IMG/VR virus record: IMGVR_UViG_3300032243_001028
Span: 1 to 64,000 of that record
Direction: 5' to 3' (one strand)
Origin: a virus
Taxonomy: Duplodnaviria; Caudoviricetes
DNA: 64,000 bases
In this document: positions 1-64,000 of the stretch, piece after piece
Position numbering within the stretch: position 1 is the first letter of the stretch
Layout of the letters: every line of letters starts with the position of its first letter
Notes under the pieces: model-generated
Databases searched by the model: none
What the model was told of the DNA's origin: nothing
What the model saw: only the letters and a program-made list of their open reading frames with translations
Position numbers and translations under genes: made by a program

Positions 1-1
1 A

Positions 2-739
2 AACCATATCGGATACCAAACACGCATGAACAAAGGTTCAACGTACGGAGAACTTGTTGGACATCCGAACCGTGATTGGAACGGCAGCTTCATCGACGTG
101 ATCGCACGAACCGTTGGTTTGAACTTGCCATCGCATGTGCAGACGGCTGCAGCTCTGAGCTACTACTTCCAACGAGGGATGACACACGTTCGACCGAAAC
201 CAGGCGACATTGTCTTCTTCAGCTTTTCCAACGGAGAACCTCAGGGTATGCCTCACGTAGGAATCGTCACTGACGTCGACCATTTTTTAAAGCACGGGAT
301 GTTTCAGGTGATCGAAGCTCAAACTTCCAACGGAACTCCAAAAGGCAGCCAGGCCAACGATGGCGTCTACAGACGAAACCGATATGTTTACGAAGTACTC
401 GCCTTCGCGCGGCCAAACTTCTCACGAACATTTCCGAAGAAGCAGGAAGCTGCAGATCCGGATCCAGGTAAACTTCCAACGAAGCCGTTCGTTAAAAGTT
501 CAGTCATCATCCCAGGACTCAAGCACCCGTACGTAACAACCGTTCAACTTGCACTTGGCGTGGCAGTTGGTTTGCGCGGAGCTAAGCAAGGAGAGTGGGA
601 CCACAAGACGACTGCAGCTTTCGCAAACTTCCAACGAAGAATCGGATACATCGGAAGCAGCGTCAACGGCATTCCAGACTTTCCAAGCCTCGAACGTCTC
701 GCTCTAGAAACCGGAAACTTTTTTACAGTAATTCTATAA
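2..739 (+). CDS. CHAP-like amidase with C-terminal peptidoglycan-binding domain (5' partial; catalytic Cys apparently replaced by Asn)
   Basis: Frame is open from base 2. CHAP-like motifs DW(N)GSF, PKPGDIVFF, PHVGIV, IEAQT; C-terminal VTTVQLAL...GEWDHKTTAAFANFQRRIG PG-binding pattern. Confidence 0.7.
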   Translation, partial: NHIGYQTRMNKGSTYGELVGHPNRDWNGSFIDVIARTVGLNLPSHVQTAAALSYYFQRGMTHVRPKPGDIVFFSFSNGEPQGMPHVGIVTDVDHFLKHGMFQVIEAQTSNGTPKGSQANDGVYRRNRYVYEVLAFARPNFSRTFPKKQEAADPDPGKLPTKPFVKSSVIIPGLKHPYVTTVQLALGVAVGLRGAKQGEWDHKTTAAFANFQRRIGYIGSSVNGIPDFPSLERLALETGNFFTVIL

Positions 740-780
740 ATAAACTTGCATTCTTTTATATAAGGTGATAACTTTCTTAT

Positions 781-999
781 ATGGAAGAAAATTTGAAATG
801 CACTCGGTGCCTAGTATGGAAACCGACGTCCACTATATTCACTGAACTAGGCGAGCTAACTGCTTGCATAGACTGCAAAGATACTTGCAGAGACTGTTCA
901 ACCGAAACCCCAGAAGAAATGCTTGAACACGGATTGTGTATGAGTTGTTGCCAAGATCTGGACGAAGAGGCTGACGAGGAAGGCTACTACGATGACTAA
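781..999 (+). CDS. Small Cys-rich (CxxC) hypothetical protein, probably leaderless
   Basis: ORF track; four CxxC pairs; TTGCAT-17-TAACTT with ATG 6 nt downstream. Confidence 0.6.
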   Translation: MEENLKCTRCLVWKPTSTIFTELGELTACIDCKDTCRDCSTETPEEMLEHGLCMSCCQDLDEEADEEGYYDD

Positions 1000-1264
1000 A
1001 GAATGCTACTCCTGCCCCGAGATTATTACCAACATCGGGGATGCGTCAATGTTTATAAGCGGAAACAAACAGTATTACCAATGTTCTGACTGTATGGACG
1101 GTGCAAACTGTTTCACCTGTGAGGGATGTGGAGACGGACTAGCCAGCGAATGCGTTGATTATGCGCCTAGCGGATACAGAGAGTGGTGGTGCATTAGTTG
1201 CGCCGAAGACCACGAAAGCGTTAGACTTGATTTTGAAAACAATTGGATTTTCAAAGAGGAATAG
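992..1264 (+). CDS. Cys-rich zinc-finger-like hypothetical protein
   Basis: Overlaps upstream stop; several CxxC pairs. Confidence 0.6.
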   Translation: MTKECYSCPEIITNIGDASMFISGNKQYYQCSDCMDGANCFTCEGCGDGLASECVDYAPSGYREWWCISCAEDHESVRLDFENNWIFKEE

Positions 1265-1284
1265 CACAGAACTCAAATAAAATT

Positions 1285-1314
1285 TCCCCGCCTAAACAGC
1301 GGGGATTTTTTTTT
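1285..1314 (+). terminator. Intrinsic terminator
   Basis: CCCCGC-ctaaaca-GCGGGG followed by a T run. Confidence 0.8.
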
Positions 1315-1496
1315 GACAAAAATAAAAAATATAAAATAATTATTAGTTCCCAGGTAAAACTTCCAACGAACCTCATTCGAAGTTTTACACGCACGTGCAG
1401 CTCATCTTCGACAAAACTTCCAACGAAACTCATCAGAAGTCAGCCGATGGCAACAACTCCTCTTGACTTTTTCAATTAAACCGATACGATATACAT

Positions 1497-1691
1497 ATGA
1501 GTACTCCCGACATCATTAGAGAAAGTTCAATGGGGTTCAAGTTTGACTTGACCAAGGACTTCGACTGCTTACATCAATTCAGAAGATATCTCCACAAATC
1601 AAGCCTTGAGTGTACCGATAAGTGCGACGCTGACAACGAGGGTTTTTGTCTAGAAAAAATTTGCACTGTCTGTTTAGACAAAGTAAAGTAA
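1497..1691 (+). CDS. Hypothetical protein, probably leaderless
   Basis: TTGACT(1463)-16-TACGAT, ATG 6 nt later. Confidence 0.55.
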   Translation: MSTPDIIRESSMGFKFDLTKDFDCLHQFRRYLHKSSLECTDKCDADNEGFCLEKICTVCLDKVK

Positions 1692-1695
1692 AGCT

Positions 1696-1929
1696 ATGAC
1701 TGATTTTATAAAAGACCCTGAACGCAACTCCGACCTAGCCGACTGGTTAGAGTATGGAAAGAAACAAGGCTGGATAATTCCACAAGTTGTGTGTAACACA
1801 CACGACGGAACACCTATGACTGCAACCGAACAGAACGAGTTTGACGAGGGCGGAGATCCTTGTATTCACGTAATCCGTATCTTTGAAAGTGAAGAAGAAC
1901 AAAAGCAGTGTCTCTCACACTGGGAGTAG
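1696..1929 (+). CDS. Phage hypothetical protein
   Basis: WLEYG..QGWI..VVCNTHDG.P......FDEGGDPCIHVIR pattern resembles small actinophage proteins. Confidence 0.65.
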   Translation: MTDFIKDPERNSDLADWLEYGKKQGWIIPQVVCNTHDGTPMTATEQNEFDEGGDPCIHVIRIFESEEEQKQCLSHWE

Positions 1930-1987
1930 CCAAATCACCTATTAAGAACGTCCCGTAAAATGGCATTAGACCTGAAACGGAGACCAA

Positions 1988-2233
1988 ATGCACCACATAG
2001 AGCTACACGTTATTAACAACGAGGCTGACGCTGTTCAAGCCGAAGAGCTGGGACTTACCACGTTCGGCGTCTTTGAGGTCTGCGAAAACTGCGACGAGCC
2101 GATCGCCTATACACCTAACGGTTTTTATCCCTGCGTAATCGTTTTATCTACCGACGACAGCGACGAGGATATTGAGTTCTTGCTATGCGACGGTTGCGTT
2201 TCACCTGTTCTTTCGCCCGGCTTTGTGGCTTGA
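1988..2233 (+). CDS. Hypothetical CxxC protein
   Basis: GGAG SD; ORF track. Confidence 0.6.
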   Translation: MHHIELHVINNEADAVQAEELGLTTFGVFEVCENCDEPIAYTPNGFYPCVIVLSTDDSDEDIEFLLCDGCVSPVLSPGFVA

Positions 2234-2264
2234 TTTTCTTTTATATAACCTGTACTATTTAGGT

Positions 2265-2477
2265 ATGGATATAGGAAATAGAAATGAAACACCGTCTAGC
2301 TTGGAGTATCACACACTCGTAGCAAACTTTGGATTTGTAAATGGTAGGTGGTGTTATATACACAAGCGCAAACCTCTTTTTGTAATAGAGATCACTATCG
2401 TTGAGGATCCTAATGATGAAGCGCGTTATAGAACTTGGCTAGACGAGTACTGCCGACCTCTATCGGGAAGTTTCTAA
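2265..2477 (+). CDS. Hypothetical protein, paralog 1 of 3 (F/Y-[IV]-N-G-x-W family), probably leaderless
   Basis: Start reassigned to ATG 2265, 6 nt after TACTAT; contains GFVNGRW. Confidence 0.55.
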   Translation: MDIGNRNETPSSLEYHTLVANFGFVNGRWCYIHKRKPLFVIEITIVEDPNDEARYRTWLDEYCRPLSGSF

Positions 2478-2478
2478 A

Positions 2479-2694
2479 ATGATGCGACCACCCATAAGAA
2501 AAGAAACCGAAATAGAACTGGAATACAAAATCCGTCACGGACAGTATGGATTTATCAATGGTGAGTGGCATAGGATCGTAAGAATTAGGGACAGCTATCC
2601 GGTAGAGATAAAACTTTACATCTCACCTGAAAACGACAAAATGTATAAAGAGGCATTAAAAACTCATAATCCGTTAGCCGAGTGGTGGGGCTGA
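2479..2694 (+). CDS. Hypothetical protein, paralog 2 of 3
   Basis: Contains GFINGEW. Confidence 0.6.
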   Translation: MMRPPIRKETEIELEYKIRHGQYGFINGEWHRIVRIRDSYPVEIKLYISPENDKMYKEALKTHNPLAEWWG

Positions 2695-2924
2695 TGACTA
2701 CAAGACGAGCAAAACTAGACATAGACCTAGACCTACTAAACGGATACATCTATGCTGGACAGCTACAATACATAAATGGTGAGTGGCGTTGGGAAAAAGA
2801 TGGATTTGCTAACGACATAGTTTTTATTGAACCGAAATCGAGAGGGTGGTCATCAGGCGTTTCACTCAAACAATACTTACAAAGTCAAGGCGATCTAATT
2901 CACAACTTGACCTATCTTCCCTAA
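2694..2924 (+). CDS. Hypothetical protein, paralog 3 of 3
   Basis: TGATG translational coupling; contains QYINGEW. Confidence 0.6.
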   Translation: MTTRRAKLDIDLDLLNGYIYAGQLQYINGEWRWEKDGFANDIVFIEPKSRGWSSGVSLKQYLQSQGDLIHNLTYLP

Positions 2925-2963
2925 AAGTTATACAATAAAACCACAACGACGAAAGGACACACA

Positions 2964-3497
2964 ATTCACACTTCACAAATAATTCTTGTTGTAGCAAACA
3001 CTCACGAACAGGCAAGAGGAATAGTAGCCGACAAGTTCAGCGACGGAGAACCAAAGTGGTCTGACTGGAACGAAGTTCGATCTAATACAAGTATTAGTTT
3101 CGCTGGTCGCTGGGAAAACGACAATGTATTTGGAGAGAAAGCCGAGCTTGATACACTCCGGTATTCAGACGATCCTGAAACTGCTGAAAAGGCTATTTCT
3201 ATCTACCTAAAACACAGATACGCAGACATAGACAACTACCGACAAAAGCTCTATTCAGAGGGTAAAGAGGACATCTTGTTTAGCCACAACTACGACCACG
3301 AGGCAGAGTGGTCTGTCCCCGACAGTATGCCTCTTTATTACGCTAAGAAATTATCCGAACTTCTAAGTGGCGAGTGGGTATCTGATAGTGCTATTTACGA
3401 TCTGGAAATGTGGGATACCAACTTGTCGGAGTTCCGTAAGCGTATAGACGCTAACCCTGAAAATCAGTTCTTAGTTTTAGTAGATTTTCATTTCTAA
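2964..3497 (+). CDS. Hypothetical protein (177 aa) with probable ATT start
   Basis: Promoter at 2907 and SD GAAAGGA at 2951-2957; ATT at 2964 opens a stop-free frame (IHTSQIILVVAN...FAGRW...) continuous with ORF 3276..3497. Confidence 0.7.
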   Translation: MHTSQIILVVANTHEQARGIVADKFSDGEPKWSDWNEVRSNTSISFAGRWENDNVFGEKAELDTLRYSDDPETAEKAISIYLKHRYADIDNYRQKLYSEGKEDILFSHNYDHEAEWSVPDSMPLYYAKKLSELLSGEWVSDSAIYDLEMWDTNLSEFRKRIDANPENQFLVLVDFHF

Positions 3498-3584
3498 AAA
3501 ACTTTTATAAAAACTTGACAAACTTCTAACGAAAGACATAAACTTTCTAAGTAAGCCGAAATCAACCCTGAAAGGACACAAAAA

Positions 3585-4112
3585 ATGGCTGAAACAAACA
3601 ACGCAAACATCTCAATAGGTTATGCCCTATACACAGAGTTTCGTAAAGACGGACACACGCTACAAGTTATCTACACGCCTGAAAGTATGTCGGTAGATAA
3701 GAACGACAAAATTACCCCTATTTATGTTCCCTCTACTATTTGGCGTAGGCAAGTATCGGCATACTCACCTCGCAGACCTTGGCGAGCTTACTCGCAAGAG
3801 TGGAAAGTTGTAAATGAAAGAAAAGAAACTAGAACTGCTAATGGTGGTTCTGCCGAAGTCCTAGATACTGAACTAGCAACTAAGTATGCTATTGCTGGTC
3901 TTGTCTTTATGGACAGAACTTTTGCTAGTCTTGTTGATCAAAAGTGGGAACTATACAAAGAACCTATTGTTATTGAGTTCTCACAAGAGGACTTAGAGGA
4001 CACTAGGGACTGGAATACCCCTAATGCTCTTATCCGTAGAATTATGCGTTCTCGTAAAGCTCTCGGATTTCCTGACGAATTATTTGACCCGACCCCTACC
4101 CCTGCTGTATAG
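3585..4112 (+). CDS. Hypothetical protein
   Basis: Own promoter and GAAAGGA SD; 175 aa. Confidence 0.75.
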   Translation: MAETNNANISIGYALYTEFRKDGHTLQVIYTPESMSVDKNDKITPIYVPSTIWRRQVSAYSPRRPWRAYSQEWKVVNERKETRTANGGSAEVLDTELATKYAIAGLVFMDRTFASLVDQKWELYKEPIVIEFSQEDLEDTRDWNTPNALIRRIMRSRKALGFPDELFDPTPTPAV

Positions 4113-4145
4113 TCTTATTACAACCCTGAAAGGACACAAAACAAA

Positions 4146-5183
4146 ATGACTATAACTACAACTGCTACATTATCCGAAACTGAAAAAACAGCACTTGATC
4201 GTATAAACGATTTATCAAAGTTGTCGGCTAAGTTGCCTGAACTACTAATTGCTATCGGTTCGCAAGCTGTAAATGCTGACCAAGCCGAAATCATCAAAAA
4301 CAACCTATCCAAATCTGGTGGTCTTACTATGCGTGGGTCTGCTGAAACAACTAAAAAGAAAGTAAAAGAAAAAGTGGCTGAAACTCTATCTGCTGACGAG
4401 GCACTAGCAAGACCTAATGGCGAGCTTTATTACACTCGTAATTGGGGCGAACACAAAGATACTGCTGTTCTAAAACAACTCCGTTCTATCAACCAATTCG
4501 CACTATTTTATGGAAGTCCGGGAACAGGAAAAACTGCTCTTGTTGAGGCTACTTTTGGTGAGGAACTTCACACAGTTCTAGGTTCTGGCGATACCGAAGT
4601 TTCTGACTTGGTAGGTGGCTATGTCCAAACTCCTAGTGGCTCTTTTGAGTGGATAGACGGGGCATTAGTCAAATCTGCTGAACGAGGTGAGGTCTTGTTC
4701 ATTGACGAGATCGGACTTATTGACCCGAAAGTTCTATCAGTTGTCTATGGTCTAATGGACGGCAGACGAGAACTGCCAATTACTCAAAATCCCGAAAGAG
4801 GCACTATCAAAGCCAAAGACGGATTTTATGTTGTCGGGGCTACTAACCCTAATGCTGTTGGTGTTGTTCTATCAGAGGCGTTGCTCTCACGATTTACAGC
4901 ACAGGTGGAAATCACTACTGACTGGGTTCTTGCTAAGAAGTTGGGTGTCCCTGCCATTATCACAACAGCAAGTCAAAATCTAGCTAAGAAGTTTATGTCT
5001 GGCGAAGTTTCTTGGTGTCCTCAAATGCGAGAACTGCTTGCGTTTAGGGACTTGGAAAAGGTGTTCGGAACTAAGTGGGCTGTTAGCAACCTAATCTCGT
5101 CAGCACCCGAATTGGATAGACCTATCGTTGCCGAAGTTCTGTCTAGGGTTTATGGCGAGGAAGTAAAGACTGCCAAAATCTAG
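4146..5183 (+). CDS. MoxR/CbbQ/NirQ-family AAA+ ATPase
   Basis: Walker A GSPGTGKT, Walker B LFIDE, GATNP sensor, LSEALLSRF arginine finger. Confidence 0.9.
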   Translation: MTITTTATLSETEKTALDRINDLSKLSAKLPELLIAIGSQAVNADQAEIIKNNLSKSGGLTMRGSAETTKKKVKEKVAETLSADEALARPNGELYYTRNWGEHKDTAVLKQLRSINQFALFYGSPGTGKTALVEATFGEELHTVLGSGDTEVSDLVGGYVQTPSGSFEWIDGALVKSAERGEVLFIDEIGLIDPKVLSVVYGLMDGRRELPITQNPERGTIKAKDGFYVVGATNPNAVGVVLSEALLSRFTAQVEITTDWVLAKKLGVPAIITTASQNLAKKFMSGEVSWCPQMRELLAFRDLEKVFGTKWAVSNLISSAPELDRPIVAEVLSRVYGEEVKTAKI

Positions 5184-5208
5184 GTATTGTGTCCCCTAGC
5201 TTTTTGGC

Positions 5209-5242
5209 GAGGGTAGGTAGTTATAGTTGGCTACCTACCCTC
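5209..5242 (+). terminator. Stable hairpin/terminator
   Basis: GAGGGTAGGTAG...CTACCTACCCTC 12-bp stem. Confidence 0.6.
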
Positions 5243-5310
5243 AAATCAAAACTTGACAAAAACAAGATCAACTCTATAAAATCAAGATACGACAACTGAA
5301 AGGAAATCTT

Positions 5311-7155
5311 ATGTCGCACTTCGGAACTAACTCAAATGGTGTAAAGGCTACACCGAAAGAGTGGCTACCTATTGGAAAAACTATTGGCGAACTTGCTAAC
5401 AAGTGGTCTGGTAGAACTGACCTAATCGCTTATGTTGGAACAAAACTAGACGCACCTGTTCCTGCTCTATACAACCCTGTTTCATCAGAGATAGAGGTAA
5501 ATACTGAAATTGCTTTCGGCACTATTCCACCAAGTTTTATTCCTGACTTGGCAGACAAAGATAATCAGTATGAGTTTCCAAAGGCTATCGGTGCTATCTA
5601 CCACGAGGCTTGCCACGCTAAGTTCTCTCGCTGGTCATTGGAACAAAGTTCTAAGGACTTGACCCCTAGACAAAACAAAGCTCTCCACTTGTTAGAGGAA
5701 AGTCGCATTGAGGGATTTGGTGCTAAGGCTATTCCAACTAATCGTTATTTTCTAACTTCTTGTGCCTTAGAGATCGTGTTAGGCGAGTGTGATGTTGATA
5801 CGCTTTCCCTAATGTCTGAAACTAGGGCATTGGCTCACTTGGCAGGATTAGTCTTGGCAAGAATAGATGCCGGTATTCTTTACAGAAGTGATGTTGAGGG
5901 TATTGCTGAAATGCTAGAAACAAAACTAAGCATTGACTTTATTGAGAAGTTGAGAGAACTATGGCTAAAAGCACAAGCTCACGATAATCACCACAACGCT
6001 ACTGAACTTTACCCTCTTGCTATTGAGTGGGACAGACTTGTATCTGAACGAGCCAAAGAAAAGGGCGAGGACGATACTCAGGGTGGTTGCGAGTTCCCTA
6101 GTGGTGAGGGCGAGGGCGAGGGCGAGGGCGAGGGCGAGGGCGAGGGCAAGAGCAAGGGTCGCAGTAAGACCATTGAGGAAATGCTGAAAGAAGTTGAGAA
6201 CGCCAAAGAAAACGCTGAAATGACTGCTAACGACAAATTAGCCGATCAGCAAGAGGGCGAACACTCAAAAGAAAAAGCCAAGAGCAAGAGCAACGCCACA
6301 GAGGAAAAGAACAAGCACAAGGCAGTTGGTCAGCGTGTATTCGGTGAGAAAGAAACTGTTGGTTCTAATGGTTCAGGTTCTCGCTTAGAGGACACTCGCA
6401 AGCCTACTTCTGCCGAAAGAGCAAGTGCTGTTCTAATTGCTAAGTTGTTTATGAAAGCTAAATACAGGAACAGAACTGAAATCAAAATGAACTCGGTTAT
6501 GCCACAGGGCAGGTTGCGTTCTAGGGCTATGGTTCAGCGTGAGGCTCTTAGGTCTAAGGGCATTATGTCGCAGGTAGAAACTTGGCGACACAAAACTCGC
6601 AAGCACACCGAAACACCTAACTTGTCTATCGGGATTATGGTAGATGTTTCAGGTTCTATGGGTTCTGCTATGAAACCTATGGCAAGCACAGCTTGGATTT
6701 TGAGTGAGGCAGGTAGGCGTGTTCAGGCTAAGACCGCTATGGTCTATTTCGGTTCAGGCGTGTTTCCAACCTTGCGTGTAGGACAACACTTGGAAGATGT
6801 AAATGTCTATACAGCACCAGACGGAACTGAAAAGTTTGACTTAGGATTTCAGGCACTAAACGGACAACTTGATTTACTTGGTGGAACAAGTGCGAGGTTG
6901 CTAGTAATCGTTTCTGACGCTTGCTACACCAACGAGGAAATCAAAGCGTGTAAGTCTTGGCTACAAAGATGTAAGCAGTCAGGCGTAGGCGTTCTATGGA
7001 TAACTTACGATCAGGGTGTTTATGCCAACGCTGTTATTGAGGGTTCGGACACACAGCTTGTAAAAGTCAAGGGTGCGATTACCGAAGTTGCTGAAATTGT
7101 TGGTAAGGCAGGGGCAGAGGCTCTTACCAAAGCAGGTATGCGAATAGGGCGATAG
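5311..7155 (+). CDS. vWA (CobT-like) partner protein with N-terminal HExxH region
   Basis: YHEACHA...LEESRIE; (GE)n linker at about 6103-6147; MIDAS DVSGS; C-terminal VIVSD; adjacent to the MoxR AAA gene. Confidence 0.85.
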   Translation: MSHFGTNSNGVKATPKEWLPIGKTIGELANKWSGRTDLIAYVGTKLDAPVPALYNPVSSEIEVNTEIAFGTIPPSFIPDLADKDNQYEFPKAIGAIYHEACHAKFSRWSLEQSSKDLTPRQNKALHLLEESRIEGFGAKAIPTNRYFLTSCALEIVLGECDVDTLSLMSETRALAHLAGLVLARIDAGILYRSDVEGIAEMLETKLSIDFIEKLRELWLKAQAHDNHHNATELYPLAIEWDRLVSERAKEKGEDDTQGGCEFPSGEGEGEGEGEGEGEGKSKGRSKTIEEMLKEVENAKENAEMTANDKLADQQEGEHSKEKAKSKSNATEEKNKHKAVGQRVFGEKETVGSNGSGSRLEDTRKPTSAERASAVLIAKLFMKAKYRNRTEIKMNSVMPQGRLRSRAMVQREALRSKGIMSQVETWRHKTRKHTETPNLSIGIMVDVSGSMGSAMKPMASTAWILSEAGRRVQAKTAMVYFGSGVFPTLRVGQHLEDVNVYTAPDGTEKFDLGFQALNGQLDLLGGTSARLLVIVSDACYTNEEIKACKSWLQRCKQSGVGVLWITYDQGVYANAVIEGSDTQLVKVKGAITEVAEIVGKAGAEALTKAGMRIGR

Positions 7156-7304
7156 CACAATTTTCCGAGCAGGTCAAGTTTTTTATTTCCTTTCTCTTGA
7201 CCTGTTTGGAATACCAAAAAAAAAGATTTGGAAAAATACTTGACAAGCTCTTATTAGAGAAAGTAAAGTTGGAACTACAACCGAGAAATGAAAGGAACTA
7301 CCAA

Positions 7305-7631
7305 ATGTGCGATAACCCGACACACGATCACGATAACGAGGACGAGAGCTTATTGTCTGTTATCCAAAATGAAATCAACGAACCACAAGATGTAGCTGCG
7401 ACTGCTATCCAAATCTTTTGTGCGATTTCATCAGCATTAGTTCAGGCTGAAATGCCTAACCCTGCTATTTACAGAGCATTTGAGCCTATGAAACTTCTAG
7501 CTGAAAAGTTAGGTGATCAGGAACTAAACGACATAGTTATCACTTGCGAAATGGAACACCACGAAGTTATTACAAAAATGATTTCTAAAATGCGACACCC
7601 TGCTAGTAAGAGAAAGAAATGGGGTAAGTAA
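7305..7631 (+). CDS. Hypothetical protein
   Basis: Start reassigned to ATG 7305 after promoter 7240 and GAAAGGA SD. Confidence 0.65.
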   Translation: MCDNPTHDHDNEDESLLSVIQNEINEPQDVAATAIQIFCAISSALVQAEMPNPAIYRAFEPMKLLAEKLGDQELNDIVITCEMEHHEVITKMISKMRHPASKRKKWGK

Positions 7632-8434
7632 TGCCTAACTGGGTCTATAACACGCTAACTGTTTCAGGTAAGCCTGACGAGATAAAAGCCTTTACGGAAA
7701 AAGCTGATAAGTCAAGACCGAGAAGTGATGACGAGGGCAAGACCATTGAGTTAGAGGAAACTGACGGACTTTCTTTCTGGAACTTCATAGCACCACCCGA
7801 GGAAAAATACGATCTCTATTTCGCCATTTCTGACGGAACAGCAGACCAAACTTGGGGCTGGTATGGCTGGAACAGCGAGAACTGGGGAACTAAGTGGGAC
7901 GCTAATGATACGAGTATGTCCCCGTCCCCTGACGAGATAACCGAGGACACTGGGACAGTGATCTACTATTTCTCTACTGCTTGGAGTTATCCTGAACCTG
8001 TTGTTAGAGCTATGGCAGAACAACACCCGACACTACACTTTCACTTGCGTTCCGTTGAGGAACAAGGTTGGGGTGCTGAACTATCCGGAACTGACGGACA
8101 AATCTATACCGATACAACTTGGGACATACCGAGTAGTCATAAAGAGTGGGTTGATACCGACCAGGAGGGAAGTTGTGTTTGTGCCAACAACGACGACGAG
8201 GACGACTGGTATAAGGACTGTCCGAGAGATGATCAAGAGTTTATTGTTGTTATTCAAAAGTCTTACCGAGTAAGAACTAACACAGCAGAGAACGCTTACG
8301 AGCTTGCTATGGAACAGGGAAACGACCCTGACGAGCAAATGGAAGTTCTTGACGAAACGACAGCTTGGGTTCTTGACGATCAGGGAGTTAGACAATACCC
8401 GACCCTGAACAGCGAAGTTCCAAAGCTGGACTAA
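7631..8434 (+). CDS. DUF1281/YubB ferredoxin-like domain protein
   Basis: MPNWVYNTL, WYGW..ENWGTKW and FSTAWSYP signature motifs. Confidence 0.8.
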   Translation: MPNWVYNTLTVSGKPDEIKAFTEKADKSRPRSDDEGKTIELEETDGLSFWNFIAPPEEKYDLYFAISDGTADQTWGWYGWNSENWGTKWDANDTSMSPSPDEITEDTGTVIYYFSTAWSYPEPVVRAMAEQHPTLHFHLRSVEEQGWGAELSGTDGQIYTDTTWDIPSSHKEWVDTDQEGSCVCANNDDEDDWYKDCPRDDQEFIVVIQKSYRVRTNTAENAYELAMEQGNDPDEQMEVLDETTAWVLDDQGVRQYPTLNSEVPKLD

Positions 8435-8443
8435 AATAAACTT

Positions 8444-8550
8444 CGGTGAGTTTATGCTTTCTCTCACCGAGAACGGATAGTTATTTCCCCTCTACTATCC
8501 GTTCAGGGACTAGGTAATTTTTTGGTGGTTCTCTTTCTTACCTAGTCCCT
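8444..8550 (+). ncRNA. Three tandem hairpins with pyrimidine-rich loops (candidate sRNA)
   Basis: Stems CGGTGAG/CTCACCG, AACGGATAGT/ACTATCCGTT and AGGGACTAGGTAA/TTACCTAGTCCCT. Confidence 0.5.
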
Positions 8551-8619
8551 CTCTAAAACTTGACAAAACTTGACACAGGGGTATAGGCTAAACAAACCAC
8601 TAAACGAACAGGAAAAGAA

Positions 8620-8904
8620 ATGCTATTTAGACAAGCACTAGGACACATAATCGCTGAACACCGGCAAGACAAAAAGCTCACGCTACGCCAAACAGTAAAT
8701 AGAGGATCAGGGCGTATCTCGCTTACTTACCTATGGGAAATAGAAAAAGCTCGCAAAGAAGTCAGTAGTGAAATGCTGATAGAGGTTGCTCAATGTTTGG
8801 CTATTGAGCCTAGTGATCTGGTAATCAAAATCGGTATGGTTATGTGTGGTGGAGTTCCAAACTACTTGCCGATAGAACTTGACGAACAGCTTGTAAGTCT
8901 ATAA
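8620..8904 (+). CDS. XRE-family HTH regulator resembling actinobacterial ClgR
   Basis: LFRQALG..IAEHRQ....TLRQ......ISLTYLWEIEKARKEVSSEML. Confidence 0.75.
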   Translation: MLFRQALGHIIAEHRQDKKLTLRQTVNRGSGRISLTYLWEIEKARKEVSSEMLIEVAQCLAIEPSDLVIKIGMVMCGGVPNYLPIELDEQLVSL

Positions 8905-8935
8905 ACTGAACTTATCCAACTGAAAGGAAATCAAA

Positions 8936-9361
8936 ATGGATAAAGAAACTGAACCGCAAGCAACAGAAATGAAAATGTCCAACACTTGCTCTTGCGAGGT
9001 TGAGGACGAAACAACAGGCGAAATGACTTGGAGCAACGAATGTTTCGGTTGTTTTGAGGACGATAAGCAATACTTCACAGACGAGTTCCTAATGCCATAC
9101 CTGAACAGCAAGGGTTGGGACGAGGACACGATCATCAGAGTTGTTGGCGAGAAAATGAATTGGGACAACACTAGTGGTTGGACAGAAGTTCCTGCTAAGG
9201 ACTTACTAAAAGCTCTTGCCATAAATGGCGATTACACGCTAAGGGTTGAGATTACGCCTGAAAAGGAAATGGTAATTACCCGATCAAGCCACGATGAATA
9301 CGGAGCTAGTTTTAGATTTGAGTTATCACCCGAACAGGAATACAATTCTTATGAGGAATAA
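8936..9361 (+). CDS. Hypothetical protein
   Basis: GAAAGGA SD; 141 aa, acidic. Confidence 0.7.
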   Translation: MDKETEPQATEMKMSNTCSCEVEDETTGEMTWSNECFGCFEDDKQYFTDEFLMPYLNSKGWDEDTIIRVVGEKMNWDNTSGWTEVPAKDLLKALAINGDYTLRVEITPEKEMVITRSSHDEYGASFRFELSPEQEYNSYEE

Positions 9362-9690
9362 CTAAATAAACTTTTGCTAGGCATACCGAAACCTAAACCT
9401 AGAAGTTTTAGTTTTAGGTGGAGAACCAGAGGTGTCCGTTTAGGAACAATGTTGGTGGTATGGGGATTACTACCCTGAAAACCTAGTGAAATCCGACCAA
9501 TGTATGTCGCTAAACTACGCTTGTTCCTTAGCAAGAGAAAAAACTAAGGGTCTTGACTTCCAGACCTAAAAATTGTAGCCCTATTGGAGTTGATGGTAAT
9601 AACTATCCGGTTTTCTTTTTTTGTATTTTATTCTCTCTCCCTAAAAGAAAAAAATGCTAAACCTGAGTAAGTTGATAAACTGCTCACCTA
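9362..9690 (+). ncRNA. Candidate structured non-coding RNA ending in an anti-SD hairpin and a pseudoknot
   Basis: About 350-nt gap with no credible + strand ORF in a gene-dense region; multiple short stems. Confidence 0.4.
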
Positions 9691-9712
9691 AACTTCTTAG
9701 AAAAGGACAACT

Positions 9713-10012
9713 ATGAAATACGATCTCTACGCAAATGAGGACAACAACTTTATCCCTGATGTAGTCATTACCAAAGTTGAGGGAGCTTGGCTAGTAGATG
9801 CTGGCAGGGAAATCAGTTTTGAGTGGCGAGGAACTGAACAATGGTGTCAAATGGAAATTGACGAGGGCTTTTGGCTAATAACCGAAACTAAATACACTCC
9901 GGATTTTGAGGAGTGGCTTGACGAGAACCTAGACCAATACGACAGCTTAGAGTTTATGTTTGACCTAAACGATCTAGTGCCGAACCACTACAAGATAGAG
10001 CTTGATAAGTGA
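9713..10012 (+). CDS. Hypothetical acidic protein
   Basis: AAAGGA SD; ORF track. Confidence 0.65.
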   Translation: MKYDLYANEDNNFIPDVVITKVEGAWLVDAGREISFEWRGTEQWCQMEIDEGFWLITETKYTPDFEEWLDENLDQYDSLEFMFDLNDLVPNHYKIELDK

Positions 10013-10210
10013 TCAATTGCGAAACCTGTAAAGGCAAACCCCTAGTTTGTAAAATGTATGCTCACGCTAATCGGTGGTATTACTTCTGGTGGTGGCGTGG
10101 AGTTGATAATTTGTTTTGGAAAATCCACGAAAAGTTTTGTAAAGAAACTTGACTTGTATTTGATTAGCTGGTAATTTGGAAACATAACCCGAATGAAAGG
10201 AAAATAAAAA

Positions 10211-10729
10211 ATGGGTATGGATGTTTATGGAAAAAATCCAAAAAGCGAAAAGGGAACTTACTTCCGTAGAAATGTATGGGGCTGGCGACCACTATGGGAC
10301 TACTGCCTAGATCGACACACAGACCTTGCTGGCAAGGTAAAGAACGGACACACTAACGACGGTGATGGACTTGACGCTAACGACAGCGTGGAGCTTGCTC
10401 GCTTGCTTGTAAAAGATTTGTCTGACGGAACAGCAAGTACTTATGTAAAAGCAAGAAACATACACTTATCACTTTTGCCAAGAGAAAATTGCGAGTGGTG
10501 TCAAGGCACAGGTATTAGAACCGACAAGGTTGGCGTTGAGAACAAAATGTCTGATCGTGAATTATCACCGGATTTGGCTATTCTCTTAGGTAGAGAAAAG
10601 GGTTGGTGTAATGGTTGTAATGGCGAGGGCAAGAAAGATAGTTGGGAAACTAACTACGATTTGGAGCTTGATGACATAAAAGAGTTTGCCGAGTTTCTAA
10701 CCGATAGTGGTGGATTTGAGATTTGTTAG
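10211..10729 (+). CDS. Phage protein with DnaJ-like CxxCxGxG insertion
   Basis: MGMDVYG..YFRRNVWGWRPLW...CEWCQGTG...CNGCNGEG...SGGFEIC. Confidence 0.75.
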   Translation: MGMDVYGKNPKSEKGTYFRRNVWGWRPLWDYCLDRHTDLAGKVKNGHTNDGDGLDANDSVELARLLVKDLSDGTASTYVKARNIHLSLLPRENCEWCQGTGIRTDKVGVENKMSDRELSPDLAILLGREKGWCNGCNGEGKKDSWETNYDLELDDIKEFAEFLTDSGGFEIC

Positions 10730-10824
10730 TGAAACCACTAAACTAAGACCATAGGCAAACGCCTAAATACCTAAGCAAGTATCTAAACTGCTTACCAAAA
10801 AACCACCGATAACAAAGGAATAAA

Positions 10825-11232
10825 ATGGAATTTACAACAGCAGGGTTAGTAGCAACAACACCACGCCACATAGTAACGCAAGACGGATTAGAGATTACAA
10901 GTTTCCGTTTAGCAAGTAGTGTCAGGCGTTGGGATAGAACACAAAATCGCTGGGTTGATAGCGACACAAATTGGTTTACCGTTACTTCGTTTAGAACATT
11001 AGCGATAAATGTTGCTGTAAGTGTCAGCAAAGGTGATCGTGTAGTTGTTTCAGGTAAGTTGCGTGTTCGTGATTGGGACAATGGCGATAGAGCAGGAACA
11101 AGCGTTGAGATAGAAGCTGAAACAATTGGACACGACTTGACCTATGGCAACAGCACTTTCAGCAGAACAGCGAAACCTAGTGGCCACATAGAACCACCAG
11201 CCGACACCGTTGAGGATTTGACCAGAGATTAG
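10825..11232 (+). CDS. ssb: Single-stranded DNA-binding protein (actinobacterial type)
   Basis: GLVATTP..ITSFRLAS..RRWD...WVD..TNWFTV...SVSKGDRVVVSGKL.VRDW...VEIEAETIGHDL. Confidence 0.9.
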   Translation: MEFTTAGLVATTPRHIVTQDGLEITSFRLASSVRRWDRTQNRWVDSDTNWFTVTSFRTLAINVAVSVSKGDRVVVSGKLRVRDWDNGDRAGTSVEIEAETIGHDLTYGNSTFSRTAKPSGHIEPPADTVEDLTRD

Positions 11233-11246
11233 GCAACCGAAAAGAA

Positions 11247-11280
11247 TTCGCCAAACTAAAAACTTGGCGAATTTTTTTTT
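11247..11280 (+). terminator. Intrinsic terminator
   Basis: TTCGCCAA/TTGGCGAA stem plus T run. Confidence 0.75.
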
Positions 11281-11347
11281 GCCGACACGCTTGACTTACC
11301 GATACCGATAAGGAACAATAGAACTATCCCGAAACTAAGGAGAAAAA

Positions 11348-11731
11348 ATGGGAGAAATAAAGCAAGCCCTAGTTATCAAGACAGCAGGGGACATACAGGT
11401 TGTAAGCTTTACTGCCGAAACCGAATACGAAGTTATCAAGAAAGCCGTTGGTGGTTATTTAGAGATCGTTAGATTATCGCCAACTATGATTATGTGGACA
11501 AACGAGGAAGGTAAACTAGACAGACTACCTTACAACCACAGAGCAACTGCTATTTGGAATTATTATTTTGGAGCTACGGACATAATCGTTGGTGATGTAA
11601 TCCTTACAGGTGGAACTGATACTGACGGAAACTGCTTAGGACTAAGCTTGGCAGACGGAAACAAAATTCAGGTTTTAGTATCGGCTACTAGACTAGAAAA
11701 AGCCGAGATGAAAAAAGGGGAAACCAAGTGA
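11348..11731 (+). CDS. DUF3846 domain protein
   Basis: AVGGYLEIV...NEEGKL..LPYN.RAT...DIIVGDVILTG. Confidence 0.85.
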   Translation: MGEIKQALVIKTAGDIQVVSFTAETEYEVIKKAVGGYLEIVRLSPTMIMWTNEEGKLDRLPYNHRATAIWNYYFGATDIIVGDVILTGGTDTDGNCLGLSLADGNKIQVLVSATRLEKAEMKKGETK

Positions 11732-11997
11732 AAGTTGATTACGAACTATCAAGAATAGCGATCTGGAAAGTAGAGAACGCTAAGACAAAGTTGGAACTTA
11801 CTTATTCTGCCGAGTATGGAGCAGAGATTAGAGCAAGCCTGACTTACCGAACACTAAACGGAGCTTGGATAAAAACAAAAAAGTATTACAACCGAGCCGA
11901 GTGTCTAATGGATTTCGCTACCCTAACCAACAATAAAAAACTGATCAGGGTAATAGAAAGAACAGAGCAGTATCAAAGCTATTTAGAAAATAGTTAG
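11728..11997 (+). CDS. Hypothetical protein
   Basis: GTGA coupling with the upstream gene. Confidence 0.6.
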   Translation: MKVDYELSRIAIWKVENAKTKLELTYSAEYGAEIRASLTYRTLNGAWIKTKKYYNRAECLMDFATLTNNKKLIRVIERTEQYQSYLENS

Positions 11998-12111
11998 ACA
12001 CACCGAAAAAATAAATGAAAATAAACTTGACTTAGATTAGATAAAAGACTAAGTTAGAAGTATTGGAAGTTCCAATAGCCGAAATCGGCACAGAACTAAG
12101 GAAGTAAATAA

Positions 12112-12414
12112 ATGGAAAATCAAGAACCACAAGAAGTAAAAATCACAAGCAAAAAAGCAAAAGAAGCTTATGCCTTGCTAAAAACTATCAAGCTCCAAAT
12201 GGCAGAACTAGAAACACAAAAGGCACAGGCTACCGAAATCTTGGCACAGGCTCTAAATGGTGCCAAGCGTGGAGTTGTTGCTGGACAGGGTTCGTATGTT
12301 TTACAGGCAGGAAAGAACACGAGTTTTGATCGTGCCTTGATGAAAGAGAAGTTCCCTGTTGCGTTTGACGAGTGCCTAAGAACAACCGAATACGAATACA
12401 TAAAACTCGTATAG
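12112..12414 (+). CDS. Hypothetical coiled-coil protein
   Basis: Promoter at 12027, AAGGA SD. Confidence 0.7.
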   Translation: MENQEPQEVKITSKKAKEAYALLKTIKLQMAELETQKAQATEILAQALNGAKRGVVAGQGSYVLQAGKNTSFDRALMKEKFPVAFDECLRTTEYEYIKLV

Positions 12415-12426
12415 CAAGAAGTAGTG

Positions 12427-12475
12427 ATCCCCTAATAAACCGAACCGAGAGTTTGGATTAGGGGATTTACTTTTT
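12427..12475 (+). terminator. Intrinsic terminator
   Basis: ATCCCCTAAT...ATTAGGGGAT stem plus T-rich tail. Confidence 0.65.
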
Positions 12476-12525
12476 ACCAAGAAAAGTGGTAAGGTAGAAC
12501 TACCACCGAAAATGAAAGTAGAAAA

Positions 12526-12708
12526 ATGACCAAGTATGTAAAACACCTAACCAATGATGAACTACTAGAACGCCTAGCAGACGAGTTAGTTAGAACTCAC
12601 CGAGAGACCGCCATAGACCTAGGCTATTGGGAAACAGCAAGAGAAGTTGTAGAACGCTTTTACAGCGTGGAAGTAAAACTAACTATCAAGAAAGCAAAGA
12701 AAAAATGA
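12526..12708 (+). CDS. Hypothetical protein
   Basis: ORF track; purine-rich leader. Confidence 0.6.
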   Translation: MTKYVKHLTNDELLERLADELVRTHRETAIDLGYWETAREVVERFYSVEVKLTIKKAKKK

Positions 12709-13013
12709 CCGAACAGGAAAAGCCGAAAGGCGATTTTAGTGATCCAAAAAGTTTCTATTTCAATGACTACCTAAGCAACCACATAGGACACAAGCTTGAA
12801 GTTGTTGAGTATTGTTGTGGTGTGTGTGGAAAGACCACCGACTTTATGCTCCGTTGTTTCCAAGATGACATAGATGATACTTGTTCCAACGACCCTGCTG
12901 GTATTGCTAGGGAATGGGTGAAACCGCATTGCGAGTGTAATCACAGCCCTTGGACAGCAGACAAGATTTCTAATCTAAAAGAAAACTTGACAGAAAGTAA
13001 TCAAGCCGAGTAA
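12705..13013 (+). CDS. Cys-rich hypothetical protein
   Basis: Start reassigned to ATG 12705 (ATGA coupling). Confidence 0.6.
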   Translation: MTEQEKPKGDFSDPKSFYFNDYLSNHIGHKLEVVEYCCGVCGKTTDFMLRCFQDDIDDTCSNDPAGIAREWVKPHCECNHSPWTADKISNLKENLTESNQAE

Positions 13014-13046
13014 AGTGGAACTACCACCAAACATTAGGAGCAGAAA

Positions 13047-13295
13047 ATGGAAATGAACGAAGTTGAGCAGAAAGCAGTAAAGGCTATCTACAACGACTAC
13101 TACTCTAAGGAGATTAGTGCCGAACAAGCTTTACACGATCTAGAAATGCTTATCAACAATAATGAAGTTGTTGAGAGATGTCCGTTGTGTAAGGCACAGA
13201 TAGACGAGAATAATCCACTCATTGACGCTGAACGCTATTCTGTAAGCGACAAAATCGGTTATTGCGATAACTGCTATGACCCGACACCAGACTAA
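13047..13295 (+). CDS. Hypothetical protein with C-terminal CxxC..CxxC module (paralog of 18026..18223)
   Basis: CPLC....NPLIDAERY...DKIGYCDNCYDPTP. Confidence 0.7.
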   Translation: MEMNEVEQKAVKAIYNDYYSKEISAEQALHDLEMLINNNEVVERCPLCKAQIDENNPLIDAERYSVSDKIGYCDNCYDPTPD

Positions 13296-13513
13296 AAACA
13301 AGCTTGGCAGTTAGTCCCCCCTAACACTACTGCCAACGAGCAAGGGTTTCTCTCATTTCTCCCTTGCTCCACACCTAAGCAAGTGTATAAAAGGCTTATT
13401 TTTATTTAGGGAACATACCGGAAAATAAGCTTGACTAATCTTAGGTAGTTGTGGTTAGATTAGTTAGCACCAAAAAATAAAAAACGATCGACTAAAAATG
13501 AAAGGCAACAAAA

Positions 13514-13759
13514 ATGGAAGATTTTACCGACTTCACACCAAAGAACTTTTACTTTACAGCAGACGGAAACTATGGCGGTGATGAGATTATTCTTGTTGAT
13601 GTTAGCAAGCTTGCCGATAATCACTTACTAGACAGCGTTGAGAACCTAACTAGCGATAACTCTATGTTGAGTTTCGTAAAGTGGTTTATTGCTAATGACC
13701 ACAAGGAAGTTATTACCGCCATTGGTGAGCCTTGTGAAACTTGTAATGAGAACGCTTAG
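13514..13759 (+). CDS. Hypothetical protein
   Basis: Promoter at 13431, GAAAGG SD; YFTADGNYG motif. Confidence 0.7.
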   Translation: MEDFTDFTPKNFYFTADGNYGGDEIILVDVSKLADNHLLDSVENLTSDNSMLSFVKWFIANDHKEVITAIGEPCETCNENA

Positions 13760-13841
13760 ATAATCTTGCGAAAACCCCTAATCTGTGTTTAGATTAGATA
13801 GCACCAAAAAAATAAACCACCGAAAAAAAGGAAAAACAAAA

Positions 13842-14198
13842 ATGGGCGATAGAGCAACTATCCACATCACAAGCGAGCAGTTTGATACAGCCATAGAACT
13901 TTATGGGCATTGGTCAGGCACAGACAACGCTAAGGCAGTTGGTAATGTATTGGACAGAACGGGCAGAATAGGCGACCCGTCTTATCTAACAGCACAGCTA
14001 TTCTATGAATACGCAAAGTTAGGAAACTACAACGGAGAGTTGAGTTTCGGCATTAGAGCAATAAAGGCAGAGCCTAGCGACACTTTTGACGATAATCCTG
14101 TCGTTGTTGTAAATGCCGATACAGGTTCAGTTCAGTATGACGGAGAAACTTATACTGCCGAGCAGTTTGCGTTAGCGTATGCCGATAAGGTAAGTTAG
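13842..14198 (+). CDS. Phage hypothetical protein (MGDRA...LYGHWSG type)
   Basis: Start reassigned to ATG 13842 after AAAGGA. Confidence 0.75.
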   Translation: MGDRATIHITSEQFDTAIELYGHWSGTDNAKAVGNVLDRTGRIGDPSYLTAQLFYEYAKLGNYNGELSFGIRAIKAEPSDTFDDNPVVVVNADTGSVQYDGETYTAEQFALAYADKVS

Positions 14199-14265
14199 AA
14201 CTACACCGATAAAGGTGGTAATCCAAAAGGGTTATCACCTTTATCACTAACAAGGGAAAATAAAA

Positions 14266-14514
14266 ATGAACGAGCAACTAGAACAACTACAACAGAGATT
14301 ACTAGATCTAAAATCTAGACGAGCAGGGTTATTATCTCTATTGGAAGGCATTACCGAGCAGGTAAAGACAACACCGAATAAAGACTTAGCGTTTCTAGAT
14401 AGTTTGGTATCACAGCTAGAACAGGCAGCAATAAAGTCTAATGAACTAGGGGAGATGATTACCGAAACTAGATTAGACATTGCTAAGTTTAGAAAAGAGT
14501 TTGGCTTAGACTAG
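14266..14514 (+). CDS. Coiled-coil hypothetical protein
   Basis: AAGGGA SD; heptad leucines. Confidence 0.65.
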   Translation: MNEQLEQLQQRLLDLKSRRAGLLSLLEGITEQVKTTPNKDLAFLDSLVSQLEQAAIKSNELGEMITETRLDIAKFRKEFGLD

Positions 14515-14556
14515 CCAAGCTGGTAAAGTTAGAACACAACCAAAAAAGGAGAACTA

Positions 14557-14841
14557 ATGAAAACACTTGCCGAGTTCAAAAGAGTATTAGCCAAGCCTGA
14601 TACAACCCTAACGATTATCAAATGCCTAGACATAAAGACAGGTGAGGAAAAACCTCATAAGTTTCTAGATCAGGTTAGAACGATAGGGAAACTACAAACT
14701 AACAGCGTTGCCCTAAAAGATAGCACCGGCAAACTTTCGTGGTTAGACATAGATAAAGCTCGCAACTGGACATTTACCGATAATGTTGCGACCTATGCTG
14801 ATGAATACATTGCCATTGTTTATTTAGTAAAACACGCCTAA
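14557..14841 (+). CDS. Hypothetical protein
   Basis: AAGGAG SD. Confidence 0.7.
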   Translation: MKTLAEFKRVLAKPDTTLTIIKCLDIKTGEEKPHKFLDQVRTIGKLQTNSVALKDSTGKLSWLDIDKARNWTFTDNVATYADEYIAIVYLVKHA

Positions 14842-14927
14842 AAATAACTTGACTATTCCCGAACAGGTTTAGTAAAGTGAGAATAGTTAGGTAAAGTGCC
14901 TAACCTAAATGAGAGTAAGGAACTCAA

Positions 14928-15401
14928 ATGAACACAACACTTATCGCAGTAATGCCATTGGTTTATCTGGCTATCGTTGCTATTCCCCTAATCACCATAG
15001 ACATTAGAGAACACCGACTACCAAACAAGATTATTCTGCCGTTTATTGCTTTGGGTTTGGTTACGGACTTAGTTGCTAGTTTCGCTGGTGGAGAGTGGTG
15101 GAGATTAGGATTAGCTTTGGCAGTTGCTTTTGGTATCGGTATTGCTGGTATGGTTGCTAACTACTTTGACCTTATCGGTATGGGGGACATCAAACTATTC
15201 TTTGGTAGTTCCCTAGTAATCGGCTGGTTTGTCTGGTGGTTGCCGTTGGTATTGGTTGCCGTAACGCTCATTGTTGGTATTCTCGTAACGCTTTATCTGT
15301 TGGTGTTCCGTAAGGTTAGTGCTGGAACTAGCGTTCCACTAGGACCTTATGCCATTGTTCTATCCCTAGTTATTGGAACTTACGGAGTTATGAGTATCTA
15401 A
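14928..15401 (+). CDS. Type IV prepilin peptidase (peptidase A24, GxGD aspartyl protease)
   Basis: IDIREHRLPNKI, GMGDIKL, VPLGPY; multiple transmembrane helices. Confidence 0.85.
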   Translation: MNTTLIAVMPLVYLAIVAIPLITIDIREHRLPNKIILPFIALGLVTDLVASFAGGEWWRLGLALAVAFGIGIAGMVANYFDLIGMGDIKLFFGSSLVIGWFVWWLPLVLVAVTLIVGILVTLYLLVFRKVSAGTSVPLGPYAIVLSLVIGTYGVMSI

Positions 15402-15579
15402 GGAAGTAAGCCGAACCCCTTAGCCTAAATGGTTAGGGGGTTTAGCTTTGCCCGAAAAAAGACGATCTGGTGAAACCCGACACGCTAAAAAATAGTTGCC
15501 GATAAACTTGACTATTTCTATACGGAGATAGTAATCTTGGAGTAGTTAGGTAAATCGCCTAACAGATACGGAGATAAAA

Positions 15580-15792
15580 ATGAGTGGTTATGACATTGGC
15601 GGTGGCTATGACGGCTGGAAAACTGCTACCCCTTGGGATAATGAACGAGAGATTACTGTTTCGTTTGAGTGTGGCAAGTGTGAAGTTGAGAACGACAGCA
15701 TAGAAGTTGTAGTTGGTGGCAGGTCTGGAGATGTAGATGTTGAGTGTGCCGAGTGTGGTGAGAACAACAGCGTTAGTTTCGGTGATGACTAA
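15580..15792 (+). CDS. Zn-ribbon protein (paralog of 18501..18695)
   Basis: VSFECGKCEVEN...ECAECGENN. Confidence 0.7.
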   Translation: MSGYDIGGGYDGWKTATPWDNEREITVSFECGKCEVENDSIEVVVGGRSGDVDVECAECGENNSVSFGDD

Positions 15793-15900
15793 ATAGACTT
15801 CACTAGGCAAAAATCAAAACTGAGTAATCAAAACTGAGAGCCTAGTGAAACACCTGAGCAAGTGTATAAAAGGCTCACCTAAATCTTTAGAAAGGCAAAA

Positions 15901-16077
15901 GTGAAAGACAGAAAATCTAAGATCGCCTGTTGGTCTTGTGGCAAGCTTACGGAAGTAAAATACATTGGTGAGAACACACATAAACAAGAGTGCCGAGAGT
16001 GTAAAGAGTGGCGAGCAGAACGCTATGCTGTATTACAGGGGAACACCGATAAAGAGAGATTAGATAATGCTGAATAA
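15901..16077 (+). CDS. Small CxxC protein (58 aa, not in ORF track)
   Basis: GAAAGG SD, GTG start, CWSC...CREC. Confidence 0.5.
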   Translation: MKDRKSKIACWSCGKLTEVKYIGENTHKQECRECKEWRAERYAVLQGNTDKERLDNAE

Positions 16078-16269
16078 AATTGCTAGAAGTCTTAGAAGTA
16101 TTAGCGGAGTGCTAATGAATACAGGACACCGACTTAGTTGGTATGCGAGCAAGCTTGATACCAAGTCAAGAGATCGTAGAAACGCTAAAAAATAAAATGC
16201 GGATAAACTTGACAAAGTTTCCAAACAGCAACTAAACTGAATACATCAAGACGAAAAGAGGTGAAAAAA

Positions 16270-16497
16270 ATGGGAAAAAAAGTTGATACTTGGACTTGGT
16301 TCGTTGCTCAATACGAGCAACAGGGATACAAATCTCTAAACCAATTCGCTATCGCAACAGGCTTACAGAAGTCTAGCCTTAGCCGATACTTTCATAATCA
16401 ACGACACATTCCGTCAAATACTTTGGCGGTGCTATGTCGTGAGCTGGAAGTTTCTCCAACTGAATTACTGATCGCAATTGGCGAGAAAGTAAAGTAA
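16270..16497 (+). CDS. XRE/Cro-like HTH protein
   Basis: SLNQFAIATGLQKSSLSRYF....PS..TL..LC..LEVSP. Confidence 0.8.
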   Translation: MGKKVDTWTWFVAQYEQQGYKSLNQFAIATGLQKSSLSRYFHNQRHIPSNTLAVLCRELEVSPTELLIAIGEKVK

Positions 16498-16562
16498 GTG
16501 CCGAACCTGAGCAAGTTCTAAAAAGGCTCAACTAAAAACTAATAGAAAGTTGCGGTGAAGTT

Positions 16563-16754
16563 GTGAAAACATTTTTGGCAGTATTAGGTTTATGGTCTGC
16601 TGGTTGCGGTATCTATTATGGATTTATAGCCGACAATAATCAGCGAGCATTTGAGATTGGATTTACTTTGGCATTTCTGCTATTGTTTGTAGCGTTGCTA
16701 CTAGCAGTTGCCGAGCTTCCTAGATTTATTAGAAAGCGTAATAGGCGTAAATAG
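16563..16754 (+). CDS. Small 2-TM membrane protein
   Basis: Two hydrophobic stretches and a basic C-terminus. Confidence 0.55.
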   Translation: MKTFLAVLGLWSAGCGIYYGFIADNNQRAFEIGFTLAFLLLFVALLLAVAELPRFIRKRNRRK

Positions 16755-16901
16755 ACTTGGGAGAGGGTTTCTTTCATTTCCCCTCTGCCGAACACACCTG
16801 AACAAGTGTCTAAAAGGTTCATTTATTTTTTAGAGATCGGGAATTTTTTATGCCGATTAGAAGTTATTATTTATGTAATGACTAACTACAAAGGAGACAA
16901 A

Positions 16902-17060
16902 ATGAAAAGAACTAAATTCACACCAGAACGCCTTGCTGAGCTGGACAGACTAGACAGATTTAGAACCTATGACTTACTTTATAGGGCTATGCTTGCCGGT
17001 CTAATCCCCTTTGAGCCGAACCTAAGACTAAAGCGTATGGTCAGGGTAAAGAAGTCTTAG
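16902..17060 (+). CDS. Small basic hypothetical protein
   Basis: AAGGAG SD before ATG 16902. Confidence 0.55.
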   Translation: MKRTKFTPERLAELDRLDRFRTYDLLYRAMLAGLIPFEPNLRLKRMVRVKKS

Positions 17061-17171
17061 AGAGATTTCTAGAGATCCAAAAAATAAATACCGACACGCT
17101 TGCTTATTTCCATTTGGAGATGCTAAAGTTGAAGTAGTTAGGTGAAGTGCCTAGCAGTTACGGAGTAAAAA

Positions 17172-17450
17172 ATGGAAAAGAAAGAATACCGAGTTTATTG
17201 GTGGATTGAGATTTACCCTTTCGGCTATGACAGAGATTGCGAACTCAGGAACATTGAACTAATGGGAACTGTTTTTGCCGAAGATGAAGATGATGCTATG
17301 GATCAGGTTAGAGAAGATAACGAGATTATTGGTGATGATTTCATTGGTTACCCTGACCCTGATTATGTTGATAGTCACCCCGACATTGAGATAGTTTGGA
17401 CTGGCGATATGTCTGCCGAGTTAGTTTTGGACTTGACTAAGCAGGACTAA
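17172..17450 (+). CDS. Acidic hypothetical protein
   Basis: Own promoter-hairpin cassette, GGAG SD. Confidence 0.7.
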   Translation: MEKKEYRVYWWIEIYPFGYDRDCELRNIELMGTVFAEDEDDAMDQVREDNEIIGDDFIGYPDPDYVDSHPDIEIVWTGDMSAELVLDLTKQD

Positions 17451-17465
17451 ACCCCGAGAGTAGAA

Positions 17466-17500
17466 AGCCCTTAGCCGAAAGGCTAGGGGTTTTTTATTTT
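17466..17500 (+). terminator. Intrinsic terminator
   Basis: CCCTTAGCC-GAAA-GGCTAGGGG plus T run. Confidence 0.8.
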
Positions 17501-17595
17501 TGGACACGCCAGAATAATCTTGACTAAATGCCGATAAGTGATCTAGGATTTTAGTAGTTAGGTAATCTCCTAATCAAAATAAAGAAAGTAGAAAA

Positions 17596-17874
17596 ATGAA
17601 ACTACAAGTTACGAAGTCAAGCCCAGTCTGGCAAAAGATTATTGCCGATAATAAAGAGTGGTTTTCTAAATCAACACTGGAGTTTTTCAAATCAACTATT
17701 TTTTGGTCAAGCCTGAAAGAAACTGAACAGGGTCTAAAGTTTGTAACTAGCGAATGGAACTACCAGCAGGACACTAAGGTTTTTACTATCAGGCTAGTCA
17801 CCGATACAGGCATAGAAACTATTAGTGAATACGGACAATACCCTAGCCTTGTAGAAGCCTTACGAGCCTTATAG
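17596..17874 (+). CDS. Hypothetical protein
   Basis: Cassette gene; WFSKSTLEFFKS..FVTSE motif. Confidence 0.7.
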   Translation: MKLQVTKSSPVWQKIIADNKEWFSKSTLEFFKSTIFWSSLKETEQGLKFVTSEWNYQQDTKVFTIRLVTDTGIETISEYGQYPSLVEALRAL

Positions 17875-18025
17875 AGATCGTGAAACTGAACCCTTGCCGA
17901 AGCTCAGGCAGGGGTTTAGTTTTATCTAGACACGCCAAAATAAAATACTTAGAAACTTGACGGAATAAAACTTGCGGTGATAGAGTTTTATTAGTTAGGC
18001 AAGTTGCCGAACAGAAATGAGAAAA

Positions 18026-18223
18026 ATGGAAAACTTTCTAGACATCAACAAGGTTGCTAAAATTGTAGGACTGCCAGCAACTAACGAAGTCTGCCCTAGT
18101 TGTGATGAACTTATTACGGCTACTAATCCCCTGATAGATACTGAACGCTATACGGCTAATGATAAGACTGGCTATTGCGATAGTTGTTATGACCCGACCC
18201 CTTACTATCCCAAGATAGATTAG
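18026..18223 (+). CDS. CxxC..CxxC protein (paralog of 13047..13295)
   Basis: CPSC....NPLIDTERY...DKTGYCDSCYDPTP. Confidence 0.7.
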   Translation: MENFLDINKVAKIVGLPATNEVCPSCDELITATNPLIDTERYTANDKTGYCDSCYDPTPYYPKID

Positions 18224-18231
18224 GGGGGATT

Positions 18232-18396
18232 ATGTTTATAGAGAAACCAGCTGACGCTGAACAAGCGGAACAATTCGCATTAGGACTAATCCAAGAACCA
18301 AAAGATTACGGAACATTAGTTTTAGTTCCTTGTAAGCACAAGGTATTCTGCCGAACTCACGGAAGTTTCTGGATCAGGAAAAGATTTAGAAAATAG
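18232..18396 (+). CDS. Small hypothetical protein (54 aa, not in ORF track)
   Basis: GGGGGA SD; MFIEKPADAEQ...RFRK. Confidence 0.45.
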   Translation: MFIEKPADAEQAEQFALGLIQEPKDYGTLVLVPCKHKVFCRTHGSFWIRKRFRK

Positions 18397-18500
18397 AAAC
18401 ACGCAAAAAAAAATTATTTATTTATTTGACTATTTCTATACGGAGATGCTAAAGTTGGATTAGTTAGGCAAACGACCTAACGGAAAATGGAGATGTAAAG

Positions 18501-18695
18501 ATGTGGGAATACGGAGATGATGAAGTTTCTGTTGTTGTGTCTTTCACTTGCGACAAATGCGAGTATGAAAATGAAGACAGCGAGCAAACAATAGGCAGGG
18601 GTGAAGGTCAGCACATAGTAATCTGTGATGAGTGTGATACCGAGAACACGATCATCATTGAGCCACCTGAGCCACCTGAGCCTTGGGAAGACTAA
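18501..18695 (+). CDS. Zn-ribbon protein (paralog of 15580..15792)
   Basis: VSFTCDKCEYEN...ICDECDTEN. Confidence 0.7.
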   Translation: MWEYGDDEVSVVVSFTCDKCEYENEDSEQTIGRGEGQHIVICDECDTENTIIIEPPEPPEPWED

Positions 18696-18818
18696 TCCTA
18701 AACACCTGAGCAAGTGTCTAAACTGCTTATTTTTATTTGCTACATACTTGACTATTTCCAGCTGGAACTGGTAAAGTTTTATTAGTTAGGAAAAATCACC
18801 TAGCGGAAATGAGAAAAA

Positions 18819-18998
18819 ATGTTTTACTTACAGACAACATCAACCCTAGTAAGACTTTCTAATGGAGAAACTTTTACTCAATGTGAAATCTGCGGTAGAT
18901 GTTATGAGAACGAACACTGGGACAGAACCAAGATAACCAGGAACGACTGGGCTTGGACTTGCCACCACAGCGACCAGGATACCGGAATACTAGAATAA
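18819..18998 (+). CDS. Small Cys/His protein (59 aa, not in ORF track)
   Basis: Follows promoter-hairpin at 18748; MFYLQTT...CEICGRC...TGILE. Confidence 0.55.
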   Translation: MFYLQTTSTLVRLSNGETFTQCEICGRCYENEHWDRTKITRNDWAWTCHHSDQDTGILE

Positions 18999-19195
18999 TC
19001 CGGTTGCCGATAATCCCCTGGTAGAGATACCGGGGGTTTATCTTTACCAGGTGCGACCTGGTGCCAGGATCTAAAATCCAGGGACAAGCTTGCCAGGATA
19101 AATTATTAGACACGCCAGGAAAAGATTTGACTTTTCCCGGGTGGAACTGGTAGATTTTTATTAGTCAGGTAAAACCCCCTGGCAGAAAGAAAAAA

Positions 19196-19543
19196 ATGAA
19201 CCAGGAACAGCTAGAACTATTTGAGATGATAGTTGATGATGCCGGTATGTCTATTAACTACTGGGCAAGCACAGCAGAACACAGCACAGAAAAGCAAACT
19301 TACCAGATCACTTTATTACCGGACTGTGTTGATGAAACTGCCGGTGTAGTAGATAAGACAATCTCTTACCAGGATTTATTAGACGCTACCAGGAAGCTTG
19401 CTAGCGGTGAAGTAAGCGTGAACCCGGCCACAAAGTCAGTCTGCCAGGCAATTATTAGCGACCCGGCAGATGTAGATTATGACGCTACTGATACGGACGT
19501 TATTGTCCAGGTTGCTATGTTTGGTGAAATTGTATTCGGCTAG
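19196..19543 (+). CDS. Phage hypothetical protein
   Basis: INYWA...DYDATDTDVIVQVAMFGEIVFG C-terminal motif. Confidence 0.75.
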   Translation: MNQEQLELFEMIVDDAGMSINYWASTAEHSTEKQTYQITLLPDCVDETAGVVDKTISYQDLLDATRKLASGEVSVNPATKSVCQAIISDPADVDYDATDTDVIVQVAMFGEIVFG

Positions 19544-19740
19544 ACAACTAAGAGATGTCCCCCTGGTAGAGATACCTGGGGGATTATTTCTATCCTGGCC
19601 AGGACTGCCAGGGCAAGCTAAACCAGGAACCAGGAACCAGAAACAGTTAGACACATAAGGTTTAGAGTAGAGCCGGACAGGTTGATTATTATATGCTTAG
19701 ATTATTAGAGAACTTTCTCTACTTATACGGAAGGTATAAA

Positions 19741-19962
19741 ATGAAAAAATTTATTATAAGAGCTACCATTGCTTTACTGCTGGCTATTGCCGGTTCCTTA
19801 TCAACACAAATATCCAGGCTTTATTTAGATCAATATATTTTCTTTGATGATAATGCCAGCACTCTTGCTATGTATGCCAGGTGGGAAGTTGTTACCTGGG
19901 TATTTGCCGGGCTATCCTTGATTACCCTGGCCTGGGCTATTATCTCTACCAGAAAAGATTAA
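19741..19962 (+). CDS. 2-TM membrane protein
   Basis: GGAAGG SD; two hydrophobic helices. Confidence 0.6.
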   Translation: MKKFIIRATIALLLAIAGSLSTQISRLYLDQYIFFDDNASTLAMYARWEVVTWVFAGLSLITLAWAIISTRKD

Positions 19963-19969
19963 ACCAGGG

Positions 19970-20662
19970 CTAGTCTTTTTTTACAAAATGATAATCAGCG
20001 TCCGGCCCATTATTACAAAACATTCCGTAGTTCTCAAAGCCGATAGAATCCAGGTACTCAATAATTGTTTCTCTTTCCGGTGATCCAATATTGTACTCAA
20101 CATGCCGAAGCTCAATAATTAAATGCTTACATGATTTAATTACTTCAGTGGCTCCCATAAGAACATCTAGCTCTGCTCCCTGGACATCAATCTTTACCAG
20201 GTCAGGTAGATTGAACTTTTTACTCTTGACTACGGAATCTAAAGTTTCGCTTTGAAGTTTTACAATTTTAGAATCATCATATAGAAAAGTAGCTTCCGGA
20301 TTATATGCCGGGTTCTCTCTATAATATGAGTTACCACCAAAGTCTGTATTGTTTTGGTAGAAATCAATTGTCTTGCCGGACTCGCTACTTAGTAAGCCGA
20401 TGTGATACTTATGGTTGCTTTCTATATACAGTGGTTCAAATATGTCAGTGGCGTCAAATAAAACTATTTCAGATCCTGGCCAGACTTTTTCAGCTTCACT
20501 AGTCCAGTGCAGAACACAGGAGCCGATGTCATATATTACTCCAGGAGTAAATCCATAATGAGTTTTTATAGCAGATAGGTAAGCTGCATGTTGCCTAGGA
20601 ATAGACATACCAGTCCGCACTCGATTTACATGATCTAAGGTTTCTTTATCAAAGTTTTTCAT
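19970..20662 (-). CDS. FkbM-family SAM-dependent methyltransferase
   Basis: IYDIGS, ETLDSV, DLVKIDVQGAELDVLMGA. Confidence 0.85.
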   Translation of the reverse strand: MKNFDKETLDHVNRVRTGMSIPRQHAAYLSAIKTHYGFTPGVIYDIGSCVLHWTSEAEKVWPGSEIVLFDATDIFEPLYIESNHKYHIGLLSSESGKTIDFYQNNTDFGGNSYYRENPAYNPEATFLYDDSKIVKLQSETLDSVVKSKKFNLPDLVKIDVQGAELDVLMGATEVIKSCKHLIIELRHVEYNIGSPERETIIEYLDSIGFENYGMFCNNGPDADYHFVKKD

Positions 20663-20764
20663 AATATAACCTTACTAGAGTGTTGCCTTTGCAAGTCAGA
20701 GTAGACACGCCATATGATCGTTATAAATCTGTTACGGTAGAATGGATTGAGATTGGAGCTTAAC

Positions 20765-20971
20765 ATGAACATACCGAGTCAAAAACTAGATACCGCATAC
20801 CAGGAGTATAAAAAAGGAACTCTTGATCCTAAAGAGCTAACCGTAGAAGAGAACCTGGATCTTCAATATGAATACTTTTTACATCAGAAAGAGATCATGG
20901 ATCCCGATGTAATCAAGTTTGTAAAGCTTCTGATGATAGCTTCCGAGTCTGGAACAGTCACCGAAGAGTAG
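20765..20971 (+). CDS. Hypothetical protein
   Basis: GGAG SD before ATG 20765. Confidence 0.55.
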   Translation: MNIPSQKLDTAYQEYKKGTLDPKELTVEENLDLQYEYFLHQKEIMDPDVIKFVKLLMIASESGTVTEE

Positions 20972-21083
20972 CATTTAGTGCTACAATCTAAAAATACCGT
21001 TTAAAGATGAACGGTTATGGGAGAACCCAACAATAACGACCGAGTACTAACTCACCTCAAAAATCAGGAAAGGTAGGTCGCCA

Positions 21084-21659
21084 ATGAAAAAGTTCGCAAC
21101 ATTACTAATAGCGGTGGTATTAACCATTGCCGGATGCTCAGCTTCTGCAGCTATAGCATCCAAATATCAAGTAGCGAAACCAACAGAAACATCAACATTT
21201 GTTGTAAAGACAAATCCGTTGACTAGCTCGCAGTTGCATTTCATGCAAAAAGCATCTAGCTCGAAAGAGGTTAGAAACTATGCACGAATGTCTCTGCTTG
21301 TGAAGTACCTGAAGTCCCGCGTAGGAAGAACATCATATGTCTTCTCAGGCGATACGACCAGGGGATGGGACTGTTCCGGAATGGTTCGCTGGACTTATAG
21401 ACAGTTCGGTATAACCCTTCCACACTCTGCTAATAAACAAGGTCATCTTGGTAGCCGAGTATCTAACCCTAACGTTGGAGATATCGTTGTGTTTGCATAC
21501 AATGGTAGCTCTAACTTCTATCATGCCGCTATTTATATTGGTGGCAATAAGATCATTAATGCTAACTATGGATCAGGTACAACTATTGTTGAACCACTGA
21601 CTAACTACAAAGGAAGTCAGATCCGTTTCGTTCGTGTTCTTAAGCAGAAGAAAATTTAA
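21084..21659 (+). CDS. Secreted NlpC/P60 cell-wall peptidase
   Basis: Signal peptide; WDCSG, LPHSA, GDIV, HAAIYIG. Confidence 0.9.
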   Translation: MKKFATLLIAVVLTIAGCSASAAIASKYQVAKPTETSTFVVKTNPLTSSQLHFMQKASSSKEVRNYARMSLLVKYLKSRVGRTSYVFSGDTTRGWDCSGMVRWTYRQFGITLPHSANKQGHLGSRVSNPNVGDIVVFAYNGSSNFYHAAIYIGGNKIINANYGSGTTIVEPLTNYKGSQIRFVRVLKQKKI

Positions 21660-21772
21660 GGTGGAACGGCTACAAGCTGCTTAGATTCTAGGGAAGGCCT
21701 CCAGTGTAATGCTGGGGGCCTTCTCACATTTTTGAACACAGTATAGAATTAGTACATACGAAAGGATGATCG

Positions 21773-21919
21773 ATGGATCCCATATATGCATTAGCTATTG
21801 TTGCAACTATTGTTGTAGCCGTAGTGGGTTCGATCACCCTACTAGTACTAGCCGTTATTAGTCTTGTTCTTAACAGGACGGTAGATAATGCCGGCTTTAT
21901 ATCTGATATCGAGGAGTGA
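21773..21919 (+). CDS. Small membrane protein (48 aa, not in ORF track)
   Basis: GAAAGGA SD; one long hydrophobic segment. Confidence 0.5.
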   Translation: MDPIYALAIVATIVVAVVGSITLLVLAVISLVLNRTVDNAGFISDIEE

Positions 21920-21920
21920 C

Positions 21921-22199
21921 ATGGAAACATATATTACCCTAGCTCTACTGGCACTAGCCGTAGGCTTTGTATCTGCTGTACTGTACAATTTTATTTGTCG
22001 TAAGCAGGTAAAGAAGACTAAAACTGTAAGTATAGTCATCGAGACACCTAAGTGTGCTTGCGGTGGCAACTGTGCTTGCGGTGACAAGAAACCTAAAGGC
22101 AAGAAGGTTCAACCTTTGCTTGGTGTAGTTGCACCTAAGCTAGAAGACTCATACGGTCCGATAGTTGCAGCACCTAAGAAAAAGAAAGCGACCAAGTAA
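21921..22199 (+). CDS. Membrane-anchored basic protein with CACGGNCACG motif
   Basis: GAGGAG SD before ATG 21921. Confidence 0.6.
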   Translation: METYITLALLALAVGFVSAVLYNFICRKQVKKTKTVSIVIETPKCACGGNCACGDKKPKGKKVQPLLGVVAPKLEDSYGPIVAAPKKKKATK

Positions 22200-22369
22200 T
22201 GCCAGGGTGGTTGATCAGACTTAGAGATGTTGTTTGGGTCTCAGTCATATCTGTACTGCTTGCAGTAGTCGCTATCGTGCTTGCGGTAGCAAGTATTGGA
22301 TCACCAGTACTTCCCGTTGTATTTGGACTAACTTCGATCTCGATGGCCCTGCTTGCTCAGCGGGTATAA
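22199..22369 (+). CDS. Small 2-TM protein (holin-like size; not in ORF track)
   Basis: TAATG coupling; MPGWLIRLRDVVW...LLAQRV. Confidence 0.5.
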   Translation: MPGWLIRLRDVVWVSVISVLLAVVAIVLAVASIGSPVLPVVFGLTSISMALLAQRV

Positions 22370-22398
22370 TAGAGATCTAATCTTACAAAGGAGGCCTT

Positions 22399-22929
22399 AT
22401 GGCAAAGAAAGAAACAGATGCGGCTGAAGAAGTCGTAGTTGAAGAAGTAGCAGCAGTGGTTGAAGAGCCAGAGAGTGTTGCAGAACTAGTAGTTGAAGAT
22501 GCGGTAGAGCCTACAGTTGAACCTGTAGTTGAAGCTGCAGTAGTTGAACCTGTAGCTGTAGTTGAGGATACTAAGTATGCTGCACCAGTTGCGGTAACTA
22601 GAGAAGACATCGAGAACTACTTGCCTACCCCTGCTGGCCCAGCTGTAGTTGGAACAGGCGTAGTAGATGACGTGGTGCTATCTTCTTGTATCTACAAGAA
22701 TGATGCTAACCGTAGATCACTAACTGTCTATCACGTTCAGCGTAGGCTTATTGAGCTAGAGCTGTTGCAAGATGGCCTAGTTAAAGCCGGTTACTATGGT
22801 GATCTTACTAAGCAAGCAGTGGCTGTATTCCAGGCTAATAACAACATTGTTGGCGATGGACTTATGAATGCAGATACTTTCACTGCACTGTTTGAGGGCG
22901 ACCCAAACGTTCGTGTTTCGCTTGGTTAA
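22399..22929 (+). CDS. Acidic protein with C-terminal peptidoglycan-binding domain
   Basis: VYHVQRRLIEL...GYYGDLTKQAVAVFQ....GDG. Confidence 0.75.
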   Translation: MAKKETDAAEEVVVEEVAAVVEEPESVAELVVEDAVEPTVEPVVEAAVVEPVAVVEDTKYAAPVAVTREDIENYLPTPAGPAVVGTGVVDDVVLSSCIYKNDANRRSLTVYHVQRRLIELELLQDGLVKAGYYGDLTKQAVAVFQANNNIVGDGLMNADTFTALFEGDPNVRVSLG

Positions 22930-22997
22930 GCTACATCCTTTGGAGACGGTCCTGCTAATGCAGGGCCGTTTCTACTATCATGGAGATAGGAGACTAA

Positions 22998-24395
22998 ATG
23001 GCTAAAAGTATCATGGAGCAGATCGCGATGCTCCCCCCTGAAGAACAGGCTAAAGTGCTATCCGGTATGGATGCAGACTCACTCATGTGGGACTGGTCAG
23101 TCTGGGGTAGACCAGAGCAACAAGCACCTGAAGGCGACTGGAACATCTGGGCTTACATTGCTGGTCGTGGTGCTGGTAAGACTAGAACTGCTGCTGAATG
23201 GGTTCGTGAAGAAGCTAAGCACACAACTACAGGACAGAGGCGCTTTGCTTTAGTTGCTCGTACTGCAGCTGACGTGCGAGATGTAATCGTTGAAGGTGAG
23301 TCTGGCATTATGAATGTCACTCCACCTAGTGAGAGACCTTTATATGAACCCTCTAAGAGAAGACTTACTTGGCCTAATGGTAATACGGCTACTTGTTTCA
23401 CTGCTGATGAACCTGACTCTTTGCGTGGTCCTCAGTTTACTCATGCCTGGGGCGATGAGATCGCTGCCTGGAGACAGACTCCTGATGCAGCAGGTATGAC
23501 TGCTTTTGATAACCTTCGTGTTGGTACTCGTCTAGGAGCTCAGCCTAAGATCATAGTAACTACTACACCTAAGCGTGTACCTCTACTCTATAAACTAATT
23601 GAAGAGAGCAAGACCGGTCGTGTAGTGATTACTAGAGGATCTACTCTTGATAACTCAGGTAACCTATCCGGTGCTTATCTTGATGCTATTACAGGAGTCT
23701 ATGCTGGAACCCGCCTTGCTCAGCAAGAGATCTATGGAGAGATGCTCGATGACGTTGAGGGGGCATTGTGGACATCAGAGCTTATCGACTTAGGTAGACA
23801 AGCTGGTATGCCTTTAGGTACTCCTCTAAGAATCATTGGAGTTGACCCTAGCGTTGCTGAAAACCCTAGAGATGAATGCGGTATCGTTGTATGCGCTGCT
23901 AGTTCTGAAAGAGATCTTTATAAGCGTCAAGCTTGGGTACTTGAGGACGCAAGCGTATTAGGCTCACCTACAGTCTGGGCACAGAAGGTCGTTGAGATGG
24001 CTCGCAAGTGGGGCTGCCCTGTTGTTGCTGAGGTGAATCAAGGTGGAGCCTTAGTGAAGAATGCTATTCACACTATTGACCCTAACATTGTAGTTCTTGA
24101 GGTTCATAGCAAATACGGTAAGGCTCTTAGAGCTGAGCCAGTTACTCTTGCCTATGAGCAAGGCAGAGTTCATCATGTTGGATTCTTGGCAGACTTAGAG
24201 AGTCAAATGTATTCTTGGATTCCAGGCGAGGGCAAGTCCCCTGACAGAGTTGATGCTCTTGTTCATGCTATGACTGCCTTACTTATCAAACCACCTTCAG
24301 GCTTTACAGGGGGCAAGATAACTGCTAAGTCCATGGGCAGCCGAAAGATAGATGTAGGCAGCAAGAGTAGCCGATCAATCTTTAGGCTTAGATAA
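22998..24395 (+). CDS. terL: Terminase large subunit
   Basis: Walker A GRGAGKT, LRGPQF..AWGDE Walker B, TTTP motif III, RNase H-like GVDPS and PDRVDA. Confidence 0.93.
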   Translation: MAKSIMEQIAMLPPEEQAKVLSGMDADSLMWDWSVWGRPEQQAPEGDWNIWAYIAGRGAGKTRTAAEWVREEAKHTTTGQRRFALVARTAADVRDVIVEGESGIMNVTPPSERPLYEPSKRRLTWPNGNTATCFTADEPDSLRGPQFTHAWGDEIAAWRQTPDAAGMTAFDNLRVGTRLGAQPKIIVTTTPKRVPLLYKLIEESKTGRVVITRGSTLDNSGNLSGAYLDAITGVYAGTRLAQQEIYGEMLDDVEGALWTSELIDLGRQAGMPLGTPLRIIGVDPSVAENPRDECGIVVCAASSERDLYKRQAWVLEDASVLGSPTVWAQKVVEMARKWGCPVVAEVNQGGALVKNAIHTIDPNIVVLEVHSKYGKALRAEPVTLAYEQGRVHHVGFLADLESQMYSWIPGEGKSPDRVDALVHAMTALLIKPPSGFTGGKITAKSMGSRKIDVGSKSSRSIFRLR

Positions 24396-24396
24396 A

Positions 24397-24433
24397 CTAA
24401 ACCCCCTAGCCTAGTAAGGCTAAGGGGCTTAGT
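24397..24433. terminator. Hairpin terminator between terL and the converging cassette
   Basis: ACTAAACCCCCTAGCCT...AGGCTAAGGGGCTTAGT. Confidence 0.6.
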
Positions 24434-24521
24434 GTCTAAGGATAAATGAAAGTAAAACCTTAGACTTTTGGGGGAGAGATTAGTCCCCCTGCCTATTAGA
24501 GCAAGGGGACTAACCTAACGC

Positions 24522-24743
24522 TTACTTGTCTAGTATTGGAGCTAAGGCAAACACTAGGCTAAACATTCCACCGAATAGCAAGCCGTTGCTAATTATTTCA
24601 TTCATAGTTGATGACTGTCCTGCTCCATAGGCTACTAGCAACCCATAGCCTAAGACATAGGCAATTGCTACAACAGGGGTGATAACTATTCCTGCTAGTA
24701 ATCTTCTAACTACTACAACTGAGGTTCTAACTTCTCTGCTCAT
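24522..24743 (-). CDS. 2-TM membrane protein (reverse cassette 1)
   Basis: Own promoter (TTGACA at 24822), hairpin and AAGGA SD. Confidence 0.7.
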   Translation of the reverse strand: MSREVRTSVVVVRRLLAGIVITPVVAIAYVLGYGLLVAYGAGQSSTMNEIISNGLLFGGMFSLVFALAPILDK

Positions 24744-24949
24744 TTTTTAGTCCTTATCATTTATTTAGTTAGGCACTTTACCTAACTAAGTCAAGACTAA
24801 TCTAATGCGGTGAGCCTGTCAAGCGTGTTTCATAACATTTAGATAACAACCTAGAATTTGGATCTCGCAACTAAGGCAGGGCAAGGCAGGGCAAGGCAGG
24901 GTAAAGAATAACCCCCCTATTGCTAGGGGGGCTATCTATTTATCTAGAC

Positions 24950-25168
24950 TTATCTAAGTCCTAGGCGTTCCTCTGCCTGAGCCTCTAAATAGGTAACTTC
25001 CTCAGCATCATTAGTTCCCTGAGCATTTCCAAATAATTCCCAAGTAAAGAGTTCATTGGTTAGTTCCTGAGTTGCCTTGATAATTTCCTGAGCCTTTTCC
25101 CAACTATGAACTTCATAGACAGGGGCAACGCCATCAGCAGTAGTAATTCTTAGTGAATAGATTTTCAT
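24950..25168 (-). CDS. Hypothetical protein (reverse cassette 2)
   Basis: Promoter at 25249, hairpin, AAAGGA SD, terminator at about 24911-24932. Confidence 0.7.
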   Translation of the reverse strand: MKIYSLRITTADGVAPVYEVHSWEKAQEIIKATQELTNELFTWELFGNAQGTNDAEEVTYLEAQAEERLGLR

Positions 25169-25404
25169 TTTTATTCCTTTTCATTTTTGGATAGTTAGGC
25201 AACTTACCTAACTACTTACTAACTTAGTCCCTATAAGGCAACAAGTCAAGTTTATTTGATAACAATTTGATAACAGAAGCTAACCGGCAATACCGAACCT
25301 AATGCCGAACTAACTAGGCAGGGCAAGGCAGGATAGGGCTAGGCTCACAGGGTAAAGAATAAACCCTGCCTATTACTAGGCAGGGCTTAGACTTAGAGTT
25401 TAGG

Positions 25405-25632
25405 CTATTCGCCAATTTGTTCTTTATACTGACTAGTTGGGATTAGTTCTAGGACAGAGTTTAGGCAGGTGTCGCATAGGGCTAGGATAAAGTCGTGAGT
25501 GGAGTTGTTCAATAGTTCGCTTGTTGCTTTGTTCTGGCAGTTCTCATACTCGCAAGCAAAACCTAAACCCTTACAACCTGTCGCTGTGTATGTGATGTAG
25601 TCCTTGACTACAAATTTTTTGTTGTTGCTCAT
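25405..25632 (-). CDS. Zn-finger protein (reverse cassette 3)
   Basis: CEYENC...CDTC; promoter at 25712. Confidence 0.7.
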   Translation of the reverse strand: MSNNKKFVVKDYITYTATGCKGLGFACEYENCQNKATSELLNNSTHDFILALCDTCLNSVLELIPTSQYKEQIGE

Positions 25633-25775
25633 TTTTTACCTTTTCATTTTTTTGGACATTAGGCAATTACCTAACTACTATCAACATTAGGGCTATGCGG
25701 TTAGTATGTCAAGTTTATTTGATAACTTTTTGGTAAAGCTTTTCGATCAAAACTGCCGAACCTAATGCCGAATTA

Positions 25776-26130
25776 GACAGGCTCAGGAAGACAGGCTCAG
25801 GCTCAGGCTTAGGCTTAGACAGGCTCAGGCTCACAGGCTAGACAGGGTTAGGGCTAATGCGGTTAGGGCTAATGCGGTTAGGGCTAATGCGGTTAGGGCT
25901 AATGCGGACAGGCTCAGGCTCACAGGCTCAGGCTCACAGGCACAGGCTCAGGCTCAGGCTCACAGGCACAGGCTCAGGCTCAGGCTCACAGGCTCAGGCT
26001 TAGGCTCAGGCTTAGGCTCAGGCACAGGCTCACAGGCTCAGGCTTAGGCTCAGGCTTAGGCTCAGGCACAGGCTCACAGGCTCACAGGCTCAGGCTCACA
26101 GGCTTAGGCTCACAGGCTTAGGCTCACAGG
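25776..26130 (+). repeat. Low-complexity tandem repeat tract of AGGCTC/AGGCTT/ACAGGCTC units with 4x GGTTAGGGCTAATGC
   Basis: Read directly; the 15-mer occurs x4 at 25846-25905. Confidence 0.95.
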
Positions 26131-26179
26131 GTAAAGAATAAACCCTGCCTATTACTAGGCAGGGCTTAGACTTAGTTCC

Positions 26180-26362
26180 CTAGCGTGTCTTAGGGAACTG
26201 CTGAGTTTCCCTAGCCTGAGTTTCACACTGCTCACAAGCGAACTGCTCAGGCTCAGGGTAAGAGTTCCACAAGACAGCCTTAGCAGAGTTGGCACAGCCA
26301 AGAGTGTCGCAAGTCTTAGCGTGGTTGTTGTATGAGTTGATGTCTAACTGAGTGATAAGCAT
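26180..26362 (-). CDS. Zn-finger protein (reverse cassette 4; distant paralog of cassette 3)
   Basis: CDTLGC...CEQC; promoter at 26441. Confidence 0.65.
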   Translation of the reverse strand: MLITQLDINSYNNHAKTCDTLGCANSAKAVLWNSYPEPEQFACEQCETQARETQQFPKTR

Positions 26363-26504
26363 TTTTTACCTTTTCATTTTTTTGGACATTAGGCAATTAC
26401 CTAACTATTACTATCTAAGCAACTTTTTTATTTTTTATCAAGTTCATTTAGGCATTTTGATAACCTTTTTTATAACTTTTTTGTTATCAAATTTGATCAA
26501 AATT

Positions 26505-26520
26505 TCGAACACTTGTTCGA
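26505..26520. promoter_or_regulatory. Actinobacterial LexA (SOS) box
   Basis: TCGAAC-ACTT-GTTCGA is a perfect match to TCGAAC-N4-GTTCGA, in a divergent intergenic region. Confidence 0.6.
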
Positions 26521-26651
26521 AGCTTGGAAACGATTTTGGACAAGTCAAAATATACCTACTGCCAGATCGCAGGCCAAAGTCAAAAAAAGTAAAGGTATCA
26601 TTTTTAAATAAAGTACGTAAACTTAAGACGAAAAGATGATACACTAGATCC

Positions 26652-27158
26652 ATGACTAGACGTTTAGCAAGAGATCTACCCCTCCCTCAATCCGAAGTCG
26701 ACCTCCTCAACAAACTGGACCGACGTCGACTACTTTCCAGAGTGCACCAGCTCTATCACGCTGGATGGACTCTCTCGTCCATTGGGAACGCCTTCACGCC
26801 CCCAAAGGGTCGATCGACTGTCAAGGCTTGGGTAGACCAGAACGACACGTTTAACCAGATCGACGTCCCTATTCCAAATCCCGAACACAAGACCCCCAAG
26901 AACGGCTACCAACGTCTGACTCCCGTTTCTCCCGGAGTTCCTCCGATCACCGCTGAGCAGCTACGCCAACTAGCCCCGGTTGCCCAACAGTATCGAGCCC
27001 GTACTCCAAGCGGTTCTAAACCTGCTATTGCAAACGCCCTTATGAATCAGATCATCCGCGATCTACGTTCCATCGACGTCTCTATTGCCGATATTGCTCG
27101 TGCAGCTGGAGTTACTCACCGTGCAATTTCAAAACGTATCTCTAAGCTAGGATTGTAA
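26652..27158 (+). CDS. Double-HTH DNA-binding protein (possible terminase small subunit or regulator), probably leaderless
   Basis: GWTLSSIGNAF...RSTVKAWV and VSIADIARAAGVTHRAISKRI; TACACT 6 nt before ATG. Confidence 0.65.
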   Translation: MTRRLARDLPLPQSEVDLLNKLDRRRLLSRVHQLYHAGWTLSSIGNAFTPPKGRSTVKAWVDQNDTFNQIDVPIPNPEHKTPKNGYQRLTPVSPGVPPITAEQLRQLAPVAQQYRARTPSGSKPAIANALMNQIIRDLRSIDVSIADIARAAGVTHRAISKRISKLGL

Positions 27159-27159
27159 T

Positions 27160-27528
27160 ATGCAAATACTTCACGACGTTTTCCCTGCCCACGTTGCCCT
27201 TGCCGCTCCGAACGTTTTCACCGACGTTCATCAACTCATATCCCACCCAAACAACCTCGGAACCTACTACATTCAAACTGCCCGAGTTATTGTTACCGAC
27301 ACCAACATCACCATTGCAGCCGATGCTCCTGAAGGCCCGCAAATAGTTTTCAACGAACGTTATACGTTCTTTGAGAAGGCAGCATCCCCAGAAATAGACT
27401 CATACGTAATCACTGAATCTGGAAAAATGCTTGCCTACAAGAAAGACGTTAACTGCGGTTGTGGCTCACGTCTACGTTCTTGGAACCCATATAAAACCCT
27501 AACCTCGAATCGAGATCCAATTGCTTAA
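27160..27528 (+). CDS. Hypothetical protein upstream of portal
   Basis: ORF track; C-terminal NCGCGSRL motif. Confidence 0.7.
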   Translation: MQILHDVFPAHVALAAPNVFTDVHQLISHPNNLGTYYIQTARVIVTDTNITIAADAPEGPQIVFNERYTFFEKAASPEIDSYVITESGKMLAYKKDVNCGCGSRLRSWNPYKTLTSNRDPIA

Positions 27529-27808
27529 TGATCCATACCTAACGTTCATCATTCTTGCCCTTGCCACTTTTAGATTTACTCGGCTAGTTACTACCGACGT
27601 CATTTTTGACGCTCCTAGACAGTGGATCTGGAAGAAGTTTCCACCCTCAACTCCACTGGGATACCTACTAACTTGCGACTGGTGCACAAGCGTTTGGGTT
27701 GCATCACTAATCACAATTTCATATACAATAGTACCAACGATAACTTTAATCGGAGCATTACCTTTTGCCCTGTCTGCAGTTGTCGGAATCTTGGCCGCAC
27801 GTGCTTAA
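27521..27808 (+). CDS. DUF1360-family membrane protein
   Basis: LATFRFTRLVTTDVIF..PR...LLTCDWCTSVW. Confidence 0.8.
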   Translation: MLNDPYLTFIILALATFRFTRLVTTDVIFDAPRQWIWKKFPPSTPLGYLLTCDWCTSVWVASLITISYTIVPTITLIGALPFALSAVVGILAARA

Positions 27809-27846
27809 CCATAGCAACGTTCCGCTCTTAATGACAGGAGAAAATT

Positions 27847-29652
27847 TTGGGCATCTTTAGCCGTAACCAGGATGATAAAAATCCTAAACAGTCACGTCCA
27901 GGCATTCGAGCAACCTCTGCCAACCAGCGTGCAACTACCAACCCAACCGGTCTCCCGTCTAACTCAGTTTTTCTAAACCCAAACTACTCCCCTGTTGAGC
28001 CAACTCCTTACTCAGCCATACGTCCACTTACTGCAGCTGCAGTTCAGGTCCCACTTAATGACCGTGGAGAAGCAGAACGCTTCCGTAGTCGCAGAACTTC
28101 AACATCTTCTAGCTGGCAGTCAGACGCTTGGGAGTATTACGATGCAATTGGCGAGATCAAATACGCTTTCAACCTAGTTTCTAGTGTTGTTTCTCGTATC
28201 CGTCTTTATGCAGCTGTTATTCAAGACCCTGCTGAAGCTCCAGTTCCTGTACGTTTGGCAGATAACATCTCAGCAGACCTAGCTTCCGCTGCAGAACGTG
28301 CTCTTGCACGTCTAGATTCAGCCTACGGAGGCCAGGCCGGTCTTCTTCGCGACTGTGCCTTGAACCTTGCAGTTGCCGGAGAGTGCTATTTAGTTCAATC
28401 TCCTGCTCGTGTTGGCTCAAATGTTCCAGAATCTTGGGATATTCGCTCTGTAGACGAGCTTAGCGTTGACGGAAAAGGCAATTATTTGATTGCTGGACGT
28501 AGAGATTACAACCAAGGTAACTCTCCGATGTCTGCTACCAACAAAAATATCATCAAACTTGCTCCAAACGCGTTCGTTGGACGTATTTGGAGGGCTCACC
28601 CACGTTTTTCTGACGAAGCTGACTCCAGTTTAAAGGGAATGCTTGATCTTTGTGCCGAATTGCTACTTCTAAACCGCACATTCCGTGCAACGGCGCGTTC
28701 CCGTCTGAACGCTGGTGCGCTCTATTTACCGGATGGTCTATCTGTAGCCTCTACACCGGACCCGAACTACCCTTACGAGGACGCTGACGGTCTTTATTCG
28801 GATCCAACCCCCGAAGAACTGCAAGATGAGTTCGAGGATCAGCTAATTGACGCGATGACAACCCCAATTCGCGATGAAGATTCAGCAAGCGCAGTTGTTC
28901 CACTGATTATTCGTGGTCCAGCTGATCTTGGTGACAAGATTAAGCAGTTCAAGTTCGAGCGTAGCTTCGATCCAGCCCTTGCAGAGCGTTCAGACCGCGT
29001 TTTGGAGCGTATTTTGCAGGGAATCGACGTCCCTAAGGACATTGTTACTGGTCTAGCCAACGTAAAGTACTCAAATGCGGTTCAAATTGACGAAAGTCTC
29101 TACAAAGCACATATTGAACCTCTAATGTTGCTTATGGCAGACGCTTTTACCGTTGTTTACCTACGTCCTTACCTTCTAGCCAACGGTTACAACCCTGCAG
29201 ACGTTGAAAGAGTAGTAATTTGGTACGACCCAAGTGCTGTAGCGACTCGTAATGACCGTGCAATGGATGCTGACTCTGGTTTTGACAAGATGGCGGTGTC
29301 TTATGACACATGGAGACGTGCACACGGCTTCACTGACCAAGATGCACCTGGCCCAACTGAGCTTGGACTGCGTCTTTTGGTCGAAAAGGGTGTAATTACA
29401 CCAGAATTGACGGAAGCTTTGCTTTCGGCAGTGGCACCAGAGATGATGGCAAAGGCTAGAGAGGCTCAACAGGCCTCCAGCGTTGCTCCAATGCCTCAGG
29501 ATGTCTCTCAAATGCTTCAAGGCGTCCAACCGGGCGCAGAAGCCCCTACAGGGGCACCTGAAGCAGCCCCTGCCGCTCCTGAAGCGGCTCAACCAGCAGA
29601 AGCGGCTCCGCCAATTCAGTTGGCAGAACCAACAACAACCCCTCAACAATAA
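27847..29652 (+). CDS. Portal protein
   Basis: WQSDAWEYYDAIGEIKYA..VSRIRLYAA, RSRLNAG.L..P and SAVVP..IRGP motifs typical of actinophage portals; lies between terL and the protease. Confidence 0.85.
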   Translation: MGIFSRNQDDKNPKQSRPGIRATSANQRATTNPTGLPSNSVFLNPNYSPVEPTPYSAIRPLTAAAVQVPLNDRGEAERFRSRRTSTSSSWQSDAWEYYDAIGEIKYAFNLVSSVVSRIRLYAAVIQDPAEAPVPVRLADNISADLASAAERALARLDSAYGGQAGLLRDCALNLAVAGECYLVQSPARVGSNVPESWDIRSVDELSVDGKGNYLIAGRRDYNQGNSPMSATNKNIIKLAPNAFVGRIWRAHPRFSDEADSSLKGMLDLCAELLLLNRTFRATARSRLNAGALYLPDGLSVASTPDPNYPYEDADGLYSDPTPEELQDEFEDQLIDAMTTPIRDEDSASAVVPLIIRGPADLGDKIKQFKFERSFDPALAERSDRVLERILQGIDVPKDIVTGLANVKYSNAVQIDESLYKAHIEPLMLLMADAFTVVYLRPYLLANGYNPADVERVVIWYDPSAVATRNDRAMDADSGFDKMAVSYDTWRRAHGFTDQDAPGPTELGLRLLVEKGVITPELTEALLSAVAPEMMAKAREAQQASSVAPMPQDVSQMLQGVQPGAEAPTGAPEAAPAAPEAAQPAEAAPPIQLAEPTTTPQQ

Positions 29653-29670
29653 ACTAAGGAGAAAATCCAA

Positions 29671-30828
29671 ATGGATTTAGTAATCAATCAGGAAGGTGCT
29701 CCGAGCAAGCAAGATCTTGCTCAGATGCTAGCAATTTTGCTGGCTGACACAGTAACCTTCAAATTTCTATCACACGGCTATCACTGGAATGTGCGCGGCA
29801 AAGATTTTCCGCAATTTCATAAATTCTTTCTAAAAATTTATGAAGATGCAGATGGTGCAATCGACCCTTTTGCAGAAAATATTCGCAAACTAGGATTCGA
29901 TGCACCATTCTTGCTAAGTGACTACGCATCTCTTACAGGAATTCAAGCAACTCCAGTTTCAGCTGATCCAGTTGACATGTCTGCATCTCTTTACCAAGCA
30001 AATGCTTATATGATTAACATGATCCGCGATGCATTCGACGTTGCAACTGCTCTGCGTGAGCAGGGTATTGCAAACTTCCTTGCAGATCGTGATGACCACC
30101 ACAATTTCTGGAATTGGCAGCTAGGCACAATTATTGGAGCTGATTCAACAGCTCAGGGCGACTTGGGAAAATTTGAGGCTGACCTACCTATAACAGCATC
30201 GCAAGATGTGGTAGATCAGCCTGCAACTCCTGTTTACGTTTCCGCTGCAAAGAATGACAATGCTTACCCAACTAAGAAAGTTACCTTTTCAAATGAAACT
30301 GAAAAACAACTTTCACGTTGGACCAAAGAGCACAATGCTGGGAAAGATTTAGATGATCTTGTCTCAATCGCGACTTTGCGTGCAGTATATAGACGAGGTG
30401 TTCGTGCTTTCACCGCTAGCGGTAAGCCAGACACCGAACTATCTACTTGGGCAGAAGCTAGAGTACAAGCATTCCTATCTCTGGTAGAAAATAAGCGTCC
30501 ATCAAATGCTCGTTATACGCAGGACAATGATTTACTACCTACTACCCACCCTTGCAGCACAATAGACACTAGTCAAGGCCTGACTGCATCTATTGCTGCC
30601 AGTAGAGATCTTGCCATCTCTATTAAATCTGAAATGGACTACAGCAGTCCAGAAGATGCAATCTACTCTCTAGCTGAATATTCAGGTTTAGGGTATGAAG
30701 TAGTTCCAGCAATACGCGCTGTCTGGAAGAGAGCAATCAACGAGTTTGAACCTCCTTTTGATCGTGCAGTAAAGCTAGTTACCGATCTGTATAAAAGCAA
30801 AGATGCAGACCTTTTACCAACTAAGTAG
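29671..30828 (+). CDS. Dps/ferritin domain fused to a head-associated C-terminal domain
   Basis: HGYHWNVRG..F.QFH.FF..IYE....ID..AENIRKLG ferroxidase motifs (aa ~15-155), then LRAVYRRG...WAEARVQAFL...DNDLLP..HP domain. Confidence 0.85.
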   Translation: MDLVINQEGAPSKQDLAQMLAILLADTVTFKFLSHGYHWNVRGKDFPQFHKFFLKIYEDADGAIDPFAENIRKLGFDAPFLLSDYASLTGIQATPVSADPVDMSASLYQANAYMINMIRDAFDVATALREQGIANFLADRDDHHNFWNWQLGTIIGADSTAQGDLGKFEADLPITASQDVVDQPATPVYVSAAKNDNAYPTKKVTFSNETEKQLSRWTKEHNAGKDLDDLVSIATLRAVYRRGVRAFTASGKPDTELSTWAEARVQAFLSLVENKRPSNARYTQDNDLLPTTHPCSTIDTSQGLTASIAASRDLAISIKSEMDYSSPEDAIYSLAEYSGLGYEVVPAIRAVWKRAINEFEPPFDRAVKLVTDLYKSKDADLLPTK

Positions 30829-30845
30829 TAAGAAAGATCTTTCCG

Positions 30846-33800
30846 GTGAGTAAGAAAATTAATCTAATTAAGCAGTTTGATGACCAGCTATCAGTCGAGA
30901 TGCCAGAGGATATCTCTATATCCGAGCTGATCTTTAACTTCACGCTAGAGCAGAACGCTCGAGTTGAAGAGATTCGTAGAGTCACCGAACAGCAATTAGA
31001 AACTGTTGCATTGAGATCACTCACTGCTTCTGCAGCAGAAAACCTTACTACCGACGTACGTTACTTCAACGTTCTTCGTGAGCTTTCGCATTTCCTTAGT
31101 TTGGCTACAGAAGGCCCACGTCCTAACGGTCAAGATCGTAACACTGACCTACTACCTGAATACCACCCAAGTTCTACAGCCGAGTTGTCACTTGACCCAA
31201 TTACGTTTCGTACTCGACGTGGTGCTTGGTACTCAGCAGATCCACGTATTGAAGATGAAGAAGTTCGTTCACTGGTTGCATCTGTCTACAGTGCCCACCC
31301 AATGGACGTACAATTTCAACACGCATACACACGTCTGCTAGCTCTTCCAGCTGGAAGTCTGCCAATTGACGTACTTGTTAGCCCTCTTACAGCCGGTCTC
31401 TTAAGCAAAGTAAAAAGTGTCTACCACTCAGCAATGAATGTTTTCAAAGGTAAGAACTCGAGCTTTTGGCGTTCACTTCGTGCTAAGCGTCAGCTCCGTG
31501 ACTCTAAGGGTCGCTGGATCGAAATGGGTGGCGGTGGAAAAGTAAATGTACGTTTTCCTAAAGGAGACGTTAGAAGCGTTACAGGTAAAGTTGCAGGTTA
31601 CTCCGAAAAGGGTGGCTACATAGACTTTGAAATTACAGATATCCCGGGTTTGAAGAACGGGCTTTATAAAATTCCAGCGTCAGCTTTTGAAGCCGTTGCA
31701 GCTATTCTACCTGCCGAAGCAGTTAAAGATCTTCCAGTTGGAAAAGCGGTTCCAAATGATAACGACATTGTTGATATTAAAGATCTCGTTGTTGCTGATA
31801 TGCCAGAAGGCTGGGTAAAGAGCCCATATACTCCAACCAGTTCAACCTTTACTGGTAATGAACTTCACTCTGATGCAGTCTATGATTCAGCTGATGGCTA
31901 CACCGCTTCTGTAGTAAATAAGCCTAATAAAGTTACTGAAAGTTTTATAGAAAAAGCTAAAGAAGCGTATGGCGATAGCCTAGAAATAGTAGGTACTGAT
32001 GGTACTGAAAACCTAGACATGACTAAGCCAGTTATTACTGTTTGGGGTTCAAAGCGTGCTAAGGGAAATAAAAGCCCTATTGGTTTTGCGCAAGACTGGT
32101 CCGGCGTACAGAAGATTGCTGGAGATGAAGATGATCGTTTCGGAGATAAAGATAACCAGGATCTAACTCCTGAAGAAAAACCTGCTGTAGAAGCAGTTGT
32201 TCCTAGCCAAAACCGCGAAACTCCAGAAGAAGAACCTAAGCCAGAAGTTACTCTACCCGATGCTGACTCTGACCCAGATGGCTCTATGCCAGAGGGCTGG
32301 AACAAAATTGGCGAGCACACCTACCTATCTAAAGATCGTAGATTCCGAGTAACTTACGGATATGGTCAATCAGATGTTGCTTTGGTTTATGACCAGAGAA
32401 CTGGCGATGTTTCATTCCAACCAATTATGTCTAATGGTGTCTACACCTTAACTGAGCGTGACGGCAATGGTGATTTCACTGTTGATACTCAGGTGCCATT
32501 CTTTAACTGGCCGCAAGTAGAAGATCAAATTCATGCTATTAAGCATCTAGAAGCTCTTGATCCGCTATTTAACCCTAATATTGCTAACGTTCCTGAGTAT
32601 CAAAGAGAAATGTACTCTAAGTTAGATCCAGCAGAACGTTTCCAGTACGACTATTTTGGTCCTGGATCAGACATGATCAAAAAAGCTGATGCAATCATTG
32701 CACAGTTCTTACAGGACACTTATCCTGGAGACTTTACCACTCCAAAATTTAATGACAATGGTTACTGGGCAGGGCGTGGTTCAAGATCTGATACTGCTGC
32801 AAGAATTGTTGACTCTGGAGACAATCTGAAAAGCGTTCAAATTGTGACCAAGCTTCTTGGTACAATAAAAACACATCCTATTTTTCCGGGTGAAGATGAG
32901 AATGAAGTTCTTGCTGAGGCTCTTAGAGAGTATTTTCCGGTACCAGATAACCTACATAGATTTAGTTTGTACTCAGAGTTTAAAGACTTTGATATCACTA
33001 ATGGTAGAAGTGCAGCAAAAACTCTAGATGCTGTAGGCGAAATTTTGTACGATATGTACACAAGTTCTAAAGATGAATCAGACAATAAAATTCAAGATGA
33101 CGTTTACTACGTTTCTAGACTACAAAAAGGTCTAATGAACTATGTAAATCGTAGAAACGCAAAAGATACAGACCTAGGTCCTTCTCAGAACAGAGTTAAT
33201 GATGACTACGTTCCAAATGAAGCTCAGATTAGACGTCTAGTTGCAATTCTAAACTCTAGGTACGTTCACGACGAGCCAGATCTCTGGGATAAAGTTCGTG
33301 AAATTAAAAAGAATCCTGAAGAGCACACTGTAAAAGAAGTAAATGATCTTGCAGCATATATTGAAAAAAACTTCCGTGAACTAACCTCACCTGAAAAAGG
33401 CATGGCTTCATGGCTTCAAAAGTCTTACCTTAACTGGGCCCTAGACAATAAGAACTGGAATAAACAAGAAGCAGAAGAGATTAGAAAAAAGATCGATGAT
33501 AACACCCTAACCAGGGCAGAGTACGATCAACTTCACGAGAAAGCTTATAAACTACCTTTTAAACCGCCTCAGGCTCCGGCACCTACTCCAGAAGATATAG
33601 AAGAGCTAGAAAAACTTAGAGCAGCTGATAACACTGTAAACGGTAAACCTGATTACTGGCTAGCAGATCAGCCTACTGAAAGTCCTAAGTACCTTAGCAG
33701 CAACGTTCCTCAAGAAGCTATGGGCCCTAGCGATGGTCAACTTGTTGGTATTGAAAGATTCTTAGAGGATAGAGATATTCCTCAAGATTTAGTCCAAGAG

Positions 33801-36800
33801 TTTATGGACAACTACAAAGACATGAATGCTCGCGAGATCCGTGAATGGTATTACACATTCAAGGAGCATCCATTCAAAGAGCAGTACAAACCTAAGAACA
33901 AGTACGGGCTAGTTGCTAGAGATTTTGACGGTGCATCTGACAGAATGCTTGCCAGTATTGAACGTATCTTTGACAAGGGATTAGCAAGCGACAGAGAAAT
34001 TGCTGCAATTGTCAAAGCTGTCCCTAGAATGAACAAGTACGAGGTAAGTACTCAGATCATGTCCGAGCTTAAAGCTCGTGAAGATGCTCACGATAGTATT
34101 CTAATAAAGAAAGCTATTGAAGGTGGAGCGTCTATTAATGACCTAAACCTGATGGATCTTATTGGTAGACCTAATGCTCCCGAAGGCTGGGAAGACTACA
34201 AGCCAACCGATGAAGCTCGTAAAGAAATTCTTGCTGATGAAAAGGATCAGGAAGAAGTAAAGCAATATGTTGACAAGCAAGCTCGTAAGAATGCTGCTCG
34301 TAGATCTCGCTACGCTCTGACTCGTCTAGCAGCTTTTGTTGCTAATCACAGAGATCTTGTAAATGCTGATGGTAAAAGAATCATCGACGGAGCAGTCGAC
34401 GACATTAGAGACCTTAAGCGTATGCTTGACCTACGTAGAAAGTACGTAATTAAGCCTGCTAAGGTTATGGAACGTCTAGAGACTATTAAGAAGGGTCTAA
34501 CTGACTCAGATAATGCTCACACCTACGGACGTCTTAAGAATAAAAAGCCTAAGACTGTAGAGACTCTTGAAAAACTTGCAGCTGAAGTCGGATCTGTTAT
34601 GGGCAGAGATGGGTACCACAATAGTCCATTTGAAAATGACTACGACCCGTCTCTAGAAGATGAAGTAGATCACAGCACATCAGCAGAGGTATTTGAGCCA
34701 AATCCTGTTGAATCTCCAGAGATTCCAGTTGACACCGATCCAGTTCCTGGAATCATTGACTACTCTAACCACCCAAATAAACCTAGACCTCCTGCAAGAG
34801 TTAAACCTAAGGCTTTCTGGGGCGTTGTTCGCGATTGGATGGCTGGAGCAAAGAACTGGGATGATGTAACTGAAGCTTTAAGAGATAAAGTTCTACACTT
34901 TATTGATTTTGAAACTACCGGCATCTTTGACCCTTTACAGCCTCATGTTAAAAACGATCCAATTCAGATTGCTATATATAAAGTTGTAAACGGAGAAATC
35001 GTTGATAAGTTTATAAGCTACATGAATCCTGGATCTCCTTTAAGTTCATGGTCTATGGCAAATATAAAGGATGACAAAGGCAATCGAGTAACTCCTGAGT
35101 GGATTGCAAGTCTTCCAACTAAGAGTGAAGTTATTGCTAAGGCTTTGGAATTCCTAGGCCCGGACGCAATTCTAGCTGGCCACAACGTTGCTGATTATGA
35201 TTTAGAAGTTCTAAATAGAACTCTTAAAGAAGCCGGACTAGCAGAATATTCTCCTGCTGGAATGATTGACACGCTTGGACTAGCTGATCACATTTACAAT
35301 GTATTTAACAAAAAAACTAACCTTGGTGGTCCATATAAAGTAGGAGACTTTGGTATACATGGTTCTACCGCTCTAGAAGCTTTAGGAAGATACGAAGGTA
35401 TTCCTAGTAATTCATTACATAATGCAGCTAATGATCTAGAACTTAACGTCAAACTTCTAGGGCAGATGCTTAAAAGAGCTAAGTCTGGAACCGATTTGAT
35501 TAAAGATAATATCTTTGATCTCGATGCTTCAGATAATGACTATGACGCAAAACTTGCTAAGTATATTCCAGGCTACGAAGCATTTGTCGAACGTGCTTTA
35601 AAATTTATAGCTGATAGAGCTGTTGAAAGAGCTGCTAGAGGAGACGAGCCAGATCCTAAGGATCTAGAGCAAGAAGCAAGAAATGCTCTTAACTCTACAT
35701 CTCCAGAAGGAACTCCTACAAACGATCGTCCTACTTTCTCAAGCCTGTTCCCTCCAAAGCCAGATGATGGTGAACAACCTCTTACTGAAAGCAACGTTAT
35801 TGATGATCCACTAAATAAGATCAGAAAACCAAGCCCTAAGCAGTTGAAGAGCGTTGAAAGACGTCTATTGGATCCCAGAGACATAGTATCTGCGGAACGT
35901 AGAGAAGAGATCTGGAAGTTGCTTCCAAATGTCAACTCTAACGAAATCGGTGATCTAGTTAAGGAAATGGACGGTCTAGAACTTGACTACGCCATTGCTA
36001 ACAACCTAGACGTTGATGGTTTACGAGTTCCTACTGGATATGACCTAGATAAGTTAAATACTTACCTAGATGAGAAATATCCTGACCGTCACAAGAAGAG
36101 TGGCCCTAGTCAACTTCGTGAAGGCGTGAATCAACAGAGCACTTTGTCTCAGCTATCTTATGCTATGACTAACTTGCAAGATGCTTTAAGCTCTACTAGT
36201 AGTCCAGCAGAAAAGCGTGCTATTAACTCTGCTATTAAGAAACTGGAGCAAGCAGCTCAAGATGTAATAGATAGTCCGTCTCAGAACAGAGAGCGTCCTG
36301 CAGATACTAAGAATAAAGCTGAGCTAGCTACAGGAAAACACGATATCGGATTCTTGGATAAAGAGTACACCGATCAGCAGAAAGACGCTATTGAAGCTGG
36401 TATTCGTGGATGGTCAATTGTCATAAAAGCTTTGGCTGGTACAGGTAAAACCACTACTTTGATTGCTCTTGCAAAAGCAGTACTTCACTACTTCCCTAAG
36501 AAGAGAATTCTTGCTATGGCTTTCAACAAAGCTATCGCAGACGAGAACAGACTTAAGTTCCCGGGAAATACTGAAGTTAGAACTATGGACTCTGTAGCTT
36601 TCAAAGCTCCTGTAAACAGCAAACTTTCTAAAAAGTTTACTGCTATGAAGAAACAATCAGACCCAAAAAATAGACCAATCAATGGCTTTTTAGATATAGC
36701 TGACTACTTTAAGATTCCAAACGAAGTAGAGCTTGCTAATGGACAAAGGATTTCTAAGTTCTTAGCAGTAAAACTTGTACTAAAAGGTCTAAATAACTGG

Positions 36801-39800
36801 ACTATTAGTGCAGATGACGAGATATCTAGAAAGCATTTCGATGAAGTGTTTGGAGATAAAATCGGTGGACCCGAGGCCTATACCCCATTCTTCTTAGATC
36901 TAGCTCAAAAAATCTGGAAAGAAAAACTGCAACCACACGATGAAAGTGTTCGTCAGATTCCTGTAACTTTCAACGATATGATGAAGAACTTTGCTCTTAG
37001 CCACCCTAACCTAAAAGAAGTTAACTCTAAGGGAGAAAGCGTCCACGGTCTCGGTGCGATTCCGGATATCATTTTGATCGATGAGGCTCAGGACGTTAAC
37101 GGGGTGTTCTTTAGACTAATGGATGAGCAAGAAACTTTGCACAACAATGGTATACAACTTGTTGTTGTTGGAGATCCTCACCAATCTATCTATCAGTTCC
37201 GCGGAGCTGTAAACAGCTTGAACATGTTTAGAAGAATGGTAACCCTACCTTTAACCATGATGTTCCGTGCTGGTCAGGATGTTGCTGATTTCGCTAACCA
37301 AGTTTTGGAGATTAAAGATGAGGACGATGAACGTCTAGTTGGAAATCCTAATAAAACTTCAAGTCTTACAACTCCTGGAAGTATGACAGATGCAGACATG
37401 ATCCTAACTACAACCAACGCTGATGCTCTGTCAGAAATTATGAGTATGGTTGGTAGAGGTCAACGTGCCGGAGTTATTCGAGAGTTTAAAGCTGAAATGA
37501 ATAGTTTCTTGGCTACAGCTAAATGGTTATTGTTTGGTGCTAATCCTAAATACCGTCCAGCAAATGCTCACCAGGACTTAGACTCTTATGATAGTTGGAA
37601 GCAGATGCTTGAACTTCATCAAGAAGATTCTGACCCAGCAGTGTCAAGACTACTAAGCATTATGGATCAGACTGAGGCACGACTAGAAGAGCAAAACAGA
37701 GACAGCGATGGTAAGGCAGTGTTTGCTGAGCTAAAGCGAATAGTCGATGGAGCAAGAATCATTGGTATTCAAGGATTCAAAAAGCCTTCGGATGGCAACT
37801 GGGGCGACGAAGGAGATCTTGGAAACTTCATTAGCTACAAGATTGAAAATGGGGCTATCCGTCTCTACAACACTGGTGATGCAAAGCCTTGGACACCTGA
37901 GCTAAAGAATCCAAATAATGGAACTAAAAATAACTCTGACACTTTATCTTCAATGGGATACACATGGGACACAGGTAAGACCTGGGACTGGACCGTCCCT
38001 GTTCAAGGAGATGGGTCTGAGCAACTAAATGCTCTTGTGGATGCTTTGAGTGGTGCAGATGTAGATAGCATTGTTCTAACCGCCCACAGAGCTAAAGGAC
38101 TAGAAGCTAAAAACGTTAAACTCTCGGGAACATGGTTTAAACCTAATCCACAAAAAGATGCTGAAGCTATTGAAAAGGGTAATATGCCTCGATCTCTCAC
38201 TGTGGAAGCACTAAACCTTATGTATGTTGCTGCAACTAGAACTATGGACGAGCTAGACCCTGGAATGCTTGACTGGCTTGATGGTAAAACAGACGAGTTT
38301 AAAGCAAAGCGTAAGGACTATATACGTCAACTAGAGGCTAAGTCTAAGAAAGATCCTAACGAACCTACTCCACAAAAAACCGAGAGTTCGGGTCCTCAGA
38401 TTGTAGAAGTAGACCCTAATACTCTTCAAGTAGGCGATATCGTAGCTACTGCTAAAGGTAATAAGAGAATTAAGATGATAAGTCGTCACGATTCCGATGA
38501 AGTTAGCGTATTCTTTGAAGCTATTGATGGCGGTGGCGGTGCATCATATGTCAATGGCCAGCAGGCTAAAAAGGTTATCGGAGGCCCATCTCAAAACCGT
38601 GAAGGTGCTACCAACCCTGATAGTAAGTATGACTATACTGCTGACTGGAATACCGAATATTTAGGTGGACCTGAAGGAAATGACTACAAGCACACTTGGA
38701 ATTCTCCGGATGGCAAGTATGAAGCTACTATCTCTAATGATGCTATCCAAGTTCGTAAAAACGGAACTACTATTTTCCAAGGGGATAATAGTATAGATGC
38801 TAAGTCAGATCCAGAAAACGTCAAAGAGTCTAGCTTAGATATAGTTGCAAAAGCTATTGAATCAGATTCGGATTCTACTCCTAATAGATCTACTCCTGAG
38901 CAGCCAGTAATGTCTCAGGAAGAGATTAATGCAGCCTATGACGAAGCTATTCAAGCCGAGTACGATTACCAGATGTCTCTTGAGCCTATCTCTAGAGATC
39001 CTCAGTATCCTGGCGGAGAACGCGGTCTAAAGGAGCTTACAGAGGCAGTTCACGCTGCTGAAAGAATGACAGCCGAGATCGAGACTCCTGTTCTTGACCC
39101 TATTCCTAATGGACTAGATCCAGAAGAGTACGTGGCTCAACTCAGATCAGCTCTGCCGAACAAGAGAATAGAACTTTACACTGACGAAAATGGTGACAAG
39201 TTCGTGAAGGTCTCTGAAGTGGCAAATAAATCTGGAATCTTTGGAGCTTCCGAGGCAATCTTTGGTTGGAAAGACCTAGAAGACAACGGTCCTTCTCAAA
39301 ACCGCGAGAATAACAAACCTATAAAGAGCAATAAAGATGCTGTAGATCAGGTTATGGCTCAGATTACCGAAGCTATGGATAAGGGAATTATTCCTTGGAA
39401 GAAGCCTTGGACTGGCGGTGGATCTTACCTACCTACATCAGGCGCTACTGGTAAAAACTACAAGGGTGGGAACCTGATCATTCTAGAAGTTCTAAGTCAA
39501 TTTAGAGGCTACAAAGGTACCCGCTGGTACACAAAGAATGCTATTGCTAAGCTTGGTGGCTACGTCGACGAAAACGATGGTGTGCTTATAACCAAGGTTG
39601 TGAAGAGTAAGTACACTGTAAAGCCAGATGAGACCAAAACTATCATTGACCCAAAGACTGGTGACCAGAAGCCGGATGATGGTTCTAGAACCAAGACCAG
39701 ACTTGACATTGATGTTGTTTACAACGAAGATGTGGTTAAGGGTATTACTATTCCGCCACTTCCTAGAAAAGATCCACCTCCTATGCACGAAGTAGAAGAT

Positions 39801-40550
39801 ATTATTCTAGATTCTTACACAAATGGACCTAATATCAAATACAGCCCTGGAGACTCGGCTTTCTGGGCACCTGATGTTGACACAATCAGTCTTCCTCTAA
39901 GAGAGCAGTTCAACAGCACTGAAGAACACCTAGACACTCTATTCCATGAACTGGTTCACAGTACTGGTGCCTCGGACAGACTAGATCGTAAGGATCTTCT
40001 AGAAAACTACGGCAAGCACAAGGATGTCCGTGCTCGTGAAGAACTTATTGCAGAAATTGGAGCAGCTATTTTAGCTTCTATGTTTGGGATCAACACCAGT
40101 ATTGAAAACGTGGCTGCTTATGTTCAGTCTTGGAAGAGATTCTTGGAAACAGAGCCAAACGCTTTGTTTGAGGCCGCTTCTATGGCAAGCAAGGCAGTTG
40201 ACTACATCCTAGCTGGCTACTATGAAGATAACCCAGATGAAGAGTATGATCCAACTAATCAGCCTGGAGCTACCTCCATGCCAATTGAGCCAGTAACTGG
40301 TGAAGATGGATCTTCTGGAGGTCTTGGAGGCGGTGTCAACTATCGAATCGAAGGTAATAGAATCTTCCTGATGGGTGATACTATGGCTGCTAAAGATCTA
40401 ATCAAGAGTGTCTCACTAATCCCTAAAGATAAGAAGATCCCATTCTCATTCTTCTGGGATAGAAAAGCAAATAATTGGAGCATTAGCCTAGGTGATCCTG
40501 AGGATAGAGTAAATATTCTTAACCAACTTAAAGCACTTCTTGGTGGTTAA
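30846..40550 (+). CDS. Giant polyvalent protein 1 (3234 aa): N-terminal shared domain, DEDDh 3'-5' exonuclease, UvrD/Rep SF1 helicase, ArdC ssDNA-binding domain plus zincin
   Basis: IDFETTG/HNVADYD/HNAANDLE (~34900-35450); ALAGTGKT, IDEAQD, VGDPHQSIYQFRGA, TAHRAKGLE, YVAATR (~36350-38280); IPWKKPW..TGKNYKGGN and FHELVH..REELIAE (~39330-40220). Confidence 0.85.
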   Translation: MSKKINLIKQFDDQLSVEMPEDISISELIFNFTLEQNARVEEIRRVTEQQLETVALRSLTASAAENLTTDVRYFNVLRELSHFLSLATEGPRPNGQDRNTDLLPEYHPSSTAELSLDPITFRTRRGAWYSADPRIEDEEVRSLVASVYSAHPMDVQFQHAYTRLLALPAGSLPIDVLVSPLTAGLLSKVKSVYHSAMNVFKGKNSSFWRSLRAKRQLRDSKGRWIEMGGGGKVNVRFPKGDVRSVTGKVAGYSEKGGYIDFEITDIPGLKNGLYKIPASAFEAVAAILPAEAVKDLPVGKAVPNDNDIVDIKDLVVADMPEGWVKSPYTPTSSTFTGNELHSDAVYDSADGYTASVVNKPNKVTESFIEKAKEAYGDSLEIVGTDGTENLDMTKPVITVWGSKRAKGNKSPIGFAQDWSGVQKIAGDEDDRFGDKDNQDLTPEEKPAVEAVVPSQNRETPEEEPKPEVTLPDADSDPDGSMPEGWNKIGEHTYLSKDRRFRVTYGYGQSDVALVYDQRTGDVSFQPIMSNGVYTLTERDGNGDFTVDTQVPFFNWPQVEDQIHAIKHLEALDPLFNPNIANVPEYQREMYSKLDPAERFQYDYFGPGSDMIKKADAIIAQFLQDTYPGDFTTPKFNDNGYWAGRGSRSDTAARIVDSGDNLKSVQIVTKLLGTIKTHPIFPGEDENEVLAEALREYFPVPDNLHRFSLYSEFKDFDITNGRSAAKTLDAVGEILYDMYTSSKDESDNKIQDDVYYVSRLQKGLMNYVNRRNAKDTDLGPSQNRVNDDYVPNEAQIRRLVAILNSRYVHDEPDLWDKVREIKKNPEEHTVKEVNDLAAYIEKNFRELTSPEKGMASWLQKSYLNWALDNKNWNKQEAEEIRKKIDDNTLTRAEYDQLHEKAYKLPFKPPQAPAPTPEDIEELEKLRAADNTVNGKPDYWLADQPTESPKYLSSNVPQEAMGPSDGQLVGIERFLEDRDIPQDLVQEFMDNYKDMNAREIREWYYTFKEHPFKEQYKPKNKYGLVARDFDGASDRMLASIERIFDKGLASDREIAAIVKAVPRMNKYEVSTQIMSELKAREDAHDSILIKKAIEGGASINDLNLMDLIGRPNAPEGWEDYKPTDEARKEILADEKDQEEVKQYVDKQARKNAARRSRYALTRLAAFVANHRDLVNADGKRIIDGAVDDIRDLKRMLDLRRKYVIKPAKVMERLETIKKGLTDSDNAHTYGRLKNKKPKTVETLEKLAAEVGSVMGRDGYHNSPFENDYDPSLEDEVDHSTSAEVFEPNPVESPEIPVDTDPVPGIIDYSNHPNKPRPPARVKPKAFWGVVRDWMAGAKNWDDVTEALRDKVLHFIDFETTGIFDPLQPHVKNDPIQIAIYKVVNGEIVDKFISYMNPGSPLSSWSMANIKDDKGNRVTPEWIASLPTKSEVIAKALEFLGPDAILAGHNVADYDLEVLNRTLKEAGLAEYSPAGMIDTLGLADHIYNVFNKKTNLGGPYKVGDFGIHGSTALEALGRYEGIPSNSLHNAANDLELNVKLLGQMLKRAKSGTDLIKDNIFDLDASDNDYDAKLAKYIPGYEAFVERALKFIADRAVERAARGDEPDPKDLEQEARNALNSTSPEGTPTNDRPTFSSLFPPKPDDGEQPLTESNVIDDPLNKIRKPSPKQLKSVERRLLDPRDIVSAERREEIWKLLPNVNSNEIGDLVKEMDGLELDYAIANNLDVDGLRVPTGYDLDKLNTYLDEKYPDRHKKSGPSQLREGVNQQSTLSQLSYAMTNLQDALSSTSSPAEKRAINSAIKKLEQAAQDVIDSPSQNRERPADTKNKAELATGKHDIGFLDKEYTDQQKDAIEAGIRGWSIVIKALAGTGKTTTLIALAKAVLHYFPKKRILAMAFNKAIADENRLKFPGNTEVRTMDSVAFKAPVNSKLSKKFTAMKKQSDPKNRPINGFLDIADYFKIPNEVELANGQRISKFLAVKLVLKGLNNWTISADDEISRKHFDEVFGDKIGGPEAYTPFFLDLAQKIWKEKLQPHDESVRQIPVTFNDMMKNFALSHPNLKEVNSKGESVHGLGAIPDIILIDEAQDVNGVFFRLMDEQETLHNNGIQLVVVGDPHQSIYQFRGAVNSLNMFRRMVTLPLTMMFRAGQDVADFANQVLEIKDEDDERLVGNPNKTSSLTTPGSMTDADMILTTTNADALSEIMSMVGRGQRAGVIREFKAEMNSFLATAKWLLFGANPKYRPANAHQDLDSYDSWKQMLELHQEDSDPAVSRLLSIMDQTEARLEEQNRDSDGKAVFAELKRIVDGARIIGIQGFKKPSDGNWGDEGDLGNFISYKIENGAIRLYNTGDAKPWTPELKNPNNGTKNNSDTLSSMGYTWDTGKTWDWTVPVQGDGSEQLNALVDALSGADVDSIVLTAHRAKGLEAKNVKLSGTWFKPNPQKDAEAIEKGNMPRSLTVEALNLMYVAATRTMDELDPGMLDWLDGKTDEFKAKRKDYIRQLEAKSKKDPNEPTPQKTESSGPQIVEVDPNTLQVGDIVATAKGNKRIKMISRHDSDEVSVFFEAIDGGGGASYVNGQQAKKVIGGPSQNREGATNPDSKYDYTADWNTEYLGGPEGNDYKHTWNSPDGKYEATISNDAIQVRKNGTTIFQGDNSIDAKSDPENVKESSLDIVAKAIESDSDSTPNRSTPEQPVMSQEEINAAYDEAIQAEYDYQMSLEPISRDPQYPGGERGLKELTEAVHAAERMTAEIETPVLDPIPNGLDPEEYVAQLRSALPNKRIELYTDENGDKFVKVSEVANKSGIFGASEAIFGWKDLEDNGPSQNRENNKPIKSNKDAVDQVMAQITEAMDKGIIPWKKPWTGGGSYLPTSGATGKNYKGGNLIILEVLSQFRGYKGTRWYTKNAIAKLGGYVDENDGVLITKVVKSKYTVKPDETKTIIDPKTGDQKPDDGSRTKTRLDIDVVYNEDVVKGITIPPLPRKDPPPMHEVEDIILDSYTNGPNIKYSPGDSAFWAPDVDTISLPLREQFNSTEEHLDTLFHELVHSTGASDRLDRKDLLENYGKHKDVRAREELIAEIGAAILASMFGINTSIENVAAYVQSWKRFLETEPNALFEAASMASKAVDYILAGYYEDNPDEEYDPTNQPGATSMPIEPVTGEDGSSGGLGGGVNYRIEGNRIFLMGDTMAAKDLIKSVSLIPKDKKIPFSFFWDRKANNWSISLGDPEDRVNILNQLKALLGG

Positions 40551-40618
40551 TTAAATCTTTATCCAGATACTTTGGTATACTATTTAAAGACTTATTAACC
40601 ATTTCAAGGAGTATTTAC

Positions 40619-40765
40619 ATGGAAAATTATTTGAACCCCGACCACTATACTCCTGAAGATGAAGAGTATTGGACTGCTATCTCTTTTCCAAACCCAGATC
40701 CAGATTTCCTATATGATAATGAAGGCACAGAAGATACTGAGCTAAAAAACACACCTTCAGAGTAG
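40619..40765 (+). CDS. Small acidic protein (48 aa, not in ORF track)
   Basis: AAGGAG SD; MENYLNPDHYTPEDEEYW... Confidence 0.5.
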   Translation: MENYLNPDHYTPEDEEYWTAISFPNPDPDFLYDNEGTEDTELKNTPSE

Positions 40766-40782
40766 AGACATAGGATATATAA

Positions 40783-40986
40783 ATGGACGAAAATAAAAAG
40801 TCTGAGGCCGAGCCTATGCTTACCATAGAGTCTTACAGAAATGATGAGCACATTGTTAAGAAAGTGCCGTACTCATCTCTATCGATTGAGCAATTAGTAA
40901 ATCTAACTTTAGAAGGCTCTAAAGCCGCCAACGAAGAGTTGCAACGCTTAATCGGAGTAGACATCCTTAAGGATGGCGGAGAATAG
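40783..40986 (+). CDS. Small hypothetical protein
   Basis: AGGA SD; stop overlaps the start of giant 2. Confidence 0.6.
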   Translation: MDENKKSEAEPMLTIESYRNDEHIVKKVPYSSLSIEQLVNLTLEGSKAANEELQRLIGVDILKDGGE

Positions 40987-43900
40987 TGGATTTTGACTAC
41001 CTAAAACCTATAGTAGCTGACGGCTTCGGAGACGGAGATGGTGAGTATACCTCTGCCGAACGCCGTGCCGAGGTTCTAACTCAGTTTCGTGATAAGTACG
41101 GCCGCTGGGTTGAAATGGGCCGCGGCATTAAAGCTAAGGTTCGTCTAGGTAAAAATAGAGGAAATGATGCAGGTAGAACTGCTCGCGTTATCGGTAAATT
41201 TATTGGTGCAACTCCAGATGGTAAATTTGCAAGAGTTTTAGTTGATCCTAGCGATCCTAATTTTGCTGGCAAAGTTCTATACATTAAATACAATAATGCT
41301 GAAGAAGTACTTGCAACACTAGATCCTGAATATCTTAAAAAGCGTGGAATTCAACTAGGAAAAAACACTGAAGGATATGAAGTTGGCGATGAGGGTATTC
41401 AGGATGAAGACACTCTTAAGATAGAAGATCCGACCCCACAGGATCTTAAGGATGCCGAAGCCGATCTTCCAGATCCAGAAAACTACAAAGAAGAAGCTGC
41501 CAAGAAAACTGCAACCGCGCTTACTGGTAAAGATCTAGCTGCTGGAAATATTGTTTACGATCAAGGTTCTGATCAGTATGGAAAAATTACCAATGTTAAG
41601 ACTTTAGCTGACGGCACTAAGCAAATATTTATTCAGTTCCAAAATGGACGTCGTGCAATTATGAACGTCCCTGCTGATCACCCTATTCAAGCATGGATCG
41701 GCAAAAATGAAGCTAAACCTACTCCTGAAGCTGCGCCTGCTCAAAATAAAGAAGGATCTTCAATTGCTGATTTGGGAATTGATCTGCAATCAGCAACTAT
41801 GGATGCTAACGGTGCACGCCTACCTACCCCCGGTGCTTTCACTGGAGTTTTGCAAAAAATTCTTGCTGGCGCAAAAAACTGGAAACAAATTGCAGAACGT
41901 CTAAAGTCTCAGACTATAACTTATTTTGACTTTGAAACCACAGGTATTTCTGATTATGATGGTCAGGGGATTAAAAATGACCCTATTCAACTTGGAGCAG
42001 TTCAAGTTAAGAATGGAAAAGTTTTAAAACGTTTTAACGTCTACATTAATCCTGGAAGTAAATTATCTCAGTGGTCATCTGAACATCTAAAAAGAGATGT
42101 TATAGATGATAATGGCAATATTGTCAGGGATGAAAATGGTAAACCTGTAAGCACTCTTGTAACTGCAGAGTGGCTTCAGGATCAAATGAGCCCTGAAGAA
42201 GCGCTTAGACAATTTTTAGAGTTTGTAGGTCCTAACCCTATTCTTGGTGGACAGAACGTTCCGTTTGATCTAGAGATCTTACAACGTATGGCTGATGCAG
42301 CTGGAGTTAAGCTAGATATTGCTGGAACGGTAGACTCAAAAGATTTGGGATCTCTTCTTCCTACCTATGATCCTGAAAAGGGTGTTGACGGGCCTAAGCA
42401 ACTTAATACAGCTACAGGTAAATACCGTGCTAGTTCAAGCTTAGGTCCTCTTGCAAACTTTTTAGGTTTTGAACCTGCTAACTGGCACTCAGCTGATGGA
42501 GACGCTGAAGACTCATTTAATCTTGTCAATGCAATTCTTGATCACGCAATTAAAAATGACAATAATGATATGCGTCTAATGAATTTTCCTGAGATGCAAA
42601 AACTATATCAAGAACGTATGGCTGCGTTTAAAAATGCTATTTCTGGAAACAATCCTGTAACTGAAAAACAGCTAGAAGCTCTTCATGGTCTTGCTGAATC
42701 GGACAATCAAGAGATTGCTGCCGAAGCTAAAAAAGCTATAGACGAAGCAACTACCAGAGGTAAAGCTGCAGAGGTTCTAGCTCGACTAAATACTAATAAA
42801 GATAGAACTAACAACACTCCTAACCAGTTTAGAATCGGTGGCGGCGGTGGCGGTGAGCTAGGTGAAGGCAATGGTGTACCTAATAAAAAAGAATTAGAAT
42901 TTTTAGCTAAACTTAAATCTGGAGGGTACTTTTTAAAGAAAAAGTTTACAAAAAAGCCTAAGCAATATATTCCGGTTGGCTACGATCGTATCGATTCTTG
43001 GGAGAGATACCCTTCCTGGTATAAAGATATGTACGAGTCTGCTGGGAACTTAGACGATTTTGTAAAACTATTTTGGAAAGCTCTTAGAGAGTCTCGTAAA
43101 GGTACACGTCTTGAAGATCCAGAAGGCAGAACCGATATAAATGAAAAAGAATATGCTATTGCGGCTGCTACTTATAAGAATTTACAGGGTATTGGTGAAA
43201 AAGTTATACTTCGCTATGGCGAGTTTACTATTGAATTTGACAAGCAGTCTGACATAAATGGTCAACTTCTAGATGAACTTAAAGGATACCTAGATACTGC
43301 AAGAAAGCTTGGATTTAAACTCCCTGTAAGAATTAAAATTGCTAAGCAAGGAGATCCAGCTTTTACTCCGGGTGAAGTCATTGGTTTTGATAAGGATCAC
43401 CCTGAGCTTGGATGCTTAACCGGGGAGGCTCACACCGAACCTGATGGTACTATGCACTTGATTCTTTGGGATCAATTGCATAATCTGGATAAAGCTGACA
43501 AAAGAAGACTCTTCAAAGGGATAAATGAGCAGGGGCAAGAAGAATATTACGGTCAAAATCCTGGAGGATTTGTTCCTGCACTTCAGCACGTATTCTTTCA
43601 CGAGCTAGGTCACCTCTGGAATAGAGAAAAGCATGGAAAAATGGTTAACTCTCCTCTTTGGGGAGACCTTAAAAAGATGTTCTGGGGTACAGATGCTAAA
43701 CCATTCAAGAGATTTGCAGTTACCCCAAATGCAGATTTAGATCCAAAAATAAATCCTAATGCATTTGATGAAAGAATGGCTGAATTATTTGCAGCAGCTC
43801 TTATTGCATTTCACAATAGAGAGCACCCTGTTTTAGCGAATATCGGCCAGTTCTGGAAAGTCGCCATCGAGCCTTACATTAAGGGAGAACCAATCCATTG

Positions 43901-46900
43901 GACTGCAAACTCTGAAAGAGTCAATCCTCCTAAAAAAGAAGGAAAAGGTAAGGGTAAAATCCCCACTACTACTCCACGAGGCGGAAAAGCTAGAACTCCA
44001 GACGTAAAAAAGCCTGAAGATGTTAAACCTGGAGATATTGTTTATGACAAAGACGGAAATCTTCACGGTAAAGTTGTAGTAATACGTCAGGATAGACATG
44101 GTAACTGGCATTACTGGGTAGAGGGTAAAGACTACAAACCTGGAGATGTATTCCCTGTAGGTTTAGACGAGTATGTTGTACATAAAAATGGAATAATTTA
44201 TGTTACTAAAGCAGGAGCTAACTTTGTACCTGATGAAGGCCCGGACTTTATTTATCCTTTGCCAGAGAAACTTGACTCTTCTAATTCTGATGGTGTAAAG
44301 GCTGAAGATCTTAAACCTGGAATGGTTTACGAAAGTCCGGATGGCCCAGCTAACGTTGTAAACGTTTTTGAGCATGGCATCGGCGTTCCTGATGTTAAAA
44401 AGTCTAGTGATCGAGTTGTTGTTTATGTAGGCAAAGATGGTGAAGTTAAACACGAAGTTGTTCCAGTTGGAACTTTCAAAAAAGTACTAACTTCTTCTAA
44501 GTCAAACGTTCCTGCACCTACACCTGAAAATGAGAATCAGGGTGGAGAAGGTAATGGCAATGGTAATGGTAATGACAGAGGCGGAGAAGGTAACGGCGGC
44601 GGTAGAGGTGGACGCGGCGGTAACGCTCCAGAACCTGTATCTGAAGAACCTGAATCTAGATCAGGAGCAAGTAAATCTGATATTGAAAATTTAAAAGCAG
44701 TACTTGAACAAGCAATTGGTATTGGTAAAAGATTTGGTCCCGACGAGGATTTAGAGCAAAGAGCTCAGATGATCTCCGATGAAGCAGATGAACTTGTAAA
44801 AGAAATTATAAAGCTAGACATTAAAGATTATCCAGGACTAATTAAGCACCTAAAAGATAATCTACCTGTAATATCTGAAGGAATGTATTCAGATAAAACA
44901 AAGCAAGTTTTAGATGAAGTAAAAGAATTCTTAGACCCAGGGTACAGGAAAAGACAGTACGATGCTCTTGATCGCATAAAAGAACTTTTAAAAGAAAGAA
45001 TTGAAGCTGTAGATACACGTGGTGAAAAAACTGACGTAGTAAGGGGCCTTATAGATGATATTTTACGTCCATACCTTAATGATAAAGCAGGTCTTAATTA
45101 CGAAGAACTTCTAGATCTTCTAGATAAAAATCTAAAACCTGGTGAAATCAAACATGTTCAAAAACGTGAAGGAATTAGTTTTAGAGGAAACTGGGATGAA
45201 GTTGTTAAAGCTGTACAAGACATTATTGACGCCAATCTTGGTAAAAAAGAATCTGCTAAACCTACCAAGCAAAAAGAATATTTAGACGCCAATGGAAAAC
45301 CTATTAAAGTTGGAGATCTTGTAGATGTAATTGATGAATATGGCCAAAAAAAGACTATCAGAATCTATAAAAAAACTACCTACGGGACTGAGTATGTTGG
45401 CGGAAAGAGAAGACACCCTACAGAATACTCTGAGGGGTATGTAATTGAAGGTGGTGATATTGTAAATGTTGTAACAGGCAAACGATATCGAATTAATGAT
45501 TCGGTACTAAGCCCTAAAAATGGATCTGCAGAAGATAAAAAGTTTAGAGAAAAAGTAAGAGATGAAATACTTGACTCTGTACTAAGTAAAATGTTTAGCG
45601 ATTTCTTTAAAAAGCATCGTAAAGAAAATCCTAATATGGATAAAGAAGACGTGAGAAAACTTGCTAAAAAAGATGTTGCTACTGCTGTAGAAGAATTTAA
45701 AAAACTTGGTATATATGATTACGATATTTTTAATGGCGAACTTAATGATTTTACAAGTCACATGTTTTGGACTAAAGCCGAGGATGGTAGCTACACTGGC
45801 GTTAGAGAATATAACAATGTAGAAGATGCTGTAGCTGCGGCAAAAGAGTACATCGATCAAAAGAATGCTCGACCTACCGAAGAAAAAGAAAAAGAATCTA
45901 CCAAATCCCCAGAACCAGAAGTAACAAGAGAAGACCCTATCGGCAAGGGAAAGATTGACCCTAAGGGTTATGCAGAAAAAGGCTATGTGCCAATGGTACA
46001 TCCTAAGCCAGAATTCCCTGCCGAAACCGATGAGAAAAAGCTTATTGAAAAAGGCTTTGAAATTGAAGAGCAAGATAACCGCGACAAGCCTTCTCAAAAC
46101 CGCGAAGAGGATAGCGAAGAAGGAGAAGAAGGTGCTCTGCCTCCTGAAGATACTTCAAAATTTGCTGCTGGTAAAAAAGTAGTTATTCTTTGGCACAACA
46201 AGGATTTCAGTGCCCCGGGTGCTCGTATAAAAATTACTTTCACAAGAAAAGCTGACGGATCTTTAGATAAAAGATTTACCCAGATCCAATGGAAACACTG
46301 GGATGGAACTCTATCAGGAGATGAATACGGTCCTTCAGAAGTATTGAATATAGGAGATTCTGAATCAGAAATTTTTAGAATGGAGTTTAAACACACTGTA
46401 GGAGCTCTTGCAAGAAGAAATGAAGAATATAACGATGGAGAATTACCCGGAACAGTTCCTCATTACTTTAAAAAAGTAGGAGATGACTACATTTGGAGAG
46501 CTGTAAAAGATCCTAAGACCGGAAAATGGAAAGCAGCTAGAGATCAAAAAATAGATCTAGAAAAGAAGCCTCCATTTGGAGCTGTCATATCTAACAAGGA
46601 TGGTAAGTGGACCGCCACCATTCTAGATCCAAAGGGTAACGTAGTTGCAACTTTTGAAGTTGATGGCGATGAAAATGACAAGTCAGCTCTAGAGAATCTT
46701 ATAAATCAGTCGTACGTTGAACTTGCTAAGAGATATAGAAGCATCAATGCTCCAGCTGCCGCACCTACTCAAACTGCAAGACCTGCCGGTAGAGCAACAG
46801 ACGAGCATAACTTCCCTCTACCGGATGACGTAAAGATTTGGAGAATTAGAGACGACAGCATGACCAGATATGCCATAGGTTTTGAAGAGGGTGTAGATGA

Positions 46901-49900
46901 GCTTGGAGAGCATTACATTAGAATGCCTAAAGATTCGAGGTTTGCTGCAACACTTTCATATATTGAAGGTCAAGGCCATTGGTACGTTAAACTACACGAT
47001 GTAAATCGTTTTTCTGATGACGAAAGAGGTATAAAAATTATACCTCTCCCTGAAACATACAAAACTATTAAAGGTGACATAAATGATCCTAAAGCGTGGG
47101 AAGAAGCTTTAAAAGAAGCTAGAAAATTTATATCTGATGCAATAGCCCGCAATGGCGGTAAAAATGTTCGTTATGGATATGAGCACCGTCCAATAGAATC
47201 TTTAGATGATGTTAGGGTAAATGACTATATAATTTTTAGAACTAGCTATCCGCCTTCCATAAACTATGCTGATACCGATCATCCAGAAGAAAATATTTCA
47301 GGAATTATAGGTAAAGTACTATCTATTGGTAAAGATAAAGATGGCAACCGTGTCTTCAAAATTCAAAAAAGAGACGGTAAGATTAAAAATATTAAAGATA
47401 AAGACCTAGACTATGTCGGCGGTGCAGTAAGATTCTCTGACGATGATCCAAATATTAATGTATCTACAACTGAGATCGTTAAAAAACGACTTGCAAAACG
47501 TCAAATGAGAGAATTACGTTTTTCTATTGGAATGGATATAGAAGAAGATCCTAATAACTCTGAAGATTCTTTGGAAAGAATTTATAAAGCTATAGAAGAT
47601 AAAATTGGACCAGATCTTATTGAAAATCATAAATTTATACCAGGTTTGTCTAAAGCTCTTTCCAAAAAAATGTATGATAAGTCAAATACTAAAGGCTACC
47701 TCACCGAAGAAGAAATCTATGATATAACCGATAACTTTATAAAAAATTATTCTGATGAAAATAAATCTAAAGCAACCCCAGTTCAACCTACTGAAAATCA
47801 GCAGCCTGCTACGGAAGAAACCACTCCTACAACCGAATCAAAAGAAATAACTGGCGAGCATAACTTCCCTCTACCGGATGATGTTCAAATGTTCCCTGCA
47901 GGTGTGGGAGAACCTTACGCTAAATATGTAATAAATGGAGAAGGATTTCAGCACGAAGCCGACTATCCTGACGTTCGTGTAAAAGATGGACTTCGCTATG
48001 GAGTAGAGATTTATTATGAAGAAGCAATTGAGCCTAATAGCTACAACAAAAAGGGAAGAGTTGCTGGTTGGAGAGTAAGCTTATTAAATAACAAATGGCG
48101 AGAAGATATGTCTAGAAGTAGACTTATCGACTATAGAATTTCTGAGATTCCAGGAAATATTAATGATCCAGAAGCTTGGAAGAAAGCTGTAGAAGAAGCC
48201 AGAAAAATGTTGGCTAATGCAATAGCTGAAAATGGTGGAAATAATAATCCTTACACATCCGAATACATTCCTTTAGAATCTTTGGATCAAATTCAATCTG
48301 GCGACTACCTAATGTATGGCGGCCACTTCCCTCCAAATACTAGATGGAAGGGAACTAAGAGCGAAGAAACCAGTCCTAACTTCTATGCACAAGTTGTATC
48401 CGTTAAGACCGATGAAAACGGAAATAGAATTTTTGAAATTAAAGAACCTAACCGTGCACAGGGTGGGTATTACGATAATGTCTTTGTTAATGATGAAGAA
48501 TTTTTAGATAAATTTGGTGGAATAACCGGCCTAGCTCGCTACTCTGACGAGAACTCGAACGTTAAGCCTGCTGCTGAACCTGTAGCCGAAACTAAGGTAG
48601 AAGAAGAACCTAAAGAACTTACCGAGGAAGAACGTCAGGCTAATATAGATGCTTGGACTGAAGTTGGCCAGCTTTACAGAAAGTATCTAGCCGCTAAACG
48701 AGGCAAGAACATGAAGCGCGAAGCTAAGCGTTTGAAGCAAGAGCTTAGCCCGTATCCTGCTGTAATGCTGCATGAAAAACTTAGCGATTATAAAGATATT
48801 TTAAACAACACTAGAAACTCTTCAACAGATGAAAATGAGAAAAAAGCTATTGCTAAGAGAATAGCTGAACTTGTCGACGCAATGAAGCAGCTAAACATAT
48901 TAGTTAATAAGGGTGTAAAAGAAGGTGCCGGCAAACCAACAGATCCTCTAGACTTCAACTTTGACAACCTCTTTAGGGATATAGAAGTAGAAGATGGCAT
49001 CTCTGAGTCTGACGTTGAAGAAGCTGCAGAAGAGCCAGAAGTTGTAGAAGAACCAGCAGCCGAACCTACAGAAGAACCTAAGAAAAACGTCATTGAGACT
49101 GCTGGCGGAGTTCTAGACTTTGAGGGTTTATCTCCAATGCAACTAGGAAAAATTAAAGCCCACCTAGATAAAAAAGTTCGCTGGAATGGCGAAGTAATGA
49201 CCTACCGTGAACTTTATACTAAATTTGCTATCGGTAGACATAAGAGTCAAAACCTTAAAGATGTTAACTATGTAAAGGGCGAGTCAGTTAAGTCTTGGGG
49301 GCCTATTAAGTATTTCCTTTTTGTAGATGAAAATGGTGGCATGATCGATGTCCCTAAAATGATCTATGATGCTTTCAAACCAAATAGCGATGATCCAAAA
49401 TTAGATTCAGATGCCACTGCTCCAGTTCAAGAAGCTAAAATGGCTGAAAGACAAAAAAAGTGGGATGAGGAAGATAAGGCAAAAGCAGAAGCTGAAGCTG
49501 CTAAACCTATTGAAGAAAAGCCAGAGGAACCTGTTGAAGCCGAGCCAGAAAAACCTGCTGCAGTTCCTATTACTCCAGTAGAAACTCCTAAAGATCTTGG
49601 ACCTACTCAAATAACCAAAGATACAGGTAAGCAGTACTTAGCTGAAAAAATTGATGTTGGCTGGACTTTGTATGGTCCAGATGGTTATGCTCTTGGAGTT
49701 GTAGTTAAGAAAGATACTCTAGGTAGAGTTGTTCAGCTAACCGTAAGAGGTCCTAACGGAAAAGAATCTACATATAACTTCAACATGCTTACTAAGCTTT
49801 ACGCTTTTAGTCCTAAAGATAAAAAGGATATCGAGAAAGCTAATAAGACTAAGCCAGCTACTGAACCGGAAGCTAAAGAAAAATCTGAAGAGCAACCTAA

Positions 49901-52900
49901 ATCTGAGCCAGAGGTTGAGGAGCAGCCTGGAGAAGAACTTCCAGATAAAATCTCCCGTGAAGACGGCTACAGACTATTTGAAGCTCTTAAAAAAGTTTAT
50001 GATTTCATTCACAGAAGTAAAAAAACTGAAGACCCTGATGCTGCTAAAAAAGATGCAAATGATAAGGTTAATCAACTAGCAAAGATTCTAAACCCTGAAG
50101 ATGTAGATGATTTTATTCGCTATGTAGATCTAGAAACAGCTTTTAGAAAGATAATGTCTAGTAGAGATTTTCTAGATAATTTTGAAGAATATATAAATAA
50201 TTATTCTTCAGGTAATGGTGCTGAGGTTAACCCTATACACAGGGGTGCCGATGGTAAAATAATCAACAAGGGAGATGATCTAGTTGTTGTTGATAAGGAT
50301 GGAAATCTTAAAAAGATAAGGCTACAAATATTTAAAAAGCCTAACCCTAGGGCTCTAAGCGATAAAACAGATTTTATTGAGTGGGGATATCAACTCAGGC
50401 TTGATGGAAATAAAAATCCTGAAATTGTAAACATCAACGACTCTAAAGAGTCATATTCCTTGGATAATGTATTCCACACTCAGGATGAGTCTGAGATCAG
50501 AAAGATTATTTCTAATAGGGATAAAGTTTCACCTGAAGCTCCGACAGCCCCTGAAGCTGTAGAAAATGCTGCTTACAATGGAAATCTAGAAGATGATCTA
50601 AGTGCTTTTAAAAATGTTCTAGAGAATGCAATTGAAAACTTTAGAAATCAGCCTGGCGCAGACAAGAATGTCTACAAAGCTGCAGCTAAAGAACTTTACA
50701 ATGAACTTAAGAAGCTAAACTCACTTTACGAAGATTCCGCTACAAGTGGCAATGATCTAGAGCAAATCCGTAACGTTTACGACGACAAGATCCGCGATCT
50801 AGGGGACATTCAATCAGCTAAAGAAAAGTCTAATCCTAATCAGAATAGAGAAAACTTTGTAAAAGATCTAAGAGGTCTGCAAGAGGGACTTATAGATGAT
50901 TTTGAAGCCGAGAGAGATCTTGGAATTATGGGAAGCTACTCTCCATACAATGTACTCAGCTATAGTGATGAAGACAAAGCAATTCTGCTTAAGAAAGCTA
51001 CCGCTGCCAGACTTCTTCAATACATGCCAGATGTTAGTTTTGAAGGCCTATTTGATTCAGTAGTGGCAAATTACACTAGAAAAATTTTTCCTTTTGGTGG
51101 TTGTGAAGCAGCTATACATGTTAAGAGTACTGTATACACTAATAACGCTCCATATATAGGTGGAGAGGGGTTGGCGTATAAATTTGACGGCACTGAAGTT
51201 AAAAATAGTGCCGATATGGTCAGACTTTTGGATACAGATATGTCTAATTTGGTAGAGGGTAGCCGAATTATAGGATCATATATTAGATTTTCCTCGGAGC
51301 TACCTGAGGTAGTTGTAACAACTATTACAAAAGAATTATTAGATAGAGTAAAAAATGTTAAAGGATCTAATTCTTCAAGTAATATTTTAGATTTTATGAA
51401 AAATGAAATGAATTTTAAAGTCTACTCCAGCTCCTCTAATCAAGACATGGATGATCTTAAAGAGATATTAATTGCTCACTTGATAAGAAGTTGGGCTATT
51501 ACATCAAATGATAGTGGTTATAAGTCTCACGCATTACAGAGACTTGCTGCAAGAATGTTTGCTATGGATAGCAGTAAAACTGCTGGTTGGCTGTATGCTG
51601 CTGGCCATGATCAAATTGATATTGATAGCCATATTCTTAAAGGAAATATTCCAGCCGATATAAATACTGTAGATAAGCTCGAGCAGTATGCATCTGATCT
51701 TGTGGATGAAGAGATTAGCAGACATTTTGATATCTACTCAAAATTTATAATGGGTATGTACAACTCTACTCAAGACCTGCTAAAAGACATAGGAATTGAT
51801 GGGGTAGTTGTATATAGAGGCTCTCAGGATCAAGAGCTTATCGCTCCAGATGGAACTCCTATAAAGAGGAACACTAGAGTAAATAATCTAATGAGTGCTA
51901 GGGCAAAGCAGCGTCCTATGTCTTCATGGTCTACATCTATTAGAACAGCATCTCAGTTTGCTGGAGGTCTATCTCCTATTATTATGGGTAAAATAGTACC
52001 TGCTGAAAAAGTTATAGCTATGCCTGGTACTGGTTTTGGATGTTTTGAAGAGAATGAGGTAGTACTACTAGGGGGGGATCTAGATGAAGTACTTTATGGT
52101 GTACCAGGAAATATAGATCTAAACGCATTTAAAAATAGCAGTGCTATGAATCCTCCTAAGCAGATTCAAGCCCTAGACCCTTCTACTGGACTTGCCGGTA
52201 TTTTACCGCCAAAGCCAACCTTCCCTACGTCTCAAAATAGGGAACGCGATCTACCAATTGTTGAGGTAGATAACAGCGAAGAGAACTCAGATTGGATTAA
52301 ACAGAGCGGCTGGGATCTTACTACCAACGTTGATGATTTCCTAAAAATGTTTACCAGCAGAGATCAACTTTCAGACTTTATGACTAAGCCTACTGCTCAA
52401 GGTATGCCTGAAGAAATGCTACGTAATCTATGGCCAGCTGCTGACAAGCACTTTGAGAAAATAGAGTCTGCTCCTAAGGAAGAAGAGTCTAAGTACCTTC
52501 CAGAGCCTTTTGATCCTAGAGATAAAAAAGCGGATTTAGATGAGTATTACAATTATGACTATACTAAGATGCCTGATGGCACTCCTTTTAATAGTGACCA
52601 GCAGCAGCAGATGGATGCAATAGCTAAAAGATTAGAGAACATTCTTAAAAATAATGATGAAGATGCTAACTCTTTTGCTGTAAAGAATTTAAAAAACTTT
52701 AGAAGAACTTTATATCAGCAAATAATTGCTAAGCCTACCAAAGGCTCTTCTACTACAAGAGATAGCATTCTTAAACAGGTAGAGTTTAGCGATAAACCAG
52801 CTGTAAAGTATTTTGATGAAGCTCGTGGACTAACTTACACAAGATATGTGGATAAGTTTACCGATAAATATGGTAGAAAATACTACATAGTTACTAACAT

Positions 52901-55900
52901 AGACGAAAGCTCTGGACGTCAGACTGTAGTAGCCTACGACCAAAAAAACTTTGAAGGTATGCCTCTACCTGAAGATTATGTAAGAAAAGACCAGCCTGTG
53001 TCTGGAATTAATGATGTCGGAGGACTCGATTCCTACATATTTAGAGATCCATCTGTGTCTGAAATCCAAAGTGTAATGGTTACTGATAGATACCAAAGAA
53101 GAGGTATAGCAACAGCCCTCGTTGCTGTTCTAGAGAAGAGATTAGGACTTCCGGTAGTTCACTCAGATAACTTATCAAGCATGGGATTTGCTTTCTCTAA
53201 CAGCATGGACCCTGGAAAGCCTGACCTTCACACCAATGAAAAGTCTATTGAACTTCAGAGTGACAATGCACCATCTCAAAACCGTGAAGGATTCTTCAAG
53301 AGAAACAAAGCCAAGAAAGAACCTTTTGATCCTACAGATCCTACCATCGATCTAGAAAAGTTCTATAACTACGACTACACTCAGATGCCCGATGGTACCC
53401 CATTCAATATTTATCAGCAGCAGCAAATGGATATTCTTAAAGATGCGATTGACAATGAACCTGATGATTTTGAAAGAAAACTGCGTATTGCTGAAAGAAG
53501 ACGTATCTATCAGGGATACACCGCTAAACCAAACTTAAAGTCTGGCACTAATCTTGAAAGTATTAAAGATCAGGTGAGACTTCTAGATGACAATACTTCT
53601 AGAATGAACTACAGCGGTGCTGGTAAACCTTATGCAGATCTACCATCAGAGTACAAGCAGAGTACTCAGTATATTGATGAGTTTACTGACAAGTACGGCA
53701 GACAGTACTGGGTAGTTACCAAGGTAGTAAACGGCCTAGGCATGTCAAACGTAAAGCTTTACGATAAGAGTAAGAACTCCCTACAAGATCTTCAAGATAA
53801 TTCAGAAGATAGAACTCCTGTGTCTTCATTAGATGTCTTTAATAACAAAATTAGCATGGTCTACACTTCAGATAGATATGTAAGAAGAGGTCTAGCTACT
53901 GCAGCTCTTCACTTAGCAAGAGAGCGTTCTGGAAAAGAAGTTCAACACTCAGAAATGTTAACCTCTTTTGGTAGAGCATTCTCCCTTTCAGTTGACCCTA
54001 ATCCTGATCTTCATAGAAATGATGAATCAAAAGTTACTCTGTCTAACAATCAACCTTCTCAGAACCGTGAGAACCAGTATCCGCCTGAGCCTTTTGATCC
54101 TAATGATCGTACTCTCGATCTAGATACTATCTATAACTATGATTACACCAAGCTTCCTGACGGAACTCCGTTCAATGCTAAGCAACAAAAAGCAATGGAT
54201 CACGAGAATAAAATTCTTGAAGAAGCCATAGCTTCTGGGGACGAAGCAAAAATACGTGCAGCTAAAATTGCTAGAAGATATACATATAATACATTTATAA
54301 CTGTAGCTAACCCCGACTCCAAAACAACCACTGAAACTATAGCCGATCAGATTACTCCTGGTAAAGCTAAACCTAAAAAGTTTACTGGGTTTGTTCGTTA
54401 CACAGATAACTTTACAGATAAATACGGTAGAAAATACGTGATTTTCACTGATATAAGAACTGATGATAAGGGGGACAATTCTGCAATGGTAACAGTGCAT
54501 GATATGAAGAGTATGTTCCTTGAGAAAATTTTTGTCCCTGAGGGTATGGAAAATGTTGATCAATTTGGAGGAAAAAGTCTTCACATAGCTTCATTAAAAG
54601 TTAACGATGATGATAGAAAAGATCCAAATGCTGCTGCTTATATTGGTATGGTACTTACTGATGATGCGTATAGACGCCGTGGTCTTGCAACAGCAATGCT
54701 GTACTTAGCTCGTAAACATTACAGCAAGCCTGTTAACCACTCAAGCACTCTTACCATGTACGGTAAAGCTTTTTCTAACTCTGTAGATGCTGGAAAACCA
54801 GACGTACACGATTCTCTAGAATCTAAGCAACTACAGATTGATCTCCTTAAAGAGAAGGGTCTTCCTGTAAAAGAGTCTGAACTTGATGGCGATGAAATTG
54901 ACTATGGACCTAATCAAAATAGAGAAAATATTGAAGAGCCTACTATTCTTAATGAATATCGTGAAGTAATTCCTCTTAATAATTCCTATAGAGATAAGAA
55001 TGACCCAGATCTTGACCTTACACAGTGGGTGACTGGGGGCACTAAAATATATGGAATAGGTAATGGCGGTAACCCACTGGGATACGTCAGAACTGAAAAG
55101 CTTGCCACAATGAAAGGCAATCTTGCAGATATGGAGAGCAGTACATCTTCTATAGCCCATGACCTCGAAGACGGAACTGGCTACTTAGAGCCGGTACTAG
55201 TTTGGTACAACCCTCTTACTGGAAGAGCTTTTATTGCAGAAGGAAATCATAGGGTTGAAGCTGCACGTATAGCTGGAAGAGAGTATGTGCCTGTTGTAGT
55301 TGGCGTTAGCACTGTGGACTTTAAAAATCCAACTACAATGGAAAGATCCGGAGGAGTCGGAGATGTAGTTTTAAATAAGGATGGAAGTCTAGAAAACTTC
55401 AAGAATGCTAAAGATGGATCACTTATAAATCCATACCACCTATTTAATGACGAGGATCTTTTATACCCTAGAATCAATTTGGATCCAAAAGATGTACCTG
55501 GATTTACAGACGTACTTAAAATACAGTCTGATCTTTTAAATGAGCTTATGGCTGAGAATGAAGAGACTGGACTTAATGAGATTGCTACGTGGTACGATCC
55601 GGATGCTTTTGACATAGATAGTTCAATTGGACATATGGGCGGAGCCTCTGAGCAATTAAAAGAGATTACCGCTAAAAATATAGGTAGTAATATGTTATCT
55701 TCTCCTAAAGATATTTTGGGAGCATTAGATCATGCCATATCTATCAGTCAGGTAGTCAGATCTAGGTTGAGTTATCTAGATAGTCAAAAGATGGCTCTAA
55801 AAGCTTTAGATAGTAAATCGGATAATTTAAATGAAAATTCTATTATATTATTTATTGATGACTCTGAGCACTCTCCATATGAAGGATTACATATAGAAAC

Positions 55901-58900
55901 TCTAAGAGAAGTACTAGATTCCATGGATCCTTACGATGAAGAACTGTACGGAAACCCTTACGATGAAGAAACTATTGACTATAAAACTCTTTTTGACGAT
56001 TACTATGCAAATAAAAATAAAAAACCAATTTTCTTTGACAATCCGGAAGACATAGAGGCATTTAAAGAAAAAGCCGCTTCAATACTTGTTGCGCAGTGGG
56101 CAGAGACATCTAATGGTAGTGATATGCTATCTCACGCTTTACAGATTGCTGCTGCTGAGACATTTAAAATGCCTGCTGGTTCGTGGTCACCGTGGAAAGT
56201 TCAAAGTAAAAACGCCCAATATACAAAAGATATTTTAGAAAATGCAGAATACTACTATGGAATTCACAGTTCTGTTCTTAAAGATTTCTTAAAAACTATG
56301 TACGATCTTACCCAGGATCGATTTAAAAATTATGGAATAAAATACTTAACTCTTTACAGAGGTACTGGAGTAGACGAAGAAGCTTTAAAAATAGACACCG
56401 GTATTGAATACAATGGCATAGGAGATGTTGAAATATTGCAAAGACCTATGTCAGCTTGGGCTTGGCTTCACGGTGATGCTTTCAACTTTGCTACTAGTAG
56501 GTTGCAAGAAAGAGCCGGAATGTTTATGGGAACTATTATTCCTGTTGAGCAGGTACTTTCTATTCCCGGCACAGGTTTTGGTTGCTTTGAAGAAGCTGAA
56601 GTAGTTCTACTGGCAGGAAAAAATAGACTAGTAAGGGCTGTTACTAGTGATTTTTCTAACCCTACTCTTGATCAAAAAACTTTTATTGCTGAGAATGCAA
56701 GTAAAGTAATTTCTTACTTACTGGACCAGCTCCCTAAAGATAAAAACGCTTTTGATAATCTTATTGAATTTAACAAGGGTACTCCTAATACTGCTGGCCC
56801 ATCACAAAATAGAGAGATTCCGTCTATCAACGTCGATGATAGCGTAGAAAACTCTGACTGGGTTATCTCCGAGTTTGCAAAAAAGAAAAAACTAGATGCT
56901 AAAGAAAATGAACTTCCTGAAGGATCTGGTCAAACTAATCCAGTTGAGGAACCTATTTCCTTAAATGAGCTACACAGAACATTTATTACAGCACTTCTAG
57001 CTGGTGCCGGAGATCAGAGAACTAGACCCCTTCCTGATGCAAAGCCAGAGTGGTTGGCAGCAGATGTAGAAACTGATAATTTAACAATGGCTGAAAAAAA
57101 TGCTATTTATACGTGGTACATGAACGTTGTTAAGGGAGATGGAGCTAGTAGTGACAATCTATCTATTAATGCTCAGGTATATCTTACTAAGCATATAATT
57201 CCTTTAATTAATAGACATGCTGAGGATGATATGTTGCTTCCTCACCACGATATCTATATAAATAAAGATAATAATGTGACTATTAAAGTTGTTAGATTTA
57301 TAATTAATCCAACTAAGAAAAATGGTAAAACAAATGTAAATACCGAATACAGAGCTGCTACAGCTGCTGGAGTGGCTAAATTTGCAAATAAACTTTCGGA
57401 TGTATTATCTAGAGTTAAATTTAAGTTCCCTGTAAAAGAGCTTCAAGTAATTATTAGTCACCCTAGTATAGAAGATTACTTCAAGCCATTTACTAGAGAT
57501 GATGGTACTCGTGGCCGAAACTTAGCTGGGTTGTCTTTCCCTCACATGTTTGTTAATGGTCAAATTTTGAACGAAGAAGATGTTAAGCCTAATCCTAAAC
57601 TCACTGAAAATCCTAGGGCAGATGCTACAGAACTAGAGTCTACAATTGCTCACGAAATAGGCCACGTTCTTCAACAAAAAGGCATCATTAATTTTAACGA
57701 TCAGGCTACAAAAGATACGCTTCGTAGATTTATGACTGAATATCCTCTAAGTGACTATGCAGCTACTGATGAAGCAGAATATCTAGCGGAAGCATATGCT
57801 GGAATGATGATATCCGAAGATGGTATTGGAAGGCATAAAGAAGTTGCTGACTGGATCAATGATCAAATTGCTACTGTTGATGAAAGAAAAGAAAAAGCTG
57901 CCATTGATCTTCTAAAGGGTATGCTAGAAAAACTTGGTATTCCAAATAATAGTAAACCTAGCCAAAACAGGGAAGGTTCTAGAGAACAGATTATTGCATC
58001 TGCGGCTAAGGACATTGCTTCTAGCGGTATCGGATTTACTCCTGGAAAAATTAAAAATGACATAAGCATAGCAATTGATGGTCCTGTAGTACAGATTGAA
58101 GGATTTCCTAAAAAAGATGCAGTAGCCCCATCTGATCAGGCTACCGCCATTAAAAATGAAATAATCGGCCTAGGACATATGATTCTAGATGATGCTAGAA
58201 CTATCTCAGATGAGCAAGCTAGAGCTGAGGGTCTTATTCCTGAAGGATTTGATGCTGAAGAATATAGAAAAAAACTAGAAAATGATGCTAGAGCTTTAGA
58301 ATTAGAAATATCTAAAGGAGATAGTAAATTTAGAGCTATGGCCCAAGACCTTATGAGGAATGCTTTTAACAGGCTTTCTTATGAAGATAAAGAAGAGGTA
58401 TTCCAAAGTTTAAAACAAGAGGCTGCTAAAGAATTATCTGGTAAAGATGTAAATGTTTTTAGTGCAGAAGAAACTTTCAATATGCTTCTAGTTGAGTACG
58501 GGGATGACCTTTCCCATAAACTTGCTTATGATTATGCTACCCCACATTCAGAGTTTATTTTTGATACTGGTAAAACTGTGCTACAAAGAGTTAGAAGTAA
58601 AAAAACTTTAAGATTAACTAAAGATGTAGAAGAAGTAAGAGCTTTAATAGATGTTACGGGAGCACACGAGGGCGGAGAAACTATCCTAAGTCTGCTTACC
58701 AAATGGGCTATTCGAACAGGTAAAATTGACACATCAGACCTTGCTAAGAAAGCAGCTGAAATAAAGGAAGTAAGAGATCGGCTTAGAGCTTCTCCAAAAG
58801 CAGAAGATTTTACTAATAAATATCATTCTATAATTGGTAAAAATATTAAATCTCAGATGGAAAAGTCTGGAGTTGAATTTGACTCGATTCCTGCACATCA

Positions 58901-59741
58901 GTTCTTTAATCAGTATAAAGACTACAAATATGTTAATAGTAATGAAAAATTTCAGGATATTAGAATAGATAGAAATAAGAAACTTATTAAAAATCTAGAA
59001 GAAACTCTTAGTTTTGTTCCTAAGGATATTATTCTAGCTGGAATGGAATATCTAGCTCATACTGGTGGAAAACTTGGAGTTCAAATTTCCGATGCACGTG
59101 CGCAATTTAAACAACACTGGAAAAATAAAAATTTAATAAATTCATTGAGATGGAAAAAAGAGCAGGGTGACGGAGGATTCTTCCGTGGAGACTCGACTGA
59201 TGACTACTTACACGAAGTTTGGCATTTCTTCCAGATGATCAACCATGACATTGCAGCTTTAGAACACGCTTTTTCTTATGACAGAATAAAAACAGCTGAT
59301 AGCAGCAACATTATTCCTTCAATGGAAGTTTATGAAAATTGGATGGAAGAATCTTTTTCTGGAGCAAAAGTGGCAGATCCTTATACTGTGAAAGTATACC
59401 CTCGTGCTACCAGTAAGTTTGCTACTTTTAGTCCTAATAACCACAGTGCTGAAGTTATAACTACTACGATGCAAGATCTATTTACCGATCCCGGTAGATT
59501 CTCTACTCCAAATGGTGTAACCGTGAAAACTGGAAAAGGCAAAAAAACTACTAGATTCAGCGATGCTCGCATGGACATAGCAACTGGCGTTTGGTACACT
59601 GATGCCACTATGACAACTAAAATTGATCCTAAGCTGATCACTGGAATTGAAGGACTAGATCCTTCCAATGACACCGACTGGGATCTAAAAGCTTTTGGAA
59701 TCGGTCTGCTGATGTCACTATTGAACTGGGAGAATAAATAA
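40986..59741 (+). CDS. Giant polyvalent protein 2 (6251 aa): DEDDh exonuclease, three HExxH zincin-like domains, KOW/SH3-like repeats, two ADP-ribosyltransferase-like domains, three GNAT acetyltransferases, ParB/Srx domain
   Basis: YFDFETTG..HSADGDAE (~41920-42520); FHELGH (~43600), AHEIGH (~57650), LHEVWH (~59210); YRG..S[SA]W..GFGCFEE.EVVLL x2 (~51810-52070, ~56350-56610); RRG[IL]ATA x3 (~53100, 53890, 54680); EGNHRVEAA (~55240). Confidence 0.85.
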   Translation: MDFDYLKPIVADGFGDGDGEYTSAERRAEVLTQFRDKYGRWVEMGRGIKAKVRLGKNRGNDAGRTARVIGKFIGATPDGKFARVLVDPSDPNFAGKVLYIKYNNAEEVLATLDPEYLKKRGIQLGKNTEGYEVGDEGIQDEDTLKIEDPTPQDLKDAEADLPDPENYKEEAAKKTATALTGKDLAAGNIVYDQGSDQYGKITNVKTLADGTKQIFIQFQNGRRAIMNVPADHPIQAWIGKNEAKPTPEAAPAQNKEGSSIADLGIDLQSATMDANGARLPTPGAFTGVLQKILAGAKNWKQIAERLKSQTITYFDFETTGISDYDGQGIKNDPIQLGAVQVKNGKVLKRFNVYINPGSKLSQWSSEHLKRDVIDDNGNIVRDENGKPVSTLVTAEWLQDQMSPEEALRQFLEFVGPNPILGGQNVPFDLEILQRMADAAGVKLDIAGTVDSKDLGSLLPTYDPEKGVDGPKQLNTATGKYRASSSLGPLANFLGFEPANWHSADGDAEDSFNLVNAILDHAIKNDNNDMRLMNFPEMQKLYQERMAAFKNAISGNNPVTEKQLEALHGLAESDNQEIAAEAKKAIDEATTRGKAAEVLARLNTNKDRTNNTPNQFRIGGGGGGELGEGNGVPNKKELEFLAKLKSGGYFLKKKFTKKPKQYIPVGYDRIDSWERYPSWYKDMYESAGNLDDFVKLFWKALRESRKGTRLEDPEGRTDINEKEYAIAAATYKNLQGIGEKVILRYGEFTIEFDKQSDINGQLLDELKGYLDTARKLGFKLPVRIKIAKQGDPAFTPGEVIGFDKDHPELGCLTGEAHTEPDGTMHLILWDQLHNLDKADKRRLFKGINEQGQEEYYGQNPGGFVPALQHVFFHELGHLWNREKHGKMVNSPLWGDLKKMFWGTDAKPFKRFAVTPNADLDPKINPNAFDERMAELFAAALIAFHNREHPVLANIGQFWKVAIEPYIKGEPIHWTANSERVNPPKKEGKGKGKIPTTTPRGGKARTPDVKKPEDVKPGDIVYDKDGNLHGKVVVIRQDRHGNWHYWVEGKDYKPGDVFPVGLDEYVVHKNGIIYVTKAGANFVPDEGPDFIYPLPEKLDSSNSDGVKAEDLKPGMVYESPDGPANVVNVFEHGIGVPDVKKSSDRVVVYVGKDGEVKHEVVPVGTFKKVLTSSKSNVPAPTPENENQGGEGNGNGNGNDRGGEGNGGGRGGRGGNAPEPVSEEPESRSGASKSDIENLKAVLEQAIGIGKRFGPDEDLEQRAQMISDEADELVKEIIKLDIKDYPGLIKHLKDNLPVISEGMYSDKTKQVLDEVKEFLDPGYRKRQYDALDRIKELLKERIEAVDTRGEKTDVVRGLIDDILRPYLNDKAGLNYEELLDLLDKNLKPGEIKHVQKREGISFRGNWDEVVKAVQDIIDANLGKKESAKPTKQKEYLDANGKPIKVGDLVDVIDEYGQKKTIRIYKKTTYGTEYVGGKRRHPTEYSEGYVIEGGDIVNVVTGKRYRINDSVLSPKNGSAEDKKFREKVRDEILDSVLSKMFSDFFKKHRKENPNMDKEDVRKLAKKDVATAVEEFKKLGIYDYDIFNGELNDFTSHMFWTKAEDGSYTGVREYNNVEDAVAAAKEYIDQKNARPTEEKEKESTKSPEPEVTREDPIGKGKIDPKGYAEKGYVPMVHPKPEFPAETDEKKLIEKGFEIEEQDNRDKPSQNREEDSEEGEEGALPPEDTSKFAAGKKVVILWHNKDFSAPGARIKITFTRKADGSLDKRFTQIQWKHWDGTLSGDEYGPSEVLNIGDSESEIFRMEFKHTVGALARRNEEYNDGELPGTVPHYFKKVGDDYIWRAVKDPKTGKWKAARDQKIDLEKKPPFGAVISNKDGKWTATILDPKGNVVATFEVDGDENDKSALENLINQSYVELAKRYRSINAPAAAPTQTARPAGRATDEHNFPLPDDVKIWRIRDDSMTRYAIGFEEGVDELGEHYIRMPKDSRFAATLSYIEGQGHWYVKLHDVNRFSDDERGIKIIPLPETYKTIKGDINDPKAWEEALKEARKFISDAIARNGGKNVRYGYEHRPIESLDDVRVNDYIIFRTSYPPSINYADTDHPEENISGIIGKVLSIGKDKDGNRVFKIQKRDGKIKNIKDKDLDYVGGAVRFSDDDPNINVSTTEIVKKRLAKRQMRELRFSIGMDIEEDPNNSEDSLERIYKAIEDKIGPDLIENHKFIPGLSKALSKKMYDKSNTKGYLTEEEIYDITDNFIKNYSDENKSKATPVQPTENQQPATEETTPTTESKEITGEHNFPLPDDVQMFPAGVGEPYAKYVINGEGFQHEADYPDVRVKDGLRYGVEIYYEEAIEPNSYNKKGRVAGWRVSLLNNKWREDMSRSRLIDYRISEIPGNINDPEAWKKAVEEARKMLANAIAENGGNNNPYTSEYIPLESLDQIQSGDYLMYGGHFPPNTRWKGTKSEETSPNFYAQVVSVKTDENGNRIFEIKEPNRAQGGYYDNVFVNDEEFLDKFGGITGLARYSDENSNVKPAAEPVAETKVEEEPKELTEEERQANIDAWTEVGQLYRKYLAAKRGKNMKREAKRLKQELSPYPAVMLHEKLSDYKDILNNTRNSSTDENEKKAIAKRIAELVDAMKQLNILVNKGVKEGAGKPTDPLDFNFDNLFRDIEVEDGISESDVEEAAEEPEVVEEPAAEPTEEPKKNVIETAGGVLDFEGLSPMQLGKIKAHLDKKVRWNGEVMTYRELYTKFAIGRHKSQNLKDVNYVKGESVKSWGPIKYFLFVDENGGMIDVPKMIYDAFKPNSDDPKLDSDATAPVQEAKMAERQKKWDEEDKAKAEAEAAKPIEEKPEEPVEAEPEKPAAVPITPVETPKDLGPTQITKDTGKQYLAEKIDVGWTLYGPDGYALGVVVKKDTLGRVVQLTVRGPNGKESTYNFNMLTKLYAFSPKDKKDIEKANKTKPATEPEAKEKSEEQPKSEPEVEEQPGEELPDKISREDGYRLFEALKKVYDFIHRSKKTEDPDAAKKDANDKVNQLAKILNPEDVDDFIRYVDLETAFRKIMSSRDFLDNFEEYINNYSSGNGAEVNPIHRGADGKIINKGDDLVVVDKDGNLKKIRLQIFKKPNPRALSDKTDFIEWGYQLRLDGNKNPEIVNINDSKESYSLDNVFHTQDESEIRKIISNRDKVSPEAPTAPEAVENAAYNGNLEDDLSAFKNVLENAIENFRNQPGADKNVYKAAAKELYNELKKLNSLYEDSATSGNDLEQIRNVYDDKIRDLGDIQSAKEKSNPNQNRENFVKDLRGLQEGLIDDFEAERDLGIMGSYSPYNVLSYSDEDKAILLKKATAARLLQYMPDVSFEGLFDSVVANYTRKIFPFGGCEAAIHVKSTVYTNNAPYIGGEGLAYKFDGTEVKNSADMVRLLDTDMSNLVEGSRIIGSYIRFSSELPEVVVTTITKELLDRVKNVKGSNSSSNILDFMKNEMNFKVYSSSSNQDMDDLKEILIAHLIRSWAITSNDSGYKSHALQRLAARMFAMDSSKTAGWLYAAGHDQIDIDSHILKGNIPADINTVDKLEQYASDLVDEEISRHFDIYSKFIMGMYNSTQDLLKDIGIDGVVVYRGSQDQELIAPDGTPIKRNTRVNNLMSARAKQRPMSSWSTSIRTASQFAGGLSPIIMGKIVPAEKVIAMPGTGFGCFEENEVVLLGGDLDEVLYGVPGNIDLNAFKNSSAMNPPKQIQALDPSTGLAGILPPKPTFPTSQNRERDLPIVEVDNSEENSDWIKQSGWDLTTNVDDFLKMFTSRDQLSDFMTKPTAQGMPEEMLRNLWPAADKHFEKIESAPKEEESKYLPEPFDPRDKKADLDEYYNYDYTKMPDGTPFNSDQQQQMDAIAKRLENILKNNDEDANSFAVKNLKNFRRTLYQQIIAKPTKGSSTTRDSILKQVEFSDKPAVKYFDEARGLTYTRYVDKFTDKYGRKYYIVTNIDESSGRQTVVAYDQKNFEGMPLPEDYVRKDQPVSGINDVGGLDSYIFRDPSVSEIQSVMVTDRYQRRGIATALVAVLEKRLGLPVVHSDNLSSMGFAFSNSMDPGKPDLHTNEKSIELQSDNAPSQNREGFFKRNKAKKEPFDPTDPTIDLEKFYNYDYTQMPDGTPFNIYQQQQMDILKDAIDNEPDDFERKLRIAERRRIYQGYTAKPNLKSGTNLESIKDQVRLLDDNTSRMNYSGAGKPYADLPSEYKQSTQYIDEFTDKYGRQYWVVTKVVNGLGMSNVKLYDKSKNSLQDLQDNSEDRTPVSSLDVFNNKISMVYTSDRYVRRGLATAALHLARERSGKEVQHSEMLTSFGRAFSLSVDPNPDLHRNDESKVTLSNNQPSQNRENQYPPEPFDPNDRTLDLDTIYNYDYTKLPDGTPFNAKQQKAMDHENKILEEAIASGDEAKIRAAKIARRYTYNTFITVANPDSKTTTETIADQITPGKAKPKKFTGFVRYTDNFTDKYGRKYVIFTDIRTDDKGDNSAMVTVHDMKSMFLEKIFVPEGMENVDQFGGKSLHIASLKVNDDDRKDPNAAAYIGMVLTDDAYRRRGLATAMLYLARKHYSKPVNHSSTLTMYGKAFSNSVDAGKPDVHDSLESKQLQIDLLKEKGLPVKESELDGDEIDYGPNQNRENIEEPTILNEYREVIPLNNSYRDKNDPDLDLTQWVTGGTKIYGIGNGGNPLGYVRTEKLATMKGNLADMESSTSSIAHDLEDGTGYLEPVLVWYNPLTGRAFIAEGNHRVEAARIAGREYVPVVVGVSTVDFKNPTTMERSGGVGDVVLNKDGSLENFKNAKDGSLINPYHLFNDEDLLYPRINLDPKDVPGFTDVLKIQSDLLNELMAENEETGLNEIATWYDPDAFDIDSSIGHMGGASEQLKEITAKNIGSNMLSSPKDILGALDHAISISQVVRSRLSYLDSQKMALKALDSKSDNLNENSIILFIDDSEHSPYEGLHIETLREVLDSMDPYDEELYGNPYDEETIDYKTLFDDYYANKNKKPIFFDNPEDIEAFKEKAASILVAQWAETSNGSDMLSHALQIAAAETFKMPAGSWSPWKVQSKNAQYTKDILENAEYYYGIHSSVLKDFLKTMYDLTQDRFKNYGIKYLTLYRGTGVDEEALKIDTGIEYNGIGDVEILQRPMSAWAWLHGDAFNFATSRLQERAGMFMGTIIPVEQVLSIPGTGFGCFEEAEVVLLAGKNRLVRAVTSDFSNPTLDQKTFIAENASKVISYLLDQLPKDKNAFDNLIEFNKGTPNTAGPSQNREIPSINVDDSVENSDWVISEFAKKKKLDAKENELPEGSGQTNPVEEPISLNELHRTFITALLAGAGDQRTRPLPDAKPEWLAADVETDNLTMAEKNAIYTWYMNVVKGDGASSDNLSINAQVYLTKHIIPLINRHAEDDMLLPHHDIYINKDNNVTIKVVRFIINPTKKNGKTNVNTEYRAATAAGVAKFANKLSDVLSRVKFKFPVKELQVIISHPSIEDYFKPFTRDDGTRGRNLAGLSFPHMFVNGQILNEEDVKPNPKLTENPRADATELESTIAHEIGHVLQQKGIINFNDQATKDTLRRFMTEYPLSDYAATDEAEYLAEAYAGMMISEDGIGRHKEVADWINDQIATVDERKEKAAIDLLKGMLEKLGIPNNSKPSQNREGSREQIIASAAKDIASSGIGFTPGKIKNDISIAIDGPVVQIEGFPKKDAVAPSDQATAIKNEIIGLGHMILDDARTISDEQARAEGLIPEGFDAEEYRKKLENDARALELEISKGDSKFRAMAQDLMRNAFNRLSYEDKEEVFQSLKQEAAKELSGKDVNVFSAEETFNMLLVEYGDDLSHKLAYDYATPHSEFIFDTGKTVLQRVRSKKTLRLTKDVEEVRALIDVTGAHEGGETILSLLTKWAIRTGKIDTSDLAKKAAEIKEVRDRLRASPKAEDFTNKYHSIIGKNIKSQMEKSGVEFDSIPAHQFFNQYKDYKYVNSNEKFQDIRIDRNKKLIKNLEETLSFVPKDIILAGMEYLAHTGGKLGVQISDARAQFKQHWKNKNLINSLRWKKEQGDGGFFRGDSTDDYLHEVWHFFQMINHDIAALEHAFSYDRIKTADSSNIIPSMEVYENWMEESFSGAKVADPYTVKVYPRATSKFATFSPNNHSAEVITTTMQDLFTDPGRFSTPNGVTVKTGKGKKTTRFSDARMDIATGVWYTDATMTTKIDPKLITGIEGLDPSNDTDWDLKAFGIGLLMSLLNWENK

Positions 59742-59743
59742 TA

Positions 59744-60118
59744 ATGGATGAAGAACTAGAATATCCGTATGATGACTGGTCTGAGATTTGGAATTTTATT
59801 ATAGAAGGAGTAGAACTTACTTGGATTCCTAGATCTCCCTACCTTAAAGGGGATGGGTCAGATGATGGGTATCACATAATTTCTCAAATAGAGCAGTTTA
59901 TAGACTCTATAAGATCTAAGCCAGATGGAACTTTTCTTATTCCCCCCTCCGGACCAGCCTTACTTAAAAGTATAAGTTCAGCTTACACAGTTCTTTTTGC
60001 TATAGCTTCTATATATGGATTAGATCCAAAAATAGTATCTTTTTCTGATAATGCCCCTAAGTGGTCGGATCTAGATCCAAAAGATAGTGAAGATGAAAAA
60101 GACTCTTCAGTCAATTAA
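59744..60118 (+). CDS. Acidic hypothetical protein (immunity-like position)
   Basis: 124 aa, starts 2 nt after the giant 2 stop. Confidence 0.65.
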   Translation: MDEELEYPYDDWSEIWNFIIEGVELTWIPRSPYLKGDGSDDGYHIISQIEQFIDSIRSKPDGTFLIPPSGPALLKSISSAYTVLFAIASIYGLDPKIVSFSDNAPKWSDLDPKDSEDEKDSSVN

Positions 60119-60153
60119 TAGATTATAATAATATTTGGAATAGAAGGTAACTA

Positions 60154-60348
60154 ATGAGTATTGATAATATTGTGCAGATATCTGTGGATACATTTGATCC
60201 TAAAGATAAACCTAAGACTATCTACATCAATTTAAATACGGCAACCCTAGAGGAGCTTAAGCCTTACATTGGGATAGATGATCGAATTAGAGATGCTTAT
60301 GGCAAAAAGTTCATTGAAGAAATGAACAGGAAAAAAGACACTAAATAA
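60154..60348 (+). CDS. Small hypothetical protein
   Basis: GAAGG SD. Confidence 0.6.
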   Translation: MSIDNIVQISVDTFDPKDKPKTIYINLNTATLEELKPYIGIDDRIRDAYGKKFIEEMNRKKDTK

Positions 60349-60431
60349 TAGTACTGATAGAATAGTACTGCGTATAAGCGTTATATTTGCCTACGCTGAC
60401 GTTACCATCCATTATGGAGGATTTTACTTAG

Positions 60432-63400
60432 ATGTTTGAATCGGAAAACACCCCCACATTCTCTGGTAGGGACGGGTCATTGGCTCTATTTACCTACGAG
60501 AACCGCGGTGTTGTAATTGATACAGATGTCAATCTCGTAGTACAAACTGGCTCCTCGGATAGCATTTCATCTTTTAAAGACTGGCAGCTATCTTCTGAAG
60601 AATTTTCTTCAAATGTCCTAGAGCTAGTGAGCGGAGCTTTTTCTGATCTTAATATGAAGATCTTGGCTTCTGCTAACAGACTTTATACTATCCCTAAAGG
60701 TGCTCAGGCTGAAGCTAAAAAAGCTCTTGACTGGCATAAAGAACATCACCGTGGCGGAACTCCAGTTGGTTTAAATACTGCTCGAATCCTAGCTAGAGGT
60801 GGACAGATAGGCCTACATAAGGTTCGTCATATTGCAAAATACTTTCCCCGTCACGAAGTGGATAAAAGGGGTAAAGGCTGGAAGCCAGGCGAAGATAACT
60901 TTCCAAGCAACGGAAGAATTGCGTGGGCCCTGTGGGGTGGAGACACTGCTTGGAGCTGGGCACGAGCTATTGTTGAGCGTGAAAATAAAGCCTTAACTGC
61001 TGATGGCTACACCGAGTCTGAATATACTTCATATCTTCCAGAACGTGATTATGACGCAGATCTAGAAGATTTTACTAAATCAGTTTATCTAGATCCATCT
61101 ACAGCTCCAGACTTTATTGCCAGAGTTCGAATGGATGGCTCGGGAATTGATCGTTTGTATAAGATTGACTCTAATGGAGATGTCTATGTCTGGGATGATG
61201 GCCAATGGGATGATCTTGGAAATGTAAATGGACTTATCTGGGACTACGATGCAGAACTTGATGCTGATTATGATGAAACAAGTAAAACCCACATCTCTAT
61301 TGACCCCGACTCAGCTATTATTATATCAGCTAGATTGCAGCAAAATCCATATAAATGCGTATCTGTCTCTGACATTGATGCCGATGAAGCAATGCTTGCA
61401 TCAGAGGCTTACCAAGAACTTGATTTAGTTACAATTGACAGATCTCTAACGGCTGCCGGTGAAGATCCTATTGGATCTGATGGGTATACTCCAGACGAAC
61501 GTGCCCAAAATGCCGAACGTCAATCCAGAGATTATGGAGGCAAATTTGCTCCTCAGGGAGGAAATGCTCCAACCGCAACTGCCCAGGGAGCTAAGGCTAT
61601 TGCAGATAGAGGTAAATACAAAACTCCACCTCTAGGAGATTTTTCTCATCCTCTAGATACTTCAGGTATTCTTGGACGTCCACGCTCGCCAATCGATAAG
61701 CCTCAAGCTCACATCAAGGGTGATCTTCCTGCAATGACCTCTAATGATTTACACAATCTACTCTACGATTGGTCTGGCTGGGTGGACTCTCAGCGTGCTG
61801 CAGCTGGCGAAGGCCCTGCTCACGGTATTCAAAGCTCTGCTGCCGAGCCAGAAGAGACTAGTGATGTAGAGTCTTATGATCACCCACTTCTACAAAAGTG
61901 GATTAAATCTGTAAATGAACCTAAAAAAACTCAATCGGAAAACGAAGATAATTCCTGGGCTAAACCTGTAGTTGCTGCTACTGAAGTTGCACCTAAGGAA
62001 AAAGGCGTAGAGATGACTCCAAAGACATCTGACGTCAAGCCTATTTATCTTGCTGTAGTAGCTCAGGATGACCCGCGTGCAGTTTTAAATCTAGTAGCTA
62101 TTGTTCCAGAAAGCTCTACATCACCTAAGCCTATGACTTACATTCGTAAAGAAGGTAAATGGGTTCGTGATCCTAGTGTTCTAAATGATTTTAAATCAGC
62201 AACTCCTCCTCCTGTAGTTCCTTTAGACAAGTCAACTTTAAATGATGTCTTACTTCAAGTAGATGAATCATCTAAACCAGTGACTGCTTCACTACTTTTT
62301 GATGTTGATCTCCTACTTACTGTTCTTTGGGGACCTAACCCTATAGTATCTGCTGGTGGACTAGATCGTAATAAAGGCAAAGCTGAAGAGCTTCGTCACT
62401 ATTGGACCCGCGGTAAAGGCGGTCTAAAAATTCGCTGGGGTACAGCAGGAGACTGGACTCGTTGCGTACGTCATTTAGGTAAGTATCTAGGTCCACGTGC
62501 TAAAGGTTATTGCGCTCTACGTCACAAGGAAATGACCGGCATGTGGACAGGCGATAAAAAGCATCGTCAAATGTACGGTCATAAGCGTGGCGGAAGAAAC
62601 GTTTTTAGTACAGAACTTATTGAATCTACTGACAATATTATTGTTAAATCGGAAGTTGCAGCTAGAGCAGCTGATGCAAAGTTTAGGGTTGGACTTGTTG
62701 CCGCTTCCGGACTCATTACCGAAGGTTTTAAGTTTAAGATTCCTCTAGTTATTCCAGAGGAGCTTGAGTCTGGCGATGGTAGATGCTTTGTTAAAGGTGC
62801 TTTGACTATTCGTGAACTACCTCTCCCACTATTATGGCAAATGAAAACCGCTGAAGGTCACATGGGGTCCGTAGTTGTTGGTCGTATCGATCACATGGAA
62901 CGTACCTCTCAAGGTATTGGAAATGCCTATGGTGTTTTTGATACTGGTGAGTTTGGTAAAGAAGCTCAAAGGCTTGTTGAAAATGGATTTATAAAAGGTG
63001 TATCAGCTGATCTAGATCAGTTTGAAGCAAAAGAGATCAAACCTGAAGCCTCTGAAGGTGAAGAAGATCTAGGAAAGAGCAAACTTTCTATAAATAAAGC
63101 ACGCGTAATGGCTGTTACAATTGTACCTAAGCCAGCATTTCAAGAATGCAAAATACTCGTTGAAACCCCAACAAACATCCAACAGGAGGATACTATGATT
63201 GCCGACGGCATCTATCAGGATGACTCGGACGCTGCAAATGTTCAAGCACTAATTGCTTGCGGCATTATTGCCGGTGCGATCCCAGTCGTTCCGCCTACTG
63301 AATGGTTTAACAACCCGAATCTAACTAAGGCTACTCCTATTACTGTTGATGACAATGGTAGAGTGTTTGGCCATATTGCGGCTTGGAATGTTGATCACAT

Positions 63401-64000
63401 CGGTCTGGCATTTGGAACAAAACCACCCCGCAGCAAGAGTGGATATGCTTACTTCCACACTGGAGTAGTCAGAACCGATTCAGGCAAAGATGTTCCAGTT
63501 GGACAGCTTACCCTTGCTGGCGGACATGCTTCTCTAGAAGCAAGTGCATCTGAAGCAGTTAAACACTATGACGATACCGCATCTGCAATCGCAGATGTAC
63601 ACGCTGGCGAAGATGCTTATGGCATCTGGGTAGCTGGTGGGTTACGTCCTAGCGCACAGCCAGAACAGATTCGTGCACTTCGTGCTTCAGCTCCTTCAGG
63701 TGACTGGAGACCTATTCGTGGTGCCCTAGAGCTTGTTGCTGTTTGTCAAGTAAACGTACCGGGATTCCCTATTGCTCGTGCTCGTGTAGCTTCCGGTGCT
63801 GTTATGGCTTTGGTTGCAGCAGGTGCTTTGCCTTTGGCTAGAATGAAAGCAGATCCAACTGCTGACCTTAGTGCTCGCATCGAGAGACTACAGAATCTAA
63901 ACTTCATTCAATCAACTAAATCAGCGTCTACTTCTAATGAAGATTTTGCAGCAAAGATTGCAGAACTTTCAGCTAGAGTTCGTGATGGTGAGCTAACCTA
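60432..64000 (+). CDS. Capsid maturation (prohead) protease polyprotein, 3' partial (>1189 aa; absent from ORF track because there is no stop in the window)
   Basis: GGAGG SD and ATG 60432, frame open to the window end; GRIAWALWGG domain; LRHYW..GKGG.KIRWGT.GDWTRC domain; HK97-type protease (ESGDGR, LPLPL, GH, GVSADLD ~62750-63150); second protease-like domain (GRVFGHIA.W, GGHA, SGDWR, VNVPGFP). Confidence 0.85.
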   Translation, partial: MFESENTPTFSGRDGSLALFTYENRGVVIDTDVNLVVQTGSSDSISSFKDWQLSSEEFSSNVLELVSGAFSDLNMKILASANRLYTIPKGAQAEAKKALDWHKEHHRGGTPVGLNTARILARGGQIGLHKVRHIAKYFPRHEVDKRGKGWKPGEDNFPSNGRIAWALWGGDTAWSWARAIVERENKALTADGYTESEYTSYLPERDYDADLEDFTKSVYLDPSTAPDFIARVRMDGSGIDRLYKIDSNGDVYVWDDGQWDDLGNVNGLIWDYDAELDADYDETSKTHISIDPDSAIIISARLQQNPYKCVSVSDIDADEAMLASEAYQELDLVTIDRSLTAAGEDPIGSDGYTPDERAQNAERQSRDYGGKFAPQGGNAPTATAQGAKAIADRGKYKTPPLGDFSHPLDTSGILGRPRSPIDKPQAHIKGDLPAMTSNDLHNLLYDWSGWVDSQRAAAGEGPAHGIQSSAAEPEETSDVESYDHPLLQKWIKSVNEPKKTQSENEDNSWAKPVVAATEVAPKEKGVEMTPKTSDVKPIYLAVVAQDDPRAVLNLVAIVPESSTSPKPMTYIRKEGKWVRDPSVLNDFKSATPPPVVPLDKSTLNDVLLQVDESSKPVTASLLFDVDLLLTVLWGPNPIVSAGGLDRNKGKAEELRHYWTRGKGGLKIRWGTAGDWTRCVRHLGKYLGPRAKGYCALRHKEMTGMWTGDKKHRQMYGHKRGGRNVFSTELIESTDNIIVKSEVAARAADAKFRVGLVAASGLITEGFKFKIPLVIPEELESGDGRCFVKGALTIRELPLPLLWQMKTAEGHMGSVVVGRIDHMERTSQGIGNAYGVFDTGEFGKEAQRLVENGFIKGVSADLDQFEAKEIKPEASEGEEDLGKSKLSINKARVMAVTIVPKPAFQECKILVETPTNIQQEDTMIADGIYQDDSDAANVQALIACGIIAGAIPVVPPTEWFNNPNLTKATPITVDDNGRVFGHIAAWNVDHIGLAFGTKPPRSKSGYAYFHTGVVRTDSGKDVPVGQLTLAGGHASLEASASEAVKHYDDTASAIADVHAGEDAYGIWVAGGLRPSAQPEQIRALRASAPSGDWRPIRGALELVAVCQVNVPGFPIARARVASGAVMALVAAGALPLARMKADPTADLSARIERLQNLNFIQSTKSASTSNEDFAAKIAELSARVRDGELT

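Follow-up and report, generated by a model that had tools for sequence, protein, structure and literature searches.

Two early-gene zones of a freshwater lake phage genome are purged of at least 25 short words, in a pattern consistent with early exposure to host restriction

The question raised by this locus is why a long run of small phage genes should be almost free of short palindromes that the remainder of the genome carries at ordinary density. The window analysed is a stretch of 64,000 nucleotides from the genome of a freshwater lake phage (135,096 bp, 135 kb). An earlier note, made by eye, had claimed that TTAA, ATAT, TGCA, CATG, ACGT, CGCG, GCGC, GGCC and GTAC are nearly absent from 2930-18930, that the reverse cassettes at 24400-26480 mirror this absence, and that such regions enter the cell or are exposed early, before anti-restriction functions act, which would imply staged injection or terminal repeats.

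Depletion beyond coding constraints

The near-absence is borne out by counting. Within 2930-18930, ACGT, CATG, CGCG, GCGC, TGCA and TTAA do not occur, and ATAT, GGCC and GTAC occur once each, at exactly the positions read by eye (17407, 11182 and 10437). TCGA is also scarce, with three sites in the same interval, and the four TCGA sites at 3077, 10312, 13488 and 25743 had been overlooked. The mirror in 24400-26480 is equally real, all ten palindromes being absent there except for one TCGA, and the single CCWGG reported at 8161 is indeed the only one between 2842 and 18936. The depleted DNA falls into two zones that flank an island of usual site density:

2842-19253, + strand: zone 1, 16.4 kb of small early genes; 6 sites of the ten 4-bp palindromes, about 15 further words also purged
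19254-24335, no strand: non-purged island, 5 kb, late-type genes (TerL, lysis)
24336-26504, - strand: zone 2, four small cassettes; 1 banned site; promoter, leader hairpin and terminator as in zone 1

These are the sole gaps of their kind genome-wide: the largest site-free intervals are 7235, 3919, 2306, 1847, 1411 and 762 bp, and the next anywhere is 259 bp. Together the zones comprise 18.6 kb, or 14% of the genome (13,302 coding and 5,284 non-coding bases), leaving 116 kb outside.

The ten palindromes are represented in the zones by 7 sites, against about 557 expected from their density in the remaining genome. Local depletion persists under a second-order Markov expectation (7 against about 488), the observed/expected ratio outside the zones being about 1, and 10 of the 11 most depleted of all 256 tetramers in the zones are palindromes. 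It also exceeds what codon and amino-acid composition would produce. Synonymous-codon shuffles that kept the proteins and the codon usage of the zones gave 311.6±13.7 sites, with a minimum of 275 in 500 shuffles, and shuffles with late-gene codon usage gave 310.7±15.5, whereas the coding bases hold 4; the non-coding bases hold 3. Nine dipeptides cannot be encoded without a banned word, and they occur once, although the amino-acid composition of the zones predicts 38 and scaling by the remaining genome predicts 24.5. Selection on the zones is strong enough to bar certain dipeptides, and so it constrains protein sequence.

The ban is regional and layered, the phage lacking only TCATGA and GCATGC genome-wide. 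GATC, CTAG and AGCT had been described as tolerated in the zones; this is fully true of CTAG and nearly so of GATC (36 sites against 44.8±5.0), but AGCT, like AATT, TATA and CCGG, is about half-depleted.

Further purged words and their turnover among relatives

At least 25 words in all, ten of them 4-mers, are purged from the zones. The additional words, about 15 and including GANTC, GCNGC, GGNCC, CCWGG, TTSAA, GTNNAC, CTNNAG, GGATG, GAAGA and GTCTC, were scored against shuffles that already honoured the ban on the 4-mers. With this constrained null, GANTC occurs 0 times against 26±4, CTNNAG 4 against 61±6, GTNNAC 3 against 31 and TTSAA 7 against 43. Among asymmetric words, with orientations summed, GTCTC/GAGAC occurs once against 25.5, CCATC/GATGG twice against 24, CCTTC/GAAGG 3 times against 28, GGATG/CATCC once against 17 and GAAGA/TCTTC 8 times against 37; for all five, each orientation is also low when counted alone. 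The purging of asymmetric words in both orientations indicates that the DNA is recognised in double-stranded form. Several purged words are presumably those of HinfI, FokI, MboII and other enzymes. CTAG, CTNAG, AGNCT and CCTC show no depletion, the first three being at or above expectation.

The phage belongs to a family of 445 TerL relatives in a viral contig collection, uncultured, and all 20 sequencing runs found to hold the family are freshwater, lake or unspecified metagenomes. In relatives from lake metagenomes both zone boundaries hold the same map position. Across 18 relatives with both flanks, palindromes are depleted on the early side only in 78 cases, on both sides in 41 and on the structural side only in 4. 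The word sets vary from relative to relative: L032 keeps TCGA and GANTC, L046 has GAAGA at 0 against 41, and GATC and AGCT, which the studied phage keeps, are banned genome-wide in many relatives. Genome-wide avoidance is seen in DSL-LC01 (ATAT and TTAA both 0 in 129 kb) and in G004 (ACGT, AGCT and GATC absent or almost so over 135 kb). The same zone position with differing banned words is what a restriction arms race would leave. In the cultured relatives Sixama and A3Wally no zone was seen.

Selection is still ongoing, as shown by comparison with the relative G001, which differs at 1,789 of 15,433 aligned zone positions (11.6% substitution, about 87% identity): had the changes fallen at random, 263±14 banned words would have arisen, and the G001 zone has 4. 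This persistence, and the presence of zones with other word sets in distant relatives, bears on whether defence is involved at all. Causes outside defence (avoidance of hairpins or cruciforms, biased mutation, amino-acid or codon composition, or a recent import of foreign DNA) draw on nothing but the predominance of palindromes among the banned words; they are hardly credible when CTAG, CTNAG and AGNCT are spared while asymmetric words are purged both ways, and when the shuffles exclude codon and protein composition with the same expectation under late-gene codon usage.

The turnover also bears on a second alternative, that the words are avoided to escape early or induced nucleases of the phage itself that destroy host DNA. 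Passages of 10.1101/866236 raise this idea for the T5 A1 protein and first-step-transfer DNA, and an HNH family match exists elsewhere in the present genome. It is nevertheless improbable: one phage would need more than 20 specificities, relatives of near-identical gene content have different banned sets, and the zone proteins yielded no nuclease family beyond one weak RecE-like PHROG match.

Early cassettes, the island and the genome ends

The features that give the zones their character, and those that set the island apart, are as follows:

2907-19156, + strand: 18 promoter-like sites, zone 1
4146-5183, + strand: AAA_5 (MoxR/CobS-like) ATPase, a positional marker, 1.3 kb downstream of the zone left edge here and 1-4 kb downstream of it in relatives
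5311-7155, + strand: 614-aa CobT-like protein, assigned via a DSL-LC01 homologue annotated 'cobalamin biosynthesis protein'
7631-8434, + strand: very acidic 267-aa protein, pI 4.08, DUF1281_C domain
10825-11232, + strand: SSB family protein
11348-11731, + strand: DUF3846 protein
14850-19195, + strand: cassettes with conserved leader hairpin AGTTAGG..CCTAAC, which is also in all four zone 2 cassettes
18937-20054, no strand: CCWGG-dense element, 1.1 kb with 29 sites, a density about 20-fold that of the genome on average
19970-20662, - strand: FkbM-type methyltransferase, island
21084-21659: NlpC/P60, island
22399-22929: PG-binding protein, island
22998-24395: TerL, T4-type, island
24793-25712, - strand: 3 promoter-like sites, starts 24822, 25249 and 25712, zone 2
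25790-26130, no strand: non-coding tandem repeats, units CCTGAGCC / CCTGTGAGCC / GCATTAGCCCTAACC, between zone 2 cassettes
30846-40550, + strand: polyvalent protein of 3,234 aa, virion block, with RNase_T, UvrD helicase and a complete ArdC module

Of the genome's 42 promoter-like sites of the sigma-70 type (TTGACn, 16-18 nt, TAnnnT), 21 lie in the zones, each of them oriented with the genes, and the island has none. Pfam and PHROG comparisons of the 36 zone proteins found no known anti-restriction family (ArdA, Ocr and others) and, of the T5 pre-early genes (A1, A2, dmp), named none. A phrog_249 match of one zone protein is placed at 5311-7155 through the DSL-LC01 homologue. The acidic DUF1281_C protein is a candidate DNA mimic, and the approximately 35 small early proteins would be a likely source of new anti-restriction functions. 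The CCWGG-dense element, the sole such cluster of the genome, spans the junction of zone 1 and the island and is by position a candidate stop signal.

In the explanation that we favor, the zones would be early cassettes, transcribed by host RNA polymerase, of a virulent-type freshwater actinophage, and host Type II and IIS endonucleases would reach their DNA before phage countermeasures work. Purifying selection would strip the zones of any recognition word for enzymes circulating in the host population. The other 116 kb would retain the words because it is protected later, by early gene products, by a co-injected ArdC-type polyvalent virion protein, or by later entry. As with T5 and BF23, a long direct terminal repeat that is first to enter would most likely contain the zones. 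We consider it reasonably probable that the zones are early cassettes exposed to host restriction before countermeasures, most likely in such a repeat. Weighing against it are the non-purged island, the lack of a known anti-restriction family among the 36 zone proteins and the lack of a zone in Sixama and A3Wally.

The ArdC module of the polyvalent protein has an ArdC-N DNA-binding domain (Pfam ArdcN, 4e-16) followed by a zincin peptidase domain with the HExxH motif, here HELVH (MPTase-PolyVal, 7e-28), and it aligns to the solved ArdC structures 6i89/6sna over residues 7-284 with E = 1e-28. From the place of its gene in the virion block, the protein is probably packaged and co-injected.

A third alternative is that the zones stay free of methyl marks while the rest is methylated, early DNA having to evade methylation-dependent (Type IV) restriction; restriction of methylated DNA is common in actinobacteria. 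The island does encode one methyltransferase-fold gene of the FkbM type. That is meagre ground for a highly improbable reading: FkbM-type enzymes are not known to be DNA methylases, a related strain has 108 other letters in place of the gene (joint at 19961-20750), no DNA methyltransferase family was seen in the zone, island and other genes scanned, with the best 25 of 31 Pfam families covered for 41 of the latter, and methylated late DNA would remain a Type IV target.

The earlier inference that these regions enter or are exposed early divides in two. Early exposure to restriction gains support from the double-stranded-DNA type of the words, the early-promoter cassettes and the differing bans of relatives. 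The simple model in which all first-entering DNA is purged does not predict the 5-kb non-purged island between the zones, and a second, more divergent clade (L018-L030) repeats this layout. It could be, then, that exposure is set by early transcription and not by the order of entry. The genome would enter whole and shielded, for example by the co-injected ArdC-type protein, and only units opened by host RNA polymerase would be accessible; or only the early units would have to stay intact, the late genes having a later second copy. The way in which depletion follows early cassettes on either side of an exempt late-gene island, in both clades, is consistent with this, as is the existence of a probably injected ArdC module. 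TerL is itself purged in G003, L013-17, L032 and L044, and the purged TerL of G003 has early-type promoters immediately before it. Several points make the reading rather unlikely all the same. The ORF at 19196-19543 has an early-type promoter and still carries 3 banned-word sites; the outer boundaries are sharp, conserved in position and coincident with a step in sequencing depth, and resemble a physical landmark; and the shielding of injected phage DNA region by region has no precedent known to us.

Several observations hint at terminal repeats, as the earlier note had inferred. In A3Wally, a cultured relative, a direct terminal repeat was verified over 12,725 bp at 100% identity; alignment to the record end implies 15,503 bp for it, and this 15.5-kb repeat contains 41 small + strand genes. 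Among the assembled contigs of run X1, the one over 6805-25369 has a depth of 42, the unique pieces of zone 2 have 37-40 and the 52.6-kb contig from 26378 has 23.7; the zone region is about 1.7-fold deeper than the structural block, a hint that it is present twice, with a similar drop in X2. The depth of a contig cannot, however, be equated with copy number, and the step could equally come from mixed strains that have the early region in common. Contig ends pile up at the right boundary: contigs of 47 of 80 relatives end 1.4-5.5 kb downstream of the TerL start, compared with 11 of 80 in the mirror window upstream. A point against is that, by synteny with A3Wally, the left terminus would fall near 133.5 kb of the contig, in non-purged DNA that begins 4.4 kb before the zone left edge. 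We tentatively suggest, as an unlikely but serious proposal, that this widespread lake actinophage family has a terminal repeat of about 24 kb, in which the inward-facing early units at the outer ends are purged of all restriction words that circulate among the hosts, and the late genes inside are exempt via a second, intact copy that arrives once counter-defence is in place.

Comparison with known systems

Passages of PMC10644984 and 10.1101/866236 describe how, in T5 and BF23, Type I and II restriction-modification is effective only with a site in the first-injected terminal repeat of small pre-early genes, near the inner end of which lies a repeat-rich stop element. The present genome resembles these and other Tequintavirus members in its 16-24 kb of small early genes, the hint of a double copy, the 15.5-kb repeat of a relative, the dense CCWGG element where zone 1 meets the island and the absence of restriction-modification sites specifically in the early region. 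It differs in belonging to an unrelated family, an actinophage with a T4-type TerL, in that no named T5 pre-early gene was seen, and in its far stronger signature and the late-gene island inside the region.

In T7, DNA entry is assisted by transcription, and the many inward-facing strong host-type promoters of the zones would be suited to such entry. For the T7-like Murciavirus, PMC12455610 reports that restriction-modification motifs count only in the first-injected early region, itself variable; there a single Type I motif was demonstrated by experiment, whereas here the case consists of many Type II/IIS-like words, seen in sequence. No counterpart of the T7 gene 0.3 protein Ocr was identified in the studied phage. 

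Leading regions of conjugative plasmids carry ssb genes, and the zone encodes an SSB while the phage carries an ArdC module. Those regions are the first to enter, depleted of restriction-modification targets and rich in anti-defence genes, according to PMC12455610. They differ in that plasmid DNA enters single-stranded via a type IV secretion system, whereas this is a tailed phage with ArdC embedded in a giant virion-block protein.

Genome-wide avoidance of sites by phages likewise reflects purifying selection against short palindromes, and DSL-LC01 and G004 are examples within the family; the ban on 4- and 5-bp words in the studied phage is in contrast regional. Earlier surveys of site avoidance ignored the location of sites, as a passage of PMC12455610 notes. 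The principle that restriction hits mainly first-injected DNA is known from experiments with T5, BF23 and T7-like phages, and it is here legible without experiment; what stands out is its strength, with so many words purged in an uncultured lake phage family. From sequence only, such zones could point to the early or first-entering DNA of metagenomic phages and probably to their genome ends, and could serve to compile for hard-to-culture lake actinobacteria per-lineage lists of restriction specificities that separate those avoided everywhere from those neutralised after early expression. If the proposal of a 24-kb terminal repeat is true, the two tiers of words, genome-wide and zone-only, would record for each lineage the host enzymes that its anti-restriction system can neutralise and the order of DNA entry, and would predict uncharacterised specificities, CTNNAG among them. 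The CCWGG array would then mark a boundary, or act as a stop element, particular to the clade.

Polyvalent virion proteins have been proposed, in passages of PMC5512222 (Iyer et al. 2017), to be packaged, injected and protective of incoming DNA, and the 3,234-aa protein is likewise a giant multidomain virion-block protein with ArdC-N, zincin peptidase, helicase and nuclease domains. According to the same paper, ArdC-N usually occupies the N-terminus and occurs in conjugative elements, whereas the present phage protein has it close to the C-terminus.

Short words depleted in two early zones

The phage genome is a single contig of 135,096 bp whose ends overlap by 123 bp, so that the assembly appears to be circular and the physical ends are not given by the contig; the window is its first 64 kb. 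The genome is that of a tailed phage with a T4-type large terminase (TerL, 22998-24395), which shares 77% identity with its counterpart in the metagenomic "Actinomycetia phage DSL-LC01", about 62% with those of Microbacterium phages (A3Wally, for example) and about 46-48% with those of Gordonia and Arthrobacter phages. Lake actinobacteria are suggested as hosts by a WhiB family match in the genome, by 445 relatives found with TerL in the viral contig collection, and by the 20 sequencing runs holding the phage, which are all freshwater, lake or unspecified metagenomes. Megablast searches with 3000-19000 and 27000-47000 found no match in the phage collection.

~130.6 kb, across the contig junction, to ~19.9 kb, + strand: run of small genes
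2842-19253, + strand: zone 1, depleted of short words
After ~19.9 kb: short TerL-bearing block, then four small genes on the - strand
19254-24335: island between the zones; late-type genes (NlpC/P60, peptidoglycan-binding protein, TerL and, on the reverse strand, an FkbM-type methyltransferase)
24336-26504, - strand: zone 2, depleted of short words
26.4-93 kb, + strand: virion block
Last part of the map, after the virion block: replication and nucleotide-metabolism genes

Ten words (ACGT, ATAT, CATG, CGCG, GCGC, GGCC, GTAC, TGCA, TTAA and TCGA) occur at only six sites in zone 1 and one site in zone 2. In the remaining genome they are found about 30 times per kb, with a Markov observed/expected ratio near 1, and a search of the whole 135 kb revealed no other gap comparable to the two zones. 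The near-absence of 4-bp palindromes reported in the earlier note is therefore borne out by direct counts, down to the stray sites that it named individually. When all 256 tetramers are ranked, 10 of the 11 most depleted are palindromes.

The control that the earlier note regarded as decisive, whether the depletion goes beyond codon and amino-acid composition, has now been run, and composition is ruled out as the cause. Synonymous shuffles of the 13.3 kb of zone coding DNA that keep every protein give 311.6±13.7 sites, and redrawing the codons from late-gene usage gives 310.7±15.5, against 4 observed. The non-coding DNA of the zones, 5.3 kb in total, contains 3 sites. Nine dipeptides (YM, CT, WP, HM, HV, MH, MQ, NM and DM) cannot be encoded without creating a banned word, and a single one is present among 4,655 zone residues, compared with 38 expected from zone amino-acid frequencies and 24.5 scaled from the other proteins. 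Selection against the words extends to the protein sequence.

The ban is much wider than was seen originally. Expectations for further words were taken from shuffles that already obey the ten-word ban, thereby removing indirect effects. GANTC is absent from the zones (26±4 expected), and deficits are found for GCNGC (2 observed, 14 expected), GGNCC (1, 10), CCWGG (3, 13), TTSAA (7, 43), GTNAC (11, 41), ACNGT (13, 40) and GTNNAC (3, 31). CTNNAG is found 4 times against 61±6, or 9 against 131 when the expectation comes from the remaining genome, and 16 of 16 NN variants are low. Asymmetric words, summed over both orientations, are also lost: GGATG (1 against 17), GAAGA (8, 37), GTCTC (1, 25.5), CCATC (2, 24), CCTTC (3, 28) and CCGC (10, 38), and the separate counts are low in each orientation too. 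AATT, AGCT, TATA and CCGG are approximately halved, and CTAG, CTNAG, AGNCT and CCTC are not depleted. Among the words originally listed as tolerated, CTAG is indeed untouched and GATC nearly so, but AGCT belongs with the halved group. A separate tier applies genome-wide: TCATGA (0 against 13.9) and GCATGC (0 against 8.3) are also absent from the 116.5 kb outside the zones, and are the only such words.

The loss of asymmetric words in both orientations and the retention of some palindromes favor recognition of specific double-stranded words over RNA-level effects or a general avoidance of dyad symmetry; for the same reasons, general avoidance of palindromes or hairpins was rejected. Many of the purged words are targets that known Type II or IIS enzymes recognize. 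To our knowledge no characterized enzyme recognizes CTNNAG, and its depletion may therefore point to an unknown enzyme.

Conserved position and changing word sets in relatives

The closest contigs, with TerL 92-100% identical, possess both zones and the island, and a second clade exhibits the same layout. In other relatives the depletion continues through TerL and stops sharply approximately 2.5-3 kb past its start; further relatives have low counts throughout all the DNA fetched, and 3 of 18 have no depletion. The left edge of the zone is found 1-4 kb upstream of the gene for the AAA ATPase, and this holds even where ATPase identity is as low as 54-66%. No purged zone is seen in the cultured relatives Sixama and A3Wally.

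The word lists are lineage-specific and often two-tiered. One relative locus, L044, lacks AGCT, GATC, GCGC, CGCG, GGCC and CCGG on both sides, and ACGT, ATAT, CATG, GTAC, TGCA and TTAA on the early side only. In the genome G004, ACGT, AGCT and GATC are banned genome-wide, with AATT, ATAT and GTAC additionally lost in a zone upstream of TerL. DSL-LC01 (OQ999401.1; 129 kb, 54% G+C) has no zone; ATAT and TTAA are both absent genome-wide, and TATA and AATT are present. In the genome G003 the zone is an unbroken stretch of about 26.5 kb with TerL inside it, and the extents of individual words are nested within it: in reverse-complemented coordinates 25.3-52.9 kb, ATAT, TTAA, CATG, ACGT and GAAGA are missing from about 26 kb, TGCA from 20 kb and GANTC from 14 kb. 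The nesting may reflect a mosaic history or graded exposure. Across 18 loci with both flanks, some of them near-duplicates, 78 palindrome depletions fall on the early side only, 41 on both sides and 4 on the structural side only.

Comparison with G001, a genome of the closest clade, indicates that the purge is maintained by selection. The two differ at 11.6% of aligned zone positions (1,789 substitutions), random placement of which would produce 263±14 banned words, and the G001 zone has 4. Scoring each observed substitution on its own, by which 161 of them "create" a site, proved a misleading measure of selection, and the actual G001 count was used instead. Importation of foreign DNA as the cause is rejected, since the zone persists through 11.6% substitution and in relatives with other word sets. 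A position that is kept while specificity turns over is the outcome expected from an arms race with host restriction systems.

Possible exposure order and protection of the remaining genome

The reading we favor is that early genes would be purged by host restriction acting before phage countermeasures take effect. Parallels come from experiments on T5 and BF23, where the first-step-transfer DNA is the long terminal repeat and restriction-modification systems act only on sites within it (PMC10644984, 10.1101/866236), and on the T7-like Murciavirus, where a Type I motif has an effect only if it lies in the first-injected region (PMC12455610).

Three indirect results connect the zone with a possible terminal repeat: a repeat in A3Wally, contig depth, and the places where contigs of relatives end. 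The linear record of the cultured phage A3Wally has a direct terminal repeat, of which 12,725 bp was verified at 100% identity; aligned as far as the end of the record, the repeat would come to 15,503 bp, and it is made up of 41 small + strand genes. In X1, the run covering the whole stretch, mean depth is 42 for the contig over 6805-25369, 37-40 for unique pieces of zone 2 and 23.7 for a 52.6-kb contig from 26378; a second run has 7-10 versus 3-5, and a third is less clear. Contig depth is no copy number, and a mixture of strains could mimic the step. The 20 runs consist of contigs, no site with clustered molecule ends was reported in them, and no RNA run is among those listed. In 47 of 80 relatives the contig breaks off 1.4-5.5 kb downstream of the start of TerL, compared with 11 of 80 in the mirror window upstream, and for loci of at least 9 kb the figures are 33 and 3 of 65. 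Assemblies thus break at the right boundary, for which repeated cassettes could be an alternative cause. In run X11, a contig leading out of zone 2 ends at 26546, about 40 bp beyond the depletion boundary, and then runs into what is probably a transposase library adapter; coming from one contig, this gives no more than a faint hint that a fragment end recurs there.

A repeat spanning 2.8-26.4 kb would place early cassettes facing inward at both physical ends, and would duplicate the late-gene island. Such a duplication may explain why the island is exempt, since an intact copy would arrive later. A simpler model, in which the zones are merely the first DNA to enter, is opposed by the normal site density of the island. 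It is also opposed by synteny: the left end of A3Wally adjoins a homolog of the ORF at 133610-134752, and this would put the physical end in unpurged DNA, 4.4 kb upstream of the zone. Zone 1 as the exact counterpart of the A3Wally repeat was rejected, since the repeat has homologs only of the upstream genes (133610-134752 and 26-739) and none of the zone genes.

DNA outside the zones may be protected by a virion-block protein of 3,234 aa (30846-40550), which contains RNase_T, a UvrD helicase and a complete ArdC module that aligns to the solved ArdC (E = 1e-28) with HELVH kept. As one study describes, polyvalent proteins that are packaged and co-injected share this architecture, and their ArdC-N domain is proposed to shield entering DNA against Type II enzymes (PMC5512222). 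No DNA methyltransferase or base-modification family is among the matches listed for the genes scanned. A second giant ORF in the virion block (6,251 aa, 40986-59741) has only RNase_T and GNAT matches and is mostly without family.

Avoidance of restriction in a leading region is already known in principle; here it occurs in a new family, with a two-tier structure, a zone split by a late island that is exempt, and a CCWGG-dense boundary element restricted to one clade. A literature search, with subscription journals mostly outside its coverage, returned no regional purge of such breadth and no mention of one for this family, and "palindrom" is absent from the text of the DSL-LC01 paper.

Zone cassettes, proteins and boundary sequences

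The genome contains 42 matches to a sigma-70-like pattern (TTGACn, 16-18 nt, TAnnnT), with 18 on the + strand at 2907-19127 and 3 on the - strand at 24822-25712, all in gene orientation, and none in the island. One cassette structure is common to distal zone 1 (14.9-19.2 kb) and the four genes of zone 2: a promoter, a leader hairpin (AGTTAGG..CCTAAC), a ribosome-binding site, a small ORF and a terminator. The hairpin, AGTTAGG(N6-8)CCTAAC between promoter and ribosome-binding site, is present in at least 11 cassettes (14.9-19.2 and 24.7-26.4 kb) and could be an RNA stabilizer or an operator. Shuffling of cassettes between the zones was dropped as an idea, there being no protein paralogy across them; the only paralog pairs are 13047/18017 and 2172/2479. 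Whole cassettes of 347 bp (13477-13825) and 464 bp (25229-25694) are missing from contigs of other lakes, and in one contig 108 other letters replace the FkbM-type methyltransferase gene (19961-20750), so early cassettes and this gene are gained and lost among close strains.

Zone proteins include an AAA_5 ATPase, a CobT-like protein, SSB, DUF3846, DUF1281_C, HTH regulators, zinc ribbons, a prepilin-peptidase-like membrane protein and several small, very acidic proteins. Acidic products are encoded at 7631-8434, 8936-9361, 9713-10012, 13514-13759 and 17172-17450. No ArdA, Ocr or other known anti-restriction family is found among the Pfam/PHROG matches of 36 zone proteins, and sequence searches with three of the very acidic proteins against solved structures gave nothing usable (no match for two, one annexin match at E = 0.04 for the other). 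Cobalamin-related genes are scattered, with a CobS-like AAA ATPase and the CobT-like protein in the early zone (4146-7155) and a cobalamin adenosyltransferase and B12-dependent ribonucleotide reductase at contig positions 99-117 kb.

Exactly at the end of zone 1, 29 CCWGG sites are clustered in 1.1 kb of coding and non-coding DNA (18937-20054), or 26 per kb versus 1.29 per kb genome-wide, with one site in the 16 kb upstream. A cluster at the matching junction is present only in the closest clade (L004-L012 and G001; 10-17 per 500 bp); G003 and G004 have none. The cluster may serve as a packaging site or as a decoy, or may signal a stop or boundary. Non-coding repeats of CCTGAGCC, CCTGTGAGCC and CCCTGCCTTG units lie between the zone 2 cassettes (25790-26130, 24880-24920 and 25320-25345), and similar low-complexity DNA of GCCCTGCCTAG, CCTAGG and poly-G is found in the A3Wally record (L117, 14960-15130), just inside the inner boundary of its terminal repeat.

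Follow-up and report, generated by a model that had tools for sequence, protein, structure and literature searches.

In the early region of a lake phage, loops on hairpins that follow stop codons are complementary to the ribosome-binding region (TIR) of their own gene, and across many related genomes loop and own TIR change in a compensatory fashion. Sequence comparison indicates that loops antisense to the SD or start region are under selection in a subset of the intergenic hairpins. The probable explanation is a cis interaction of the icaR kind, in which a loop near the end of the message pairs with the TIR at its 5' end and limits translation, rather than that dispersed sRNAs act in trans.

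The window is the whole stretch of 64,000 nucleotides that was analysed. It represents the early part of the 135-kb genome of an uncultivated lake phage, which is of actinophage type. Near-identical DNA was found in no named phage, and a search in distant mode returned three short matches only. No Rfam family matched at or above its gathering threshold on either strand of the 64 kb, and the tRNA scan gave no tRNAs. In one public lake run, probably of DNA, 22% of words were present. Hairpins were folded with ViennaRNA and their energies are given in kcal/mol. The 55 curated TIRs of the window served as the comparison set. A hairpin catalogue of the whole genome was dropped because past 27 kb, where gene calls are poor, it was too noisy.

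Hairpins and leaders in the window

The hairpins and their predicted partners are listed in Table 1. The leaders of the two genes of the AAA operon have 21 identical nucleotides in common. The 5' arm of h1 consists of the last codons of the AAA gene and its stop codon, and the loop has 8-nt matches at 3574-3581 and 4132-4139. In relatives, the h1 hairpin is conserved and its loop covaries with the TIR. The tight hairpin that follows is likely a 3'-end or terminator element, with no U-tract after it. Downstream, the site at 5253-5282 would start a monocistronic transcript of gene 5311-7155. This gene has no match in Pfam or PHROG, so vWA/CobT-like is a mere label; its ortholog in phage DSL-LC01 is annotated as 'cobalamin biosynthesis protein'. 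The h2 loop has a 10-nt match at 5298-5307 and covaries with its own SD across relatives. In the h6c/7305 pair, three substitutions occur among close relatives and all retain pairing through G-U. In one relative (L002), the h6b loop is replaced and the TIRs are unchanged.

Table 1. Positions and properties of the hairpins, leaders, genes and promoter-like sites (energies in kcal/mol)
Feature	Position	Strand	Properties
AAA operon	genes 3585-4112 (first) and 4146-5183	+	
SD-proximal leader segment of gene 3585-4112	3574-3581	+	same 8-nt word as AAA leader; complementary to h1 loop
AAA-ATPase leader/SD segment	4131-4140	+	predicted partner of h1 loop, -11.6
AAA+ ATPase gene, MoxR/CobS-like	4146-5183	+	Pfam AAA_5 6.6e-20; PHROG 'porphyrin biosynthesis' 1.1e-22
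Hairpin h1	5171-5209	+	10-nt loop (5185-5194) antisense to TIRs of own operon
Tight hairpin	5209-5242	+	15 bp, 4-nt loop; directly 3' of h1; -25.2; conserved in relatives
Sigma-70-like promoter-like site	5253-5282	+	11 of 12 consensus positions; consensus match only
SD segment of gene 5311-7155	5297-5308	+	predicted partner of h2 loop, 10 contiguous pairs, -12.0
Large early gene, vWA/CobT-like label	5311-7155	+	D-x-S-x-S motif readable at about 6642-6656
Hairpin h2	7163-7211	+	16-bp stem, 17-nt loop (7179-7195) antisense to own gene's SD
Promoter-like site of 7305/7631 unit	7240-7269	+	
Gene 7305 leader with SD and start codon	7289-7306	+	predicted partner of h6c loop, 16 pairs with one bulge, -21.2
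Hairpins h6a (8442-8471) and h6b (8471-8504)	8442-8504	+	pyrimidine-rich 12-nt loops
Hairpin h6c	8505-8550	+	13-bp stem, 20-21-nt loop (8518-8538) antisense to TIR of the unit's first gene (7305)
Claimed hairpin	9611-9650	+	only -2.2; not a credible hairpin
Extra hairpin	13304-13336	+	C-rich 17-nt loop pairs with 18220-18229, -22.6; not with own TIRs
Hairpin h3	13338-13369	+	conserved-loop class; -14.3
Hairpin h4	16757-16791	+	conserved-loop class; loop near-identical to h3, different stem; 16757-16790 folds at -13.6
G-rich word	18220-18229	+	spans stop of gene 18026 and SD of gene 18232; complementary to 13304-13336 loop
Hairpin h5	24433-24466	-	between convergent genes; looser version of h3/h4 loop; -10.4

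The original prediction described one family of hairpins with loops antisense to ribosome-binding regions. The hairpins it placed at 5172-5208 (-12.6), 7168-7206 (-14.4), 13338-13369, 16757-16790, 24433-24466 on the minus strand and, as a group of three, within 8444-8550 (-46.9 together) all fold, while the C/U-rich hairpin placed at 9611-9650 fails on its folding energy. Every quoted match between a loop and a leader is present, at 8-11 nt. These include matches of 10 nt for h3 (leader of 18026), 10 nt for h4 (leader of 7305) and 11 nt for h5 (leader of 12526). The anti-SD or anti-AUG character holds for a subset of the loops and not for h6a, h6b and 12416-12475, for which no convincing partner was found among the 55 TIRs of the window.

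By the control named with the original prediction, loop complementarity should exceed that of shuffled loops, which is not what the window shows. Each loop was shuffled 1000 times with its composition preserved, and P is the frequency of a best contiguous match to the 55 TIRs at least as long as that observed. The values were 0.145 (h1), 0.55 (h2), 0.27 (h3), 0.29 (h4), 0.09 (h5), 0.59 (h6a), 0.47 (h6b) and 0.61 (h6c), so the best match is not above shuffles in eight of nine loops; the exception is 13304-13336, the sole loop to reach 0.010. Duplex energies of single loops gave p from 0.39 to 0.013, with none of 300 shuffles matching 13304-13336. That loop apart, only the energy summed over 11 loops lies beyond all 300 shuffles.

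What does stand above chance in the window is the identity of the partner, namely the hairpin's own gene, for h1, h2 and h6c. The two TIRs of its own operon rank first and second of 55 for h1, and 13 of 3000 loop shuffles reach the observed energy. For h6c, the own TIR ranks first, the next best reaching -14.7, and the observed energy is attained by 3 of 3000 shuffles. The own TIR of h2 ranks only fourth of 55 because the same SD word is common to other genes, and 5 of 3000 shuffles reach its energy. Just three of the 11 long-loop hairpins of the window clearly follow this own-TIR rule.

The hairpins h3, h4 and h5 form a class separate from h1, h2 and h6c and lie outside our preferred explanation. 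The single family originally proposed thus divides into gene-specific loops (h1, h2, h6c) and a shared conserved loop (h3, h4, h5) that is not complementary to the TIRs of its own genes and not above shuffles; widening the TIR windows to +15 gave these three no own-gene match either. The h5 loop is of the antisense type only when the minus strand is read. A covariance model of the h3/h4 class gave 11 matches in 71 sources (0.8 Mb), all of them training copies or orthologs. The claim that several hairpins lie directly 5' of a pseudoknot motif applies to h3 and h4, each directly followed by a repeated motif. The G-rich word at 18220-18229 is conserved in two relatives. Both h3 and 13304-13336 are almost invariant in the two close relatives and so are uninformative on covariation.

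A canonical intrinsic terminator has a GC-rich stem and a 3-8-nt loop followed by a U-tract. Like such terminators, h1, h2 and h6c are stable stem-loops that separate a stop codon from the promoter-like site after it; they lie 0-70 nt past the stop codon on transcripts predicted from sequence. They are not canonical intrinsic terminators: their loops are 10-21 nt long and under a gene-specific constraint, and no U-tract follows. T-runs are missing from the hairpin flanks, except after the motif 3' of h3 and h4. An intrinsic-terminator scan of positions 1-20000 had none of h1, h2, h3, h4, h5 and h6a-c in its output.

Covariation of loops and own TIRs across relatives

The comparison covered 92 related IMG/VR loci and phage DSL-LC01, 93 sources in all. 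They yielded 178 instances of the genes, 146 of them unique. Our own heuristic placed the gene starts, except in DSL-LC01, for which GenBank gene calls were used. Loops were defined by an explicit stem finder, as minimum-free-energy folds broke some of them. Loops and not whole 3' regions served as the query because whole regions gave a noisy matrix, in which G-rich stems pair with C-rich parts of leaders.

With six clades and two genes, the cognate TIR came first of 12 for eight of the 12 loops, and the summed energy was -142.0 against -91.5 +/- 8.2 in permutations, none of 20000 reaching the observed value; for the L009 clade in this set, the second hairpin was taken after the first gave no match, a post hoc choice. 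Among the unique cognate pairs, a run of 8 or more contiguous Watson-Crick pairs joined loop and own TIR for 19 of 71 AAA loops, compared with 3.5% of 4970 non-cognate pairs (z = -8.8), and for 30 of 60 vWA loops, compared with 8.8% of 3540 (z = -11.4). Neither energy sum was reached in 5000 permutations. The rule is not universal: 52 of the 71 AAA and 30 of the 60 vWA cases are without 8 contiguous pairs, and no hairpin was detected in a further 5 AAA and 10 vWA unique cases. The paired TIR words are diverse, with 16 distinct words for AAA and 25 for vWA, and the paired segments fall between -25 and +2 of the start codon, mostly between -17 and -4. The duplexes are short, at 8-13 pairs within loops of 10-22 nt. 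The 3' loop of the vWA ortholog in DSL-LC01 has 13 contiguous bases complementary to its own leader.

The genomes are related and not independent. With one representative per TIR cluster (37 AAA, 34 vWA), which lessens the effect of kinship but does not abolish it, the median z was -6.1 and -6.4, and none of 2000 permutations reached the observed value in any of 20 trials. A comparison within the same genome pointed in the same direction. For AAA loops, the AAA TIR was preferred to that of the adjacent vWA gene in 49 cases and the reverse held in 17 (Wilcoxon p 6e-7); for vWA loops, the own TIR was preferred to that of AAA in 42 and the reverse held in 14 (p 9.5e-7). Loops make up 11% of the bases of the 3' regions, yet they wholly contain 46 of the 89 own-TIR matches of at least 8 nt; 33 of the 89 lie outside detected loops.

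The organization of the AAA operon is reflected in its hairpins. In 31 of 75 genomes, the gene upstream of AAA has at least 10 TIR bases identical to those of AAA; for vWA and AAA, the same holds in 1 of 70. A match to either TIR of the operon was found in 31 of 70 cases, compared with a control mean of 5.1 and a maximum of 10. Seven genomes in which the two operon TIRs differ have two hairpins, each with a loop that matches one TIR. Hairpins after other genes (80 loci) show no enrichment, since their own TIR takes first rank in 22 of 211, where 21.7 are expected, and pyrimidine-rich loops after other genes gave 6 of 43 against 3.8 expected.

Proposed cis pairing and alternative explanations

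The explanation that we prefer rests on stable hairpins immediately 3' of the stop codon in two conserved early units, the AAA operon (3585 and 4146) and the vWA/CobT-like gene (5311); in this clade, such a hairpin also follows the 7305/7631 unit. The long loops are complementary to the SD region and gene-specific flanking bases of their own unit. Once the 3' end is transcribed, the exposed loop would reach back 1 to 1.9 kb and pair with the ribosome-binding region of the same message, and the stem would stay closed during pairing, giving a long-range pseudoknot. Such pairing would compete with 30S binding, so that further initiation would be limited and, as we propose, decay of the finished message would probably be faster. 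We infer that hairpin and TIR lie on one transcript and pair in cells. That the outcome is repression is suggested by analogy with icaR and with an anti-SD reporter study in B. subtilis.

The original prediction was of dispersed targets. In the supported cases, the loop matches the TIR of its own gene or operon, which lies 1 to 1.9 kb further 5' on what is predicted to be one transcript. A cis 5'-3' interaction fits these cases better than free 3'-UTR-derived sRNAs. It is unlikely that the hairpins are released or terminated as stable sRNAs of this type to act in trans on TIRs of other early phage genes or of the host. Among the nine loops tested, a best match to any of the 55 TIRs that exceeds shuffles is confined to 13304-13336, and the supported loops prefer their own TIR over that of a neighbouring gene in the same genome. 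Trans action would nevertheless agree with several observations: stem-borne loops are the usual seed of antisense RNAs; the next best TIR for the 13304-13336 loop, after that of distant gene 18232, reaches only -10.5; many early genes have in common a leader word to which h3, h4 and h5 are complementary; and h4 forms at least 7 contiguous pairs with 21 of the 55 TIRs (shuffle P = 0.06). Once released, a fragment would act on its own gene's TIR as well, which makes the covariation compatible with trans action on that gene. The same covariation evidence applies to cis pairing with a positive effect, in which a closed 5'-3' loop shields the message from 5'-end-dependent or endonucleolytic decay, or keeps terminating ribosomes near the start. 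Terminating ribosomes meet the h1 element, since it overlaps the stop codon, and a 5'/3'-UTR interaction is described for the hbs mRNA of B. subtilis (Braun et al. 2017; PMC5737220). However, most paired segments cover the SD core, from which the 30S subunit should be excluded meanwhile, and both experimental precedents for far-downstream anti-SD sequences report repression (PMC3868564, PMC12697547). A positive effect therefore seems improbable to us.

The hairpins could also be terminators or 3'-end stabilisers only, their complementarity being a by-product of pyrimidine-rich loops facing purine-rich leaders. Their place between stop codons and the next promoter-like site, the chance level of single-window matches to some TIR and the lack of own-TIR enrichment after other genes all agree with this. 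Composition cannot, however, yield a preference for cognate over non-cognate TIRs when the TIR sets are matched, and it leaves unexplained the own-over-neighbour preference within a genome and the two loops that match two TIRs; loops of 10-21 nt without a U-tract are also non-canonical. This reading is already disfavoured, and we regard it as very unlikely. A cause at the DNA level is scarcely credible. On this view, recombination would keep loop and TIR alike as inverted copies, or the two would be paired sites of a DNA-binding protein, for which nothing specific speaks; inverted repeats are complementary by definition. Separate conversion events or a separate protein would be required for each of dozens of different word pairs, which are 8-13 nt long and 1-2 kb from one another, and the matches concentrate in RNA hairpin loops and over the SD, a distribution that has meaning for RNA only.

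Known systems and significance

Unpaired C-rich or pyrimidine-rich loops on stable stems seed SD pairing in staphylococcal RNAIII and related sRNAs, which are dedicated trans-acting RNAs with many targets. In the phage, by contrast, the partner is the element's own message. The hbs pairing in B. subtilis reportedly makes its mRNA more stable by shielding a site of RNase cleavage. It resembles the proposed interaction as a long-range pairing of the two ends of one bacterial mRNA and differs in that it is not reported to involve an anti-SD loop.

The closest likeness in the icaR work in Staphylococcus aureus is a pyrimidine-rich 3'-UTR motif complementary to the SD of the same mRNA, whose pairing stops initiation and makes an RNase III substrate (Ruiz de los Mozos et al. 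2013; PMC3868564); the phage loops are likewise complementary to their own SD or start region. The icaR motif belongs to one bacterial gene whose 3'-UTR is long, whereas here the loop sits on a stable hairpin that directly follows or overlaps the stop codon in early genes of phages. The candidate phage elements occur in about ninety genomes, loop and TIR changing in compensation, and in some genomes each TIR has its own loop. According to a preprint on B. subtilis, anti-SD-like 8-mers hundreds of nucleotides downstream base-pair with their own mRNA's RBS; initiation is blocked and decay promoted, which lowers expression (Gill et al. 2025; PMC12697547). The words of that study were synthetic substitutions, and anti-SD-like words are reported there to be depleted from natural genes. 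The far-downstream words of the phage are likewise pyrimidine-rich, but they are retained, displayed in loops, reach gene-specific bases and co-evolve with the TIR. Few cases of long-range pairing between the ends of bacterial messages are reported, according to the same preprint (PMC12697547). No phage example of a 3' loop pairing with its own TIR was found in the literature searched, a search whose scope excluded most subscription journals and older phage literature.

To these cases the phage hairpins add a family found in nature, in which dozens of compensatory states occur and each TIR can have a loop of its own. The covariation is evolutionary evidence that such pairing has been selected, and the family is a ready set of variants for the study of how a 3' element controls initiation and decay. 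It also suggests a search rule for phages and bacteria, in which a post-stop loop is compared with its gene's own TIR and the TIRs of other genomes serve as controls.

A broader and more tentative possibility, which we hold to be rather doubtful, is a gene-addressed closed-loop switch throughout the lineage. Each independent TIR of the CobS/CobT-like early units would have a dedicated loop at the end of the message, and translation would proceed only during transcription and turn off once the 3' hairpin emerges. If so, early genes would have a built-in one-shot timer. The early mRNAs of phages would then regularly be built on pairing in cis between 5' and 3' ends, and the same search would find it in other phage groups. 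To our knowledge, actinobacteria lack Hfq, and in hosts without Hfq the switch would perhaps substitute for chaperone-dependent sRNA control.

Early-region layout and long-loop hairpins

The virus record is a single contig of 135,096 bp, and the window is its first 64 kb. The large terminase is closest to that of Actinomycetia phage DSL-LC01 (76.6% amino-acid identity), followed by Microbacterium and Gordonia phages; no close DNA-level match to any named phage was found. DSL-LC01 is reported as a lake metagenome assembly with Actinomycetia as the predicted host (PMC10611076). The early region (3.5-19.9 kb) consists of short units, all in one direction, each ordered as a promoter-like site, a leader, genes, and one or more hairpins. 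Promoter-like sites in positions 1-20000 are at shuffle level (34 observed vs 34.8 in shuffles), although a promoter cassette of one type precedes many genes. Rfam and tRNA scans of the window gave no matches.

According to the original prediction, these hairpins form a dispersed set of 3'-UTR-derived small RNAs with C/U-rich loops antisense to ribosome-binding regions (TIRs, comprising the Shine-Dalgarno (SD) sequence and start). The claimed hairpins fold as described, except for 9611-9650, which folds at only -2.2 kcal/mol, and every quoted loop-to-leader match is present. The general claim that the loops match some TIR beyond chance fails the shuffled-loop refutation test proposed with it. 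Each loop was compared with 55 curated TIRs and shuffled 1000 times at constant composition; the probability that a shuffle gave a best match at least as long was 0.145 for h1, 0.55 for h2, 0.27 for h3, 0.29 for h4, 0.09 for h5, and 0.59, 0.47 and 0.61 for h6a, h6b and h6c; only the loop of 13304-13336 reached 0.010. Duplex energies of single loops gave the same picture, and their sum over 11 loops exceeded 300/300 shuffles. Since single-loop best matches are at shuffle level, it is ordinary for a pyrimidine-rich loop to match some purine-rich leader.

Features of the window
Feature	Coordinates	Remark
h1	5171-5209	After AAA+ ATPase (AAA) gene 4146-5183, operon 3585 + 4146
h2	7163-7211	After gene 5311-7155, labelled vWA/CobT-like (vWA)
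h6a, h6b, h6c	8442-8471, 8471-8504, 8505-8550	After 7305/7631 unit
h3, h4	13338-13369, 16757-16791	Plus strand
h5	24433-24466	Minus strand
Further long-loop hairpins	12416-12475, 13304-13336	Stem search
Tight-loop hairpins, a separate type	5209-5242, 11239-11279, 14208-14245, 15413-15443, 17880-17925	Stem search
~37-nt motif, seven copies	9659-9695, 10767-10803, 13371-13407, 15850-15886, 16496-16536, 16794-16830, 18702-18738	T-run ends three copies
Promoter-leader cassette	14846-14904, 15505-15577, 17097-17169, 17957-18026, 18423-18495, 18745-18817, 19127-19196
Promoter-leader cassette	around 24763-24791, 25192-25214, 26380-26410	Minus strand
Leaders with ATG and purine run	Genes 7305, 10211, 12526, 13514, 14928, 18026, 18819; 24743(-), 25168(-), 25632(-), 26362(-)
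Gene-free stretch	9362-9712	350 nt; no Rfam match
Long imperfect tandem array	25760-26125	6-12-nt units (CAGGCT-type and a 13-nt unit), between minus-strand early genes
Shorter, similar tandem runs	24870-24900, 25310-25345
GGCGAG repeats	6097-6150	Inside gene 5311-7155; Gly-Glu repeat
CCAGG/CCTGG/CCGGG words	19000-19660	Unusually many; intergenic and leader

Hairpins h3, h4 and one from the related locus L003 have an almost identical 13-14-nt loop on differing stems; h5 carries a looser version. A covariance model of this class finds only this set and its orthologs. The h3, h4 and h5 loops are complementary, not beyond shuffles, to a word that recurs in the leaders of many early genes. This word is an ATG (a mini-ORF or out of frame) and, after it, a purine run, 10-17 nt before the true start codon.

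The 13304-13336 loop pairs strongly with 18220-18229, a G-rich word located where a paralog of the gene preceding the hairpin ends. Two relatives retain this word, and its G-run measures 6, 8 and 11 across the three related genomes. The paralogs (13047-13295 and 18026-18223) have a common Cys-rich C-terminus, and 13211-13294 and 18124-18207 are 74% identical in DNA over 84 nt. The TIRs of the second paralog and of the gene following it are complementary to hairpins downstream of the first. Hairpin 18198-18227 spans the stop codon of gene 18026, and its 3' arm is the G-run, which doubles as the SD of gene 18232.

The ~37-nt motif, termed a pseudoknot motif in the original prediction, can be drawn with an inner stem plus a second pairing to a word further downstream; it may be the terminator type of this phage. 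In the promoter-leader cassette, -35-like and -10-like hexamers are separated by 18 nt, and a conserved small leader hairpin follows, directly before the SD in many small early genes. Two relatives have the gene-free stretch at 95-98% identity, similar to the conservation of the genes on either side; it includes one ~37-nt motif copy and could be a non-coding RNA.

Predicted pairing of loops with the TIR of their own gene

The distinctive feature is that the loop's partner is the hairpin's own gene. The h1 loop (5185-5194) finds its best partners in its own operon, whose two leaders are identical and rank 1 and 2 of 55 TIRs. For the h6c loop, the strongest duplex is with the leader of gene 7305, the first gene of the unit (-20.0 kcal/mol vs -14.7 for the second-ranked TIR). 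The h2 loop has 10 contiguous bases complementary to the SD of its own gene, whose TIR ranks 4 of 55 because the same SD word occurs in other genes. Against the own TIR alone, shuffled loops reached the observed energy in 13/3000 (h1), 5/3000 (h2) and 3/3000 (h6c) cases. The remaining eight long-loop hairpins of the window do not follow this rule.

A protein-guided IMG/VR scan yielded 12 loci, with AAA gene identities of 54-95%. These relatives carry both hairpins, one over the AAA stop codon and one after the next gene, and a change in the leader is accompanied by a complementary change in the loop. Across six clades and two genes, the own (cognate) TIR ranked first of 12 for 8/12 loops, and second and third for one loop each; both misses were AAA loops (L004 and L007). 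The cognate energy sum was -142.0 vs -91.5 +/- 8.2 for random loop-TIR assignments and was reached by 0/20000, with the second hairpin of the L009 clade used post hoc after the first failed to match.

Another 80 loci, 50-72% identical, came from a profile scan, with both genes located by tblastn, start codons by a fixed rule and loops by a fixed stem finder. This set comprises 178 gene instances, 146 of them unique.

Predicted own-TIR pairing in the larger set of relatives
Measure	AAA	vWA/CobT-like
Unique cases with hairpin (without)	71 (5)	60 (10)
Own TIR within top 3	22/71, among 73 unique TIRs	19/60, among 65 unique TIRs
At least 8 contiguous Watson-Crick pairs, cognate	19/71	30/60
Same, non-cognate	3.5% of 4970	8.8% of 3540
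Energy-sum z	-8.8	-11.4
Permutations reaching observed energy sum	0/5000	0/5000
Distinct paired TIR words	16	25
TIR clusters, one representative each	37	34
Median z, 20 cluster-level draws	-6.1	-6.4

Permutation never reached the observed sum in 20/20 cluster-level draws, and many AAA and vWA cases are below the 8-pair threshold. Paired TIR words lie at -25 to +2 from the start codon, mostly at -17 to -4. Within one genome, AAA loops preferred the AAA TIR in 49 cases vs 17 for the adjacent vWA TIR (one tie), and vWA loops their own in 42 vs 14 for the AAA TIR (three ties). In 82/146 unique cases, the 3' region contains a stretch of 8 nt or more complementary to the own TIR; loops make up 11% of 3'-region bases yet fully hold 46/89 such matches, with ten partly in loops and 33 outside. 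With the GenBank gene calls of DSL-LC01, 13 contiguous bases in the loop downstream of the vWA ortholog complement the ortholog's own leader, and the AAA hairpins match only weakly. The rule did not carry over to hairpins after other genes in the loci, where the own TIR was first in 22/211 vs 21.7 expected, with crude gene calls. In the distant relative L007, a hairpin after a different gene (16704-16757) has an 18-bp stem and a 16-nt loop for which its own operon's TIR is first of 46 (-18.3 kcal/mol), possibly a further instance outside the AAA and vWA genes.

The gene upstream of AAA has at least 10 TIR bases identical to those of AAA in 31/75 genomes (21 bases in the window), vs 1/70 for vWA and AAA. 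Seven genomes with differing operon TIRs have two hairpins after AAA, each loop matching one TIR. One or other operon TIR is matched over 8 nt or more in 31/70 cases; 200 control draws averaged 5.1 and peaked at 10. In close relatives, the h6c/7305 pair has three substitutions, all of which keep pairing via G-U.

Possible action on the same message

The positions of promoter-like sites and hairpins suggest that the TIR and hairpin lie on one transcript. The predicted contact, with the loop's stem still closed, would be a long-range pseudoknot, beyond the reach of ordinary folding prediction. The most economical reading is that, once the message is complete, the loop would compete in cis with the 30S subunit for the SD. 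Such a mechanism is reported as demonstrated for icaR, with a 3' element opposing the SD of the same mRNA, and anti-SD-like words far downstream reportedly act likewise in B. subtilis; the mechanism proposed for the phage resembles both. It is also possible that the closed loop has a stabilising or ribosome-recycling effect, or that a released 3' fragment acts in trans on messages of its own gene.

Competition in cis would place the hairpins in an element kind that is already known, in which an anti-SD sequence in the 3'-UTR acts on the mRNA that carries it; a literature search found no phage example. What is new is the phage setting, the display in a loop at the stop codon and the extension of complementarity into gene-specific bases, as well as the cases with two loops for two TIRs and how widely compensatory changes have evolved.

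What the first reader, a model, noticed from the sequence alone, without database searches (positions are those of the whole stretch)
9659..18729. Seven 28-nt H-type RNA pseudoknots with compensatory changes in both stems
Seen: consensus NNAC-C-TRARYA-A-GTNN-N-(T)AAA(A/C)-K-GYTYA, always 28 nt. Stem 1 varies as ACAC/GTGT (13371, 15850, 16794, 18702), ATAC/GTAT (10767), GAAC/GTTC (16503) and AAC/GTT (9659). Stem 2 varies as TGAGC/GCTCA, TAAGC/GCTTA and TGAAC/GTTCA, with G-U variants at 9659 and 18702. The one-C loop 1 and A-rich loop 3 are conserved. All copies are intergenic on the sense strand, three followed by U-tracts and four upstream of an RBS (one before ssb). Inference: a compact RNA module acting as an exonuclease roadblock that stabilises processed RNAs, a protein-binding tag, or a minimal ligand sensor. 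I cannot assign it to a known family.
Basis: seen in the sequence. Interest (0 to 1): 0.85.

Follow-up and report, generated by a model that had tools for sequence, protein, structure and literature searches.

The report
Widespread 28-nt phage mRNA pseudoknot
Seven copies of a tiny, strongly conserved RNA pseudoknot sit between early genes of this freshwater phage; the same knot occurs in phages and prophages of many bacterial phyla, is in no RNA family database searched, and probably marks and protects the ends of messages.

Summary
There are seven 28-nt copies, all on the + strand at 9659-18729, and no others in the 135-kb phage.

The motif reaches far beyond this phage. Hits span Firmicutes, Bacteroidota, cyanobacteria, Alphaproteobacteria, Actinobacteria and CPR, and include about 20 cultured phages.

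Both stems covary. A pair the search pattern did not constrain is Watson-Crick in 129 of 130 viral copies, using four pair types. G·U outnumbers A·C, which places the RNA on the sense strand.

The refined model is stem 1 of 4-6 bp, a one-C loop 1, stem 2 of 5 bp plus A11·U23/A12·C22, an A-rich loop 3, and an 8-nt G-free tail.

The knot follows genes of any function. The upstream stop codon peaks 5-6 nt before stem 1 and never lies closer than 4 nt. Some copies abut tRNAs.

Rfam 15 has no match and the literature searches found nothing. The architecture (4-1-7-4-5-7) equals that of the T4 gene-32 leader pseudoknot, which heads T4's most stable mRNA.

Best reading (about 0.4): a nuclease-resistant boundary cap on phage transcripts, sometimes doubling as a terminator hairpin. 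The function is inferred, not shown.

The parts
9659..9686 (+). Pseudoknot copy 1 (AAC/GTT stem 1; U10·G24 wobble; CT class). It lies 26 nt upstream of the ATG at 9713 and follows a ~300-nt non-coding stretch.
   Evidence: (42.9 bits)
10767..10794 (+). Pseudoknot copy 2 (ATAC/GTAT; TAAGC/GCTTA). It lies 30 nt upstream of the SSB gene.
   Evidence: (43.2 bits)
10825..11232 (+). SSB gene downstream of copy 2.
   Evidence: phrog_44, E 4.4e-17
13338..13369 (+). 9-bp hairpin with a conserved U/C-rich loop, immediately 5' of copy 3.
13371..13398 (+). Pseudoknot copy 3 (ACAC/GTGT; AG class), followed by a T-tract at 13399-13407.
   Evidence: 41.8 bits
13431..13461 (+). Sigma-70-like promoter match that follows copy 3 and its T-tract.
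15850..15877 (+). Pseudoknot copy 4 (ACAC/GTGT; TGAGC/GCTCA; AG class). It lies 23 nt upstream of the GTG at 15901.
   Evidence: 46.5 bits
16503..16530 (+). Pseudoknot copy 5 (GAAC/GTTC). The stop codon of the HTH-regulator ORF 16261-16497 ends 5 nt before it.
16757..16791 (+). Second copy of the conserved-loop hairpin, immediately 5' of copy 6.
16794..16821 (+). Pseudoknot copy 6 (TGAAC/GTTCA), followed by a T-tract at 16822-16831.
   Evidence: 38.8 bits
18702..18729 (+). Pseudoknot copy 7 (G7·U27 wobble). The stop of ORF 18501-18695 ends 6 nt before it, and a T-tract follows at 18730-18738.
   Evidence: (47.7 bits)
18748..18777 (+). Sigma-70-like promoter match (TTGACT-N18-TAAAGT) that follows copy 7 and its T-tract.

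Best explanation
The element is a cis-acting, self-contained H-type RNA pseudoknot on the sense transcript. It consists of stem 1 of 4-6 bp whose two junction pairs are invariant A-U and C-G, a one-nucleotide loop 1 (C), stem 2 of 5 Watson-Crick pairs extended by A11·U23 and A12·C22 (or tandem purine pairs in the AG class), and an A-rich loop 3 lying along stem 1. Eight G-free nucleotides follow it. I read it as a generic boundary mark between RNA units, whether mRNA cistrons or tRNAs. It sits as close to the upstream stop codon as it can without being melted by the terminating ribosome, so it stays folded on translated messages. After termination or an endonucleolytic cut in the A/U-rich spacers, it would form a compact, hard-to-unwind end: a structured 5' end for the downstream RNA, as in T4 gene-32 mRNA, and a 3' block for the upstream RNA. 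Where a U-tract follows, stem 2 may also act as the hairpin of an intrinsic terminator. Shown here: the structure, the strand, the spread and the positional rules. Inferred: nuclease resistance, processing, and any effect on half-life or termination.
For: Structure:
- Pair (2,15), which the search pattern did not constrain, is Watson-Crick in 129 of 130 non-redundant viral copies (GC 70, CG 32, AT 24, TA 3).
- Pair (7,27) is GC 95, AT 27, GT 7, AC 1. Pair (9,25) is GC 121, AT 7, GT 2, AC 0.
- On a 150-sequence alignment, 97.0% of cells pair against 85.8% in shuffles (0 of 500 reach the observed value). Slid controls give 24-38%.
- The top mutual-information pairs are exactly the pseudoknot pairs.

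Position:
- A same-strand ORF ends within 60 nt 5' of the knot in 141 of 194 copies. An opposite-strand ORF ends at the 3' side in 34 of 194.
- The first base of the upstream stop codon falls at position -8 (24 copies) or -7 (26 copies) among 160 copies that have an upstream frame of 60 codons or more. None falls at -5 to -3. That spacer of 5-6 nt is the reach of a ribosome with the stop codon in its A site (established knowledge of frameshift spacers).
- The knot directly precedes tRNAs on the same strand, with gaps of 2, 3, 4, 7 and 11 nt, so it is not tied to translation initiation.
- Flanking genes are functionally unrelated.

In the window:
- Three copies with U-tracts; two of them (13371, 18702) are followed by promoter-like sites. 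The other four are intercistronic.

Precedent:
- The T4 gene-32 leader read folds into the same 4-1-7-4-5-7 = 28-nt architecture, with a tail that is G-free for 7 nt.
- In passages of PMC3014915, all gene-32 mRNAs are cut by RNase E at -71, which is 4 nt before the pseudoknot at -67. The upstream part is rapidly degraded, and the processed mRNA is the most stable T4 message.
Against: - No RNA end mapping or half-life data exist for any copy, and no RNA run was available.
- The nested folding energy of the knot is modest: -5.1 to -7.7 kcal/mol, z-scores -0.1 to -3.8. Any unusual stability would have to come from tertiary contacts that I cannot compute.
- An ordinary hairpin would do as a roadblock. 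The roadblock reading does not by itself explain why about 15 nucleotides, and a U-R-A-R-Y strand with only transition covariation, are held constant across phyla.
- The knot is tied to the upstream stop, but its distance to the downstream start is broad with no peak. This fits a 3' element better than a 5' cap.
- U-tract copies are not enriched at operon ends: a convergent gene follows in 7 of 36, against 23 of 173 for copies without a U-tract. In Firmicutes they sit mid-operon, just before scaffold and capsid genes, and once 11 nt before a tRNA. A strong terminator role is therefore doubtful there.
Confidence: 0.4

Rival explanations
1. The knot is an operator or aptamer for a specific partner. 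It would bind a protein or machine conserved across bacteria or widely shared among phages, such as an SSB-type single-strand binder as in T4 gene 32, ribosomal protein S1 or the 30S subunit, RNA polymerase, an RNase or a defence protein. The G-free tail would be the adjoining single-stranded binding track. It would act in cis as a translational operator, or in trans as an abundant early decoy.
For: - About 15 invariant nucleotides and a purine/pyrimidine-fixed stem-2 strand are held constant across phyla.
- The 8 nt after the knot have 1-8% G, against about 20% further on.
- A/T-rich words such as TTAAA are about 2-fold enriched downstream: 42 sequences against 22 at +300. This recalls the UUAA(A) repeats of the T4 operator (PMC3014915 passages).
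- One window copy precedes ssb, and seven copies lie in early transcripts.
- Weinberg et al. 2017 (PMC5737381, passages) state that multi-phylum RNAs with a pseudoknot and many conserved nucleotides typically perform sophisticated tasks.
Against: - SSB is not among the recurrent downstream families.
- Carriers range from 38-kb siphophages to N4-like and crAss-like phages, and I identified no shared phage protein.
- The distance to the next start codon is not fixed.
- Copies directly in front of tRNAs make a translational operator unlikely there.
Confidence: 0.2
2. The knot is a transcription terminator or attenuator. It would form in the RNA exit channel and stop or pause RNA polymerase: fully where a U-tract follows, partially elsewhere. 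This would set expression gradients along short early operons.
For: - Three of 7 window copies carry T-tracts directly after stem 2, and two of these are followed by promoter-like sites.
- A T-rich tail follows 38 of 226 copies overall.
- The position just after stop codons is typical of terminators.
Against: - 188 of 226 copies lack a T-rich tail.
- U-tract copies are followed by a co-directional gene within 200 nt in 20 of 36 cases. In Firmicutes these are the scaffold and capsid genes, which need high expression.
- Stem 2 alone is weak, and the terminator scan did not call any copy.
Confidence: 0.1
3. The knot is a very small self-cleaving or processing-directing RNA. It would cut at one of its borders, or be cut there by RNase P or another universal enzyme, and so separate RNA units in the way tRNA punctuation does.
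For: - Nucleotide conservation at catalytic-core level in only 28 nt, across phyla.
- The knot lies at unit boundaries and inside tRNA arrays, 2-4 nt from tRNA 5' ends.
- The coaxial stack of about 11-13 layers is close in length to a tRNA acceptor/T arm (inference).
Against: - Nothing tested here bears on cleavage.
- No known ribozyme is this small (recalled).
- No conserved nucleotide lies just outside the knot, and there is no conserved CCA-like tail.
Confidence: 0.07
4. The knot is a riboswitch-like sensor of a global small molecule or ion, built like preQ1-I or SAM-II pseudoknots.
For: It has the same topology as the small pseudoknot riboswitches (recalled), a conserved junction and loops, and some copies sit next to U-tracts or Shine-Dalgarno sequences.
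Against: - No Rfam riboswitch matches, even at E up to 10.
- There is no association with any pathway.
- Stem 2 does not contain the SD, and the knot appears in front of tRNAs.
- The knot looks complete without a ligand (inference).
Confidence: 0.05
5. The knot is a recoding signal (read-through or frameshift at the upstream stop) or a DNA-level site (promoter or recombination hotspot).
For: - The stop-5-6 nt-pseudoknot spacing is that of recoding signals.
- Loop 3 with stem 2 often reads TAAACT, which resembles a -10 hexamer, and BPROM-based annotation of phage B236 places a promoter there.
- Metagenome contigs share only the knot, and their similarity to the window breaks at its borders.
Against: - Stops near the knot are mostly TAA: 54 of 82, with TGA only 9. 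I saw no slippery sites.
- The read-through frame runs a median of 12 codons. The 15 of 84 longer cases are, in the examples I checked, downstream genes with their own SD.
- Both stop phases (-8 and -7) are used equally.
- A promoter cannot explain covariation in two stems or the excess of G·U over A·C.
- No -35 is conserved, and the AG class (59 of 226) lacks the final T of a -10 hexamer.
Confidence: 0.04

Closest known systems
T-even phage gene 32 mRNA leader pseudoknot (translational operator; 5' end of the RNase E-processed, very stable gene-32 mRNA)
   Same: - It has the same H-type architecture. Read from the T4 record, it is stem 1 of 4 bp, loop 1 of 1 nt, stem 2 of 7 bp, no loop 2, and loop 3 of 5 nt, giving 28 nt. 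The motif here has stem 2 of 5 Watson-Crick pairs plus 2 extra layers.
- An A/U-rich tail follows that is G-free for 7 nt.
- It is phage-encoded, on the sense strand, upstream of an RBS, and one window copy precedes ssb.
- Its processing and stability context is given in PMC3014915 (passages).
   Different: - There is no sequence relationship. The covariance model finds nothing at the T4 gene-32 leader at E up to 1.
- The T4 knot is single-copy and gene-specific. This family is multi-copy, precedes or follows genes of any function as well as tRNAs, and spans many host phyla.
Luteovirus-type minimal frameshifting pseudoknots (recalled from memory)
   Same: A compact pseudoknot of about 28 nt, with a very short loop 1 containing C and an A-rich loop lying in the minor groove of stem 1. 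The spacing of 5-8 nt from the ribosomal A-site codon is also shared.
   Different: The motif here lies after stop codons, mostly TAA, has no slippery site and no extended frame, and is intergenic.
Intercistronic stabilisers and processing sites of phage and bacterial operons: T7 RNase III sites, REP elements, 5' stabilisers of Bacillus phage SP82 (recalled)
   Same: Repeated structured elements between genes of one transcript, thought to define and protect RNA ends.
   Different: Those are plain stem-loops without cross-phylum sequence conservation. This is a sequence-conserved pseudoknot.
preQ1-I riboswitch and other small pseudoknot aptamers (recalled)
   Same: H-type topology with an A-rich 3' loop, and a similar size.
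   Different: No covariance-model match, no link to queuosine or any other pathway, and the SD is not part of stem 2.
Viral exoribonuclease-resistant RNAs (xrRNA)
   Same: The proposed way of working: a folded viral RNA that stops processive exonucleases without a protein cofactor. PMC5760640 appeared in a search listing whose term counts include RNase J; I saw the listing only.
   Different: xrRNAs are larger, ring-forming folds of eukaryotic RNA viruses. No resistance has been shown for this knot.

Membership tests
T-even gene 32 leader pseudoknot | H-type pseudoknot with 1-nt loop 1 crossing a ~7-layer stem 2, and a short loop along a 4-5-bp stem 1 | tested here: met
   The T4 leader read folds as 4-1-7-4-5-7. 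The motif here has stem 2 of 5 Watson-Crick pairs plus A11·U23 and A12·C22. This is supported by the association of the CT/AG classes with position 10.
T-even gene 32 leader pseudoknot | Sequence homology to the T4/T2/RB69 operator | tested here: not met
   Model R1 run on the whole T4 record gives only two noise hits elsewhere (E 0.5 and 0.7) and none at the gene-32 leader.
T-even gene 32 leader pseudoknot | Sits in the leader of the phage ssDNA-binding protein gene | tested here: not met
   Only 1 of 7 window copies precedes ssb. SSB is not among the top 25 downstream families for 150 copies.
T-even gene 32 leader pseudoknot | Bound by the SSB protein, giving autogenous translational repression | not testable with these tools
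   Needs binding and reporter assays.
preQ1-I riboswitch (RF00522) | Match to the family covariance model | tested here: not met
   The window gives 0 hits at gathering scores. A 91-nt search at E up to 10 gives only two unrelated noise hits.
preQ1-I riboswitch (RF00522) | Upstream of queuosine/preQ1 genes | tested here: not met
   The downstream families are scaffold, thioredoxin, nucleases, endolysins and unknowns.
Intrinsic (Rho-independent) terminator | Stable stem directly followed by a U-tract | tested here: inconclusive
   T-rich tails follow 3 of 7 window copies and 38 of 226 overall. Stem 2 alone is weak, and the consensus scan called none of the copies.
Intrinsic (Rho-independent) terminator | Located at ends of transcription units | tested here: inconclusive
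   In the window, two of the three U-tract copies (13371, 18702) are followed by promoter-like sites. Elsewhere, 20 of 36 U-tract copies are followed within 200 nt by a co-directional gene.
Programmed -1 frameshift / read-through stimulator | Slippery site or leaky stop 5-8 nt upstream, and an extended reading frame | tested here: not met
   TAA is the stop in 54 of 82 cases and I saw no slippery heptamers. The median extension is 12 codons, and the long cases checked are separate genes.
Type III toxin-antitoxin RNA (ToxI-like pseudoknot repeats) | Tandem head-to-tail repeats next to an endoribonuclease toxin gene | tested here: not met
   The copies lie 291-2604 nt apart, separated by genes. 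A toxin gene was not searched for.
Sigma-70 promoter | Conserved -35 and -10 hexamers at DNA level, with no need for base pairing | tested here: not met
   There is no conservation where a -35 would lie, the AG class lacks the last T of a -10 hexamer, and two stems covary.
xrRNA | Ring-like fold that halts 5'-3' exonucleases | not testable with these tools
   No 3-D modelling or enzyme assay was available.

The most novel reading that the evidence does not exclude
The knot is not a passive roadblock but a biochemically active module used by phages of nearly all bacterial phyla. It would be either the smallest natural self-processing RNA, or a 28-nt aptamer for a universally conserved host machine (ribosome, RNA polymerase, a core RNase) or a widespread defence protein. 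Early transcripts would express it in many copies to take over or blind the host.
Probability: 0.2. Interest if true: 0.95.

Novelty: new variant of a known kind. Interest (0 to 1): 0.8.

Why it matters
A 28-nt RNA fold with about 15 fixed nucleotides is shared by phages of Firmicutes, Bacteroidota, cyanobacteria, Proteobacteria, Actinobacteria and CPR bacteria. That would make it one of the most widespread phage-specific RNA elements, yet Rfam has no model for it. It offers a simple, testable handle on how phages punctuate and stabilise polycistronic RNA. It would generalise the 40-year-old, supposedly unique T4 gene-32 pseudoknot. It also gives annotation pipelines a marker for gene boundaries and transcript strand in uncultivated phages. 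If it resists nucleases or binds a conserved host factor, it would be a ready-made 28-nt part for RNA engineering.

Tried and rejected
- Rfam 15: the whole window at gathering scores gave 0 hits. A 91-nt search at E up to 10 gave only a snoRNA and an M-box noise hit.
- Megablast of window 9000-19000 against INPHARED phages gave no match.
- One knot variant searched against 5,426 E. coli genomes by blastn gave no match. This was one variant only and does not show absence.
- Sequencing runs: no RNA holder was listed.
- Laid DNA contigs of four runs showed contigs that share only the knot, and small indels just 3' of knots. Only 40 of 805 differences were printed, so substitution rates inside and outside the knot could not be compared.
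- An eighth candidate at 30866-30900 (minus strand, 17.8 bits) was rejected. It lies antisense inside the giant ORF and only its tail resembles the motif.
- The relaxed pattern scan returned mostly chance AT-rich matches: 68 new instances, of which about 12 are near-variants.
- Literature: six short strings of the motif in DNA and RNA spelling found only primers and unrelated text. Five topical searches and passages of five papers describe no such motif.
- Supplements were not seen. Those of PMC10690425 (10,006 candidate viral RNAs) and PMC5737381 may list the motif under a number.
- I considered and dropped a link to Rho (cyanophages carry the knot; absence of Rho in cyanobacteria is recalled) and likenesses to boxA and the ribosomal decoding site. 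Those likenesses were recalled only and not tested.

Full report
**1. The observation**

The window is the first 64 kb of a 135,096-bp IMG/VR virus record with direct terminal repeats.

All matches are on the + strand with no mismatch, at the stated places. Shuffles expect 0.00 matches at up to 2 mismatches and 0.09 at up to 3.
- The rest of the genome holds no further copy, and the reversed-pattern control is empty.
- Aligning the copies with 60-nt flanks shows that similarity is confined to the 28 nt.
- The stem variants, the three T-tracts (after 13398, 16821 and 18729) and the four copies 23-32 nt before start codons are as described.
- The ORF after copy 10767 is an SSB (phrog_44, E 4e-17).

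**2. Spread beyond this phage**

It hit the limit again in one-genome-per-species GTDB contigs.
- The GTDB record titles include Lactobacillaceae, Clostridia, Staphylococcus, Bacillaceae, Bacteroidota, cyanobacteria, Pelagibacteraceae, Rhizobiales, Campylobacter, Saccharibacteria and other CPR, and Omnitrophota.
- My rough estimate of the pattern's information (about 35 bits) predicts only a handful of chance hits in IMG/VR and a few tens in the 596-Gb genome set. In line with this, some bacterial hits do not pair.
- After removing duplicates there are 248 instances: 130 viral (including the window) and 118 bacterial. Of these, 226 pass a pairing filter, 129 of them viral.
- Short blastn queries found the motif in these cultured phages:
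  - Lentibacter ICBM1-3
  - Celeribacter P12053L
  - C. tetani phiCT19406B
  - Anoxybacillus A403
  - L. helveticus phages
  - Moraxella Mcat1, Mcat2, Mcat4 and Mcat5
  - crAss-like cr52_1, cr7_1 and cr124_1
  - Corynebacterium P1201
  - N4-like DSS3phi2 and Ruegeria phages
  - Staphylococcus StB12, IME1323_01 and phage 37
  - Lactobacillus phig1e, KC5a, Lj771, jlb1 and Bacchae
  - Cylindrospermopsis phages
- Five bacterial genomes carry one or two copies each.
- In 301 genomes of the family of the L. agilis hit, 19 have one strict match each, and the reversed control has none. That is the pattern of a sporadic prophage-borne element.
- For ten bacterial loci from different phyla, the largest ORF hit a phage family in 6 of 10 (helicases, an integrase, an SSB and two families of unknown function).

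**3. Structure**

I number the 28 nt from 1 to 28. The search pattern starts at position 3.

Stem 1:
- Pair (2,15) was not constrained by the pattern. It is Watson-Crick in 129 of 130 viral copies, with four pair types (GC 70, CG 32, AT 24, TA 3).
- Pair (1,16) pairs in 96 of 130 copies.

Stem 2:
- The pattern allowed R and Y independently, yet pair (7,27) is GC 95, AT 27, GT 7, AC 1, and pair (9,25) is GC 121, AT 7, GT 2, AC 0.
- G·U exceeds A·C (9 to 1 in these two pairs), so the pairing strand is the sense RNA.

Overall statistics:
- On a 150-row alignment, 97.0% of cells pair against 85.8% in shuffles (0 of 500 reach the observed value). The covariation score is 0.362 against 0.152. Partners slid by 1-3 columns pair in only 24-38% of cells. 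The rows were chosen by the pattern and the pairing filter, which favours pairing; the unfiltered figures are those.
- Mutual information over positions -8 to +40 ranks (2,15), (22,23), (1,16), (7,27) and (9,25) first. It finds no further partner.

Refinements to the model:
- Positions 22-23 are dimorphic: CU in 156 of 226 copies and AG in 59 of 226.
- U10·G24 is tolerated almost only in the CU class (51 of 156, against 3 of 59 in the AG class). This fits an extra A11-U23 pair that lengthens stem 2.
- Loop 3 can be longer. With both stem-2 strands fixed, the gap is 9 nt in 86 of 122 instances, but 8 and 10-16 nt also occur. The AAACU/AAAAG stretch stays next to stem 2, and insertions fall at the stem-1 end.
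- Relaxing stem 2 produced no transversion covariation among about 60 true copies. The 5' strand stays U-R-A-R-Y. G24-to-A variants occur five times.
- The eight nucleotides after the knot hold 1-8% G, against about 20% beyond.
- Nested folding alone is unremarkable (-5.1 to -7.7 kcal/mol).
- Staphylococcal phietaviruses carry a degenerate form with a 3-4-bp stem 2. It lies in an intergenic region that looks better conserved in the alignment than the roughly 70%-identical flanking genes.

**4. Context**

- A same-strand ORF of at least 60 codons ends within 60 nt 5' of the knot in 141 of 194 copies. An opposite-strand ORF ends at the 3' side in 34 of 194.
- Among 160 of 226 copies with such an upstream frame, the first base of the stop codon lies at -8 in 24 and at -7 in 26. 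It lies at -9, -10 and -11 in 10, 8 and 7 copies, and at -6 in 7. It never lies at -5 to -3. The spacer is therefore 5-6 nt with a hard lower limit.
- The stops near the knot are TAA 54, TAG 19 and TGA 9 of 82.
- The distance from the knot to the next SD and start codon is broad, with no peak (142 of 226 scorable).
- Neighbouring genes are of every kind:
  - Upstream: Hsp20 (6), minor head proteins (5), ribonucleotide reductase (3), HNH nucleases.
  - Downstream: scaffold (12), thioredoxin-like (4), nucleases, endolysins.
  - Most neighbours have no assigned function (150 proteins scanned on each side).
- Same-strand tRNAs follow the knot after 2, 3, 4, 7 and 11 nt in five loci, and precede it by 2, 21 and 35 nt in three.
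- A Cylindrospermopsis phage has three consecutive small genes each followed by a knot, in an inverted duplication.
- In the window, 18 of the genome's 24 + strand matches to TTGAC-N16-19-TAnnnT lie between 3.5 and 19.2 kb. The region therefore looks like a set of short host-polymerase units.
  - Knots with U-tracts at 13371 and 18702 are followed by such promoter-like sites, at 13431 and 18748.
  - The knots at 9659, 10767, 15850 and 16503 are internal to units.

**5. What it is not**

- It matches no Rfam 15 family.
- It is not a pathway riboswitch, given the gene contexts above.
- It is not a recoding signal. The stops are strong, both phases are used, the median read-through frame is 12 codons, and the 15 of 84 longer cases include downstream genes with their own SD.
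- It is not a tandem ToxI-like array: the copies are 291-2604 nt apart.
- It is not a promoter. No -35 is conserved, the AG class lacks a proper -10 hexamer, and two stems covary. The TAACT-like loop does explain a BPROM call in phage B236.
- It is not generally a classical terminator. A T-rich tail follows 38 of 226 copies. Those copies are no more often at convergent junctions (7 of 36 against 23 of 173), and in Firmicutes they lie just before scaffold genes.

**6. Closest known**

- The T4 gene-32 leader, read from the T4 record, folds as stem 1 of 4 bp, loop 1 of 1 nt, stem 2 of 7 bp, and loop 3 of 5 nt. That is 28 nt, the same plan as this motif, and it is followed by a tail that is G-free for 7 nt and by UUAAA repeats.
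- Passages of the T4 review PMC3014915 state the following:
  - gp32 binds this pseudoknot, 67 nt upstream of the start, and spreads over the A+U-rich tract.
  - All gene-32 mRNAs are cut by RNase E at -71.
  - The upstream part is rapidly degraded.
  - The processed mRNA is the most stable in T4.
- The model built here does not find the T4 knot. The likeness is one of architecture and possibly of working, not of family.
- Fremin et al. 2023 (PMC10690425, passages) note that Rfam has no model of the gene-32 structure, and they list 12 candidates upstream of GP32 genes. I could not see their supplements.

**7. Mechanism**

The hard limit of the stop-to-knot spacer equals the stretch of mRNA held inside a ribosome with the stop in its A site (established from frameshift-signal spacing). 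The knot is therefore kept folded on translated messages and packed as tightly as that allows. Four further facts bear on function:
- it occurs between any two RNA units, tRNAs included;
- it is tied to the end of the upstream unit;
- a single-stranded, G-free tail follows it;
- there is the T4 precedent.

Together these make a nuclease-resistant boundary cap the best-supported reading, and I give it about 0.4. I also hold the following:
- The three window copies with U-tracts probably also help termination.
- The depth of sequence conservation is the main fact this reading does not explain. It keeps a specific-partner model (0.2) and an active-RNA model (ribozyme 0.07, sensor 0.05) alive.

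Nothing about function was measured here.

**8. Novelty**

- No Rfam model exists, and no paper was found by sequence strings or by topic.
- Large candidate lists whose supplements I could not open may contain the motif unnamed.
- I rate it a new, very widespread sequence family of a known structural kind, used in a way not described before.

Noticed in passing
window 30846-40550 and 40986-59741 (+): Two giant ORFs of 3,234 and 6,251 aa lie downstream of the portal gene. The first combines RNase_T exonuclease, UvrD helicase, ArdC-N and MPTase-PolyVal domains, as a polyvalent protein does. The first 5,000 aa of the second, which is all that was scanned, show RNase_T and GNAT hits.
   Followed up: partly
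window 13338-13369 and 16757-16791 (+): Two copies of a strong hairpin lie directly 5' of two of the three knots that have U-tracts. Its 13-14-nt U/C-rich loop is conserved (GGGTTTCTYTCATTTCYCC, exact in both). There are no other copies in the window.
   Followed up: partly
window 3500-19200 (+): A dense cluster of sigma-70-like sites of the form TTGAC-N16-19-TAnnnT: 18 of the genome's 24 + strand matches lie here. This suggests many short early transcription units.
   Followed up: partly
L319 2495-2585 (S. aureus phage 37), L392, L393, L394: In staphylococcal phietaviruses and phage IPLA7, the spacer between the minor head protein and scaffold genes holds a knot or a degenerate knot, a U-tract, a conserved CGTGG...CACG hairpin and the SD. 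It looks better conserved in the alignment than the flanking genes, which are about 70% identical. Lactobacillaceae prophages show the same layout.
   Followed up: partly
W01 = MH636380.1 76589-77292 and 98633-99336: Cylindrospermopsis raciborskii virus carries three knots after three consecutive small genes. The block is present twice in inverted orientation, with identical scores.
   Followed up: no
window 16504-16538, 18697-18728, 9620-9652: Freshwater metagenome contigs laid on the window include pieces that match only a knot and run on into unrelated sequence at both sides. Joints also link different knot copies. The knot is thus shared by other phages in the same waters and confuses assemblies.
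   Followed up: no
window 9362-9658: About 300 nt with no + strand ORF of 40 aa or more lie between ORF 8936-9361 and knot copy 1. The stretch is T-rich near its end. Its function was not examined.
   Followed up: no
L395 2410-2412 (T4 record): In T4, the stop codon of the homing endonuclease gene segG lies inside stem 2 of the gene-32 pseudoknot. Every ribosome terminating on segG must therefore open that knot.
   Followed up: no
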